This document shows, piece after piece, positions 1 to 64,000 of a stretch of DNA of 64,000 bases; positions within the stretch are counted from its first letter, which is position 1; the number at the start of each line of letters is the position of its first letter. Source of the DNA: Paraspadella gotoi (lineage: Eukaryota; Animalia; Chaetognatha); contig CM119271.1 of the NCBI GenBank assembly GCA_051294375.1, positions 11,799,896 to 11,863,895 of the forward strand, in the 5' to 3' direction. The position numbers were made by a program, and so were the translations under genes. Under the pieces are notes generated by a model. It had not been told where the DNA came from. It searched no databases and was given only the letters and a program-made list of their open reading frames with translations.

Positions 1-847
1 TGGCAACCTCGAGCTGCCAGGCGAGTTCGCCTGGGTACCAGGTGAGGGACTTGGGCGGCGGGACTTTCTCTCCATTTACTTCCACCTCCAACATTTCTTG
101 GAAAAACTTTCCCTTTATGATTTTGAGGAGCTCTTGGGCCTCGCCTTTGTAGCCCGTGATTCTGGGGGAGAGGGGGGGAGAGAGAGAGAGAGAATTAAAT
201 GGACATTGAGATAAAGAAGGGTGATGATGTTTTTCATTTAATTGTAAAATGTTTAATTGTTTATGGGATCGCCTTTGTAGCCCGTGATTCTGGGGGAGAG
301 GGGGGGAGAGAGAGAGAATTAAATGGACATTGAGATAAAGTAGGGTGATGATGTTTTTCATTTAATTTCAAAATGTTTATGCTCATCCTAATCAGCATTT
401 ATTTCAATTGAGCTTTTCTGAGAAAAACTTTTGACAGCATCAATGGCAGTTAACTTGTTTAAAACTAAAAAAAAACTAAGGGATCCCAACCTGAAGGTCA
501 CCGGCAGAGGCTTCCTCAACGTCTCCAAGAAATCCTGGAACTCGTCTTCAGCGACGAGATTTTGCAATTTGTAGAAAGCCTCGTATCTTTCGCTCTTTCG
601 CGGCGTGGTCTCGTACCCTTCCTTCGCTTCCGTCTCTGCGGCTACCTTGGTCATTCAAAGATGTTAAGTATTAATATTTAATTATCTAATATAATTAATA
701 ATCATATATCACCTCTTCCTCCTCTTCCTTGGGCGAGACTCCGAGGATGGCCTGCGCTTTACTGATGGCCGTCTCTCGAATCTTCATCTTCTTCACCGCT
801 TTTCGCGTCCGACCTTCGCCGAACGAGCGCTTCTTGTTTCTACCCAT
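1..847 (-). CDS. NSUN2: tRNA m5C methyltransferase NSUN2/Trm4, 5' part (runs off the window)
   Basis: ATG at 847 (MGRNKKRS...). Exons ~847-712, ~646-491 (YKLQNLVAEDEFQDFLETLRKPLPVTFR) and 161-1 (ITGYKGEAQELL...LTWYPGELAWQL) match the NSUN2 N-terminus. Confidence 0.88.
141..380. repeat. ~128-bp tandem duplication spanning an NSUN2 splice acceptor and 21 exon nt
   Basis: tcgcctttgtagcccgtgattctggggg...catttaatt occurs at 141 and again at 269. Confidence 0.85.
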
Positions 848-1202
848 GTTTTGTTTGTTTCTTTTTTTTTTTTGGTTTTGTTTGGCCCTTCAAAAAAGAA
901 ACGTTTAATCGAGGTATAAAACTAAGAAAAATTGACACGAAGAAATAATAGGTTAAGTCGTAGGACGAACAAGGCACTTGGTGTGAGAGAACAATGGAAT
1001 TCTGAAGAAAAGAAAAAAAAAATTGTGAGATTGTGAATTGGAACGATGTGACTAGTTAGGCTTTTTCTTTTTCTTTTTCATCGATGGTATTTCTTTGATA
1101 TTCGCATTGAGAGTAAAGACTAAAGAAATACAATCAATGAATCAAGATTGACAACAACAACAACAACAAAAAACTGTCAATTCTTATTTTTCTTCGCAAA
1201 TA

Positions 1203-1237
<35 letters not shown>

Positions 1238-1244
<7 letters not shown>

Positions 1245-2977
1245 CTCTTCTCCCTCTTCCACACAATAACCCTCCCCGCCGCGTCGCACGAGGCCAATAA
1301 ACTCTCGTCGTAATTAAAAGCGACATCTATCGCCGGCGCCGCGTGTCCCAAAAGACGATTGACGCGCGGACGAGGCGACTCGCGTTCCACGTCGAAAAAG
1401 TTGACGCTGCCGTCCAATCCGCCGGAAATGACGCAAGCGCCCTCGCTGAACGACATGAGCGGGCAAAAATTTGCGCGGACGGGCAGAGCGGGGCCGTCGA
1501 GGCGAGCTGCGTCCGGTGCCGGATCGGCGAGCGGGATACAGCGCCGCAGCTGCAGAGCGCCGGGCGTGTTGGAGAGTACGCGGAAGAGGAGGAGAGCGTT
1601 GGGTCCGGCGTTGGCGAGAAGCGTGGGATCTCGAGCCTCGCGACTCAACCAAGTCTTCGTGCGGAGACTCGTGATGGCGCGGCGACGCAGGGGGGAATCG
1701 GCGGCTGCTGCTGCTGCTGCTTCGTTCTCCGTCTTCGGCGAAATGTAAACCGTCCTCTTCGTCTTCGTCGCGATTCTTCCTTTGTGGACGTCGAACCCGA
1801 CGGCGACGATGGCGCCGCTTTCCGTCCCCGCCCACAAGATGGCGCCGGGATTGACGGCGTCGTCAAACGCCAAAGCCGTGACGGCGCTAGTGACGCCGCC
1901 TTTGGCGTTGCCTCGTTTCTCGCCGAGACTGACTCTTCTAAACGCCATGGCGGCGGCGGCGGCGACGCCTGGCGCCGGTTTGGCTACGCCGACGGCGCCG
2001 GTCGACGCCGCAGTGGGAGAGACGTTGATGGAGACGATTCTCTCTCCAGGGCCACAGGGTTTCCCGGTGGAGACGTTGAAGACGTTGACGAAGCCTTTGC
2101 GATTTCCGGCGACGACGAAATTGTTGTTGAGAGGTTGAAAGGCGCAAGACTCGATCGGCGACGATTGAACATCCGGCAAAACTCGGAGACATTTCAAAGT
2201 CTTCGCGTCCCAAATCCGGAGAGACGCGTCGTCTCCGCCGGAAATTAGTTGATCGCCGGAATCGGACCATTCCAAGCAATTGACGGACCCTTGGTGTGCC
2301 TTGAGGGTCGCGACGACGACGGGTGGTTGGACGCTGATGTTGCAGATGGAGATGAAGCCGTCTCGTGAGCAGCAAGCGAGTCGTTCTTTATCGTCGGGAG
2401 CGAAGGCGACGCGAAGGACGGCGTCGGCGTGATGTTCGAAGACGTGATGCATCCCCGCGAAGGCGTAGTTCTCTCCCAGAGTCTTTCCGCCCGCCATCGC
2501 GCGAGAGGCTTCGGCGAGAGGAGTCGGGATTAAAGAGGAAGAACTGAGTCGTTTAGAGTCGGAGGCTTTCGCCGATCCGCCGCCGCTGCCAGCATCGAGG
2601 GCATCCTCCTTAAAACCGCCCGTCGTCTCGTCAGGCGGCCAGAGAGTGCTGCGGCTGATGCTGTGGCTGGCGAGGCTGGCGGTGCGGCTGCGCGCGCTGT
2701 TGAGGCCGATGTCTGACGGTACTCCGGTCGAAGAAGTGAGACCGAGAGGATTTCCGTAGCGCTGAGCCAAAAGCTGCGCGCGTAGGCGAATGTATTGTTT
2801 ACGGAACTGAGTCTTGGATCCATCTTTCGGCGAACCGAGGGAATCTCGTCCAGCGGCGCTCTCTCGAAGGAGTTGACTTCTACGTCGGATGTATAAAGTT
2901 CGGAACTGTGGATTGTTCGGCGCGCGGTAGGCGTTGTATTTGGCATCGAGGGCCAACGTTTGTTGCCACGACGCCAT
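1238..2977 (-). CDS. WDR13: WD repeat protein 13, intronless, 579 aa
   Basis: Motifs MASWQQTLALDAKYNAYRAPNNPQFRTLYIRRRSQLLRE, ENYAFAGMHHVF and FNYDESLLASCD...VIVWKRE are characteristic of WDR13. Confidence 0.95.
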
Positions 2978-3495
2978 CGGAAAGAACCAGGATGTCGTTG
3001 ATGATACTATTTTAGAATTGGGATGAATTTCACAATATTATTAAAATAATGATAAAAAAAGAAAAATTCTACAGCATAATTACTCGGCCGTTTAAAAAAT
3101 AAAACGAGTGGATTAATAAATTAATAACGAGCATAACATAAGACCAAAAGACCAACGTTAAGGTTAAGGTTAAGCACAACATGGGGCGATGGTTTTAGTT
3201 AGCACGATCTTGACTGGAGTCAAAACTCGGCTCCTATTTTTTGATTCGCCATCTGAAGCCGAAAAATGGAATCTGCCAAGCCGTGATAAAATACAATCGC
3301 CAGACGCAAAAAAAAAAAAAAATAATAATAATTTAAATAACTATACTAAAACTTAACAATCAATGTGAAATTGTGAATACGAAGCTTTGCACGGTTTTTG
3401 TCAACTAGCAATCACGACAGGAATGATAAATGAGATTGAATAAGAATATTCTATAGTTTCACAAATAAGACTTCCCCCCCCGGCCCAATCACGAG

Positions 3496-4900
3496 CTACT
3501 CCTTATGCCTCACGTTCTCCCCCAGCGCCTCTAGATGCGCCTCTCGACCCCAGAGTTTGGAGAACATGAGCGTCTCAATCTCCAACGCTTGAGCAAAGTC
3601 GTGTTCGGCCGAGATGCTCGAGATCATCTTCACCGTCCTCAACACGTTCGTCTCCTTCTTCGCTGCGAGCCTCTCCACGAAATCGACGGCCGCTTGAGTC
3701 GGATCGCTTCCGGACGCGATCACTTCGTCGGTAAGACCCATCGCTTCCGCTTCCTTCGCCCCGATTAACTCCGCGGAGAGGAGAAGGCGAAGAGCGAGGC
3801 GTCGACCCACGAGATGAACGAGACGGGTCGCGCCGCCGAATCCCGTGGAGACGCCTAGGCGAGAATTGACGAAACCGATGCGGGCGTCGGGATGCATGAG
3901 GCGGAAGTCGCAGGCGGTGGCGACTTCGGCGCCGCCGCCGAGGGCGTTGCCGCGTAGGAGGGCGACGGAGATGAGGGGGAGGCGGTAGAACTGGAAATGA
4001 ATGTAATGATTATTGGTTAATGATTAAATAAATAAGTATTGACTAAATCAAATGTTACGTTTACTCCTTGAAGATATTAAATCCGACAAAAGTACCCCAC
4101 TAAGTACACACCAAATCCAACAACCTGAGATAGAACGGCGTTCATGTAGTTTGACATGCGGAGACCGTCTCCGGGATTGGCGAGGCCTTTGACGAGATTC
4201 AAATCCGCGCCGCTGCAGAAGGAGTCGCCGTCGCCCTTGACGACGACGCCGACGCCCGAACGCCAAGATGAGAGTTCGTTGGTGACTCGACCAAGATCCA
4301 TCATCATGGAACCGGAGAGAGCATTTCTGAGAAAAGGATGGAAGATTAACGCATTTACCAATCCTTGCTCGCCCCAAATTATTGAATGAAGGAATCATTT
4401 TTACAATGTACCAATTTCATATGTAAAAGTGTCTATGTAATAAATAGAGAAAAAGAGTGCAAAAATTAATTTTTAAATTTCGACTAGTAATTTTTTAGTT
4501 TGAAATGAGATGAGTGAAAGAGAAAATATGAACCCTTGGCATTCTCTAAGTGTATTAAGTAATAAGTTATAATCGTTAATGGTTAGATTAATGATTCGCA
4601 TCAAGTTGTAAACCCAACTTCAGTTCGCGACTGCATTTCCTACTTTTTATTCGGATTGCTGATGGTAACCATAGCGACGCGCGACGCTCCGTCGATCTTC
4701 AAATCGACGCTTCCTTCTCCCATGAGTTTATTTTTCGTTAACGTCGCCCTCAACTCCCTCTGACCCTCGTAGACGTTCTCCGTCTCGGGGTTGACCGTCG
4801 CCGTCGTCGCCGCAGCCGTCGACGACCTCGAGCGGATCGTCGACGCGAAGAGGCGACCCGGTCTCCGAAGAACGAAGGCGGAGCGACGGAGCAAAGTCAT
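3496..4900 (-). CDS. ECHDC1: Ethylmalonyl-CoA decarboxylase (crotonase family), 3 exons
   Basis: Exons ~4900-4645, ~4330-4125 (NALSGSMM, FCSGADL) and ~3990-3496 (ALGGGAEVATACDFR, GFGGATRLVHLVG, LWGREAHLEAL). Confidence 0.85.
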
Positions 4901-5943
4901 CGTCTCCAGCGGACGATCGATTCGGTCCAAGTTGATCGCTGAAAGATCGAGGGAAGAAATGGAGAAATAGTTCGAGATGGTTAATCAAATTCGTAAGTTA
5001 ACATTTACCATACGTATATGTCATTAAATTACTACTAAACTTGAAAGTTATTAAACCAATTTCACGAGACGAACCTGATTTTCTGCCCTTATTTTCCGAA
5101 GGTTTGTCTTTGAAGAAATTGATGTGTTGGCGAGAACGAAGCTTCTTCACATTTTCGTTCAGTTTTTCTATGAGGGAGAGTAAATTTGCCAAAGTATTCT
5201 TACGTCTCGTAATATGTACTATGTGGTTCTAAAATAAAATGTTAATAAAAAACATAAGACCGGAGTTAAAGGGTGTATTGCTTTTCTGGAACAATTGGCA
5301 TTTAAATGATTTAAAAAACCGCATAAAACATCTTGTAAAAAAAAACACGGTGGTATAAAAAATTATAGTAAAAGTGTGAATGTATAAAAAAGAAAACAGT
5401 ACAAAGACTGGAACATCAACAAATTAACATCAAAAAAAAGAAAAAGTGAAGTTCCGGCAAAGAGAAAACGTTTTACACAGCAAAAAATTAGAAAAGATAA
5501 CCTGACGGGGATTTTGGAAGGAAGTAAATGAGATATAACCCGGAGGGAGGGGAATGGATCTGTAAATAACGGAATGACTAGACGACGTAAATTCTTGGTT
5601 AATCTCGTGAGATTTATTAGGGTGAATGGATTAATGAAGCTTCTAACTTCTAAGTAATACTTGCAGCTTAAAACCCTTATTCTTCAGCAAAATAAGCTAT
5701 AGTTCATATTTCCCTCGACAACCCGAAGAGGCAACCGGCGAAAACAAAAGCACCAGTCCACGGCAATAATAACAATAATAATAATATTAATAGTAATGAT
5801 AATAATTAAAAAATGACATGTTTTCGCTCGATCGTCGATGAATTAATCAACAAATTGAAGGTCGATGGACTTTGATCCAATTTCGAAGCCAAATATTCGG
5901 AGAGGATTTAATTTCGGCTCATGGAAGGAGGTCGGTCGCTTGG

Positions 5944-7317
5944 TCAAGACGAAGAGGGCAGCCTGGAAGGGCCCGAGCGCCGCATGAGACGCTTCCCGAC
6001 GGCGTGGACTTCGAAACCGATCGACATCAAATGAGAATGATCCAAGATGGCGCGACCATCGAAGACGAAGGCGGGTTTCTGGGAAAGAAAGGAAAGGGTG
6101 TTTGGAAGAAAAGAAGGGGAAGGGGTGGCAGGGAAGAGAAGGGCAGGGAAAAGATAAAAAAAAAGGAAAAAAATAAGGGCATGTTAGGCGGCGAATCCTG
6201 CGTACGAAAATGACATGAGAATAAAAGAAATAAAGAGAAGAATAGGAAACCTTCATTCCTTCGTAGATCCTCTTATAGTCGAGAGTCTTAAACTCTTCCC
6301 ACTCTGTAGCGACGACGACGGCGTGAGCTCCGTCGCAGGCTTCGTAGGCGGAGCGAGAGATGGAGACGAGTCTCGAGTAGCGCGTCGCGTCCGGAGAACT
6401 CAGCTCTCGCTCAACCTGCTCGTCGAGCACCTGTCGACAGGAGGGGGGGGGGAAACAATGGATCGATCCGGCCGATTGAACCGATCAGCGGGGAGGGAAG
6501 CCTCTTTTGTTTATTTACCTTGGGATCGTAAATGCACAATCGGGCACCTTCGTCCATGAGATATTTGGCCACGTAAATGGCCGGGGATTCGCGAGTGTCG
6601 CCGGTGTTGGCCTGAAAAGGAAAACCATCACCTTGACATCCCATCTCCCTTCCCCGCCCGATCCTGCCCACTTCGAAATCTGGACCCCCTGTCGGGAAGA
6701 AACTTTCGTGAGGATTCATCGTCGGACTTTTATTCTTTTGAATATTAATTCATTGACAAATAAAACATTTATATTCTATTTTATTCTATTCTATTTCTAT
6801 TCATTTATTATTCATTGATTGATATTTTTTATTCAATGTCTTTCCTTTTCAGCTATCATGAGTTATTAATGATTATAGTAGAGGTGTTGGGTTACTGATA
6901 GGTTATGTGGTTCTTGATCATTGTGTTTCTCTTCTGATCTATTACAGTGAAGATTCCAGGGTGCACTGTCAATGCACGGCCGCCCGTGATCAATCTGGTT
7001 GGAGCGAGACATTCTGCCACGCCTTGACTTTTAGTGACACTCCTTTGGTCACCCCACACTCATCATCACCCGTCAGGGGGTACGCAGGATTCGCACCCTA
7101 ACACACCCCCCCGAACCTTGAAGGCGAAACCCAAAAGGGCGATGTTCTTGTCGGTGACTGTGTTGAAGAGCGACTCGACGATGAGATCGACGAACCTCCG
7201 TCGCTGCCAACCGTTGATCTCCACCACCTCATTAAGCAATGATTAAAGCAATTCATAGTAGGATTTACGAGTTCTCTTTTATTTTTTCTCTGTTTTTATG
7301 ATTCCTTTGTATTTCGC

Positions 7318-7366
<49 letters not shown>

Positions 7367-10300
7367 CCTGATTCCAATAAGCCGCTACTTCGGGCAAGTT
7401 AAGGCACTCTGAGAGATAAACCAAATTGAAGACGTCCTTCTGAAAGCAGGAGCCTCCGAATCCGATGGAGGCCTTGAGGAATTTGGATCCGATGCGAGAG
7501 TCGAGGCCGACGGCGTGGGCGACCTCGTCGATGTCGGCGCCGGTGGATTCGCAAAGAGCCGACATCGCGTTGATGGAGGAGATTCTGGGACGAGGGTCAG
7601 TCAATCACGCGATTGGTAAGCGATGATTTTATAAATAACTTCATAAGTTCATGCGAGTGTCGATTTCAATGTCAATAGTATTCGCCGGAAAGTAAAAAAA
7701 AATATAAATAATAAATAAATAAGTAAGTATAAATAAGTATAATTAAAACAGTTCATTGACATTTTTACCACTTTATAAATAATAGAGAAGCCAGGTGCTT
7801 TGGGACTGCGAGAGTGTCTCATTGAAAGCTGGTATATTATTATATTAAATAAAATAATACAATTGAAACATTCTTTGAAATATTTTCCACTTTATTGATA
7901 GGGAAGCCAGGTACTCTGGGAGTGAATAAACGAGACTGTGAGAGAATCTTGATTGAAAGCTTGCAGGGACCTGCTATGTCATTATCTTGTATGAGTGATG
8001 GAGGCCTTAAACCACCAAAGCCTGTCCAAAGTCAGGGGCAAGATAGCTTATTTATTAAATGAATGGATAATTTTTATATTGGTTGTACCAATTTCATATT
8101 AAAAATTGGACGGAGGCCTTAACCCACCATAGACAGTCCAATGTCAGGGGCAAATATAAAAATATTTAATTATTTATTGGAAGGAAAACTTTGAAATTGA
8201 TTATCTCAATTTGCTTACCTCTGCGCGAGAAAGGCATTGGCTGCGAGTTTGGAAAGTTCCGACGACCAAGTGTTCATGGTGACGATCTTTTCTCTCGGGA
8301 CCCAATGATCGTAGATCCAACAGAGACTCTCCACCGCCGCTTTGCCTTCTTCCGTCTGCTCTCCGCCGATCAAGACTCGATCCGGGAACATGAGGTCCTT
8401 GATGGCCGAACCCTCGGCCAAGAATTCGGGGTTGGACAAAACCTGGAACAAATGAATCTCCCAAAAGTCGGGTCCGTTTCATTTATAATTCTAACTATAA
8501 ATGACCTAAATTGGCATATATAATATATATAATTATATATATGTATCCCATCTCCTATCTCTGACTCAGTTTAGTTTTGCTAGTTTAGCAAAAACTAACA
8601 AAAAATAAAGACAATGAGAGACCAACACATCAAACGACAGTATGGCAAAATAGCACTTATCAAACCAACACCTGAGAGGAAATAAAGTAATCACGAGGCT
8701 GAAGAGACAGAAATAATTGTTTTGAATTAGTCCCTTCGTTTTGGTGACAAACCTGAAAGCGAACCCCAGGTCTCGTGTTGGCGGCGAGGATGGTTTGAAT
8801 GGATTCGGCCGCCTTCACCGGGACAGTCGACTTCTCCACGACGATCTTGGAATCTGCGGAGACGTCGGCAATCTTCCGCGCGCACGACTCGATGTACTTG
8901 AGGTCGGCGGGCGCGATCCTTTTCTTTTCCGTACATCTTGGTCGGCCGTGTTGACGGTAGATAAAGATCAAATCCCCGGTCTTGGATGAATACCAATAGG
9001 TTCCTTTTGAATTTAGTAGTTAAACCGTATTCAAATTAAAGGAAATGTTAGGCAACAGCCGGGTGTGTGCCTGTGATTGCGCCATTGGATGGGCTACTCA
9101 TCTGTTTTGGCTTTGGGTCGGTTCTTCCGACCCTCAGTGACGCCTCCCAGTCACTGGCGCGGCTTACCCTAGGACGGGCTCTCGCTTTGCCAACGCCAGA
9201 GGAATCGGTTAGGACTGTGGATGGAAACACTTACCGCCTGGGAAAATGCGTGTGTTTCCCCCTCTCAGCCAATGGATTTGGCTGACAAGATGCGTGGACG
9301 TTGAGGCGCGTGTGAATATACCGCCACAGATCCTCCGCGGCCAAGACATCACTCTAGGTTCCTCAAAGCCTGCAGAGGTTGTCTGACAAGACTAGTTACC
9401 ATTAGTGGAGAGAGGAGATATGAGCGCGAGTTGTGGATGGCGCATAGGCGTTTGTCGTAGGCGTACCCAGGGGCATAGGCGTTTGTGCGTTGTTTAGTTC
9501 CGTACCTCGAAGTCGGGCAGGGCATAAGGCTGTTTGTCGCTAGCATACCCTGAGAGCGTTTCGTGTTCGATAGTTAGGCTCACCACTTATGGGCAACAGC
9601 CGGGTTGGCCTGTGATGCCCATTGGTCGATTGGGGCATCTCACTGTTTGGGCTTGTGCGCGCGGCTTCTCGACCCTCAGTGACGCCTCCCAGTTCACTGC
9701 GCGGTTACCCCTTAGGACTGGTCTTCGCATTTTGAAACGCAGAGGGATAAGGTCTGTTAGGACTGTGGATGGAACACTACGCCTGTGATGGCTGTGTTTC
9801 CCCCTCTTGAGCCAATGGATTTGGCTGAACAGATGGTGGACGCTGAGGCGTGTGAAGTATACCTCCACAATGTTTTTCTTAAAATTACAATGTAATACAA
9901 TAAATGAATAAGACAACTTTTAACAGGCGGTTTAGCCCTAAGAAGAAAATGTTGACGTGAACTTTTTAATTCAATACAATACTTTATTATAATAAAGTAC
10001 GCATCATTAAAAAAATCGGCTTTATCCTTGTTAAAGTAAAGAGAAAAAAATTCCCTTGAGCTAATAATTTAATACAAATTATAATCAATTAAAGGGATTT
10101 AAAAAGGCCGTTAAACCTTAAGACAGGAGTCGATCTCCGCGGAAAAGAAAAGATTCTTTCCTCTTCGACTTTGAACGACGTCTTGAAGATCGGGTTCGCA
10201 AAATCGGGAGACGATCCGAGTTCCACGCGTCGATCCTCTCCCTGTTCATGTCCACAAACGCGGACCGTCACGTCGGGACATTTGAGGGCGATGACGCTGC

Positions 10301-10419
10301 ACGTGGGACCGCCCACGTAGCCCGCGCCGATGCAGCAAATGTTGCGGATGGGGCGGCGCGGCCAAGCGGCGTCGCCCGAGTCAAGAGAAGGCGCCGGGGG
10401 TGTCGGGTTTCGTCGCCAT
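5944..10419 (-). CDS. UGDH: UDP-glucose 6-dehydrogenase, multi-exon, with apparent frameshifts in the 5' exons
   Basis: Motifs [70 protein letters not shown] and KPAFVFDGR; stop TGA at 5946-5944. Confidence 0.95.
9049..9869 (-). mobile_element. Miniature non-autonomous LTR retroelement (TRIM) in a UGDH intron
   Basis: Diverged direct repeats 9588-9869 and 9049-9328 (TGTGG...GC(C)CATA on minus), PBS-like TGGTGAGCC at 9585-9577, purine-rich GCGGAGGATC before the 3' LTR, and 4-bp TSD ATGT (9045-9048 / 9870-9873). The internal part shares motifs with the 23.7-kb element. Confidence 0.8.
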
Positions 10420-10884
10420 GTTGGATCCGCAACGGGCAAGGAGGACGGAACGGGTTTTTTTAATCTTTTTAATCTTTTTTAATTTTAGTTATAAGGCAAA
10501 TTTAACTCTTTACAAAAATGAATCAAAGAGGAAAAGAAAAATCATTTGGTAACTATGTAATGGGTAAGAGCGAAAAAGAGAGAGCAGATAATGAATTTTA
10601 GGATGAAGGTTAACGTGGATTTAACTTTTAAAAATAAACTCCTGACAAAAACATCGACTTACGTGTCTAAAATAATGAATGATTATTTAATATTGATTAA
10701 TGAAGACCAAATCGAGCATTTAGCAAAAAAAGACCTTTGTTTCATAACGACAAATGGACGACGATAAATGTCAATTAAAATCAACAATTTAAACAAACAA
10801 ATTTTTGCCAATCATCTTTATCTCAAATATCACGAAAAAACCGGCGATCGTTGGACGTGGCATTTCCGAGAAATGTCCTTCGCG

Positions 10885-13800
10885 TCACTCGTAGGCCAGT
10901 CTGAAGGTGCGCTCCTGCTCCTTCCGCTGCGCGTCGTACTGACGAGAGACTTCCTCCACTTTTCGGTGCAGCAGCGCAGACTTTTGATCGACCCAACTCA
11001 AGGAGTCGATGTGAGCGTTGAGGATTTTGGCGATCTGGTTGGTCGTGTCGCCACCTTCGCCTCGCGACCCGTCGCCAGATGCCATCGAGTTGTTTGCGTT
11101 GAGATGATCGATGATCTCTCGCAGATCCGAGACCATCCTCTTCAATTGCGCGTCGATGTTTTCTGAACGAGAAAATGAAATTTGGACGCGTTAAAAAAAG
11201 AGCATTGTCTCTGGGCCCATCTAGTAAAGGTCTTACCGGCTACAGTGTACGTGTGCTCGCGCTCCAAGTCCGAATGCTGCGCGTACCCGACGGGTGAAGT
11301 GGGCGTGTCCGTCGTCGTCTTTTCCAGAGATGCGATTATGTCTTCCAGTTCTCTCTGGGATGGGAAAAGGAGAAATTAGCGACGCTAAATGAAATTAATA
11401 TCTAATTTGCATATTGCTTCAATCGAAAGGCACAAAATTATTATAACTCATGTCCAGTTGTCCACTCATTGTAAATCGCTTCACCCTTGAATTTCCGTCA
11501 TTTTTTCCCCCCATTTTTTTATCATTCCTCATTTTTTTCCCATCATTTCCTTTCTCCTACAAGAAGGTTTTTTTTTCATTTCTTACAAACAGCATTTTGG
11601 TTCAGATTCTATTGTTTTCTATAGAGATTTCCTATTTTGTCTGCACCCACCTATATTTCACTTACATCGCTTTAGACAAAATATCACATTTATATATTTC
11701 CCACATATTTTTCCAGAGGGCACTATAAACAAAAGAATTATTTTTTAGAATAAAAGAACACTTCTTTAAAGGTCCTGTTCCTTTTTGTGAAACAAACAAC
11801 ATTCAAATTAAGTTTTTTTTTATATTTTAAGCTTTATTTATTAGAGGGCTCCCCAAACAAAAGAGAATTCAGTAAAACAAGATAGCACTTTTGATTAAAT
11901 TTTTAAAATTATTTACCAGATATCTTTTTTTTTAAGAAACAAAGAAACATGTATAATAAATTTGATCTGCACCTGCTAGATCTTCCTTTGCACCTGCTTT
12001 TATAAAAAATATCAATTTCTATTTAAATTTATATCATTCCAAATAATTTAATATTTTTTTAATAAACATAATTTTTTAAACAAAAAATTTATATAATTAA
12101 ATATTATATCCTATATTTTTTATCTTAATTTTTAAAATTTTTTGAAAAACTGATATAATTTTTAAAAAATGATGCAAGTTAAAAAAAATATACAAGTTGA
12201 ATAAATTATGCAAGCTAAAAAAATGATGCAAGATAAAAAATGGTACAAGCTAAAAAAATGATACAAGTTGAAAAAATAAAAAAATTAAAAAATGATACAA
12301 ATTTAAAAAAATATTATTAATGCCGCAATAACAGTTTAGTTTAAGCCCTTGAAAGCGATTAACATGTATTGGCGCAGCCACTGGTTTCTTAAGTAATCCG
12401 AGTGGTAAAAATGAATGAAAAAGTTTGGTACACTTTTAATTGTAATAAATACAAAGCTCTAAACCCTTAATAAAATTGATTGATGCCCCACCTGCTTTTT
12501 AGAAATCTCATTCTTACATGACCAATTTTTTGCCCTCTTTCTTCTTACCTGTTGAGACAGGATAAAGTCCAACTCATGATCCAATCTCTGTTCGTCCGCC
12601 TTCACTTTCTCAACTTCGTTGTGCAACTCACAAATTTTCTCTCCGTTGTCGATGAGAAGTCTGTCCCAAGCGTTCACCTGGAGACAAGACAGGATTTGGG
12701 AAAGAAAACATCGAAACGCGCATAGTTATTACTTGAACATGATGAGCGGGGTAAAACATAGGTAAAACATAGGTAAAACATAGAAAGAGCAAAGCGAACG
12801 GAATTCCGCTTCAAGCTGCCTCGAAACAAGATGCCTCGAAACTGTAACTAACTCTACATCAGAATCTCTCTCTCTCTCTCTCTCTCTCACCTGCGTCGCC
12901 TGATTGACGAAGATCGACTCCTGCTCCTCCAAATCCAGCGTCCAATTATTAATTTGCTCCTCGAGTTGACGAAAGTTCATGTTGGTGACGGCGGAGACTG
13001 CAGCAGCGTCAACGGAAGCCGACGTCGCCGCAGCGGCGCCCGTGATCGGCGTCACAGCGGCAACGGCATTGGTCGCCGCCGCCGACGGAGTGGGCGTGAC
13101 CGACGCCGAGGATATTGACAACGCCGGCGCCGAAGCGGCCGTCTTTGCGGCGCCAAAAACCGGCGTCCCGAGATTCGGCGCGGAAGCGACGGAAGTCGGC
13201 GCCAAGGACGGAGCCGAAGAAACGGAGGCGACGACCGATTGAGCGGAAGCGGAACCGAATGATGGGGCTGGAGTGACGGCGGTCGGGGCCAATCCAGCAG
13301 AGACGGAGGACGCCACGCTGGCGCCGGATGGGACGGCGACCATCGACGTTAACGACGCCGACGACGCCGGAGCCGAAATGGAAGCGCCGAAAGAAATTCC
13401 CGTCGCCGGAGCGGACGTCGCCGGTTTGGGTAGAGAAAACCCAGTAGGTGCAGGAGCAGCGGCAGAACCGAATGATAACGGAGCCGCGGGTTTAGGCGCT
13501 GCAGCCACCCCTCCCAAAGTGGGCGCGGTCGTGTTAGAAGGTAGACCGAAGGAAAAACCTCCGGAAGTCGTGGTGGCGGCGGCGGCTGCTGCGGTTGCGG
13601 CTGCTGCGGTGGAAGCGGCGCCGGTACCAAAACTGAAATTGAATCCACCCGACGCCGCTGATGCCGCCGTCGTCGTCGCCGGCGCCGGCGACGCGAAAAG
13701 GCTCGTCGATCCCGCATTCGCCGGAGTTGCCGCCGTCCCAAACCCAGGTACTGTCCCTGCCGTCCCAAACCCTGACGGCGCCGACGCCGTTCCAAACGTT

Positions 13801-14100
13801 GGCGCCGCTGTGGTCGTGGTTCCGAAGGAGAAAGGCGAGGCTGTGGTCGCCGCAGTGTCGTAGTGGCGGTGGTGGCGGCGCCGAAGAGAGACGGCGTCGC
13901 TGCGCTCGTAGACGACGCCGTTCCGAAACTAAACGTCGGCGCCGTTGTGGTGGTCGGGGCGGCGCCGGCTGCGCCGTCCCGAAAGAAAAACCGCCAGTGG
14001 GCGCCGTGGTCGCGGCGCCGAATGAGAAGCCGCCCGTGGAAGCCGTCGTGGTTGTTGTTGTTGTCGCCGGAGCGCCGAAATTAGAGAATCCACCGAACAT
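10885..14100 (-). CDS. NUP62: Nucleoporin p62 (FG repeats plus Nsp1-like coiled coil)
   Basis: GGFSFG repeats, LEEQINNWTLDLEEQESIFVNQATQVNAWDRLLIDNGEKI and IAKILNAHIDSLSWVD. A frameshift near 13.9 kb is probably a sequencing error. Confidence 0.93.
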
Positions 14101-14257
14101 TTTTAAAAAGATTTACGGAAACGAACTATTTAAAAAAAAAAAAGACACGCGTTTACGCTGAATAGTAAAAGAACAACAATAATAAATTTATACAACGAAC
14201 GACTGTAACAAAATACTAAAAAAGATTTCAATTCCAAATGTTCATCTCTTCTCAAAG

Positions 14258-17200
14258 TCAAAGCTTGTGAAGAATCCCCGCCATCTGGAGAGCGTGATCC
14301 GCGTTCTCCTTGTAGAACATGAAGAGCGCCTGGACCTGCGCCGCGGAGATCTCCGACTGCGTCTCGAGGGCGGCGTCGGCGAACCGTTCCGCCATCCCCG
14401 CCTCCGCCTCCGGATAGAATCGAGCGAACATCCGTTGGAGTTGATTCCGGGTGCAGTGGACGATCTCTTGCTTGACGTCGACGCGGCCGGGGCGGATTAG
14501 AGCCGGGTCGAGGCGCTCGGGGTAGTTGGTCGTCATGAAGAGGATTCTGAAGAAGGGGGAAAATGTTACCATGGTAAACCGGTAAATCACTTTCACTTTC
14601 TTTCTCTCTCTCTCTCTCGCTCGCTCAAAAGGACAAAAAGAAATACAGTAAAAATTGAAGTTTTTATATGATATGTGCAAGTTGATATAATTTGGAATGA
14701 GACCCCCGAAACCTGACCAACGCCCTACCTTCCCTCTGAGGAGGCGACTCCGTCCAATGCGTTGAGCATCCCGCTAAGAGTGAGCCTCGCCATTCCCACG
14801 AATCGCGCGTCGTCATCTTCGCGAGAACCGAAGGCGGCGTCGATGTCCTCGAGGAGGAGGATGCTCTCGGGAGGCGCCTCCGACAGTAACTTGGCCAACC
14901 TGAAGAGCGTTGAGGATTTTTTGTGTCAAATCACTTCTTTGGATCCTTAATCTCATTTGAATATTGTCTTCTTGGAATAAAAAGATGATAAATTCTTTTT
15001 TGAGATTTTGTTCTTTTTTAAGATTTAATAATAATATTTTGTTCTTTTTTAAGATTTAATAATAATATTTTTACATTGATAAATTTCGGTTTAATTAGGA
15101 TGAAAAAATTTAATGATTAATTATCAAAACGCTTTGATGATAGTTTTAATTATTCTGGCTGACTTTTGACAATGTCGAAAGATATGAAATTATTAAATAA
15201 GTAAATAAGCTATCTTGCCCCTGACTTTGGACAGTGGTGTTGAACAATTAAGAATTTTAGCTTACTTATCTTGTCTTGTTGGACATAAACTCTCTAACTA
15301 ACATTCTATCTCTTTCAAATTTCTTAAAACAAATTAAACAAAATGACCAAAAAATATTTGTTTTACATTTTAATAAAAGAACAAAATAAGCGCGTGCATT
15401 AGGTTCATGTAAATTATAAACCAAGAAACTACTTCAAATCATTCAAACAAACGAAGAAAGAAAATCTCTTAATCTTCCGCGTGATGCAAAAGTTTGATTT
15501 CGTTTCCGACGTGAATCCTCATCGCGAAATACGTGGCCATCGCGTCGATGGCCATCGGGTGATCCTTGCCCAGTTTCTCTCTAAAAAAAAAGTCACGTGA
15601 AATCAATCACGTCGCAGAAAGTTATCATAAAAGTCGCTAAACAAAATGCCATTCGTGAACCGCCATTCGTAAAATGCCATTCGTGAACCGGTCACAGTCA
15701 GTGGCGTCCCCTACAACGACAACCTGTATTCTTCGGCCGTGAAGCGAACAATCTCGACGACCTCCTGCGCGATGCGCGTTTTCAAATCGATGGGGATGTC
15801 GCTGTTGATCTCTGCGACGAGAGGAGACTTAAAAGTTTACTTTCGATAGAGAAAACTAAAGCCTCGTCTCGGATTCTCACCGCATCGATGAGTCTGGAGG
15901 AAATCGAGATGTTCCATGCATTGGACGAATTCGTCCCTTTTCTCTCTCATTCTCTCCGCTTTGTCCTCGCTCCACTTTTCGATCTCGAGCGAATAAAGGG
16001 TAAGGTTAAGGTGAGGAAGGTGAGGGTCGTGTCGGGGGGGGGGCGACCACCTTTCTCGATATTCAAAGATGGACTTCGACTAACGGTAGACTTTCATTTC
16101 TCACCGGAAATGTCTGCACCGTCATTGTGGTTTCCGCCTTATGACGCGAAGCCATCGTCGAATCTCTGCGGGCGAATTTCGGGCGGAGGAAACAATAAGT
16201 TCAACCGGTCGATCCATTTTAAAAAGGTAAGGAACTTTGCTCCGTTTAAACTGCCCCTCTCCCCTTGATATCGCCTGATTCTCCACAGATATTAATGAAA
16301 TTGGTACAACCAATACAAAAATTATCCATTCATTTAATAAATAAGCTATCTTGCCCCTGACTTTGGACAGGCTTTGGTGGTTTAAGGCCTCCATCACTTT
16401 TACAAGATAATGACATAGCAGGTCCCTGCAAGCTTTCAATCAAGACTCTCTTACAGTCCCGTTTATTCACTCCCAGAGTTCCTAGCTTCCCTATCAATGA
16501 AGTGGTATAATGTTTCAAAGAATGTTTCAAATTGTAGGGTATTGCACAAAAATTTTAAAAATACTGATTTTCTTCATTCAATGGTTTTAAGCCTTATATT
16601 AAGCCTAACGAAGTGTACTTTAATAGTTAATTCCAAGTTTGACTTTTAAATATTTGATTTACGCCAACTGATTTACGTCAATTTGGAGTTAACGTTTCTG
16701 CCTTCTTCTGCTGTCAAGGATATTCAACAAAAAATTTTGAAACGCTTTTTTTTAATTAAAAATACATAGTAGTATTGGATTCAGATTTGATTTTTTTTTT
16801 TTACGTGATTGTTGGCGCTGGTGGCGTAAAAAACTACGCCAAAACGTATTATTTCCTAGTTAATATGTGGCGTTAATGATTTTTCCAAAAATTTTTTTAA
16901 ATATATCATGTTAAATAAGTGTAAATGTTATATTTAAATTTGGAAAAAGAATTGTGCGCGTAAAATGGCGTTGAAATGAAGGCAAAACCGTTTAATATGA
17001 TATCATGATGTGGCGTAAAGACTTTTGTTTATTTTCTAGTAAAAACTACTCAGTTAAGTTGATTTAAATATTTTTCCGGCCTTTTTATACAGGTTTGGCG
17101 TAGAATGGCGCGTAAAATGAACATAAAACTATATTAATATCATTTAATTTGTGGCGTAAAAAACTTTTTTTCATTTCCAAATAAAGCTATTAAGTTAAGA

Positions 17201-19097
17201 TGCTTTTGCATAGAATGGCGAATTGACGTAAAACTGCGTCACTTTATCCCCTCATCTCTTTCCCTTTCCTCCCTTTTCTTTTCTCTTTTATTTTCATAGC
17301 AATCTCCGATACTAATCGATTATTTGGTTTTAATCTTTAAAATCAAAGAAAAAACGAATACCGAAAATAAATCTCAAATCATAGATAAAATAAACAAAGA
17401 TACACCACGTAAAAGGTCAGTGGACCAATTTTATTAAAAGTATCAGAAATTGTGGATCAACAATGGTCTTTAGTTTATATTTGAACTTGTTAAAAAAAAA
17501 GACTATAAATAAAGATATTACCCATTTATAATAATTATAGGTATCATGCTATATTAGCAAAGGAGTAATTGTTGTAGCAGGCAAAAAGGCATGATAAATC
17601 TTAAGATCATAACAAATATATTATATATCAGTTTCGAATACATATTGATGACTTCATAGGCCTTAATATACAATACGAAAGATGATATAAAAATGACTAT
17701 CGCCAGAACTGCTGCTGGCGCATTTTTGCGCATCATTTTTGGGAATCAAGAATGATCAATTTGTTGAGAGAAAATCCAGTGCATCTCCTGTAACCAGAGG
17801 TTTGCGAGGGAAAGCCTAGTTTTTGCGCAACAATAAAAGAAATATTGCTTTCTGTACTATTACAATTATTTTTCTTATTTGAAAGATTCTTTTTGGGTTT
17901 TAGTTAGACTTACCCTTACAGTACCAAGATTTAAAAAATAAAATTTTTTCTTTTTAGTATTTTCCATACAGTAAATATTTCAAAAGGCCTTGTTTTTTGG
18001 AACTCAAATTCCCTATCAATAAAGTGGTATAATGTTTCAAAGAATGTTTCAATTGTACGAAAAGCCAAATATTAAGAATGAAAAGACCTGATTTTGGACT
18101 TTGATTTCGTGGCGGCCGTAGGCGTCTCGAAGGAGAGAGATGCGCTTCCTTCTTGCTGGTTCTCGAAAATACTCCAAGTGGAATAATTACGACGCATCCT
18201 TTGGTGAAAACATCGGGGAAAACGCGGTAGCGAATCGAGGAAGGAGAGAATTTTAAAGTCGAGGCGTGCGAGAGGTTCGTTTGGATTAAAACTTAAGGGG
18301 ATGATGTCTAATTGTTTATTGTCTAATGTCTAATTAAAGACTTTGCGTCAGAAACGAGATTAAATGACGAGTAGAACCCGAAACTGAATATAACAAGTCT
18401 CAACAGATTACGAGCAAATTGTAAGTTTTTCTATTCAAACACTTAATATATATCTTGAAAACATCGTCTCACGGCAAAAAAGCGGGGAGGAGAAAATCGG
18501 TGGAATTCTGGGTATTGTTCGGTACTCCAAAGTTGTAAATATCATTCTTTATACTTTTAATAGATTTAGTATTTATTGTTATCGATTAATGTACTAAACT
18601 CTCTAATTACCTATTATGCCAATTAAAAAACATGGCATGGAAATTATTTCAAGTTATCCCTAAAACCACAATATGCCAATGAGATTGAAAAACTATGTCA
18701 TTTCATATTAAATGATAAATTCATTCCTTTCATGCTCACCAATCGTCGTTCATTCCTTTAACAGAGAGATTTAGAAGACAGATGGAGTGCTGTAGTTCTC
18801 CAGCGAGAGCGGTGATGAAGCTTGACTTGCCGCAACCCGGCGGGCCGTGCAGCAAGTAGCCCCTGCGGTAGGGGATCCCACGATCCTGATACCAGAGGGC
18901 GTTGGCGATGAAGTCTTTCACGTCGTCCACTAGTTTCTGAGCGACGCCCTCGTCGAGGACGACCGACTCGAGGCGGCGGGGCCGCGCGGGCTGACCGAAG
19001 GGACGCCATTCGGGAGGCTGACCTTCGGGCTTGTAGATCCGAGTCAGACCTGGATAAAGCCGGGGATAAGAAAGTGCGGTCTATTATATTAAAGAAA

Positions 19098-19152
<55 letters not shown>

Positions 19153-19971
19153 ATCTCCCTCTCTAACCTTCGGTCCCCTGCAGAGCGAACTCCCTCGCCT
19201 CCAGCAGCATGTCGACAAAGAGTTGCCTCGAACTCCCCAGCGTGGAGAGGGTCACGTTCTCCCAAGGCGTCCCAGTCTCGAAGTTGACCATTTTGTTCTC
19301 TCGTTCTCTGAGGACGTAGACGAAGCGATTCTTGTACCAGATGACGTGAGCTCCGGGAGAAGGAATGAAGTCGAACCGAGTGCTGACTTGCGAGAAAGGG
19401 GGAGGGAGGGCAGGAGGGAAAGAAAAAGGGAGAGAGAGAGAAAGAGGGAGAAAAGTGAGAGAAAAAGAGAAAGAAGAGGAAAAGAAGGAGAGAAATAAGA
19501 AAAAGAGAAAAAGATAGAAAGTTAAATGTATCAATTAAATAACGAAATATATAATAGATATAAAGAGGAAATACCTTCTCCACTCCACAATTCATCAACA
19601 GGGGCCCCACCAGGAAAAATCATTTCCCCCATCTCTCGAAACTTAATTTCCCTTAACCACAGTTCTGACTTTTCTTCTCTACATTCGGCCTCACCTTTCC
19701 CCGTCGCGTCGCTCTTCTCGAACTGCGTCTGCACGCTGAGATGCTGCGTGTTCCGCGCCCCTCGCGTCGTGATCCAATTCAGCAGCCAATCGTAGCTCTT
19801 GTCTGTGCTAGGAACTTCCATCGTTAACACGTACTTTCTCCGCAGCACCGTCTGCAGCACGACGGCGCCGCGCCGAGCAGCCTGAGTCAAGAGTCCGATG
19901 CCGAAGAGGCCGGCGCCGGCGCCAAAATAAGGATTGTCGCCCAACGACGCCGCGAAGTCTTGGAGGCCCAT
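14258..19971 (-). CDS. BCS1L: Mitochondrial AAA chaperone BCS1, 5 exons with a 3.8-kb intron (~14900-18740)
   Basis: Motifs [45 protein letters not shown] and [21 protein letters not shown]. Confidence 0.95.
15469..18197 (-). CDS. Nested same-strand gene or pseudogene inside the BCS1L intron, with a TPR-like LGKDHP motif
   Basis: GT-AG-bounded segments ~15812-15723 ([29 protein letters not shown]) and ~15581-15469 ([36 protein letters not shown]) join in frame. Upstream candidate exons ~18197-18088, ~16275-16051 and ~15984-15881 contain frame breaks. Confidence 0.5.
16295..16537 (+). repeat. ~240-bp dispersed intronic repeat family (representative copy)
   Basis: tgaaattggtacaacc...gcccctgactttggacaggctttggtggtttaaggcctcc...gtggtataatgtttcaaagaatgtttca. 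Other copies lie at ~7858-8098 (reverse), ~35885-36060, ~37170-37395 (reverse) and ~49452-49688, with fragments at ~15190, 18010, 55535, 56775 and 58130. Confidence 0.9.
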
Positions 19972-20373
19972 GACGTTGGGGGGGGGTAAGGGGACGGTGA
20001 GTTAAGGAGGAAGAGACGAGGAAGAGATCATAGCACGGAGGAATTAATGCATGGCTAAAAATTGAGGACGAAATAAAAAATGTAACGAAACGTTACAATG
20101 TAAATACAATTTGGCAATCGAAATTAGAAATAAAAACATTCGTTGAAATAAAAACAGATCAATGATCATCTTTTTTTTTTTTTCGGGAAATAAAAAATTC
20201 ATATTTTTCATACGAAAGATCAACTTGAATCAGTATTTTTATTGACTAGTCCTAGAACTCAAAAAGAAACGTCGAGGTCATTTGCATATTAAATTAAACT
20301 CATTGCAGAAAATAAAAACGAATTCGAGAGTTGGTAGAAATAATGATTTTAATCACAGGCAACTTTATCATTA

Positions 20374-21749
20374 TCATTTCTTCATTAACCTCCTCACGTA
20401 ACTGGAGAAAGTGTTACTGATTCTCGCTCTCATGTAAACCTTAAAGGGAAAGCGTTTCTCCGCCGTAAAGTCCAACTCTATTTTTTCCAATTCTAACAAA
20501 CGAGGAAACTGATTGAGCCATTCTTGAAAAAAAGTGGACAAATATTCTTTGCTCCTCTGAGGAGTGTGGATTTCTCCGAGGTTGTAATACTTGTGGGCGC
20601 CGCATTTTCCCAGATCGTAAAGGAGCGAGTCGAGGATCCTCTTCATCGCCGAGTTTCCGCCAAAGTCGGTGTCGCCGCCAGCGTCGACGATGGTCGAGGC
20701 TTTGGGATTTTCTTTCACGAACTCGTTGGACACCCAAGAGGCGTCGTAGGCCGGAACGCCGCCGACGCCGCTGACGCCGCCGCCGCTAATCTCGAAGGCG
20801 TCGAAGGAAAAGTCTAATTTAGTCGAGTCGGCTTCTTCGGCGTCGTAGGAGGTAAGGTTCCAGTCTGGGGCGCGGTCTCGAGTTAGCGTTGCTGCCGATG
20901 CCGCTGTTGCCGCCGCAGCGTCGTCGTCATCGTCGTCGTTGAGGACGATGGCTTCGACGGTGCAAGAGAGAGAGTCTTCCGGCGGCGTCTCCGTTTTGAT
21001 TTTCTTAACGAGTGAATTGGAAACGGAGAGGGCGTGGCGTCGTTTGCGCGGCGATGGAACCAAAGTCGATGCCATCAACGTCGGTTTGATTCTCAAAGAA
21101 CAATAATTGACGTCGGCTTCCAACTCGAGATCGTTTCCGGTGTTGACGAGTTTACCTTCGTTGTTTTAATAGTTTAAATAGTTAAATTAATTAATTTAAT
21201 TAATTTAATAGTTTTAATAGTTTACCTTCGTTGTAGGCTTTGCAAAGGTGACTCTTTCCAGCGAATTTACGACCTGCGATTATGATAGCGATTCAAATGA
21301 GGATGAAAACAAAACAATCATTCTGATGGTCATCTTATCTAATGAGGAACAATTCGTTCTCTCTCGGGTCAACGATCAATGAAAAGAAACGACTAAAAAA
21401 GTCAAAAGTCAAAAATAGTTTACTAATTGCTTCTAATACCATAATAATTTATTAATTTTTCATATATAATAATTTTTTTAATCTTCTAACCAAACCCCCG
21501 TTTTTTAATAACCTTTCCATCCTCCCGTCTTAAGACTAAGACTTCCATTAATTAATAATAATAATTAATTAATAACTTTTCGATCCTCCCTTCCATTAAT
21601 TAACCTTCTGGATTTTCGATGAGAACGAATACGCTGGATTCAGTCAACGACGCCAGTTTGATGACCATCTCGAGCAAGAAAGTCGTCAGCGAGGAATCCA
21701 AATTTTGCAATTGACTCGCGAGTTCCAGCAAATTTTGAGTAGAACTCAT
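20374..21749 (-). CDS. Unknown protein, 3 exons (~21749-21605, 21273-21226, 21155-20374)
   Basis: MSSTQNLLELASQLQNLDSSLTTFLLEMVIKLASLTESSVFVLIENPEG|RKFAGKSHLCKAYNEG|KLVNTGNDLELEADVNY... splices in frame to the 249-aa ORF. Confidence 0.7.
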
Positions 21750-21963
21750 TTTATTTAGTTTTTGTTTGATAAAAAAAAATCTACATAGAAAAATCGTGGG
21801 AAGAAAAATTCGAAGGAAGATTCAACTTGAAAAAAAGAACAAAATGTAAATCTAAAACGAATTGAATCCTATACTATAGAAGCTGATCGCCAATAAGTTA
21901 TCACAACAGAAGAATCAAATTAAAGCCGATCGCCAATAAATTTTCGCTACCAACTTGGATTCG

Positions 21964-24900
21964 CTACATGTCCAGCCATTCCTTCATGTAGATGCAAGTC
22001 TCGGGCGAGATGGCGCCGTTCGGATGGCACGCGTTAAAGACTGGACAGATGCCGCACGGCGTGTGCATGAGCGGCGCCACCGGCACCAAAGGTTCCACGG
22101 CGCGATAGATGTTCATCTGTCCACCGGCGCCGGAGGATTCGGCGCAGGCGATGACCGACTTCTCCACCTTCCCGTCGTAGATGAGAGTCTCGAGGATCAT
22201 CTCGATGTCCTCGACGCCGAGTTTGACTTTGGAGATTCCCAACTCGTTGATGAACTTCCACATCTCCTTGGAGCTGACGAAGGAACCGTTCTTGCGGGCG
22301 AGGGCGCTCTCGGGATTCATCTCCGCGGCGACGGAGATCTTTTGTTTGAGAAACTTGAGACATTGTTGGTGAAGAACTTGAACGAATTCGGATTCAAAGT
22401 CTTGGTCCGAATACCAACTCCCGCCGGTGACGGATCGATCTGGTTCGAGATCGAAGAGCATGTAGACTTTCTTCTTGGCGGCGGCGACGCTCTTCACCGA
22501 CTTGACGAGCTTCTTGCCTTCCAGACTTTTGAGGATCTTGTTGACTTGGGTCAGGAGGAGGTTGGACTTGAACCTTTTTAAAGGGGAGGGAGATTGAAAC
22601 CCCGAACCTTAGAATTGAGAAAGGATTATCAACCGAGCTGACCTTATATCCCTAGTCCATATCCCTTTATTCCCAGCGGCGGCGATGATTTGATAGACGA
22701 CTTTCTCCTGACTGTCGGAACTCTTGAGCCCGTCCAAGAGAGACTTGTCCTTGAGGCGATAGAAGAGGTTGACGCCCTGTTTGAAGATGTCGATCTTTCC
22801 GCTCAAGAGGAGATTGTTGATCGTCGTCGCGCGGAGTTTGACGTCGAGGTCGGGGAGTTCCGCTTGGATGATGGCGTCGTTGATGCCTTCGGTTGGACAT
22901 CCACTTTTTTATGCATTTTTTTAAGATTTGATTTCAATTATTTTAGTTAAATTTTCGATTAACAAAACCACTATTTAATATGATTAATTATCGGTAATTG
23001 ATTGTTTAAAATTTATTCGTACCAATCGTTTTCATTAGATAAACAAGGGTCGCTGTACCAATAATTTAATTTAATTTTCTATGCTTTAGACATTGTTCTT
23101 TGGTTTACTCATGCCCTTGGACCCCCCCATATATAATTACTAGAAATCTACTATGAAATTAAATTCAATAGGGCGGGGTTCAAAACTTTAGTCTTGAAGT
23201 CTACCTTTAGGTAAAAAAAGAATTTTTTAAAAAAGTTCGATTTTAATGCTTTTATTGTTGCTATTAAAATTACAATATTACTATATAATGATTAAAAATT
23301 TTTTTAATCAATCTTAACTTTTTTGGATGGATTCTGATAGAGCATAATTAATAAAAAATTTAACTACAACTTTAGAAATATATTTATGTTTCTTGGTCAA
23401 TAGATAATAAAATTATCAAAAAATGAATGATGATGATTGATTAAATAGTTTTTCATATTTTTCACATACTTATGATCAAAATATCGTGGTATAATCCTTT
23501 CTTTTCGTTGTGTAATAATTAGAAGAGTTTGAAATGAATTTTCAACAACGATTTTATTTAATAAAAACGGACATGTTTCGGCTTAACTACAAGCCTTCAT
23601 CAGCATTAAAAAAGTTAGTGAATTTGAAACAAATTATGTGCATAAAGAAAGAGTGAGAGAGAGAGAGAGAGGGCAAAGTTTCCAACACAGAGTTGAGAAA
23701 GGATAGTGTTGTGGCAGCAAGGACTTAAATGCTGCCTACTGCTGTCTCGTCCTCAGCCTCGTCTCAATGGCTGAGCAGGCTAAATCATCTCATTCCATCC
23801 GTGCGTCCCGGGTTCAATCCCTGGGTATCCCGGTTTCGGCTTAAATGTGACGGTGCCGGTATAAACATGCCAGTGACAGGAGGCGGTCACTGAGGGTCCG
23901 CAAGCCCTCATGCCAGTTGGGTGAGATACCCGCCGCCCGGTATCACAGGCTATCCTCCCGTTGCCATAAGTGGTGAGCCCTACTCTTGAACACGCAACCG
24001 CTGCGCACCGTGCGCCCACGCTTACGTCGCTTAGGGTATGCATATCACGCCTATGCCTACTTCTCTGGTAACGCTCCAAGACTCGCTCTCGCTCACTCCG
24101 CTCGCTCTCACTATGGCAATGAGATCAAAAACCTTCTCTCAGACATCTGCCTCAGGATTGAGGCCCCTGTGGGAGAGTCTGGTGGGGGGATCCTGTGGCA
24201 GCAAGACTTAAAAGCTGCCTCACTGCTGTCCGTCCTCAGCCTCGTCTCAATGGCTGAAGGCAGGCTAAATCACTCATTCCACCGTGCGTCCGGTTCAATC
24301 CCTGGGTATCCCGGTTCTGGCTTAAATGTGATGGTGCGGTATAACATCCAGTGACAGGAGGCGGTCACTGAGGGTCCGCAGCCCTATGCCAGTTGGTGAG
24401 ATACCCCCGCCCCGGGTATCACAGGCTATCCTCCGTTGCCATAAGAGTGGTCAATTGTGAGGACAGATTAAGGTGAAACAAATAGAGCCTTAGAAATTGA
24501 AATGGGTGAGAGAAGAGAGGAGAGTGTGAGAGAACTTGAAAAATAATACATTGTGCAATGTACAACAAGGATAAATATTGTTTAAAAACTTAATGATTAG
24601 TGTTAACAATTAACTACTGTGAATAAATAAGTTAGTGAAGATGAAATTGTGAAATTTGAAAATGTGAAGGAAATAGAGGTGAGGGATAGTTAAACTAATT
24701 ATTATTATAGTGAAGTAATAAGAGTTAGGATAGAGCTCAAAGTGTGATGGCCCCCCTTGCTTTCTCAACTCTGTTGTTGAAACTTTGCCTTGCCCTCTCT
24801 CTCTCACTCTTCTTATATGCACATAATTTGTTTCAAATTCACTAACTTTTTTAATGCTGACGAAGGCTTGTAGTTAAGCCGAAACATGTCCGTTTTTTAT

Positions 24901-25826
24901 TAAAATAAAATCGTTGTTGAAAATTCATTTCAAAACTCTTCTGATCAAAATATCAAAAAAGAATTATACTTTGAGTAGACAACTTTTTGCAAGCTACCTG
25001 AATCTCTGATCTTAAAATCAAAAAATCCAAAAAAAATTTTTAGCCTTTCCTATTTATAAATTATGGCAACGGGAGGGATAGCCCTGTGATACCGGGGCGC
25101 GGGGTATCTCACCAACTGGCGTAGGGGCTGCGGACCTCAGTGACCGCCTCCTGTCACTGGCATGTTTATAACCGGCACTCACATTAAAGCCAGAACGGGA
25201 ATACCCAGGGATTGACCCGGACGCACGGATGGAATGGTGATTTAGCCTGCTCAGCCATTGAGACGAGGCTGAGGACGGACAGCAGTGAGGCAGCTTGTTA
25301 AGTCTGTGCTGCACAAAATAAATATTAAAAATTAATATATGGAGTATGGAGTAATATAAAAAATTTTGTCTATTCAAATTTTATTAAAAAAATGTATAAA
25401 TTTTCGTTTGAGCAGGAGCTTAATTCAAGTTATCTTAACCCACCTTACTGAGTTAGTCTCCCCCTACTTATGCTGCACTGTTGCAGGCCGAGATTCAATA
25501 CTTAAATCACTGACAACTACCAAGCCGTTTGTTACCGGATCGAGGCGAGCTCTCTATAATCAATTCCTCTCATTAATGGCCTATCTGGACAGTTTAGATT
25601 AGGAGATAGAATCCTCAAACGTGTCCTCTGTCTCTCATCACCATTTCATTCCCTCGTTATCCCCATTTCATCCCCACGTCATCCCCTTGTCATCACCTTT
25701 AGGATAATCTCCGCAGAGTTGAAGGATGCGTCGTTCGGCGTCGTCGGCGGATGAAGAGGAGGAGGCGTCGGGCGGAGCCGAGGAGGAATCGCCGGGAGAA
25801 AATCTCTCTTCTTTTACTTGAGTCAT
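21964..25826 (-). CDS. POLR3F: RNA polymerase III subunit RPC6/C39
   Basis: Exon 1 ~25826-25697 (AERRILQLCGDYPKG), a 2.8-kb intron, then AGNKGIWTRDIR, PDRSVTGGSWY and the Fe-S motif PCGICPVFNACHPNGAISPETCIYMKEWL. Confidence 0.95.
23566..23607 (-). ncRNA. Minimal type I hammerhead ribozyme
   Basis: On minus: aatg-CTGATGA-a-ggcttg(tagt)taagcc-GAAA-cat-GTC-cgtt, giving stem I aatg/cgtt and a palindromic stem III ACATGT. Confidence 0.85.
23710..24443 (+). mobile_element. TRIM with tRNA-like Pol III boxes in both LTRs (Helenus-like)
   Basis: LTRs 23710-23968 and 24194-24443 (TGTGGCAGC...GTTGCCATA), A box TGGCTGAGCAGG 23768-23779, B box GGTTCAATCC 23811-23820, PBS TGGTGAGCCC 23971-23980 and a G-rich PPT before LTR2. 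No clean TSD. Confidence 0.82.
24853..24894 (+). ncRNA. Minimal type I hammerhead ribozyme
   Basis: aatg-CTGACGA-a-ggcttg(tagt)taagcc-GAAA-cat-GTC-cgtt, with predicted cleavage after 24890. Confidence 0.85.
25062..25315 (-). mobile_element. Solo LTR of the tRNA-like TRIM family
   Basis: Reverse complement of the 23710-23968 LTR, with 4-bp TSD AAAT at 25058-25061 / 25316-25319. Confidence 0.85.
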
Positions 25827-25962
25827 TGTTGAAACGACGGAAAGGGCAGAGTATTTTTAGATTCTACTATCTAATGACATGATACAAAATATCACAAACA
25901 ATGATAGAAATCAAGCTCGGTTCATTAACGATCGCAACTACAACAACAACGACGGAAAAATG

Positions 25963-26100
25963 TAATATTAACTTTAGCCTCGACGATATTAGAATTTAAT
26001 GTTAATCTTAGAATTTAATATTAACTTTAGCCTCGACGATATTAGAATTTAATGTTAATCTTAGAATTTAATATTAACTTTAGTCTCGACGATTTTAGAG
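25963..26100. repeat. ~53-bp tandem repeat, ~2.6 copies
   Basis: aatattaactttagcctcgacgatattagaatttaatgttaatcttagaattt is repeated. Confidence 0.85.
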
Positions 26101-26566
26101 TTCAGAAGCGACGATTTAAAATATTCATAATTTCTGATACATGATGTTTTGGGGAAGAAAGAGTTGAGCATTGAGCATTGAGCAATGAGCAAGAAGAAGC
26201 TTCTCCGTCCGCCAAAAGAATTATCGTCACGACAGATTTGATCATCTGCATCATCTGCTTCGGCGGAAAATCCCAAGTCTCTAAATAGTAATTAGTATTT
26301 AAACACTAACATCTGAAGAAGTTATAACTTCACTTATGTCATAAAGGAATACAAAATTTTAACGATCAATAACTAATATTAACTATAAGTGGTAACATCG
26401 TAAGAAACGAGTGCGGCGACGGTCGGCGCCACTTGTAACAAAAGTACAACGACCACCTAAAATATACATCGACAATAATGTAACGATAACGAAAAAAAGT
26501 TAACTTTTCGAGGTAATAGAGAATTAAAGAGATTGTCTTAAAATCTAAAAAGATCCGTTCTCGTCC

Positions 26567-28782
26567 TCACGCTTCCAGATCCTCTTCCTCTTCCCCTTTT
26601 TTCTTGGCCAAAAAATGATGGACGGATTCGTAACCGAGAGATCGAGAGAGATTGTAAAGAATCCCCGTGGGGCATCGGCCCGATCTGTTGCGGCAGATGG
26701 AACAGTTGCAGATGCCCCTGCAAGGAGGGCAAGACCAAGAGGGGTCTTTGAGGGCGACCCTGGCGTCTTCTCCGTATCGATTGCGAAGACAGACTCCGCA
26801 GAATTGACCTCGGACGCCGACGCAGTCCTGGGGAAGATGAAGAAGAGGATTATTGTCGTTAAGACCATCAAAGTCAAAGATATCATCTTCATTCACTTTT
26901 CAATTTTTCTCTCGATTCAACTGCAAAACTGCGCCGCTTTCACTGCCAAATCAGACCGTGTGGACGCCGCCTCAACCCTTTGATTTCCAATGTTAACTTT
27001 ATAATTGACGGCAACATCTCTTTGTAAAAAAAATTCTCGTGTAACGATTATAAAAGTAAAAGAAATCAATTACAATCGAATCTGTTTCTGTCCATGATAT
27101 TGTCTCCATCACCAAATCATCGACCTAAAACAGAATTCCGAAACGAATATCACCATCGATCGCTGTGAATCAGAATAAATCAATAATGAAAAGTCAGTTC
27201 CGCCGTCTCTTAATATCTACGATGCATTACCTGAGAGCGACAAACTGTCTTCGTATCGAGAGTCTTTTGTCTACATTGATGACACGAAGTCCCGACAGAT
27301 GGATTGTAGACTTTTTCGGTGACGAAGTCGCAAACGTTGTCGAGATCTTCTTCGGTGATGTCATCCACGGGGATGACCTCGTGAGGTACACTCTGTAGGA
27401 AAAATTATGTCTGCTAAAGTAAATTTGCCTCTACTTCACTTATAAAATTATAACAGCAAAACCCTGTAAAAAACACGATGAGGTACACGACAGCGCACCG
27501 ACAGCAGACTGACAATTTTAAACCCGCCGTTCAAAAAAAAAAACCCGATTTCAATCTAGACTTTTCCCATTGTCTAGTTCATCAACACACAGAATAATTG
27601 TCATAATAATACAAATAGTACAGAGTTATATTTTTAAACAAACTCCCTCCAAAGACCTTTGTATGATGTTTCCTCCTCTTGACAAGGACGGCCTCCTCCG
27701 CTTCTCGCTCTTCGTCGTCGTCGTCGGAATAAACTTGGAGTCGCTCGTCGTCGCGAGAAGAGATTCGACGAAGGATCGAGTCGCGGGCGTCGGGTAGGCC
27801 GTGACGGTGGGCGTGGCTATCGCCGTCCACTCCGCGGGATCGAGTCCGCGGAGGAGATTTACGACTCGAATACTGAGACGAAAGAAATGTGAAACAATGT
27901 AAAAATTATCCATTACATATTATTACAGCTTTGAATCGCCCCCATTCATCTCAACCCCCACCCCATTCATCTCAACCCCCACCCCATTCATCTCAACCCC
28001 CACCCCATTCATCATCCATCCTCCCTTACCAAAAGTCTCCCGACGCTGGACTTTCGTCGCCGCGCTCCCTCGTCATCGTCGTCATCGCCTCGGCGCGATG
28101 GCAGCGAACGGCGCCGTTTCGACGCCCCGGCGCCCTTTATGTCCGCCATCATCTGGAGGAGAATCTTTTTGTTGTCGTTTGAGTTTTTGACCCTGAGATT
28201 TTCGATGTCGCCGTCGTCGTCGTCATCAGAATCGTCGTTGACGTTTTCTTTGTCGCTGTTGTTGTCGTCATCGTCGTTGTTGTTGTTGTTGTTATCATCC
28301 TCGAGTTTTTTCTCTTTCTTTTTTGCGGGAAATTTTGAAAAGTTGAACGGGAAACGAATTTTAAGTTTCGTTGGTTTCGATCGAGCGTCAGATTCGCGCG
28401 GGAAAAAGTTTTCATTCTCGTCTTCTTCCCCTTCCGCATCCCGCAGCATCTTTTCCTTCTCCCGCTGCGCTGCCGCGGCGGCGAGGTGTCGCTCCACTTC
28501 TCCACGATCCAGCATCACCGACGCCTCCTTGAGTTCGTGACGAAGGCGGGCGTCTTCGAAGGCGACCCTGACGTCGGTGAAGAGAGTAAGGGCGACCGAT
28601 TTTCGAGGACTGAAGCGCGTGAACCCGAAATTCTCCAGCACGGCCAATGGGGTCACCTTTGCCCGCTTCGATACCCGGCCGGGCGAAGGTGTGGCCTTCT
28701 GGAGCCCGGGCGATGGGGCCGCTTTTGGCCTCTTGGATCGCCGGCCGGGCTCATCAGACGTTGAGGCCCGCTTTCGCTTCAT
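26567..28782 (-). CDS. CDCA7: Cell division cycle-associated 7 family (zf-4CXXC_R1)
   Basis: [21 protein letters not shown]|[46 protein letters not shown]; ATG at 28782. Confidence 0.92.
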
Positions 28783-28870
28783 GGCTGCAAAAAAACAATC
28801 AACAACCGATAATGTAAATAAAACTAAGTAAATTAACAAATGGATATAAAAACATATCAAAAACGATCTA

Positions 28871-31172
28871 TCACAAAAGCGCCGGCGCCAAATCGGAAGA
28901 CTTGATCTTCTTGGTCGAGGAATTCTCGGCCTTGGCGATTCGGCTCCCGAATTGAATGGCCCTCTTGGCTCGAAAGGCCGTGGACCTGAGCCCGACCTTC
29001 CAAGCGGCCGCCCTTAGGAGAATCTTCTCGCCGACTCCGCGAGGGAATCTCGGGTCTGCCTTGAGGTGGACGGGGAGTTTGTTGACAAAATCCGCGACGT
29101 CTTCGTCCAAATAAGGAAGTCGAGATTCTCTTCCGTGATCAGCGACGACTCGATCGTCACGTCCGAGATTTCGACTCGAGATTCTCTTCACGTCTTTCTC
29201 CATTTCCTCCGCCATCGCCGCCCACCCGCCGGCGCCGAATCGAGCAGCGTGCCGAGAATATCCGCCCAACAGTTCGTCGGCGCCGGATCCTAAAAGAACC
29301 ACCCGCGCTTTCGATCGGTAATCGGAAATCTCGACCGAAGGAGCTGAGGAATCGTTCGTCGGCGCCAACAAACGACCCTCGCCCCGCGCCGCGAACCAGA
29401 TGGCGGTGCCGATGGAATCGTCTAAAATTGTTTTGAGAGGAAAAACGAGTTTAGCGACGAAAGACTTGGATCTAATTCGATCTTCGTTGTCAACATCGAT
29501 GGCGACGAATCTCCATTTGCGTCGAGGATTCAACGCACAGAGTTCCCGCCAAGCCGCCAAACCGCTTCGTCGATCCGGTACGTCGAACGGGGACTCTGTC
29601 CGTCCGTCATAGAAAGGTTCGGCCGCGCTCTTCTTCGAGCGGCTCGTCGACTTTGCGCCGGAGACTTGGAATGCGACGTTGAGGAGGTCGATGGGTCTCC
29701 TTTCCTCCAGCGCCTCGTCCGCGAGGACTGCCAAGAGGGAGCAGTCGACGCCGCCGGAGAAGAGAATGCCGACGTCGGCGTCGGAGGCGTTGGCGACGCG
29801 TTTGGCCACGGATCTTCGAGTCAAATCCAAGAAGCGATCGACGGTGGAGGCGAAATTCGGAACGGCGATCAAGGATTCAACGAATCGAAGATGAGAGGTT
29901 AAGTCGTCGTCTTCCTCAGTAGCAAAAGGCGTCGAGGTCGTGGGCAGCAGGTCTTCAAGCGTCGGAACGTTCTTCTCCACGTCGGCGACGATGGGGTCAT
30001 TCCGCATGACGTCGCTCGCGCGGATTCGAAGGCGAAGAGCGGCGTCGTCCCAACGGAGGTGAGAAAAACGGAGGCGACCATCGAGGTCAGTCTCGATATT
30101 AGACTGAGGATCGGAGTGACAGACGGACAGACGGATTTCATCGATCCAATCCGATCCATCGATCCAGGGAAAGAAGTCGAGGTCCAGGTCGTTGGATCGG
30201 AATGCCTGCGATGGCCGAAGCTTGAAGATGCCTGAAGGAAAAAGTTAATTTTATATCTTAATTGATTATTTAAAACTACTTTTATTATTAAACTACTTAT
30301 TTTAACTGTTGGGTCCCTGGAACATATACTAATGAATGCATAACGATAACTATATTACAACTTATACACGAAACATTCTTTGAGAGTCATCGCATGTACC
30401 GTGATAAAGTTCGGAAAGTTCAGAGTCTTTGGAGATTCCTCTTCACGATTCCGTCTCCACCAATTAGATAAAAAATTTCACATGGGTTACTTGTACTCCC
30501 ATGTGAAATTTTTTTATCTAAAGCATTTAACAATAATTAAATCAGCAACATTCAAATAACGCGATACGACAATATTTCTCATTCTCAACCTTTCCAACCT
30601 TTCGCCGGGACTTCCTGCCATCCCTCGTCCGCCGCGGCGTCCACAGCGGAACAGATCGTCAACCTTCGCTCGCCGGACTCTTCACCACGCCGCAACGACC
30701 AAAGAAGACAGCGACGACCGAACACGTCGCGCCCGAACCACAACGCGTCGGCGCATGCGCGGTAGTAGACGAAAGCGTACGGACCACGAAGTCTCTTTAG
30801 AGATCGTAAGACGAATTGGTCGTCGTCGTCGTCGTCTTGGCGATCGGATAGAAATGTAAACAAAGCGATCGTGTCGCTTTCGTCATCTCCGATCGAAAGG
30901 CCATCGAATATTTCTCCGTTCCACAAGAGGGCGTCTCCCGATGAGTTGGTCAAAGGTTGGGCATCGCTCGACGAGGTACCGCGCATGCGCAGCGTGGCGG
31001 AGAAAAGGCACAAATGGGAGGTGTGGCCATCGAGAAAAACCTCTCTGGAAAAGTCTGGTCCGCGTCGTCGCAATGTTTCGACCAAATTGTTTCGGAGGTA
31101 ATTTTGACAGAGCGAATTCTCGCCGGAAATGCGTTTCTTGCAATCGCAAACGATGCAGCAAATGCCGCACAT
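28871..31172 (-). CDS. ASNSD1: Asparagine synthetase domain-containing protein 1, 2 exons
   Basis: Motifs MCGIC, RRRGPD, LLWNGEIF, ILFSGGVDCS, GSGADELLGGYSRH, RNLGRDDRV and KRAIQFGSRIAK. Confidence 0.95.
30464..30521. repeat. Perfect ~23-bp-arm inverted repeat in the ASNSD1 intron
   Basis: ttagataaaaaatttcacatggg...cccatgtgaaattttttatctaa. Confidence 0.85.
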
Positions 31173-31386
31173 TATTTTAATATACCAGCATCAGATTCCG
31201 AAAATTTTAGATAAAAGTTAGGTGCAGCATCGGGGAAGCTGCAAAAGTTGCAATTTGTGGTCATCCTCTTTTTTTAATTAAAATATTGAAGATGTCGACT
31301 GCAGAAAAAAAAGGGAGAATCAATAAATAACAATCACATTACGAGTCGACAGTTAAGTAAAACTATAACTGGCTCTAAAGAAGGAA

Positions 31387-31932
31387 TCACTTTTCCTCTT
31401 CCGGATCGTACCCCAACATCATGACCCCGGGCACCAACTCCGGCTGCCGCAGCCGTTGCTCCGCCGCGGGATTCTTGGCGTGCGCTGCCATCAACCGCAT
31501 GACGGAATTGTCGAATTCCGTCGGGACGTCGAGTGCGCCCGTCATCCAGTAGTAGAGATCCCATTCGTTGGAAGGTCTGTTAATGAGTTCGTCGTACATC
31601 CGGAGATGTTCCGCGTCGAATCCGGATAAATATTTATCGGCGAAATTGCTGATCAGGATATCGTTCTCGGCCATTCCTCGTTTCCGGCTTTGATAGAGAA
31701 GGCGAGCTCTCATCGTATCTTCGTCTTCTTGTCTCTTCTTCGGCGTCGGAAGAGGAAACTCTTCCTCGTAAGATGCTTGGGTGTTGATAGGCCAATCGGC
31801 GGGGGTGAACACGACAGGGTCGTCGTCCTCTTTCTTGTCGCGAAAAAGTGGAGACGACGAAAAGGGACGAAGGGCGATCGCGGATCGAAGGGCGAAGACC
31901 AACGGCGAATTCGGAACCAAACGACGAATCAT
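31387..31932 (-). CDS. SDHAF2: Succinate dehydrogenase assembly factor 2 (Sdh5)
   Basis: RARLLYQSRKRGMAENDILIS...YDELINRPSNEWDLYYW. ATG at 31932 begins an Arg-rich presequence-like MIRRLVPNSPLVFALRSAIALRPFSSSPLFR. Confidence 0.95.
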   Translation of the reverse strand: MIRRLVPNSPLVFALRSAIALRPFSSSPLFRDKKEDDDPVVFTPADWPINTQASYEEEFPLPTPKKRQEDEDTMRARLLYQSRKRGMAENDILISNFADKYLSGFDAEHLRMYDELINRPSNEWDLYYWMTGALDVPTEFDNSVMRLMAAHAKNPAAEQRLRQPELVPGVMMLGYDPEEEK

Positions 31933-32556
31933 TTCGATGTTTCGCTCTTGGTCGCAGTCGCTTCTTCGAAAAGAGCGTAGAGTTGACCGACCTGTTCGGC
32001 GCGGAACAACTCCAATTGTTGCTCGGAGAGATCGACGCCGAAAGACTGGAAGGCGGTTCGTTTGGAGAGTTGCTTGGAGAGAGTCACGGCGTAGTTGAAC
32101 CACTCGGAGAGAAATTCGTCAGCCTCGGGTTTCGAGCAGGATTTGTGCCGCTTGAATTCGTCTCTGGGAAAAGAGAGAAAAGATTAATACATACTAAAGT
32201 TCACATTAAACTCAAGCATTTAATGAACAAGCTATGCAAGATTCTCCATCCAAAACCTCTGACTTTTGAGTTTCGACAAGCTTACATCCCTCAAACAGAA
32301 TAAGCACATAGCAAAACCCTGCAAAGCCTCAATTCAAACTCTCTCACAGTCTAACTGATCAACTCCCAAAGTACCCGGCTTCCTTATCAATGAATTGATA
32401 ACACTGCCTCCTCTTCACGAGTCACCTGCAATAAGAATCACCCAACACCTTGAACTCGGCCGGGAGTCCTCGATGCAGCCGAAGAATTCTTTTGAAGAGA
32501 CTTCGCACGATTAACACGTGGTTCGGCTGAAAGACTTGCGCTGCTACTTGACTCAT
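31929..32556 (-). CDS. SDHAF3: Succinate dehydrogenase assembly factor 3 (ACN9/Sdh7, LYR family), 2 exons; not in the ORF track
   Basis: Exon 32556-32426 (MSQVAAQVFQPNHVLIVRSLFKRILRLHRGLPAEFKVLGDSYCR) joins exon 32163-31929 (DEFKRHKSCSKPEADEFLSEWFNYA...FGVDLSEQQLELFRAEQVGQLYALFEEAT...SK*). Confidence 0.9.
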
Positions 32557-32823
32557 CACTTAGACTACAATAAAAAGTATAAAACGAATGTAAAAATACA
32601 TTAAATTTAAAATGACAGTCGAAATTGTGAGCGAGAGAAAAAAAATTATACCCAAAAATACAGGAAAGCGACCAAAAAACACACACACAAAAAAGAAAAA
32701 ACCTGGGAAAACCTGGAAAAGAGTAAAAAGAAGAAGGATTGAGAGGCGGAATCCAAGTGAGAGCAGCAAAGGACATTGTTTCGGAGATCAGGAATCACAC
32801 CCCAAAATTGTGAAAGAAATGTT

Positions 32824-33783
32824 TCACGGAAAAACTCGGATGATGAACAACCACATCAAAACAGCCAAGGCGACGAGAGTGACAGTAAATCCCCCTTTGG
32901 CGAAAGTCAACGCCCACCGACGCAGAGCCTCCCCGCGTTTGACGTCGCCGCGGCGGAGCCGCCTTCGCGACGCCCACCACAGCAGCAGCGGAAGAGGAGC
33001 GAGGAGGTTGACGACGGAGCAGAAGAGGAAGAGGAGGATTTGATGCCAGGGGGTCGGGTCTTTGAAGGTCGGGTGAGGGAGAGGTGAGATTGGGAAGTCG
33101 TCGTCGTCCGTATCTTTGAGATTTCTCCGTCGAAGGGATTGTTGTTGTTGTTGTCTTTATCTTCTTCGTTGCCGAAAGGAGTCAGAGATTTGGGCGTCAC
33201 TTCGCCGGCGTCTTTCCCTACGGAATCAGTTTCTGGGACGAAGAGGGCGGCCCTTTAATCTCTCTCTCTCTCTCTCTTTCTTGATACTTTCTCCCCCCCC
33301 CCTCACACTTCTCTCGCCTTTCGCACAGAATTATTCGGTCAATGAGGTTGAGGTGCTGAATCTTCTGTCTCTCTCTCTCTCCCCCCTATTCCCCCTTTTT
33401 CAATCTAATTTCAAGGATTTTCCTCCCTCTATTCTTTCATCTATTCCCTATTCTATTCCCAATTCTATTCCCTATTCCATTCTATACCAAATTCTTTCAT
33501 CTATTCCCTATTCTATTCCCTATTCCTTTCTATTCCCAACTCTTTCATCTATTCCCTATTCAATTCTATTCCCTATTCTTTCATCTATTCCCTATTCTAT
33601 TCCTTATTCTATTCCCTATTCTTTCATCCCCCTCATGTACCGTCATCGTCTTCCCTCGGACGTTCTCCGTCCAAAGCAGACGCGCCACCGGTTGCTTAGC
33701 AACGTCGCGATCGTCGAGGAGCGACTCCTCGGGGTCGTTTCTCCGCGATTCGTTCATCTCGTCTCCGTGGGAGACGCGTCCAT
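32824..33783 (-). CDS. CD225/dispanin-like membrane protein with an acidic N-terminus; apparent indels
   Basis: The last exon encodes DPTPWHQILFLFCSVVNLLAPLPLLLWWASRRRLRRGDVKRGEALRRWALTFAKGGFTVTLVALAVLMWLFIIRVFP*, two hydrophobic segments around a basic GD loop. Confidence 0.55.
33425..33630. repeat. Degenerate (CTATTC/CTATTCCC)n simple repeat in an intron
   Basis: Direct inspection; it explains the IPYS repeats in ORF 33116-33886. Confidence 0.85.
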
Positions 33784-34971
33784 TTTTTTTACCGCGAGTT
33801 CAAAGTCGGATTCGTCGGGTTCAGTTCGATCTTATCTCATTTTTTTATTTCATTCTGTCGAACTTCGAAGTGATTTCCCGGTTTAAAGAACCCACGATAA
33901 TTTTGAAAGTATGTAATAATTAAATGTTTTCCCATAATATAATTTTTTAATTTTTTAATTGAAACCGAATCACGGAAAATCCCAAAAATAAACACATCTT
34001 TATTAATTATTTAGCAAGAACTTCGTAAAACTATATTTATAAATTTTCACTATAGGAATGACTGTGCTAAGTAAGAAAAAACACTTATTTTTCTAAATAT
34101 TTTGGCAATATATTTTTATACATCTGTACAAACTCTATCCATACACATCAGTGAAGCATAAAGAGAAAAACTGAAACATAACAAGCACAAATAAGTAGAA
34201 GGAAGAGAGAGGAGAGAGACAAGACTTAAGGTCAAGAAATAAACTAAAAGTAAAAAGAAAAATGTAAGCACAGAAATTCCTATAGTAAAATTTCATAAGA
34301 TCTTAATATTACTCCCTGTGCTTGATGACGTTTAAAGTGATATTTATTTTCATTTTTCCCTGATTGTCAAAATTGCCCCTCCAACTCCAAGTTCCTTCAT
34401 TTTAGATACGGTTACTGGTTAGTAATGCGGAAGGAGGGCAGATTTAATTTTATAAAATATTTATATTCTCTTTTATATTTGTTGATGTGAGACAACTTTT
34501 AAATAATCCTCGTTTAATAATGAATTTATTGATAAAAATCAATGCAATAATGTTTGTCAGCGCATAATGACTTTTTCTATAAACCACAATCCATGATTCC
34601 CAAAATATAAGAAGAAAATATTCAAAGGAACTGGTCCAATAATTAACCTAATGTCATCCGACGATATAACATGGCAACGAGACGGTTGCAATTATTCGGA
34701 AGAGTTAAAATGTGATAATAACGTGTAATAAATAAAATCCAAGAGTCAATTAGATAAAAAAAAATACGTTGCAACGAAATATTAAATTAATATCACGAGA
34801 CGGTTAAATAATTATTATCATTATTCCCATCAACGACTGGAACCAATTAGAGACTGGAGATAGAGAGAAAAAAAAAGCATGGTGAGCAATATTCGAAGGT
34901 AATATTATTTTACCTAAAAAAAAACACAGATTCACAAATGGGATGAATTTAAGCTCTGAATCTCGGGTCAT

Positions 34972-37900
34972 TCATCGCGGAAGAGATGATTGAGCGCGAC
35001 CGGAGCCACCCTCGACGATCCGCTTGATCAGCGGGTAATCGTAGACCCAATGTTCCCCGTTTTCGTGGAAAGTCTTCGTCTCCCACTTGACTCCGCGTTG
35101 GGCTCGATCTTTGGCCTCGTCTCTCTGTCTCTGTTCGAGTCGAGACTTGAACGTCGTCGCCTTCTCCACCATCCGGTTCTGGCGAGAGAAAGAGAGAGTG
35201 AGAGACGATGGAGAATTTGAGAAAATGGATCGGTACCCCTTAGGCCCTTACCTTGAGACAGTAGGTGACTTCCTTCCACAATCTTCTGGATTCAAACTCG
35301 TCCTGACTTCCAACGGGTTTCACTTGTTTCGGAATCACGGGCATCGTCTTCGTGTTCACGAATTCCGACGTCATTTTCTAAGAAAATAAATAAACGGGAA
35401 TCCACGTCTAAGAAATTGCTCCGATCCTTTTCTAAGAAATCCCAAAGAAAAGCCCCAAAAATAAATGACATTTCCGAGAAATGCGGATACCGTTTTTCCG
35501 TCGGTGGCAGTCACGATTCCGTTCCAATGTCCCTCGATGACCAAGAGAGGCTTCTTATCGACCGGACTGTAGACTTCGGCCTTGAGTTTGTTCTTCTCTC
35601 CGCCGTAAAAAGGTTTAGTGAAGAAATCGATCTTCCCCCAATATCCAGTCTTCACGCATTTGATCTCGCAGGTTCCGCCGAGTTCCACCCACGGAACGGT
35701 TAAGATCGATCTGCGGGATGGAGGAGGAGGAAGGATAGAAGCTAAAGAACTTACCCGCCGCGAGAACTCACCTGCCGTAAGCTTTGGGAAAAGTGATGAC
35801 GTAATCTTCTTCGTGTTCGACCAATGTGACGACGCCCTGACCGATCATCTCGACTCCGATGGCCAAGCCTGATTGATTGAGTGATTGAATGGTATAACCA
35901 ATATAAAAATTATACATTTATTTAATAAATAAGCAATCTTGCCCCTAACCTTGGACAGGCTTTGGTGGTTTAAGGCCTCCATCACTCTTACAAGATAATG
36001 ACATAGCAGGTCCCTGCAAGCTTACAATCAAGACTATCTCAGTCTCGTTTAGTCACTCACCTATTTGATTGGCCCGATGGATTTATTGAATTAATTGATT
36101 TTACATATTAAAACACAAACACAAACAAACATGATCATTTACCAATGTAAAAAATTAATATTAAACATTTAGGGTAATAGAACAAAAAATTAACAAAGCT
36201 TAATCAGAATAAGACAATATGCAAATTAATCTGCTACAAAAACCCACCAAGAAACTTTGATTTGGTCCAGATGTAACCGTTGGCCGAAATCTGGTGGGCG
36301 GGGCACTCGGCGTAAAAGGCGGAGATGGGCGGATGGTGAGAAACCTGCTCGGCGATGAAGGCCACGTCGGTGTCCCTCGTCCAGGGACAAGGGCTGCCCT
36401 CGGTGTCGAACCGGATTTTGGGATCCGGATCGGAGAAAGCGTCGCCAGTCGTCGGGTCCATCCAACACTGAAACGTCTCGCCAATGATCGGATTGTAGGG
36501 TTTCTTGGCCACGTCGGAAGGGCGGCCTGATGAAAAGATGGCATCAGGGGGAGGGGCAAGAAAAATGGCATTAGGAGGAAAGGAAAGGAAAATGGCATAA
36601 AGGAAGGAGCAGATGGCATAAGGGAGAGAAGAGAAAAGAGAGAGAGGAAAGTAGAAGGCACCGGGAGAGAAAATGAGGGATGAAAAAGGGAAAGGGTCGG
36701 ATCAATTTTTATTCTTCCATCTGCAATTCTGCATTCTACAATATCTAAATATTAATTTGAACTTAATTTCAACTTTTTAGTAAAATCTAACCGGCGTGAA
36801 AGGCTGAGAGATACCACCGCATGCACTGGACCATCCTCTCCTGCGGCGTGGGACACGTGGCGATCTTGACGAAGAGATCGGGATGAGCGAAGAAGTCCGC
36901 GTACATCTCAAGCAGGGAACGTCGTTCCAAGATGTAGGTAGGGAGGGTGATCTTGGTCAGGTCCATTCCGATTCGGAGCTGCCGGGAGGGGAGGGGGTGA
37001 AGGGGTGAAGGGGAGAAGGGGAGAAGGGAGAAGAGGCGGGAAAAGAGGAAAAAGGATTGATTCGGATAACAATTAAGGGAAATATGAATAAGTTAGAACT
37101 CTAATCAAATAATCAAACATTCCCCGATCCCCGATTTAAGAGAGCGAAACATGATTTGAAAAAAAAATCATACCACTTCATTGATAGGGAAGCCAAGTAC
37201 TAAGTGATAAACTAGTCTGTCTAAGAGTCTTGATTAAAAGCTTGCACAGGATTTTGCTATGAAAATTTGCAAATTACTTGTTTCACTATTTTTTCTATTT
37301 TATGTTATTATCTTGTAAGAGGGATGGAGACCATAACCCACGACAGGTTATTTATTGAACAAATAGATAATTTTTATTTCGGTTAAACCAGATTTATAAC
37401 AAATGATTCCCCACCTGAGATATCAAATGGCCGATCATGGACGACTGTTGACTGACGTCTCCCACATCGTCGTCTTCTTCGCCGCCATAGAGTTTGTCCC
37501 ACATGGGGTCGTTCCATTCGGCGATTCCTCCGCCTTCTCCTCCGAAGGGACTCGGACCCACGACGGAAGGGGTCATTCCGTGGGAGGAGTAGGAGGAGAC
37601 TGGAAAAAGGTGGTCATCAGGAAGGGAGGAAGTTGAACAAATGGTCACCACTTTTTCGGGTTATTTATAAAAATTTCATCTCTCTTATTACAATCCTTTT
37701 GTTTTTTCACAGTTCTACTCTTGAAGATCGCTTTGAGAACGAAGAAAACTGACACAATAATGGAATCGAGATTCTTTCGTGATTCAAATAAATAGGATCT
37801 CAAAAATTTACCCGGGGGGAAAAACGCATTTGATAAAACTTAATCAATTTTCGGGAGCAAATAAAACAACGGACCCCGCAATAACCCTTCCTCTCACAGG

Positions 37901-40715
37901 GAATCTTTCAACCATCCTCTTCCTACTCACCCGAGCCAGCGGCGCCTCTGTTCAACTGCGCATGCGCGCCGTGATGACTATGCGCGCTCTCTTTTCTCTC
38001 TCGCTTCGGCTGAGCGGCGTCGTCTTCGCCGTCGACGGCGTCCTCCCACTCTTCCTCGTCTTCGCTAGAGGAGTAGGAAGTGGGCGGCGCCTGCGACGCT
38101 CGATTCGCCGCAGCGGTCGCCGCCGCCGCGGCGGCAGAGGGAGAGTCGGCTGTACAGGAAAATGTTCGATTAATTTAAAATATATTTAATGCTAATGAGT
38201 TAAAACATCTTTCCTCCGCTCCGTCCTGGCGATCTTTCTCTACAGGGTAGGTGACGTAAACTAAAAAGTTCTGCACGTGCGACATCTGGGTTCCTAAAAT
38301 TCCTCCAAGATCGTATTTGAGACAAGTCCAGACATTCAAAAACCCACGAAAACAAACATCATCTTCCGGCCTTCCGCCCACAGTATAAACCACTCACCAA
38401 AGACTCCTGAAAATCTCCTGGATCCTTCGACGGGCGGCGTCTCGTTCGTCCGACCCACGCCGTCCTCGAGGGCGTCTTTTCCCGTCTCCACGTCGGCGCC
38501 CAAATCGGAAGCGGCGCCGTTGAGGTTGGAAGACGACGCCGCGGATCGAGAAGGTTCGGCGGTGGAAAACGAGGAAGTTGCTTCTATAAAAAATTATACA
38601 TATCACAAAATTAACCAAAAAAATTATAAGGAATAAATTAAAACTCTGGATATTATTAAACGGTCTCGAGTCACCTTGACCCTTGAACAAAGTGTCGATG
38701 TTGTAAGACTTTGCGATCTGCAGCAAAACGATGGTGTGTTTGATGGATTCGATCATGGAATTCGTCGTCGCTTTGATGCTGCGATATTTGAGAAGATCTT
38801 CATCCTCGAGGCATCCTTGCTCCTTTTGGACATTCTGTTCGCAAAATCACATTGTGCAATGGAGGCAATTGCGAGAAACTCGCAAGGAAATTGACAATGA
38901 ATTGCCCACCATTTTGGCGTCGAGCGAATCCGTTTGGTCGATGAGCATTTGCAGATAGACGTCAGCTTCGGCTAAACGTTTGTCAAAGTCTTGAATTGTG
39001 GGAACGAAGTTGGATTCCATGTGATATCCTGACCAAGTGAAGAGATTTGTCAACGACATTTGCGAGTTGAGCGCGTCGGTCGAATTAAACAAGCTACGGA
39101 CGAATGTTAATAGAGAAGTTAGCATATCAGTGACAAAGAGTATTTTAATTGGGTCTATGAGACAAAATTAACCAAACGAGATTTATGGTTTTTTTTTTTA
39201 CCCAGCAACCAACCCCTCGTCTTTAACTAATTAATACTCTGAAATCATTAGGGGGGGGATTAAACTCGAAACCGGCCGCCAATAAAATCTAAAAAAATAT
39301 TTACACATAATCTTTAATAAATAATTAATCCTCTGACGACGGGTTTCAAATTCATCCCCGTCAAATCTTTCTTTAAGAAAAAAAGTCAATGTGTGTAAAA
39401 CAACGCGAAAGTTTACCATTTAAAGTTTCGGCCAAAAACTTTACAAACGATTCTGCGCAAGAAAAAGAAAGAAATATTTTGTGTGTTTGGATCTTCTTAA
39501 TTTTTTTTTTCAAATTCACATTTTTTCCCTTGGTAAGAAATCCGTGGATTCCTGTGTTCCTAGATTTTTAGCTCCCAGTTTCGATTAAAATTGAGAATCC
39601 AACCCGCTCGATTTAAAAAGATTCGAAAGAAGAAACATGATTCGTCTTAAAAAAAAAAAAACCGGTTGACGATCGATCTCATTTTTTCAAAACGTGTGCT
39701 TTTCTAGGATTCCACGTGCTACGCTGCTAAGTGTGCTCATCTAGGATTCCACGTGCTACGCTGCTACAGTCGAGTTTCGACGAATTTGTAACTTTGTACA
39801 GATTCGTCGCGACTTATCGGGATGAACATCTTATCGCTCCCACAATTCTCTACTGCATTTATTCGCAACGTAAAATTAGACAATTGAAGGGTTCAAAGTT
39901 CTCACCCGGGGTCCCCATTCCGTTGTACATTCGTTGGATGTGAGTGTGGCTCAAGATGGTCTCTTCCAGGGCGTTGATCCACTTCTCTCGCTCCTCCAAA
40001 TCTCGCGCCTGTAAATAACGATTCCATTTAGGGCCAGGGGATCCGGAGTTCGAGACCTCAGATGTCGATTTTTGAGCGAGGATTAGGATAGGTTTACATT
40101 GGGTGTTGATTATTTAACTTTGTAGAAAATGGTTGTAAACATTACTAAATCAAAATAAGGGATTCTAAAAAAAAAAATAACGCCGAGTACAAGTTATTTA
40201 GCGAGTGCGGGTTCTTGCCCTGACAAAATCAAGGAGGAAACAACCCCCCTCCCCCCCCCAAAAAAAAAAATCAGAATAACCAAAGAAAATCCTGTGAGAA
40301 AATAAAAGAAAAATAGGAATTATAAAAAAGAAAAGAAAAAAAAAAAGAAAAGACAAAGTAAAAGATAGAGAATCTCCCCCCCTTAAATCAAAAGGGTATC
40401 GAATCTCCTTCTCTCCCCTCCCCCAACCACCAAAACCCAAACTCCCGCCCCCCTCCCCCCCGCACTACCTGAAAGTGAAAAGTCTTCTGATCGCAAGTGA
40501 TGGTAAAAGTGGGACTCGTCCTCGTCATCGATCCCGATGACGGCGCCTTTGAGTCGAACGCATCCACGACGCGATCCTCTCATCATCTTTTCCTTGGAGG
40601 TGTAGTAGGAGAGAAGTCCGGACGTCTCGTCCAGTACGAACCATCTGTACTGCCAACCGTTCATCACGTTCGTCCATTTGCTCAACGGACCCTCCATCCT
40701 CTCCTTTCTCTCCAT
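34972..40715 (-). CDS. OSBPL9: Oxysterol-binding protein-related protein 9 (PH plus ORD domains), multi-exon
   Basis: Motifs [79 protein letters not shown] and [12 protein letters not shown]. Confidence 0.92.
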
Positions 40716-42490
40716 TCCAGGATTATTTTATTTTATTCTATTTGTTTAATGGTAGAGACTGGTTTTCTTTCGTCAAGGGGGAAGGGAGGGTTCTTTAAAA
40801 AAAAAAGAAGACTGATCGCAAAGATTACATAAGAGCTATTTCTTGTCACGGGGAAAGTTATAAAATTGAACAGGGCTCCAGTCCAATTTCGTATTTATAA
40901 ATTATGTAGGTACATATTGTCACAAGTTTCGATTTGGTTTCGTAAAAAAAAATAAAAAAATTCCAACTCAAATTTCACGAGGAAAAAGTTTATTAAAAGG
41001 CTAAGAAATTTTGGCCTCTATTCTTTCCTCGTCGAATGAGAGAGAGTCTTGGTCTTTCTGTTTGGCCTTTTCTTTGGCCTCTTCTAGTTTGATTGTTCGT
41101 TCCTCGTTCTTCTTCCCCTGAAAACCTTCGTTTGTAAAGGAAACATTTAACAATATCAAAAAAACACACGACGGTGGAATATAAATGCGAAAGAATTTGT
41201 ATTCTCGTGAAAAAAATAACAGACTCGCGTATTGCTCTTAATAATAATCGTAATAATAGTAATAATAATAATAATAGTAATAAAAACAAAACTGTCGTCC
41301 CGAGTTACGTTGATTCTCTTCCATTTTGCAAATCAAAAAAATTCTCTCCGGAAAAAGAATAAAAAAAATAAAAAATAGGAAAGACATATAACAGGGGGAG
41401 GTCCTTTTTTTTATACTTTAGTATTCACGATGGAAAATCAAAAAGTCAAGAGCGATATTTAAACATGATTGGTGTGGGTAAAACTTAGCAATAAAAACTT
41501 CCTAGGCACTTCATATAAAGACAAACCTCAAATGAACTAAACTGAAAGCGAGACAAATAAAAATGAGAGATATTTCACGTTTTTGAGACCGAAACCTAAC
41601 ATTTGCATGCAAATCGCAAACCAAGTGGTGATAGATTTCGCTACAGAAAACAAAACAAAAGCCAAACCCGAGTCGTGTTCCAACGGGGCGAAAAACCAAA
41701 TACCCGAAATACGATAAATAATGATGATGATCCCACTACATAGAGAAAAACCTGACAAAGAACATGCTTTTGCTCACCCATTAAGTGTCGGAAAAACCTC
41801 AATTTATTTGCACGATTCTCTTTAATTTTTACTTTTAATTTAATATTTCATAGTTTTCCGCTCTGTCGCACGAGACGCGCCTGTTTGCGAATTAAACGTT
41901 ACACATTTTCATTGCAAATTTAAGAAAAACAAAAAAGAAAAACTGAAGCCTTCAATTTAACAGTGCGAACGTCGCTACTCTTCGAAACCACGTAGTATTA
42001 ATGAGTTAGAAAAATGATACATTTTCATCCACAGTAAGTATTGGAAATGTTGGTTGGTATAGCAAGTTAGGGCAAGTGGGGGCGCCTTGTTTAAAATGGT
42101 ATGTCAATTTGTTCAAAGGAGAGCAGAGAAAGGGAGAAAGGGAGAAAGAGAGAAAGAGCTACTGAGAGACTAGAAATTTTTAAAAAATGAGTAAATTACC
42201 GACTTCCTAGTCTAATGGCAACAAAAAAAAAGAAAAAAAAAAAAAAGGAGGAAACGACGACTTTCGACTCAAGTCATCAAACCCAACGTATAATTTTGAT
42301 TGCTTTTTATTCCATAAATTATAAATTAAAATAAAATGGGGAAAGATTAACCCATATGATTGTGTATCGACTTTGTTAATTTTTTTTTTGGAAGGGGGAG
42401 AAAGAGGATGAGTAAAATATGCTTGTGTATATATATATAATTATATATGACTATTAGTCATACTAGTAGCGTTAAAAAAGGGAGAGAGAT

Positions 42491-44008
42491 TCAGCGGATT
42501 CGAACGCGCAATAAAAACTTTTCCAACATTTCCACGAATTCTGGAAACAAGTAATTTTCGCAAGTGTGACCGCAGTAAGGATTTTCGACGAGGATGGAAC
42601 AGGCGGGATCCTTGCCCGTCGCCTGACGCCACAAATCGCGCCCTCTGTCGGGCGGAATGATGGTGTCCCTCAGAGCCACGTAGTTGAAGAGGCATCCCTT
42701 GAAATCGGCGATTTTGCCGAAGCCGTCGTAGTAGTACTTGATGAACCAATTGACGACCCAACCAGTGAGACGCAAGAAATGATTCACGACTTTGAAGGAA
42801 TTGTCCATGGCGCTGATGAGGATGACCGCTTTGGAATCGTAACGCCGCGCCATCTCCAGAGCGACGGGCCCGCCCAGCGAGTTCCCGATGTGGATGATAT
42901 CGGACAAATCGGTCACGAATCCGCGACGCCGGGCAAATTTGGAGACGGCGTCGGCGGCGGCGTAGAGAGCGCTCTCCGAGGGCAGACCCGTGGATCGACC
43001 GTAGAATGGATAATCGTAACCGGCGACGTTGACCCCGAAGGCGGTGAGACGCTCGTAGGCGGGTCCGTATTGGTTCATGAGGCCGATGGCTCCGTGATGA
43101 AGGACGGCGGTGAGCGAACCGTTGCTCGTCCGCGGAATCCACCAAACGTGGATGGTGTCGCCGTGAGCGGTTTGAAGGAACGCCTCCTCGTGAGCGAGAG
43201 AGAGCGAATAATCGCAGAACCCGCGCCCATTGGCGTAAACGGGGCCCGGGTCCGGCGTGGTGGCCGCATCGGCGGCAGAAGAGTTGGCAAGGTCGGCGGC
43301 TGCGTCGGCGACCGCGTCGGAAAGAGCAAGGTCGCTAGAGACGACGGAGAAAGATTCTCGACTCGTGAGACTTTGACTCGTCGGCGCCGATGATTTATTG
43401 GGACATTTGACTCCGCGACCGAAAATCTCCGCGTCTTCGGTGAATTTGATAAAAGTGACGATGGAAACGATCGTCAACACGTAGCAGATCAAAAAGTAAA
43501 GGAAGACGATCCCGAAAAGTGCGACCAGGTTGTGGACTACCGAGCGGGCGTTACGGCCGCGCGGCGTTCGAAGCTCGGCCCAAGGCGGCGCCGGGATGGG
43601 AGACGACGCCGCGGTCGAGGATCGAGCGCGCCCTTCCTCTCCTCCGTCGACGGCGTTCCCGTCTTCTCGGTAAGATGGCGCGGGAGAGGAAGCGGCGCCG
43701 TCGAATCCGTCGGCGTTACCGGCGCGGGAACGGAAAGATCCCAGTTCGAAAGCGGCGTCATCGTCGGCCCGTTTTCGGCGACGCGGAGACGCCTCCTCCG
43801 AGGATCGACGGACGCAGATGAATAGGCGTCGAAAAACGAAGGCCAAAGCGACGACGAGTAGAACCCAGAGAAGCCAGAGGAAACATTCGACGAGGCGAAG
43901 GTTGTCGGGATTTGAGAAGAACGTCACGCTCGCCGTCGCCGTCTCCACGATCTCTTGCGGGGCCTCTCGAATCACCGTCCGATTCAGGGATTCAAAGTAA
44001 CCCGCCAT
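42491..44008 (-). CDS. Membrane-anchored alpha/beta hydrolase (ABHD12/13/17-like), intronless, 505 aa
   Basis: Two TM-like segments, YDYPFYGRSTGLPSESALYA, nucleophile elbow GNSLGG, and D (RDTIIP) and H (CGH) candidates. Confidence 0.8.
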   Translation of the reverse strand: MAGYFESLNRTVIREAPQEIVETATASVTFFSNPDNLRLVECFLWLLWVLLVVALAFVFRRLFICVRRSSEEASPRRRKRADDDAAFELGSFRSRAGNADGFDGAASSPAPSYREDGNAVDGGEEGRARSSTAASSPIPAPPWAELRTPRGRNARSVVHNLVALFGIVFLYFLICYVLTIVSIVTFIKFTEDAEIFGRGVKCPNKSSAPTSQSLTSRESFSVVSSDLALSDAVADAAADLANSSAADAATTPDPGPVYANGRGFCDYSLSLAHEEAFLQTAHGDTIHVWWIPRTSNGSLTAVLHHGAIGLMNQYGPAYERLTAFGVNVAGYDYPFYGRSTGLPSESALYAAADAVSKFARRRGFVTDLSDIIHIGNSLGGPVALEMARRYDSKAVILISAMDNSFKVVNHFLRLTGWVVNWFIKYYYDGFGKIADFKGCLFNYVALRDTIIPPDRGRDLWRQATGKDPACSILVENPYCGHTCENYLFPEFVEMLEKFLLRVRIR

Positions 44009-44343
44009 CGTCTGCCGTCCTCGAGGAGGAGGCTAAGTGATCATTCTAAAGGAGGGGGGATCACCAAAATATATAAATCATACATCGATTATATAAAAAA
44101 AATATACGTATTTCAACCGACGAAGGCTTCAGAGGCGGGCGACGGAGATATCGTTATAACGAGACAATAAATACCGGAGTTTTTTTTGGTTGACCAAATA
44201 AATATTTTCTGAATAAACGGCGATTCGCGCTCGGTTCCACAATCAACATTAGATTAAAAATTATCAACGTCAAAAATATCACAAGAACGGCAAACAAATC
44301 CAGTCACTTCAGATAATAACACTTAAAAAAGAGAATAAAAGAG

Positions 44344-45325
44344 TCACAAAAATCTCTGCGCTCTTCTTCTCCGAAGTTCGTCCAGATTAACTGAGTCGGA
44401 ACGATCGTCAAACTCTTCGTCGAATCCCGTAGTAGTCGTCGTCGTTGAAGCGGAGCTTCGCCAAGATCTCCTAGAAGATGTGGACGAGGCGTTCCGCGCG
44501 GATTCTCTTCGACCCGAAGGTCCGGCGAAATGGTAAGACTCGTAGGACTCATAACCGTGGACAACGGGGGCGTAGCCGATGAGAGAGAGGAAGGGGACGT
44601 CCAAGAGTCTCTTTAAGGNNNNNNNNNNAAAGTCTCTTTAAGGGGCCCTTCGTGTAGGCTAACCCGACGAGGATGCCCGCCAAGTGGCCCGTGAACGACG
44701 CGTGGGGCACCAAGACTTGAATAAGGCCCAATTCGGCCCAACAGGCCCACTTGGAAGACACGGGGATGAAGCCCAAAAGCAGCGTGGTCGAAGGAGGCTC
44801 CATGTAGGTCGTCAAGACCTTCATGGCGAAGAGGACGCCGCTGAATCCCACGGCGCAGTTGATCACGTGGGCGTCGTCTTCGAAAATCTCCGCCATGAAG
44901 TAATTGAGGACGACGAAGACAATGCTAGTGCAAAGGGTGAAGGCCAACGTCAAGTAGGCGTAGTAAGGGCAGCCGAGTCTTCGCTCCAGCGTCTTCCCTT
45001 TCCACAGGAGCGAGGCCATGTTGTAGTAGAGATGCCATTCGTCGGCGTGGACGAGGGGCGCGAGGATCAAGCGTCGATAATCGCCGCCGAAGATGACGTG
45101 ATACGCGGAGACGCAAATGTGTTTGAGTCTAAGATTTTGAAAAAAGGAGAAGAGACGAAGGAAGATGGCGACTTGGAATCCGATGAGGGACAGAGTCACT
45201 GGAGGGACGCTGCCCGCGCGGAACAACTCCCATCCTAAGAGGGAAAGAGCAAAGACGCGGCCGCGGCGAGTGCCCGTGCTGCGACTCGCGAAAAGGTGAG
45301 TCAAAGACGGAAGAAACGGAACCAT
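44344..45325 (-). CDS. RHBDD1: Rhomboid protease RHBDD1/RHBDL4; spans an assembly gap at 44619-44628
   Basis: Motifs PPVTL, HADEWHLYYNMASLLWKG, CAVGFSGVLFA, SFTGHLAGILVG and a C-terminal EELRRRRAQRF VCP-binding-like motif. Confidence 0.9.
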
Positions 45326-45694
45326 TTTTTTAGAATTTCGTTTCTGTTTTGTGTTTTGGTTTTTGTTTTATTTTTGGTCTCTTTTTGATCCTCTGCAAAA
45401 CTCCTGACAGAAAGGCAATATATTTATAATTTAATAGTAAAAATATATCAATTTATATAAATCTGTACGCATGTACGCGCGAAATTCAAAAGGCTTAAAA
45501 AAAAAACTTCCTCGGAATATAAACATTGAATTAAAACACGAATTAGAGAAAAAACATTTTTAACTAAGAAAACAAAAGTAAAATCACGTCGACGACGAAT
45601 TTGGCGGGAATGAGAAAAACATCCTTTTCAATTTGTCTCAAATGGAGAAAAAAAATGGAAACCCTTATTTTTTTCCATTTGTTCTCACTCAATG

Positions 45695-45957
45695 ATATCG
45701 GGTTTTTTTCTGACCCGACTTGGTTCCGAATAGACGACTCGACCAAATTTGTTGAAATTTGGTATGTTCGATTCCTTTGGGAATAAAAATAGAACTATCG
45801 AGGCGAATTTCAATATTTGACATAGTCCCCCTAAGGGGTTACCCATAGGTACAAAAAGTAGTCAAAAATTCAGCTCCAGGGCCCTGTATCTCCTCTCAGG
45901 GGTTGAATATCAGGTAATTTGGTGGGAACCGTGTCTGGTCAGAAAAAAACCCGATAT
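45695..45957. mobile_element. MITE-like element with ~32-bp terminal inverted repeats
   Basis: atatcgggtttttttctgacc...ggttcc pairs with ggaacc...ggtcagaaaaaaacccgatat. Confidence 0.65.
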
Positions 45958-46039
45958 AATTTTATAATATGAAGCCTTGTGTAATCTGTATATAAACTTA
46001 AAGCAATAAATTCGGCGACTATGAGGACTCGCGGGATAT

Positions 46040-46190
46040 GACTTATTTAACCCCTTCCCCCCATTAACTTATTTAACCACTTCCCCCCCATTAACTTATT
46101 TAACACTTCCCCCATAACTTATTTAACCACTTCCCCCCATTATCTTATTTAACCCCTTCCCCCCATTAACTTATTTAACCACTTCCCCCC
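46040..46190. repeat. ~24-bp minisatellite directly after the HMG20 stop codon
   Basis: acttatttaacc(a/c)cttccccccatta, about 6-7 copies. Confidence 0.85.
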
Positions 46191-46195
46191 GCCCT

Positions 46196-48290
46196 TCAGT
46201 TCTGCACGAAGTCCATGGCCAAGATGATCTCCTTGAACTGAGTGAAGAAGTGCTGCTGATCGGCTTGACCCGATTCCGTCATCATTTGATAGACGCGATT
46301 CATGTAGTCGTCGATGTTGTCGCGATTCGGCGGCTCCTTTGTTCCCGGCAGCGGCAGCGACCGCAGATGCAGGCTCAGCGTCGAGCGGAGGTTGTCCAGC
46401 TGCTGCTGCAGGTTGCGGTTGTGGCTGCGTTGGTGGACGGACTCGGCGTCCAACTTGGTGATGGCCGACTTCATGTTATCGATGTGTTTGCCTGATGAAA
46501 CGAGGGGACACAACTAATCTCCACGAAACAACAAAATATTAAGATGAAACAAAGCTAAACATACAAAAAAGGAAAAAATAAAAATAAAAAACATCAAAAC
46601 ATCGAAAATGAAAAAAAACTTAAAAAATAAAAAAAATGTATAAATATAAATCCCTTTAGATTAAAAAAAAAACTTTTTTTCATTTTTGAACAATAAGAAG
46701 AAAAAGTGACCGAGCATGGCGTTCTGTTCCTCCAATTGAGTGTTGTGCTTCTTGAAATTCCTCAATTCTGTCTCGCAATTTCGGTTGTGCTCGAGAAATT
46801 CTTCGGTGAAGATCGGAATGTCGTAAGATCGCGAGGATTCGACCTTGGGCGCCTGTTGCGAAGGAACTGCCTGGGAAGGAGCCGCCTGGGAAGGCCCAGT
46901 TTGAGACAGGGCCGCCAGGGGAGGCAAGCTCGGCGCGGGAAGTTCGGACGGCGGAGATTTTTCCGGGAAGGACGATTGTCTGAATGAGGGAAGAATAATA
47001 ACATGGAACAAGGACAGGGTTCGGATTCATAACTAATAACTTAAGAAATAAGTGAGATTATTCACTTATGCGTGATTTAAAGGCTAAGCTTATGGACACC
47101 ACAAAATTCCAACAAGTGTTTTGTCAGCACTGATAAAAACGGGTGAGAGGACAATATGGCAAAATTGTTGGACTCAAATTCTTGAAGAATCACTGGAACT
47201 GTCAACGTCTCCAATGTGCGTATAAAATGATTTGTTCCACTCGCGGCACAAAAAATCAGGACTGATAATTTTATACTTAGAGATCCACGCCATTCTCGGC
47301 GCCTCACCTCTGGAAAGAAGCATCGGTTCCGCCTTCAGAAGACCGAATCGGCGTCATCCCTCCACCGACGACGCCGCCGCTCATCAACGCCGGCTGATGA
47401 TGAAGCGGCGCCGTCTGCGAAGGACCCGACGTCATCTGGTTGCTGCCCGACGCCGCTCCAGAATGAGGAAAATTGAAGTTGGACGAAGTAGATGGGGTCT
47501 GTTGATTGGGCATCAGCGCCAAAGATGGAAGGCTGCGTGGCGGCGCTTCCGTCGAGAGATGTCGCTTCAGCTCGGAAGGAATGTGTTGACGCTGAAGAAG
47601 CTGCTGATGCTGCATTTGCTGCTGAACTTGCTGCGGTTGGGAGAACATCGGCGACTGTGCTGAGGAAGTCGACGGAGACTGCTTCGGAAGTTGCTGCTGG
47701 GAGAGTTGATGTTGTTGTTGCATTTGCGATCGCTGCTGTTGCTGTTGAAGCAGTTTCTTCTGCTGCAACATCTGCTGCTGTTCCTGCTCCTGCCGCAACT
47801 GCTGCTGTTGCAGCTCGTGCTGAGTCTTTTCCTCGCAAAATTTCTTGTACAGATCGGTGGTTTTGTATTCGTCGATATCTCGGTTGTACTTCTCCTTAGC
47901 TCGGTTCGCCTCCTCGTGATATTTCTTCCTCTCCTCGGCGCTGGCGGCGCTCCACTCGCCCGCCAGCATCTTGAGAATGTCCGGGTAGGACATGGAGGGA
48001 TTCTCCGCCTTCACTCGCTCCCTCCGCTCGTTGAGGTAGAGGACGTAAGCGGAGACGGGCTTCTTGGGCGCGTTGGCGTCTAACGGAGTCTTTCGTTTCT
48101 TCTTTCCCTTTGGAGGATTTAGTTTGATGGGCTTGGGCGCCGGGACTGGCGCGGCCGGAGTGCTTGATCTGCCCGGCGTTCCCGGCGTGCTCGGCGTTCC
48201 CGGCGTGCCCGCTGGATCGGGGGCGAGCGGAGGGAAGGGAGCCGAGGCGGGGGGAGTCGTAGGGGTGAGTGAGTTCGCGCTTATCGACAT
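46196..48290 (-). CDS. HMG20A: HMG20A/B (BRAF35/iBRAF) HMG-box protein, 3 exons
   Basis: Motifs PKGKKKRKTPLDANAPKKPVSAYVLYLNERRE, YDIPIFTEEFLEHNR and LPLPGTKEPP. Confidence 0.88.
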
Positions 48291-48540
48291 CTTTGATTAT
48301 AATTTTTTGGGGGGTTTTTTCTTAAAAGGAAATAAATAAACAAAATATAAAAGAAAGAAACGTTAAGGAATAACAAGTAATGGTAATTCCAATGTATTGC
48401 GCTGCATCGACATGATTTTTCGGTTATGGCATCGCTGAAACCAAACATTACCCTATACTGGATCAGTAGCCACAGTTTAGTGAGCACAAAGGGGATCAAG
48501 TTTGCGAGTACTCGCGGCGCAACTAAAAGTAAAAAAAAAT

Positions 48541-51034
48541 TCAACGAGGAAATTTAGGGTTTTTGACGTGAAGTTTCAAGGAGATGTCGCACAGAAAAGT
48601 GTCCATTAGCGATCGACGCGCGTCGACCGAGACCCGTTTGATGGCGTCGCCGCTTCGACCCAAAATAAATGTGGAGTCACGAATCATCTTGGATCGAGTT
48701 CGACGTCGAATTCCGATTCCCACGTGAATCTCCATAAAGAGATCGTGGATCTGGAGAAAGATATTGGAAGGGGGGCGTGGTCTGTCTGGAGAAAGATATT
48801 GGACAGGGGGGCGTGGTCGATCTGGAGAAAGATATTGGAAGGGGGGTGTGGTCTGTCTGGAGAAAGATATTGGAAGGGGGGGTGGTCTGTCTGGAGAAAG
48901 ATATTGGAAGGGGGGCGTGGTCTGTCTAGAGAAAGATATTGGAAGGGGGGCGTGGTCTGTCTGGAGAAAGATATTGGAAGGGGGGTGTAGTCTGTCTGGA
49001 GAAAGATATTGGAAGGGGGCGTGGTCTGTCTGGAGAAAGATATTGAAGGGGGGCGTGGTCTTCTGGAGAAAGATATTGGAAGGGGGCGTGGTCTGTCTGG
49101 AGAAAGATATTGGAAGAGGGGCGTGGGCTGTCTGGATAAAAATATTGTAAGGGGGGCGTGGTCTGTATGGTTGGATTTGACTCAGTGACTTTATCTCGAG
49201 ATCAAAATGATTGTGTTCATTGTTCAATCAAGGAGACGAGGATAACTCTCCCGCTCTATCTCTTTCTTTCTTTCTCTTCCGCTTTCCTTCCCCCCCCCTC
49301 TCTCTCTCACCTTCCAATCGATGATAAATAGTTTCAAATTATAAGGCACATCTTGAGGCACATGGTCCAACAGTTTTTCTCTCACAGTCAACAACACGAT
49401 TTCTCGGGGATTCTGATCCGTCAAAACGTCATGAGGATAAGTCCACGGACCTGAAATTAGTACAACCAATATAAAATTATCCATTCATTTAATAAATATC
49501 TTGTCCCTGACTTTGGACAGGCTTTGGTGGTTTAAGGCATCCATCACTCTTACAAGATAATGACATAGCAGGTCCCTGCTAGCTTTCACTCAAGACTCTC
49601 TCGCTGTCTCGTTTTTTCACTCCCAGAGTACCTGACTTCCCTATCAATGAAGTGGTATAATATTTCAAAGAAGAATTTTTCAATTTTATAAAAGGGCCAC
49701 TCCCTTTTCAATAATGCTAACTATTTCAAAGGTTAAAAATAGGGTTAGCTATCGAGTTAACAAATCCATCTTTAAGACTCCATCTTTAAGACATCTAACC
49801 AGTCTTCAAATCTATAAGTCTCCAAAGAACGATTAGGATTGTCCAACTTCTTATATCAAGAAGGGCTAATGTGTCTTAAAACTAAAACGCTATGGATTAG
49901 AAATTCACCAGGAATCGCTGCTTCCATCAAATATTCTTTGACTTCGTCGGTCCCGTCCGCCTCTAAAGCAGAGACGAGGAAAACCCTGGAAAATTCCGTC
50001 CAACTCGTCTTGGACGAAACTCGAGGATGCAGCCATTTCAAGTAGCGTTTGTATTCGTTCCAATTTTTATCTGGACAGGGAATCTCTTGTCGACGAATGA
50101 ATTCCTGGAGCGTCTCCTTGGATTCTTCGACGACCTCTTTCGGCTCCGACGAGGTCTTCTCATCCTCCATCAATCGAGTGACCAAGTCTTTGGGATGAAT
50201 TCGTTTTTCTTCCCTCCTCTTCCTTCTCTCCGTTTCAACTTCTAACGTCCTCGAATCGGATCTTCTTCCGCCGACGACTCCGTCCGTTAAAAGTCGAACC
50301 GAATTAAGCAGTTTCTCTTTACTCGTCAAAAGATCGATCTTGTTCAGCAGCAACACAGTCTCCTTATCCTGCCGCATGTGCAGCACCTTGACGATCTCCG
50401 GATGCAGCGCCTTGCGAGCGAGTTTGTTGTCGACGTCCACGACGACGACGACGACGTCGGCTTTGGAGACGACGGTGTGCGGATCGCGGAGGAGCGGGTC
50501 CGCGTAGTGTTTCCTCTTGTAAGGATCCACGATGCCCGGGGCGTCGAAAAAGACGAGCTGAGTCTCGCCTTCCGTCGCCACGGCCAAAGTCTTCCGCAGA
50601 GTCGTGTCCACGCGTTTGGAGACGCTGCAGAGTTTGCGGCCGACGAGCCGATTGGCGAGGGTCGACTTGCCAGAGTTGGGGGCGCCGAGAAGAGCGACGA
50701 CGAGTTGACGAGGGTTTTCCGGTTGATCGACCGGCGTCGGAGTCGTCGACGAACGGAGGAGAGGATCGGCTCGTGCGTTGAGGAGAGCGCCGTCGGCGAA
50801 GGGGTCGTCGGCGAAGGGATCGGCGAAGGAGGCGTCGTCGGAGATGGGGTTGTCAGTGAAGAGGCTTTCGACGGATGGAGAATCAGTTTCGTCCTTTGCC
50901 TTCGACGCGGAGGAAAAACGATTGAGTAGTGAGGGTGAGAGTTTTGAGTGGCGGGTGAGTGAGAAGGTGAGTTTAGAGGAAGCGAATCGAAGGGCGCCGC
51001 CGCCGCCAAACAATCGCCGCCCAACCAAAGTCAT
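48541..51034 (-). CDS. ERAL1: Mitochondrial Era-like GTPase
   Basis: Motifs GAPNSGKSTL, DAPG, LNKID and VSAL, then VREKLLDHVPQDVPY and a KH-like last exon (48750-48541). Confidence 0.92.
48751..49167. repeat. ~35-bp minisatellite (~12 copies) in the last ERAL1 intron
   Basis: Unit ctggagaaagatattggaagggggcgtggtctgt; on the sense strand each unit ends ...tctttctcCAG. Confidence 0.92.
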
Positions 51035-51878
51035 TCTAAACAAAATACAAAACGATTATTTGAATAAAAGATGAAGAATATCAAATTTTTTGAAAAAAAA
51101 AACAAAAAGAAACTTCTTCTATTAAAAAAAAACAAAAAAACTGATAAATGGGTCAAAGAAGAAACCGATATTTTTTACCAAATAACTTGAAAAATAAACT
51201 AAACTCTGAATTTGTTATCAAATAAAAAAAGGAAGAAGGTCTTCATCCTCTAAACCGCGTCGATTTTAAACTACATACTGTTTTCATACTGTATTCATAC
51301 TGTATTAATTTACGTCTAATCTGATCACAACAAAAAGAAAACTAAAACGTCGTTCGACGAAATTCAACATGAAAAAACAAAAACAAGAATCAACAAATGG
51401 GATGGACCCGACCCGACCCGAGGAGAGACGTCGAGTTCGTGTCGCTTTTCCAATTTTTAATCTCGGGTTTAGGGAAAAAAAGGAAATAAGGAATCCTATA
51501 AGAAATTAGCGGTGCTCTCTCTCTCTCACGTTCTCTTTTTCTCCGTGCGACGCGAGGAAACGCTTCGAAAAAAAAAAAAAAAAAATCACAGCATTTGCAG
51601 AGTTGTGGATGGGGAAAGATTAAATAAGGTCCGAGAAAGGAGACCCAATTTTTCTAAGGCCGAGATGAAAAAATAATAAAGAAAAGGAGGAAATTTGTTA
51701 AAACGTGAGCGAAGTGGCAGAAGGCGAGAGAAAAAGAAAGAATGAGAAAGGAAAACTGGAAAGAAGAAGGTTTCGAATTGTCCAAAAACCGAGAAAGTCG
51801 GACCCGCTGCAGCCGCTGCAGCAGCCGCCGCACGGTCGAAAGACGGCCGCCGAGGCGAAGGGGATCGTCCGCTTCCTT

Positions 51879-53489
51879 TCAAACAGTGTATCGATTCTTG
51901 GTGGTGGACCCCGCTTTGGATATCGTGTCGGTGTGCGCCTGAAACCCGATCTGAACCGAGCGAGGAATTTCGAGTCGAGATTTGAGCGTCCGACCGATTT
52001 TGACGATGCTCTCCGCGTTGCGAAAGTCACCCGTCCACACGGCCAGTTTGTCTCCTGGAAAAAAAGAGAAATGGTGATTAATTGTAGTAATGTGGTCTAA
52101 TATTGTTTAACTTTTTGACAGTAGAGTACAGTAATTATTCTAGGTTAAAAAATAATAACATCTAAATTAAAAAAAGGAATAAAAATAGATCAACGTTGAA
52201 TCAACGACGTTGATTCAAAATACGACAATATGTAAATGAGATTAAGAGATTCGGGACTCACCCTTGAGTCTGATGTTGACGACGGCGCCGCAGATGTCGT
52301 CCGACTGCTCGTCGAAGGCCTCGCCGATGAGGCAGAGAAGAGTCTCCAGCCAAAAGTGGTCAAGATCCGAGTTGCGCTGCTGTTTGTTCAGATTCAACAA
52401 CCATCGACCGCCTTTCTTGTTGCGAGCGTCTTCCCACATGGGCTGGACGCCGTCTAGAGAACAAAAGAGAGGAGGGGAGGAGAGAGTGAAAGGTAGGGGG
52501 AGAAAGAGAGAGAGAAGAAATAAAGCGGGAGGAAATGACGTGAGAGAGTGAACCCAAAAGGCAAATTATCAATCACGATTCAGACGCTAAGCAAAGTCAA
52601 GTAAAGAAGCCCGACGCTTCGGCTCGTTCCACCTTTAAAGAGCGAATAGTCGCAACCAGCGCCGAGTTTGCTTGCGGGGAGGATATGGTTGTAGAGGGCC
52701 CAAAAGTCTTCGACCGTGTCGAAGGATGTGATGTAACGAAGATTCGCCGCCCAATCTTTGTTTTTATCGTTTTTGAAGAACCACATGGCCCATTTATGCT
52801 GTTGCGGAAGAAGGAGGGCGAGTCTCATTATATTAATTTTTGTTCATATTAACCTTTTGTTTACGATTTACGTTGAAACTCCACGCCACAGAATTTTTAA
52901 TTCCTTTATGGAATATTAATTCTATATCGGTCCACCTCGCCACGATATGCCCTTTTGATCTATCGACGACCGCGAACAAAAGGGCATTTCGTGGCGAGGT
53001 GGACCGATATGAGAATTTAAATTTGTTGGCAGTGCTAATACCATCTCGCCACTGCTCTCCTTTAAGTTCGACTCAATGGCTGAACAGGATAAGTCGCTTC
53101 GTCCCGTCAGTCCATCCCGGGTTCAATGCCTGGGCATCCCGGTGACCTCACTAAAACGTCACGGGACCTCGAGCCATTAACCGGAGGCGGTCACTTAGGG
53201 TCCTTAGCCCCAATGATAGTTGGTTGTACCACGTTACCCCGGAGTTTCACCGTTGCCACAATTAATGACTGACTTAATGTAACATAATCTTCTGTCTTAC
53301 CTGCAACGGGTGTTTGAGCATCATGTGTTCGGGGGAGATGGTGACGTTCTCGGCATCGGCGGGGGAATCGGCGCCGGAATCGAGGGGGCGTTCCTCGGCG
53401 TCGCCGTCTTTGCCATCCTCGGACACTGAGGCCAAAGTGGGCGCCTGTTGCACTTCCTTTGGAGGATCGATCAACCTTCTCTCCGACAT
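51879..53489 (-). CDS. EIF4E: Class I translation initiation factor eIF4E, 4 exons
   Basis: Motifs KHPLQ|HKWAMWFFKNDKNKDW, FDTVEDFWALY, PMWED, GGRWL, GAVVNIR and H.DT..K.GSTTKNRYTV*. Confidence 0.95.
52925..53010. repeat. Long near-perfect hairpin in eIF4E intron 1
   Basis: atatcggtccacctcgccacgatatgcccttttg...caaaagggcatttcgtggcgaggtggaccgatat. Confidence 0.9.
53024..53260 (+). mobile_element. Diverged solo LTR of the tRNA-like TRIM family
   Basis: Retains ctcaatggctgaacagg (A box), cccgggttcaatgcctggg (B box/T arm), ggaggcggtcact.agggtcc and terminal ccgttgccaca. Confidence 0.72.
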
Positions 53490-53896
53490 TTTTTTGTAAA
53501 GTTTAGAAATAAAACTAATTTAGTCGAGATTTGTTTTTGATATTTTTTAATGTTTTAAACTAAGTGATATTTCTTATGATGCACGCAAGAATAGACGATC
53601 AACAATAAAAACTTAATGATTTACTGAAAAAGAATGTTGTAAAAACAACGAAAAACTTAAAATAATAAATAAATCAACACATTTTCGATTCACCGTAAAT
53701 TATGTCCAAATCGATTATAACGTGAAAAATCCTGAACTCTTGATAATCGACCTTTCGGCATTTGTACTAATGCGACAAATTCAATAATTGAATAAATAAG
53801 TATCCAGTACTATCCACTCAGTGCCAATCGCCCGAGGCGACGGAAACAACGCGAAAAACAAAATAACAATAAAAGACGCATTTCCAAGAAATGGTT

Positions 53897-56047
53897 CTAA
53901 TCTTCCTCTTCATCCGGAATCCATATTTGACTCATTTCCATCGTTTCTCTCTCAACGTCATCCGCGTCGTCGTCTTCTTCCTCCTTCCCCTCCTCCTCCT
54001 CCTCCTCCTCCTCCTCCACGAGTTCCGCCAGCAAATCGACGAGGCTTTCCTCTCCGACCAACGTCTTTTCCGCTTCCTCTGATCCTCGTCGACGCCTCGA
54101 GGATTGAGAGAGGACTTCGAGGATGGAGGCTTCGTCGACGATCGGTTCCGGGTCGTCTTCGGCGTCATCTTCGGGCGACGCTGTCGACTCGTGGCTCAGC
54201 ACCTGCGACGCCATCACGGACCCGTCGAGCGAGGTGCGTCGTTGGGTGGACGAAGCCCGCTCCACTTCGAATTTGGCGTAGAGTTTCTCCATGAAGAATT
54301 TTTCCGATTTTGAGGAGAATCTTTTCGGATCAGAAACTGAAGAAGGAAAACTAATAATAATAATATATTTTATTTATTTAGAAATTATTAAACTGCTAAT
54401 GAAACCACAAACAAACAATCGTTTGCCATAGAAAAGCAACAATATTAAACCTTAAAGGGTAATCGAATGAAAATGAAATCTAAACTTAACTATACTTCAT
54501 CAATACTTCGACAATATGCAAATGAGATTGTTGAACCATAATTCTCAAATTCCCTAATTCCGAACCTTCGACACGAGACGCGTCGTTGGAAATCTGCGAA
54601 GATTCGAGATTGTTTCTGCGTCGTTGCTTTTCGTCTTCCCAAATCGCCGCCAATCCCGGATTCTCTCCGTCTAAAAAGTAAAACGTTTATTTATTTACCT
54701 TTACGCAAGAAAATAATGTTTGTTTTTATCCAAAGATCGAAAAAAGTACCCGCGTTCTGTTCCAATTCCTTTCTGTTAAGAATATCGATCGCCGATGCGT
54801 CGGCTTCGATCTGACAATGTCCGTGACGCTGGAAAAAAAAGATTTAGTTAAAGTTTGAAATTAAGTTTGAGCCTCAATTCTCAGTCCACTAAAAAAACCT
54901 TAGCAACGATTGAATCTTGCGGAAGCATAAACTCCTTGGCGTTGTCAGAATCCCACCAACCCCGAGGACGACACCGTTGAGAATTGTATTGGGACAAACT
55001 TGCCGCGAATTGTTTGTAGGGAGAATCTTCCGCCTCCAAAAATGGCCTTTTGAAGTCGACGCGTGATTTAATAATTACGTAATTATATTGATTATATCGT
55101 GAAATATTACCTAAACTTCGCCGAAGAGAGGTGAAGAAAATTCATTCCGTACAAATTGTAATCTATGAAGAATTGGAGAATAAAGGGAACGTGAGCCTCG
55201 TGAGGTTGAAACGAGTGATTCAAAATGGCGCCGGCCTGTGATTAAGTAGTGATGAGCGGGGTTTATGTTTATGTTTATGACGAGAGTTTATGTCCAACAG
55301 TAGAACCTTCAACGATTGAGAGATGATATGAGTTTTTGTTCTATTATTTATTTAAGATTGACTTACCACATCTTACCAAAAGTAAGTCGGCCATTTTCTT
55401 GATGTCGTTGGGATTGTAGACGTAGATTTTAAAGAAATCCTCGGCCTCAGGGTGATAACCGTAGAATCTCTTTCCGCTGACGACAACGATTCTGAAGACG
55501 TGTTGATCCCCAGAAGAGTGGCCTGTTGTTTTATGAAATTAGTACAACCAATATAAAAATTATCCATTCATTTAATAACTAAACTAAACATCACGCCACG
55601 AACTCCCCCCACCCAGCACCTACCTCTCCCCATCGAAATGTTAAGCGCCTTATCAACAGACGCCGCCATCTGCAACAAGAACGCCGCCAACGCCGATTCG
55701 TCCATCCCTTCGCCGACGCCTCCGAGAAACCGGCGCTTCAAATCCTTTTCGAAGGGAACGTACAAATAAGGAAAGACGCCGTGGACGTGAAGCAGAGCCT
55801 TTTGCCCGACCGGAGTGGCGCCGTACACGCGAATGACGGGCAGCTGCTTGACGGGAGAGTTGTGGCGGAAGGAAGAGTGGGAAGCGTCGACGCCGGGCAG
55901 CGGCGCGTTGAGGTAATAGTCAGCGTTGACGATTCGGACGGAGAGGAAGTGGTCGTCGTCGTCGTCATGGTCGTCTTGAGATTCGGGGATCAAGGATCGA
56001 TAATGCGAAGGCGGCGACGGAGGAGTTTCCCAACTTCCGCCGCTCAT
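53897..56047 (-). CDS. REV3L: DNA polymerase zeta catalytic subunit, N-terminal region only, ~7 exons
   Basis: Motifs SVRIVNADYY, PVIRVYGATPVGQKALLHVHGVFPYLYVP, HEAHVPFILQFFIDYNLYGMNF and NPGLAAIWEDEKQRRR; ends MEMSQIWIPDEEED* with no PolB domain. Confidence 0.85.
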
Positions 56048-56172
56048 CGCCAATCGACAATAAAATCTAGAGAAATAAATCAATAGAAATAAATCTAAAG
56101 GAACAATAAATCTATCAGTATCACAATCTATTTTCGTGAACGAAGCGAGAAATTTCATTTTCCCCAACAAAA

Positions 56173-58771
56173 TCACAATGACGATGATCCTTCAGCGCCG
56201 GCTATGAGTCCGCCAACGGCGGCCAAAAAATCTCCGGAGAATTTAGCGTCGGAAAATCTTTCGGCGACGGACTCCCGCGCCCTCTCGCGGAGCGCCATTC
56301 GTTCGTCGAACGTCAAGTCCAACGCTCGACGGATGGCGCTGGCGTAGCCTTCGGCGTCGCGGGCCAAGAAGCCCGTGGGTCGTCCCTCGGCGTCGTCGAC
56401 GACGATGTCCAATTTGGGTCCTCCAGAGTCGTGGGCGACGACGAGGGCGCCGGCGGCCATCATCTCCACGACGCCGATCCCGAAATGCTCGTCCAGCATC
56501 GTGTGGAGGCCGACGGTGGCGGAGGAGAGGCGATCCTTGAGTTCCGCGAAGGAGATGTTCAGGCAAAAGTCAACGCGATCGGAAAGTTGAAAATTATCGC
56601 AGAGAGACTAAAGAGGATATGAAATTATGTTATTATAAATTATCCATTCAATCTATAAATACGTAGTTTACTATTTTGGCCCAAATTAAGACAGGCATTG
56701 ATTATTATCATTAAACGATAATAACCTAACAAGCTTTAAATCAAGATACACACACACAGTTTAGATTATCAAGCCGAGAGTACCTGGCTTCCCTATCAAA
56801 GAAGTCGTATAATTGCTTCTATAATCACGAATTATTTAATTATTATTTCATAAAAAATGAATTTTTTGAAGTCGTTACTTGCAAATTCTCCACCCTTTTG
56901 ACGTCCTCGGCGTGACGACATCCTCCGACGAGGACGAGTCGAACCCGTCGACGACGCTCTTCGGGGAGATCGCGACAGAGGGCGGCGAAGGCGGCGATTT
57001 GGAGGGCGTGGTCCTTTTCGGGGCGAAACTGACCGATGGAGAGAATCGTCTCCACGCGGTTGTGAGATCCGTATCGTCTGAAAGGAGATGGGGAAATTAG
57101 ATCGGTAAGTTACCGGAAAGAACCTCAATCTCATTTGCATATTGTAGCAGTTCAAATTATCTCTAATACATCTGTATCTGTTGATTCGGTATTCGTAGAA
57201 GCCTTCAAAATTCGGGAAACAAGTCGTGCGGGCGAGTAAAATGTAACAAATTAGATTCGATTAAAGGTCATTCACCAGCGACGCTAATTATTTCTCTTCT
57301 TTCATTTCAAAATCAATATCCCTTCACGGAAGCGTTTAAATCAAAGCTATCCCATCCGCCTCGCAAAATTATACCATTTTTTATCTTTCAACAAAGTGCT
57401 GCCATCTGCCAACGATATTCTGCAATCTCCAACCCCCACCGCCCTCTCGCCTGTTCTCCGTCGCTCCCTCTCTCTCCAGCGGCAACTTGTGAAATTCCGT
57501 CGTGTTGCAGGGAGGATGAACGACGATCGCTCGACGTCGCCACAGACTCTCGATATGACGCCGCGTCCACGAAGAATTGACGAGGACGCGATCGCCGCGC
57601 CGCCCAACGACGCCGTAGAGAAGCGCGAATAGACGATAGTAGAGGAGTTTGCCGAAGGTCAAGGCCGAATTGTCGGCGACGGCGCCGGGATTGTTGAAGG
57701 CGGCTCGACGGTCGCGGACGCGGGCCAACATGTCCGTCGAGATGGTCGGGTAGTGGACGTAGGATGCCACTGGAAAAAAAGGAGCAGGAAGGTAAGGAAA
57801 AAATGACCCATTCCTTTCCGGGACCAATCGACTCACCCTTGCATCGGGCGAGAGTGGCGAAGAGGGGAAGGGTGAAGGCGTAGCCCATGGAATCGACGAA
57901 GACGTCCGGTCGGAAATTGGTCAAGGCCTCCCAACCGAGAAAGACGGAACCGAGGCTTTGGCCGATGAGGGTGAAGCGAGGGTAAGTCGAGGCTTCGACC
58001 CAGAGACGATTTTTGAGAAAGATGAAATCGGGAGGACGAGGAAGCGAGATCTGGGATAATAAAAGAAAAAATTAATTAATTTATAAAATACTTACGACGA
58101 TATATACAAATCAAGGGGCAAATTGACATAAAATTAGGGTAAGATGACTTATTTATTGAATGAATTGGTAATTTTTATCTGGGTTGTACCAATTTTATAC
58201 AAGTCAGCTCCTTGCATTTTGATGCTAGTGCGGAGTACAATTTAGTATTCCGGTTTTCACCAATATAACAATAAAGGAGTTGGTCCTTTTACACAATTGA
58301 AGCATACTTTGATCATTTTATAATACTTTTTAATTGTTGAGCGGTTAGTGCACCGAGTCGTTTTTATTTTTCATTTTCTTTTTGTTAATGTTAATTATTT
58401 CAAACTCCATTTTTGTTCACCTGAAAAGAAGTAAGCGCCTTTGACAAAATCGCCGGACCCGAAGAATCACCATCGCCCGTGAAGATGACGCATTTGACTC
58501 TTGGGTGCGCCTCTTGAATGGCTTTCACCGCCACCCACAACACGCGTTCCCCGCCGCCGCCCGCGTTGCAGTAGGGATGGAAAAAGGCCACAGTGACGGC
58601 GTCGTCAGGCGGCGTCGACGCCGGACGAGTTTCCCGTCGACGGCGCCGGCGCGACAACCACCAACGCAAGAGATGACTGAGACCGGGAGTCAAAGAGAAA
58701 AGGAGCAAAGCGACGGATGTGATGATCACGCGAACGAGATTCCATCGCGTGAAGGGTAAAGACTCAGACAT
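56173..58771 (-). CDS. ALG11: GDP-Man:Man3GlcNAc2-PP-Dol alpha-1,2-mannosyltransferase
   Basis: Motifs [50 protein letters not shown] and [14 protein letters not shown]. Confidence 0.95.
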
Positions 58772-59007
58772 GGTGAGACGGCGACGCGGGTCGTTAATCA
58801 CATGTTTTTTCGTTTATTTAGGACAAAAGTACACAATGTCCATCTTTTTTTAATGTTTTAATTCGCATAAAAAAGTTTCTGGTTTAATGAATCAATAAAT
58901 TAAGACGGACGAGGAAAAGAAAACGATTCAAAGATTAAAATGTGAAATCTACAGGTGAACGTGAGATTAATGTTAAACAGTATTATTGTAAAATAAACTT
59001 CGATTCA

Positions 59008-61149
59008 CTACCTCAACAAAACAATGTGCTTTCGCCCATCATCGTCCTTGACTTTGAACCCGTTGAAGAGAAAGTAAGACCTTTTATTTAAAGCGTAAAT
59101 TAGATCCGTGATCATAAACATCTGCGCAACGTTGTAGGCGAGCGTGATGGCGAAGTAAAAGTTAGAATTGGCGCTGCCAGCGTAGATCCACAGATGCCAC
59201 AGGATGGGCCCCATGACGAGCGTGGTCAAAAAGACGCAGACTGTGGGAAGCGTGGTTCGCATGAAAGGATAACAAAAGTACCACATTGGTAGCATTGAAG
59301 TCCAGAGGCCGGCGTCAGCTAGCGTAGGGTAAGGCTTGAAGATGGCCATCATCGCCAGGAGAGCGTGGAACATGGCCACCGGATCGTCGCGGAACATGAC
59401 GGCGAAGGGCAAGACGTAAAAGAAGGCGTTGGTTTGGAAGACCCAAAGATAAAAGACGCGGAAATGATCGAAGATCTCGATGAAGAAATACCAAAAGATG
59501 CCAACGTTGGGGGTCATATCCGGGTAGGTCAAGTGAAAGCCGTAAGTGGAATGAAGGAAAGTCCAAGAGCCCGTCAAGTGTCTGGAGAGGAAGAGCATTC
59601 CCCAAAAGATCGCCAAGAATGCTCCGGCGGTGTGGAGATAGGATAGAACGACGCGGCGTCTCTTGTCGCCGTCGAAGACGATGGGTCGATTGTGCTTTTG
59701 TTCGACGGAGATGAAGAAGAGAGAGACGGGCACGAGCAACACGCAGGCGTAGAGGCATTGATAGGTGGATAGAGCGAGCCAAAAGGCCGCCCAGGGTCGT
59801 CGCGACTGAAGGGTGAATAATAATGTCATTGCGATGCTGAGATTCGTGAAGACGCAAGTGGAACGAGCCACGCAAGAAGCGACGGTGTAAGGATGAAGCA
59901 GATAAAAAGCCAAGACGTAGTTTTTCACGTTCATCGCGTCTTGAGGATTGAGAGCGAGAGAGACCGATTCCGGGTCGATGCGTTTCGAGGCCTTTTCCTG
60001 ACGAACGAGCATGTAGCGGGCGAACTGCTTGGCGCTCTTCTCTAGGACGACTGCGACGAGAACGTCGACGACGATGAAGACGACGTTGACGTAAGGACCG
60101 AGGAAGCGGAACAGTAGTTTGTAGATGAAGAGCATCACCGGCGGCTCGTGAAAAACGTCGCTGGGGGATAAATATTAGTTTAAATGTTGGGTTATAGTTA
60201 TTGTAATAGCAGTAAGTTGTTGACAGTTTTTGTAAGAGATTCTTAGAATAATACTAAATGAGATTGAGATTTCATCAATCTCATTTGCATATAGTAGTAA
60301 ATCATTATAAGTCCAATTTATTTTTGTACTGTATTATTATTAGGTATATTTTTGGACTACTTTTCTATATTGTTTAGTAGTTTATTTGATGCATAGATAA
60401 TTTTGTGATAATTAGATAGAATAATTATGTCATTAATGATTGAGAGTTTATTTCTATCCTGGCTGACCTTTTCATAACTCATAAATACTTATACTTCAAA
60501 GGTGAAATCAATGGTAGGCTTGGATCAAGGGACGTACTCTCATGTAAGAGTCCCATATCTCTGAAGTCCTTGCTTAATATATTAAGTGTTGAATAGTTGT
60601 ATTAAATAAAAAATAATAATAAAGATAAATTATAATTCTATTTGTATTTAGTAATAGTAATAAATCTGAGGAAAACTAGAAAGGCAGCGCGAGCACTATC
60701 ACTGAAGATGAAAGTAACAAATAATATATAATTCATAACCTGAGTCCCACTCCTATATTTTCATACAACTTCAACTAACATCAATTATAGAAAACACGTC
60801 ACAAAAATGAAAGTTATTGACAAGACTTGGGTAATTTTTCGTCCCTTTTTCATTTCGAACGTACGACTGAAAATACGAGTTACCAAGAACATTAAACATT
60901 AAACGCAATAAACGCTGCAATATGCAAATCAGATTTTGGTACAGACCTTTCGTAAGGCGAGATTCCACCGGTCTCCAGCGCCACCGCCTCCACGACGCGG
61001 CGCCACGAGTTGGCCGCCGTAGAGAGTTCGACTCGATCGCGAAGCCAACGCGTCGCCGTCGACGAGAGGAAGAGGGCGACGCGTAGGGCCACGCCCCCGC
61101 AGAGACACCAGGCGGGCGCCGAAGATGAAGCCAGACCGGATCTCCCCAT
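59008..61149 (-). CDS. PIGU: GPI transamidase subunit PIG-U, 2 exons
   Basis: Motifs RVELSTAANSWRRVVE, PY.SDVFHEPP, PNVGIFWYFFIEIFDHF and LWHLWIYAGSANSNFYF. Confidence 0.95.
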
Positions 61150-61500
61150 GTCAGGCGAGAAGATAGTTCATTTAAAAAATAGACGACTGATTATTTATGC
61201 GGGCGAATAGAAGAAAGTAAAGGATTAACGTCAACGAACAACGAAAAATACGCGCGCGTCAATTTGAATCAAATCATGGAACAAAAATGGAAAGAAAAAT
61301 TATTGGGGAGGGGAGAAAAATGGGGACGGCTGACGTGAGTTGAAAAAACGTCAATTTTCTGAATAATTTTAACAATATTTAAATTTATGAAATTAATCTT
61401 TCATACTTCCAAAGGAAAGTACGACAATGCCAAGTCAACTTTTGTACATTATACTCCATGTCAGCCGTCCCCCCTCCCCTTTTTTTACAAAGATCCAAGA

Positions 61501-62209
61501 TCACATTGCATTGAGATATTCCAAGAGATGCGCTCGATTCCTTTCTCTCTGTTTGTCCTTTTTACTTTTCTTCACTTTCATCTTGATCTTCTTCCCCGAG
61601 AGTGCGCTGAACTTGTCCTTCATGAACTTGGAGAGTTGGACCGGCTTGTCTCCTCCAGACGATTTTCTCTTCTTCTCCTTCTTTCTCTTCTTCTTCTTCT
61701 TTTTCCCTTTGTCTTCTTCCTCGTCGGAATTCTCGGAATCTTCTTCTTCCTTCGACTTTTTTCTCGTCTTCTTCTTCTTCTTCGACTTTTTCCTCTTTCT
61801 CTTCTTCTCTTCCTCCGAGGAGGAAGAGGAGGAGGCGGTTGAGGAGGAGGAGGAGTCCGAATCGGAGGAGTCGGCGGAGGATCTAAATGATCGACCCCGT
61901 CGGTCGGTCGGTCGCGGAATTGGTCGTCATGGAGGATCGTGACGGCCGCCGATGAAGGAGGATCGCGTCCCGTGTCGAGGGAAAAGAAAAAGAGAAAACG
62001 CGAGGATGAAGCCGATCGACGAAAGAACTTACTCTCTTCCCTCCCGATCGGCTTAACTCGACCCCCGATTCTTACCCACTAGAATGTCTCCTCTTCTTCT
62101 TAAGCGACGTCCCCTCCTCGCCCTTCGAAGCCGACGTCGACAATGAACGTTTTTCCCGCCATAAATCGTCGTCGTCGTCGTCGTCGCGACGATGTCGTTT
62201 TTCGCTCAT
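61501..62209 (-). CDS. Lys/Ser/Glu-rich low-complexity protein, probably nuclear
   Basis: Exon ~62209-62076 (MSEKRHRR...), then ~61883-61501 ending PVQLSKFMKDKFSALSGKKIKMKVKKSKKDKQRERNRAHLLEYLNAM*. Confidence 0.7.
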
Positions 62210-62383
62210 TGTGAATTCAAAGCCTTCGGAATCAATGAATGAATGAATGAATTCATAAAACAACGTAAAAAATGGAATGAACAAATAAACTTTGTTTTTC
62301 AAAGAAGACAAGAACAAATATACATGCCTAAAATAAAATTGAACTATCGAGAATACAAAACAACGAATCAATTTCAAAACAAA

Positions 62384-63616
62384 TCAAATCAACGTTTCTC
62401 TTTTATGAAACTTTTTTGAGCAAATGTTGTTCCCGTGTTCCTGCCATTCTTTCCTCGTGACCTTCAACTTGTCGAACTCTTCCCGACACTCCTCCACGAG
62501 CCTCTTCCCTCCGAGCCAAGCCGACGCGATGGGATTGTCGGGCAAAGCGACGGCGACGTCGTATTCGTCGGCCACGAGACTGCGGAGGTCGGCCTCCACG
62601 CGGTCGCGCATCCCCGGGAAGAGGCAGTTCCCGCCCGTCAGCACGACGTTCTTCAGCAGATGCGGCTGCATCTCTGCTGGCGTCAACTCCACCGCCAGAC
62701 GAATAGCTTCCGGCACGCCCATTTCCTGGATGCCGACGTCGGAAGGATGAAAGAGAATCTCAGGGACGGCGATGCGTTCGTTGTTCATCCGGATGATCTG
62801 TTCGCCCGCTTGGGATTTGCCCGTCGTCTCCTCGGGCGCCCGAACGTAGCCTCGACGGACTTCGATGTAATCGGGCAAGACGTAGTCTCTGATGACCGAG
62901 TTGGATTTGCCTCTCGCGGCGGTGAGTCTCATGTCAGCGGCGAAATCGGCGGAGACGTAACAGACGTCCTCCTTGACTTGATTCATGACGTAAGTCTCGT
63001 CCATGACCATCACTTGTCGATACGAGATGATCTCCTTCAAATGGTTCGTCAACAACTTTCCTCCAACGTTGATTCGCTTGACGCCGGCGAGAACGACCTC
63101 TCCTTCCCTCACTGGCGCCAAATGGGTGAAGGAGAAGCCAGAGTCGACGACGAGAGAACAGAGCGGCGCCGGGCGCCCCGCCGACACGGCAGCGCCAACG
63201 TATTCCACGTGACTCAGCGCCGCGGGCGTGGAGACGTAGACGGCGGCGAATTCGTACTCTTCGAAGAAAACCTCGTTGACTGCCTCTTTGATGCTGGCGA
63301 AGTTAAAGTAAGGCTCCGCGAAGACGAGGTCCGTCTCTGGACAGTCGACGCCGAAACCGTCTTTGCCGAAGACGTGATTCCAGACTTGAGATTCCACGTC
63401 CCAATTGATGAGGTATCCCTTTTGGAAGGGGCGTTGGTAGAAAAGGCCACTCATGTCTTTACAATCGTCGATCTGGTCTCCGACGAAGACGCGGCGCCGC
63501 TCGTTCTTTGCTTTGGTCACGCAGTTGGGGATGAGGCGTGGCGCTGGGAGGGAGGCGTAGCCGGCTTTTGCCAGATAGGCGCCATTGTCCAGCACGAACG
63601 CCTTGTTGCTGCTCAT
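62384..63616 (-). CDS. ACTR6: Actin-related protein 6, intronless CDS
   Basis: Motifs VLDNGAY, PFQKGYLINWD, VVDSGFSFTH, GGKLLTNHLKEIISYRQ and PEILFHPSDVGIQEMG. Confidence 0.95.
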   Translation of the reverse strand: MSSNKAFVLDNGAYLAKAGYASLPAPRLIPNCVTKAKNERRRVFVGDQIDDCKDMSGLFYQRPFQKGYLINWDVESQVWNHVFGKDGFGVDCPETDLVFAEPYFNFASIKEAVNEVFFEEYEFAAVYVSTPAALSHVEYVGAAVSAGRPAPLCSLVVDSGFSFTHLAPVREGEVVLAGVKRINVGGKLLTNHLKEIISYRQVMVMDETYVMNQVKEDVCYVSADFAADMRLTAARGKSNSVIRDYVLPDYIEVRRGYVRAPEETTGKSQAGEQIIRMNNERIAVPEILFHPSDVGIQEMGVPEAIRLAVELTPAEMQPHLLKNVVLTGGNCLFPGMRDRVEADLRSLVADEYDVAVALPDNPIASAWLGGKRLVEECREEFDKLKVTRKEWQEHGNNICSKKFHKRETLI

Positions 63617-64000
63617 AGTCTTCGCCAATCGGGGGCGCGAGGCGCCGGCGATAATAACAACTGTGTACCTCAGATGGCGAAATCAAAAAGCAAATAAATA
63701 CGGAGGCTTGAAAAAAGAGGGACGAAAACTAAGTCGGGGGCTACAATCGTGAGAGCTACGTTGGTTGTAATCACCGGAGAAGAAAAAGAAGAAAAAAACA
63801 AACAAATATATCAGGTGCTTTCGAAATTATTATTAGAGGCGAAATTGGATGGCTAAAAGTGAAGTGAGGCGAAATCAGAAATCGGAAGTGGAAGGAGAGA
63901 AGGGGTCCTTTGATTCAGAACCTCTATCCCCTTTCCCATCTGGAATATAGCGACTCTTTTTTTCATAGAGAAAGGCCAAAAACGGAAACGATGCAGTACA

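Follow-up and report, generated by a model that had tools for sequence, protein, structure and literature searches.

The 64-kb window, that is, the whole stretch of DNA analysed here, is best read as a one-directional array of housekeeping genes, probably from a chaetognath, in which several polycistronic units are resolved by leader trans-splicing, a reading to which we give a probability of about 0.6. It holds 25 gene models, comprising 20 members of Pfam families, one partial NSUN2 gene and four orphans, and all of them lie on the minus strand. The array is open at both ends of the window, and tens of co-directional, unrelated genes (25 models) thus far make up the run. RNA evidence comes from one spliced run (X1), possibly of the same source as the window, whose coverage is confined to 49.3-64 kb. 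The features are given below in the order in which they would be transcribed.

62384..63616, minus: ARP6 (actin-related protein 6), single exon; Pfam Actin, named matches, X1 contig 62166-63670.
61501..62209, minus: Lys/Ser-rich orphan, model of 2 exons and 171 aa; X1 contig 61202-61883, no Pfam match.
59008..61149, minus: PIG-U; Pfam, intron skipped in X1, contig 3' end at 58936.
58879..58881, minus: unpaired CAG acceptor ahead of ALG11, a candidate trans-splice site; X1 contig starts at 58878.
56173..58771, minus: ALG11, 5 exons, one GC-AG intron; Pfam, 3 introns skipped in X1.
53897..56047, minus: REV3-like, N-terminal part only, without the polymerase domain; Pfam REV3_N and POL3_N, model.
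51879..53489, minus: eIF4E, 4 exons; Pfam, 3 introns skipped in X1.
48541..51034, minus: ERAL1 (mitochondrial Era GTPase); PDB E 4e-39, X1 contig from 51465 (upstream spacer) into the CDS.
46196..48290, minus: HMG-box protein, which we take to be HMG20-like; Pfam HMG_box, model.
44344..45325, minus: rhomboid protein with an internal 10-N gap, presumably RHBDD1-like; Pfam.
42491..44044, minus: alpha/beta hydrolase; Pfam Hydrolase_4.
34972..40715, minus: PH-domain oxysterol-binding protein (OSBP); Pfam PH and Oxysterol_BP.
32824..33757, minus: uncertain predicted orphan; coding score and splice signals only, no Pfam match at the cut-off.
31929..32556, minus: LYR-family protein, which we assume to be SDHAF3; Pfam PF13233 at E 2e-4, just under the cut-off, model.
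31387..31932, minus: SDHAF2 (Sdh5), single exon; Pfam, named matches.
28871..31172, minus: ASNSD1-like, asparagine synthase domain; Pfam, model.
26567..28782, minus: CDCA7-like zf-4CXXC protein; Pfam, model.
21964..25826, minus: POLR3F (Rpc34), first intron filled with repeats; Pfam, repeats.
20374..21668, minus: orphan of ~280 aa; coding score 101, no Pfam match, no usable Atlas match.
14258..19971, minus: BCS1L; Pfam BCS1_N, AAA and AAA_lid_BCS1.
15469..16155, minus: predicted small orphan of several exons, lying within a BCS1L intron and sharing its strand; weak model score, 1 coding segment.
10885..14100, minus: NUP62, frame broken near the start; Pfam Nsp1_C.
5944..10419, minus: UGDH, frame broken in exon 1; Pfam.
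3496..4900, minus: enoyl-CoA hydratase family, presumably ECHDC1-like; Pfam, model.
1238..2977, minus: WDR13, single exon; named matches.
1..847, minus: NSUN2, partial, running off the window; PDB E 0.002.

The initial annotation had described about 25 genes, every identifiable one on the minus strand, and both statements are borne out. Pfam matches at or near the cut-off among 246 minus-strand open reading frames all mark minus-strand genes (n=20), whereas none of 145 plus-strand frames of at least 72 aa reaches the cut-off and a single one gives a sub-threshold match. When minus-strand exons were used to train a coding model, it retained 75 segments on the minus strand and 8 on the plus strand across the window; seven of these eight overlie minus-strand exons and the other lies in the eIF4E 3' UTR. 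Rfam and tRNA scans of the window returned 0 matches. The genes are largely not intronless, with 52 cis acceptors listed and seven introns confirmed in RNA.

All 23 adjacent pairs are co-oriented, and the 23 stop-to-start gaps have a median of 351 bp, with seven below 250 bp, 16 at or below 500 bp, seven above 500 bp and three above 1 kb. The widest spacers lie between the hydrolase and OSBP genes (1775 bp), OSBP and the next orphan (1214 bp) and UGDH and ECHDC1 (1043 bp), followed by those between the HMG-box and rhomboid genes (870 bp) and between CDCA7 and POLR3F (740 bp). Gaps of 88, 125, 157, 174, 214, 236, 250, 267 and 1775 bp in the earlier list were reproduced, but only one of its two gaps of 214 bp could be matched; it had dwelt on small gaps and missed an overlap of 4 nt. 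Under a stop-to-start rule of at most 250 bp, the run splits into units of four genes at most. The chance of a one-strand arrangement had been put at 2^-24, a value that is valid only for 25 independent genes, because the gaps are looser than that list implied; it is 2^-19 for the Pfam genes alone, 0.008 if the run comprises eight units and 0.125 if it comprises four.

The X1 contigs, which are unstranded, are not single molecules and would look alike if UTRs overlapped, fit six genes in a row, differing by 0-2 letters in each, skip seven GT/GC-AG introns and cross two spacers, one of them in part; two further sequencing runs (X2 and X3) gave short, low-identity pieces only. The ARP6 contig spans the entire 174-nt spacer and 44 nt of the CDS that follows. 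Another contig, whose end falls on the first donor of ERAL1, takes in 430 nt of the spacer between eIF4E and ERAL1 and runs unbroken through the candidate acceptor upstream of ERAL1. The 130 nt ahead of the PIG-U ATG hold a single YAG, and the contig of the Lys/Ser-rich orphan stops 15 nt short of it. The ALG11 contig starts directly after an unpaired CAG, with five non-genomic letters, 57 nt past the end of the PIG-U contig; apart from this CAG, no YAG occurs in the 164 nt that follow that end, and the PIG-U-ALG11 spacer contains no consensus donor. At the 5' end of the ARP6 contig there are 17 unplaced letters, joined after TG rather than YAG. These 5 or 17 letters would fit a cis exon as well as a leader, as if the unpaired acceptors were cis-spliced from a distant shared upstream exon; the array might also be a misassembly, given the 10-N gap and the frame-breaking indels in the assembly. 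However, X1 contigs match the six genes consecutively, with so few differing letters, and cross two spacers, and a misjoin would not put all genes on the same strand; we consider both explanations very improbable.

The spacers carry signals of unequal strength. A YAG lies within 130 nt of the ATG in 21 of 22 spacers, its strength being marginal or not above shuffles: with a matrix trained on cis sites, the median was reached by 22 of 500 shuffles and the count by 34 of 500, a marginal result, while under a fixed rule neither was significant (139 and 110 of 1000 shuffles). The sense strand is T-rich in 20 of 22 spacers (P 1e-4), T-richness falls as the spacer widens (rho -0.58), and GTRAG donors number 5 against 13 expected. 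A published spliced-leader (SL) suffix, when sought in the window, gave one match with one mismatch, which is at chance level (24 of 100 shuffles), and no leader translation was seen at the N-termini of relatives' proteins. In the widest gap, a scan for bacterial promoters, a type of scan that is not applicable here, also stayed at chance level. The five non-genomic letters of the ALG11 contig equal in number the suffix common to all SL forms in Table 3 of PMC2481426, a weak coincidence.

Could these instead be monocistronic genes, each with a compact promoter in the 3' end of the gene upstream and some perhaps trans-spliced? Co-orientation would then reflect selection to avoid transcriptional collisions or a history of gene relocation. 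The median gap of 351 bp and the weak acceptor tests would suit such genes; P. gotoi is reported to trans-splice nearly half its genes with only 18% operonic (PMC12460157), and at a genome-wide same-strand rate of 0.7 about one 25-gene run is expected by chance. On the other hand, contigs end 15 and 57 nt short of the next candidate acceptor, one spacer is fully crossed and one gene pair overlaps by 4 nt, and we regard this alternative as rather unlikely.

In the preferred reading, a chain of operons, polymerase II would initiate at a small number of promoters, for which the five widest spacers are the likeliest sites, and each run would cover 2 to 10 genes. Each upstream mRNA would receive its poly(A) tail after cleavage in the short U-rich spacer, and the downstream one would gain a capped leader at a YAG lying just ahead of its ATG. 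Here the identity of the leader, the positions of the promoters and the lineage are what we infer.

How far does this arrangement resemble known systems? Operons of P. gotoi are described as reaching nine genes at most (ribosomal, ubiquitin and proteasome genes) under a 250-bp rule (Piovani et al. 2025, PMC12460157). The window shares with them housekeeping genes on the same strand, short gaps and a matching CpG/methylation pattern, but its run has 25 genes against that maximum of nine. On the 158-kb BAC 35A21 of Spadella cephaloptera, all 14 named non-transposon genes in Table S5 are on the plus strand, and the 4 minus rows among its 24 all carry transposon labels; the table omits predictions without a SwissProt match (Marletaz et al. 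2008, PMC2481426). Several of the BAC genes have SL-bearing ESTs, and its authors mention more same-orientation clusters (PMC2481426). The one-strand layout is as in the window, whereas the BAC genes are more spread out, only one two-gene operon is given there as validated, and no gene name in the table recurs in the window (PMC2481426). SL-resolved operons of nematodes, tunicates and flatworms are reported to hold mostly two genes; the largest have seven in Ciona and, in a candidate of S. japonicum, nine (PMC7986045, PMC12582326). They likewise combine unrelated genes and short intercistronic DNA, and they carry the leader at an unpaired acceptor (PMC7986045, PMC12582326), of which the window has a candidate. 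The earlier view that such operons typically hold a few genes falls short of the published record, which extends to nine genes both in a chaetognath (PMC12460157) and in S. japonicum (PMC12582326). A title- and abstract-level literature search for long directional clusters in animals turned up no paper on them.

Trypanosomatid units offer another parallel, being long co-directional runs of unrelated genes, with the window near their mean of ~30; yet they are described as largely intronless with one shared start site, whereas most genes in the window have introns (bioRxiv 10.64898/2026.07.29.740908). The whole run, perhaps reaching beyond the window ends, could in this light be one trypanosomatid-like polymerase II unit with one promoter and a leader for each gene. 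The 64 kb hold no gene on the opposite strand, the operon fraction published for P. gotoi predicts a 25-gene run only 0.011 times per genome, the 14 of 14 named host genes of the Spadella BAC lie on one strand over ~120 kb (PMC2481426), and the mean directon is given as ~2 in animals and ~30 in trypanosomatids (bioRxiv 10.64898/2026.07.29.740908). We nevertheless judge it quite unlikely, for the three gaps above 1 kb and the seven above 500 bp speak against it, the T skew of the sense strand weakens in wide gaps and is missing from the 870-bp gap, and the longest chaetognath operon reported under the 250-bp rule has nine genes (PMC12460157). Of the initial proposal of a giant operon or a chain of operons, it is the chain that fits the RNA contigs and the probable lineage, while a single giant unit sits poorly with seven of 23 gaps above 500 bp.

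As to lineage, trees of ARP6 and WDR13 (the latter a quick version) each place the protein in a long-stemmed clade holding JGI, Logan and ENA proteins only; the WDR13 of Oscarella, 39% identical, is placed elsewhere in the tree, and an origin from a homoscleromorph sponge is accordingly rejected. Two of the 18 best SDHAF2 matches come from the merc source, and there is no named chaetognath sequence among the matches listed for ARP6, WDR13 and SDHAF2. A metagenome scan with the ARP6 alignment, over 37 of 64 parts, gave six loci and no close relative. The observed/expected CpG ratio is 1.41 in exons, 1.40 in spacers and 0.20-0.92 in five repeat sets; contrary to these sets, a sixth intronic stretch has 1.21. 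Such a pattern is that expected from the transposon-only methylation reported for P. gotoi (PMC12460157). It is, however, not diagnostic of Chaetognatha, because ctenophores and some nematodes are likewise reported to show CpG loss that affects transposons and spares gene bodies (PMC12460157).

One pair within the array has no spacer at all. The stop of the LYR gene, whose automatic Atlas name is FMC1/C7orf55, overlaps the SDHAF2 start by 4 nt (31929-31932), and the pair is likely kept, judging from the sequence, as one mature bicistronic mRNA, which would be read by reinitiation or leaky scanning. In Drosophila, sloth1/sloth2 are described as mitochondrial assembly factors on a bicistronic mRNA (PMC9953451). 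The likeness is that a single transcript carries two small factors for assembling a respiratory complex, a shared mRNA being presumed for LYR-SDHAF2; the genes and the complex differ, and it is the LYR-SDHAF2 pair that has the 4-nt stop/start overlap. A literature search for an SDHAF2/SDHAF3 bicistron found no description of the pair. The overlap would link, at the level of translation, two factors that assemble the same respiratory complex.

SL trans-splicing and operons are already known in chaetognaths, and what is unusual here is the length of the run: the known animal scale is given as about two genes per strand run, with the longest operons at seven to nine genes. Together with the chaetognath region described in 2008, a run of at least 25 genes suggests that distance-based operon calls undercount such units. 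A bolder proposal, which we hold to be unlikely, is that an animal possesses kinetoplastid-like arrays of at least 25 intron-containing housekeeping genes with one or very few promoters, all resolved by a leader and including a coupled SDHAF3-SDHAF2 pair, as a genome-wide chaetognath trait hidden by the 250-bp rule. Iso-Seq, ATAC-seq and leader-tagged RNA-seq have already been described for one chaetognath, which makes the question directly testable. If a single promoter were indeed to serve the run, an animal would have converged on trypanosome-style transcription while keeping its introns.

The 25 genes of the window, counting a partial NSUN2 and four orphans without a Pfam family, all lie on the minus strand (25/25), and the directional array that they form is real and unusually long. 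That every identifiable gene shares this strand, as the initial annotation held, is borne out by a Pfam scan of stop-to-stop ORFs on both strands (minus, n = 246, at least 60 aa; plus, n = 145, at least 72 aa) and by a 3-periodic model of coding sequence, for which minus-strand exons served as the training set. A first Pfam pass over the minus-strand ORFs yielded 19 genes, to which a second look added a LYR protein, and the 145 plus-strand ORFs gave a single, sub-threshold Pfam match. The coding model retained 75 minus versus 8 plus segments, seven of the latter over minus-strand exons and one in the eIF4E 3' UTR. ARP6, WDR13 and SDHAF2 were named by named matches and ERAL1 and NSUN2 by PDB; the remaining orthologue names are presumptive, based on the Pfam family or on the initial labels. 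Individual genes and repeats display further features:

10140-10419 (UGDH exon 1) and 13800-14100 (NUP62), minus strand: single-base frame-breaking indels, probably assembly errors
15469-16155, minus strand: predicted small multi-exon gene nested in a 3.8-kb BCS1L intron, with a weak score and no family match
23740-24430: two repeat copies differing by numerous small indels
31173-31264, minus strand: 30-codon upstream ORF with a stop that overlaps the start of ASNSD1 by one base; a conserved upstream ORF exists in human ASNSD1
44619-44628, minus-strand rhomboid gene: 10-N gap between short duplicated stretches, so that its two sides probably overlap
53897-56047, minus strand: REV3-like gene that stops after ~400 aa in an acidic tail, eIF4E beginning before any polymerase domain; a putative split or truncated paralogue

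The likeliest reading of the array, to which we give a probability of about 0.6, is a chain of operons with few promoters whose transcripts are resolved by a spliced leader. A few promoters would be sited in the widest spacers and each would be read through for 2-10 genes, with 3' cleavage inside the short U-rich spacers and the leader joined at the next YAG, the candidate acceptor motif. The stop-to-start gaps quoted initially were reproduced except for a second one of 214 bp, which is absent, and they represent the small gaps of the array; across all 23 the median is 351 bp, with 7 below 250 and 16 at or below 500, UTRs making the true distances shorter. The seven above 500 measure 518, 740, 844, 870, 1043, 1214 and 1775 bp. 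Two of the widest gaps contain short exon-like stretches with splice signals (40993-41325 and 4940-5230), which may be extra small genes or 5' exons that narrow them. Cutting the array at 250 bp leaves 16 units of at most four genes, at 500 bp 8 units with a largest of six, and at 900 bp units of 10, 1, 10 and 3 genes; that the whole run is a single transcription unit appears quite unlikely. The chance of a one-strand run follows from the number of independent units assumed: the minute value first put forward stands for 25 independent genes (6e-8), but becomes 0.008 for 8 units and 0.125 for 4. At the published chaetognath operon fraction a run of 25 genes is still unexpected (0.011 per 22,000-gene genome).

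Transcript contigs bear on the chain of operons at the ARP6 end. X1, one sequencing run with contigs matching the window, carries the label RNA only as a guess, but seven introns, bounded by GT-AG or GC-AG, are skipped in its contigs; the skipped ALG11 intron at 57078-57450 is of the GC-AG type. The comparison covers 49300-64000 and draws on the six X1 records listed, which are unstranded contigs and not single molecules, from a run perhaps sharing its source with the window; 0.69 of sampled words of 54-64 kb are present in X1. The ARP6 contig (62166-63670) extends through the whole 174-nt spacer and reaches 44 nt into the following CDS, and the ERAL1 contig carries 430 nt of the eIF4E-ERAL1 spacer unbroken into the CDS. 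At its 5' end, the ARP6 contig has 17 unplaced letters at a junction preceded by TG, which does not fit a simple model of a leader at a YAG. The contig of the Lys/Ser-rich orphan stops at 61202; 15 nt further on lies the sole YAG in the 130 nt ahead of the PIG-U start. The last position of the PIG-U contig is 58936, and the ALG11 contig starts 57 nt on, at 58878, directly after a CAG that is the sole YAG in the 164 nt following the PIG-U contig end; it carries 5 non-genomic letters at its start, and its piece lengths total 1023, the record length. No donor-like GT was found in the PIG-U/ALG11 spacer, and cis-splicing from a distant exon, or a misassembly, seems highly improbable.

On the sense strand, 20 of 22 spacers are enriched in T, short ones more strongly, as expected for transcribed 3' UTR-like DNA; introns have no such skew (0.01). 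Donor-like GTRAG is depleted in them (5 observed versus 13 expected), and in 21 of 22 spacers the 130 nt ahead of the ATG include a YAG. However, acceptor strength ahead of the ATGs is not convincing. By a matrix built from 52 cis acceptors, the median score is 4.6 bits versus 3.35 shuffled, a value reached by 22 of 500 shuffles, and 6 of 24 sites are strong, equalled in 34 of 500; a fixed pyrimidine rule gave 5/24 and 9/24, and of 1000 shuffles, 139 and 110 did as well. That each gene has its own compact promoter is rather unlikely.

The LYR and SDHAF2 reading frames overlap by 4 nt (31929-31932), the first having its stop at 31931-31929 and the second its start at 31932-31930. The LYR protein, which we take to be SDHAF3, matches only the LYR family in Pfam, and its automatic Atlas label is FMC1/C7orf55. 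Relatives' SDHAF2 contigs have a median of 577 nt outside the CDS (57 near-full-length among members listed, truncated ones dropped) versus 253 for ARP6 (n = 9) and 258 for WDR13 (n = 3), the members not being independent. The excess of ~320 nt comes near the length of the LYR CDS (366 nt) and fits a conserved bicistronic LYR-SDHAF2 mRNA; a longer UTR would look alike.

Close relatives of ARP6 and WDR13 (62-74% identity) occur only among JGI, Logan and ENA proteins, the next-best named animals reaching ~60% for ARP6 and ~42% for WDR13. In quick trees (32 and 55 selected rows, respectively), they form a long-stemmed, fully supported clade that falls within none of the named groups. Named organisms are absent from the best 18 of 38 SDHAF2 matches, two of which come from the merc source, presumably a marine metatranscriptome catalogue. 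Exons and spacers have CpG observed/expected ratios of 1.41 and 1.40, against 0.20 for a SINE-like repeat and 0.71-0.92 for four other repeat sets, with one AT-rich intronic stretch (1.21) as the exception; excerpts of the P. gotoi operon paper describe methylation of transposons and not of gene bodies (PMC12460157). The matches, the trees and the CpG pattern are together consistent with a chaetognath, which is the probable source, but the matches listed include no named chaetognath sequence; another phylum lacking named proteins is less likely. The SINE-like repeat, ~200 bp long, occurs in both orientations (7887-8097, 16295-16530, 35890-36110 and 49478-49672), and X1 depth is very high at the one copy examined.

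The same excerpts report trans-splicing of 10,197 of 21,072 P. gotoi genes and operons holding 18% of genes under a gap rule of <250 bp, the longest having nine genes (ribosomal, ubiquitin and proteasome), a different gene set from that of the present array (PMC12460157). In the machine-read table of a 158-kb Spadella BAC, 24 rows comprise 19 plus, 4 minus and 1 without orientation; named non-transposon genes are plus in 14 of 14, and the minus rows carry transposon labels (Marletaz et al., 2008; PMC2481426). The excerpted text describes the validation of one two-gene operon and mentions more clusters of same-orientation genes. The array layout thus has chaetognath precedent. Literature searches on long animal directional clusters yielded no length measurement for it; mean directon length is reported as ~2 in animals and ~30 in trypanosomatids (bioRxiv 10.64898/2026.07.29.740908). 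The array is most likely known operon biology on a larger scale.

Follow-up and report, generated by a model that had tools for sequence, protein, structure and literature searches.

Overlapping genes for two Complex II assembly factors

How are two proteins made from a pair of genes when the first ends inside the start codon of the second? This question is raised by SDHAF3 and SDHAF2 in a 64-kb stretch of Paraspadella gotoi DNA (the window), where the SDHAF3 stop and the SDHAF2 start share an ATGA (Table 1). A first-pass annotation had proposed that a spliced SDHAF3 overlaps SDHAF2 in this way, and that one mRNA co-expresses the two pathway partners by stop-start reinitiation; our coordinates for the overlap agreed with that proposal. 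SDHAF2 flavinylates SDHA, and SDHAF3 aids Fe-S insertion into SDHB (PMC7657662).

Table 1. Features of the SDHAF3-SDHAF2 locus and its flanks, in positions of the 64-kb window.
Feature	Position	Strand	Properties
SDHAF3 exon 1, coding	32556-32426	-	ATG at 32556; start context GTG-ATG-A; LYR-like motif; PF13233
SDHAF3 intron	32425-32164	-	262 nt; GT-AG; strong acceptor (Y 0.87)
SDHAF3 exon 2	32163-31929	-	TGA 31931-31929; ATG-free in every frame up to the SDHAF2 ATG
ATGA overlap	31932-31929	-	SDHAF2 start 31932-31930 and SDHAF3 stop 31931-31929; 4 nt
SDHAF2	31932-31387	-	181 aa; intronless; basic, acid-free, presequence-like N-terminus; PF03937
U-rich intercistronic stretch 5' of SDHAF3	32823-32557	-	upstream ORF stop 32824; TAG acceptor 32565, 8 nt before the ATG
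U-rich 3' UTR/intercistronic stretch after SDHAF2	31386-31299	-	88 nt; strong CAG acceptor 31299
ASNSD1-like gene, downstream	31172-28871	-	shares the RNA contig, where one of its introns is spliced out

The identity of both products was supported by domain and similarity searches. A Pfam search detected the Sdh5 domain PF03937 in the window SDHAF2 with an E value of 1.4e-22, and named SDHAF2 proteins were among its matches in a protein similarity search, placing it in the SDHAF2/Sdh5 family. The 121-aa SDHAF3 product is assembled from two exons, of which exon 1 scored above the Pfam cut-off for PF13233 (Complex1_LYR_2) and exon 2 below it. Its full-length close relative P0097 shares 46-52% identity with named SDHAF3 proteins, which identifies the family. 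The first 31 residues of SDHAF2 include five R/K and no D/E, bearing out the earlier description of a basic presequence of its own. A C-terminal PGxMMLGYD motif is common to members of the SDHAF2 clade.

Genomic-type fragments of relatives start aligning at the SDHAF3 exon-2 boundary, and the intron position thus appears, from these alignments, to be conserved among relatives. Compared with the intronless SDHAF2 found here, genomic-type relatives are truncated at 113-159 aa, which suggests that SDHAF2 introns are present in other lineages. The 347-aa protein P0260, from a different animal, combines a metaxin/Tom37 domain with the C-terminal portion of SDHAF3, perhaps because two other neighbouring mitochondrial genes were merged in its gene model.

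The junction in spliced RNA

Three GT-AG introns are removed in the contigs of run X1, which was therefore treated as RNA although not catalogued as such. One X1 contig of 3697 nt spans positions 28800-33108 and is spliced exactly at 32163/32426, so that the 262-nt SDHAF3 intron is precisely the one removed. Over 31200-32163 this contig shows no other letters and no gaps relative to the DNA. The intron is therefore in use, and the ATGA overlap is genuine and not the product of an assembly indel. An indel merging the two genes into a single fused ORF had been named as a finding that would overturn the proposal; none exists in the RNA contig across the junction.

The contig extends across the intercistronic stretches on both sides, and across ASNSD1. 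Since it runs through both gaps, it indicates co-transcription, and neither proves a single mature mRNA nor speaks against forks created by addition of a spliced leader (SL). No X1 contig has a loose end at 32164, 31964, 32565 or 31299; with no loose ends at any acceptor checked, the contigs reveal SL at no site of the locus. Runs X2 and X3 contained no contig aligning to 31200-32660 at 80% likeness.

Just upstream of SDHAF3 lies a small membrane-protein gene (32824-34000) with a weak DUF5671 match (E 0.011). Here RNA contig and DNA differ by seven listed small indels (33681-33975), with a break at 33108-33115 accompanied by a frame shift in the DNA, suggesting misassembly or a second haplotype.

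Probable spliced leader sites around the gene pair

Nearly half of chaetognath genes undergo trans-splicing and 18% lie in operons, the longest of nine genes (PMC12460157); these operons are split up by SL trans-splicing (PMC12460157, PMC2481426). In the window, 133 of the 267 nt between 32557 and 32823 are T, and acceptor 32565 has U and Y fractions of 0.61 and 0.74. Acceptor 32565 is likely to be the SL trans-splice site of SDHAF3, where we infer SL addition in Paraspadella gotoi, and 31299 is likely to be that of ASNSD1. The 88-nt stretch 31299-31386 contains neither AATAAA nor ATTAAA. A U-rich gap with a YAG acceptor is thus present at both flanking junctions and missing from the SDHAF3/SDHAF2 junction. 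The earlier remark that neither spacer nor U-rich acceptor separates the two genes is correct, if trivially so, there being no spacer. The flanking gaps and their acceptors fit the operons described for chaetognaths.

Two further acceptors lie inside SDHAF3. Among those scored, the intron acceptor 32164 is the strongest (Y 0.87) and the leading candidate for alternative SL addition; the first-pass annotation had overlooked it, and likewise the close animal and algal precedents discussed below. It had instead pointed to an acceptor inside exon 2. AG 31964 is only partly suited to that role: with 70% pyrimidine it ranks in the top 4% of 387 coding AGs, but it is atypical in having A at -3 and 35% U, all five reference acceptors being YAG.

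Protein records of relatives provided a trace of the leader itself. The peptide EANFYYFTCL, the exact translation of SL3.2, precedes SDHAF3 exon 1 in P0139 and P0157, and in only these 2 of 183 proteins; the SL3.2 sequence of the chaetognath spliced leader is given in Table 3 of PMC2481426. These records indicate that at least one relative trans-splices SL onto SDHAF3 mRNA. The SL peptide was found in 0 of 72 full-length SDHAF2 relatives, a weak absence, since all records that show the peptide come from a single source. In trees of 28 SDHAF2 and 23 SDHAF3 selected rows, with no named chaetognath among them, the window proteins grouped with close relatives (support 100/99 for SDHAF2, on a long branch, and 85/86 for SDHAF3). 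This grouping and the leader peptide in P0139 and P0157 make a chaetognath origin very likely on sequence evidence too. Identity to these close relatives, from metagenome and run assemblies, is 58-70% for SDHAF2 and 66-75% for SDHAF3 exon 2.

All recognisable genes of the window lie on the minus strand, over ~62 kb (1241-63682). This strand survey scanned 25 ORFs, all picked from the minus strand, of which 19 had a Pfam match. The neighbours are an actin-related protein, PIG-U, ALG11, REV3, a GTPase, an HMG-box protein, a rhomboid, an alpha/beta hydrolase and OSBP, followed by SDHAF3, SDHAF2, ASNSD1, a zf-4CXXC (CDCA7-like) protein, RPC34 and BCS1, and then by an Nsp1/Nup62-like protein, UDP-glucose dehydrogenase, an enoyl-CoA hydratase and a WD40 protein. 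This same-strand run may hold a long operon, the gaps measured being the two beside SDHAF3 and SDHAF2. The ASNSD1 leader (31298-31173) includes a further acceptor at 31239, weaker than 31299, and three ATGs that open short upstream ORFs. These ORFs are too small for the ASDURF protein, known 5' of ASNSD1 in other animals.

Conservation of the gene pair in relatives

Linkage of the two genes in relatives was assessed from proteins only, SDHAF3 and SDHAF2 records being matched when they shared a source and exactly the same length of longest contig. The test set comprised 54 clade SDHAF3 and 86 clade SDHAF2 records, leaving out five without a length as well as distant or named matches. Half of the SDHAF3 records (27/54) matched an SDHAF2 record; when all lengths were shifted by 1-60, the 120 shifts gave 3.8 matches on average and never more than 9. 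Chance should therefore account for about four of the matches, probably including P0107/P0011. Across the 25 unambiguous pairs, SDHAF3 and SDHAF2 distances were congruent (Mantel rho 0.56, 0/5000 permutations).

Matched contigs of transcript type are mostly 1.05-1.4 kb long, about what the two ORFs with short ends would occupy. Those in which both ORFs are complete leave 144-460 nt for all UTRs and any spacer, with the exception of one 6952-nt contig. Neither of the two sources yielded a contig shorter than 900 nt, so a length filter may have been applied there and would conceal one-gene messages. From these matches, SDHAF3-SDHAF2 linkage is probably conserved across arrow worms. A metagenome scan recovered 80 distant SDHAF2 loci (35-59% identity), none from the close clade, and none of them carried SDHAF3 (tblastn, E 0.01). 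Viral and prokaryote contigs scanned with P0097 contained no relative.

The overlap itself fared differently. Conservation of ATGA in related species had been suggested as a test of reinitiation, and it was not borne out: judged at the protein level from the second residue, at which a TGATG-type overlap is not visible, 32 of 72 full-length SDHAF2 relatives cannot begin ATG-A, 22 must and 18 are ambiguous. By this protein-level measure, the ATGA is not conserved and the junction is variable. An extra in-frame Met just before the SDHAF2 start (MM-, MTM-) is polymorphic in some lineages; such starts would be compatible with a TGA only a few bases away from the SDHAF2 ATG.

AUG depletion upstream of the SDHAF2 start

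Depletion of ATG before the second ORF is a reported mark of leaky scanning in algal bicistrons (10.1101/2024.07.24.605010). Across the 359 nt between the two starts of the window pair there is no ATG in any frame, where 3.6 are expected from the other coding exons of the window (Poisson P 0.028); ATG-free stretches made up 18 of 296 control windows. Absence of out-of-frame ATGs alone is weak (P 0.075 by synonymous resampling). Internal Met is absent from 28 of 29 full-length clade SDHAF3 proteins, compared with 10 of 93 outgroup SDHAF3 proteins over the aligned span, the latter being those of 159 SDHAF3 matches that aligned near full length.

The sole clade Met, at position 10 of P0098, lies in exon 1; even in the outgroup, 43 of the 93 proteins have no Met in that exon. 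For this reason, the Met data do not separate scanning from SL addition at exon 2. Counted as distinct substitutions, Met avoidance was not significant (1/160 in SDHAF3 vs 10/382 in SDHAF2, Fisher P 0.12, the records being related). Start contexts are GTG-ATG-A for SDHAF3 and GAA-ATG-A for SDHAF2, both with G at -3, and ~20 guessed window starts were too rough for a consensus; with a purine at -3 in both, no weakness of the SDHAF3 context relative to SDHAF2 was seen.

How SDHAF2 may be translated

We favour, at a probability of about 0.5, an SL-capped bicistronic mRNA within an operon-like cluster, from which SDHAF2 would be translated by leaky scanning past the SDHAF3 start. The two ORFs overlap and share one spliced RNA contig. 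SL trans-splicing would cut the precursor at 32565 and 31299, and not between the spacerless pair. Since SDHAF3 has no 3' UTR apart from SDHAF2 coding sequence, its mRNA includes SDHAF2 unless it is polyadenylated inside SDHAF2. Some 40S would then bypass the SDHAF3 AUG, ~41-44 nt from the cap, scan the AUG-free interval and start at SDHAF2. The proteins would be imported separately into mitochondria, where SDHAF2 would flavinylate SDHA and SDHAF3 would act in SDHB maturation. On the same model, the ATGA would be the shortest state of a variable junction and not a working part. The ATG-free interval, the Met-free clade SDHAF3, the linkage, the tight contigs, the variable junction and the SL seen only 5' of SDHAF3 exon 1 all fit leaky scanning. 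Much of the original proposal of bicistronic pathway partners survives: there are two separate proteins, very likely one mRNA and an apparently conserved linkage, while the data do not support reinitiation as the main mechanism.

Separate messages made by alternative SL trans-splicing are the main competing explanation, which we think less probable. The leader would be added at 32565, giving an SDHAF3 mRNA with SDHAF2 as silent 3' UTR, or at 32164 or a cryptic exon-2 AG, giving an SDHAF2-only mRNA; addition at 32164 would leave an AUG-free leader of up to ~230 nt plus SL, and each precursor would be processed into a message for one protein or the other. SL trans-splicing affects about half of chaetognath genes and separates the genes of their operons (PMC12460157, PMC2481426), SL also resolves operons without intercistronic DNA in Ciona and C. 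elegans (PMC1488885), and 32164 is the strongest acceptor scored. Such processing would explain the depletion in exon 2, which is ATG-free while the sole clade Met lies in exon 1, but exon 1 is ATG-free here too. The contigs are blind to SL forks at this locus, and several SDHAF2 contigs of relatives (908-1005 nt) had no SDHAF3 partner among the records listed. Against this, none of the fetched proteins has SL joined to exon 2, though the SL3.2 frame is expected to read into exon 2, and 24 of 34 transcript-type SDHAF3 records pair with an SDHAF2 contig. Moreover, the shorter contigs are continuous in size (one cluster comprising 936, 969, 980, 1005, 1048, 1080 and 1081), with no second size class.

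Termination-reinitiation, the mechanism originally put forward, would have ribosomes stay attached after ending SDHAF3 and begin again at the overlapping AUG; we now regard it as unlikely. The junction does fold better than its shuffles (z -2.2 to -2.7, with -2.2 reached by 3 of 67 control windows), and the MM- and MTM- SDHAF2 starts of some relatives would, at the protein level, fit a TGA near the start. The TURBS core motif is UGGGA, 18S-complementary, and exon 2 contains neither TGGGA nor GGGA, hence no TURBS-like core. Viral reinitiation occurs at AUGA and UAAUG overlaps, but once a long ORF has been translated it usually requires a dedicated upstream element (PMC10275272); reinitiation at overlapping ORFs has been reported for a few human mRNAs (PMC3923131). 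The overlap is not general, those 32 of 72 relatives being unable to have it, and reinitiation gives no reason for an AUG-free SDHAF3, which fits scanning better. A fused SDHAF3-SDHAF2 protein, made by -1 frameshifting or hidden by a sequencing error, is very improbable. The SDHAF2 frame is indeed open for 62 codons 5' of its own ATG (31933-32118), overlapping SDHAF3 exon 2, but the RNA contig is indel-free, SDHAF3 has no X XXY YYZ slippery site, and the presequence-like SDHAF2 N-terminus is kept here and in relatives. In addition, 159 outgroup SDHAF3 matches showed no SDHAF2 similarity, and a separate protein search spanning 99-317 aa gave no match longer than 219 aa.

Returning to the bicistronic reading and extending it beyond the window, we rate as somewhat better than an even bet that arrow worms, whose SL trans-splicing can break any operon into single mRNAs, keep SDHAF3 and SDHAF2 on one SL-uncut mRNA phylum-wide, a set protein ratio coupling the flavin and iron-sulfur arms of Complex II assembly at translation. 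The boldest form of this idea, cellular stop-start reinitiation without TURBS, seems doubtful. Few animal mRNAs are known to encode two assembly factors of one respiratory complex, and this locus would be a Complex II example. It suggests that true bicistronic messages persist within the operons of an animal that uses SL trans-splicing, and allows a direct test of what decides whether an operon junction is resolved in the RNA or left to the ribosome. Pipelines that annotate one ORF per transcript likely miss SDHAF3 here, which can mimic gene loss in chaetognaths.

Relation to known bicistronic messages

Bicistronic mRNAs of this sort are already known (sloth1/sloth2, TOM22-SDHAF3, MOCS2), and the SDHAF3-SDHAF2 pairing was not found reported. 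The literature searched, mostly outside subscription journals, contained no report of such a unit or of a chaetognath bicistronic mRNA, and gene annotations may hold the pair. SDHAF2, SDHAF3 and ASNSD1 had no match in three text supplements of PMC12460157. In Drosophila, 159 dicistronic pairs are annotated, many with alternative one-gene transcripts (PMC4528330).

The SL-resolved operons of chaetognaths, Ciona and C. elegans resemble the flanking junctions, with co-oriented housekeeping genes and short U-rich gaps with acceptors (PMC12460157, PMC2481426, PMC1488885). There, however, each gene obtains its own mRNA, whereas here the coding sequences overlap and the upstream gene is without its own 3' UTR. 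Calicivirus and influenza B TURBS share with the present pair an AUGA stop-start overlap after a long ORF (PMC10275272); unlike those cases, our locus has no recognisable core, an unconserved overlap and an AUG-free upstream ORF. Human MOCS2A/MOCS2B are likewise overlapping ORFs for partners of one pathway, on one mRNA and translated by leaky scanning as we propose for the present pair, but the overlap is 77 nt and the products are subunits of one cytosolic enzyme (PMC9607355).

Green algae provide a parallel involving the same protein: SDHAF3 and other LYR proteins are encoded on bicistronic mRNAs for mitochondrial products (PMC7896298, 10.1101/2024.07.24.605010), with ATG depletion before the second ORF and stop/start overlap at some loci (10.1101/2024.07.24.605010, PMC7896298), and reporter tests exist (10.1101/2024.07.24.605010). 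In contrast to the arrow worm pair, algal SDHAF3 is the second ORF and its partner is TOM22; the portions of these reports drawn on here do not mention an SL context.

Drosophila sloth1/sloth2 (SMIM4/Brawnin) place two factors of one respiratory complex on a single animal nuclear mRNA, with a near-zero spacer (5 nt there) and a linkage retained in some lineages and lost in others (PMC9681215). Leaky scanning is backed there by reporters (PMC9681215). The sloth factors differ in serving Complex III and in being paralogous peptides of 79 and 61 aa, compared with unrelated proteins of 121 and 181 aa for Complex II. Unlike the arrow worm locus, the fly pair shows no overlap, SL or operon, and its weak Kozak context has no demonstrated counterpart in SDHAF3. 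Both nonetheless have two factors of one respiratory complex encoded next to each other on an animal nuclear transcript, observed for sloth1/sloth2 and very likely for SDHAF3 and SDHAF2.
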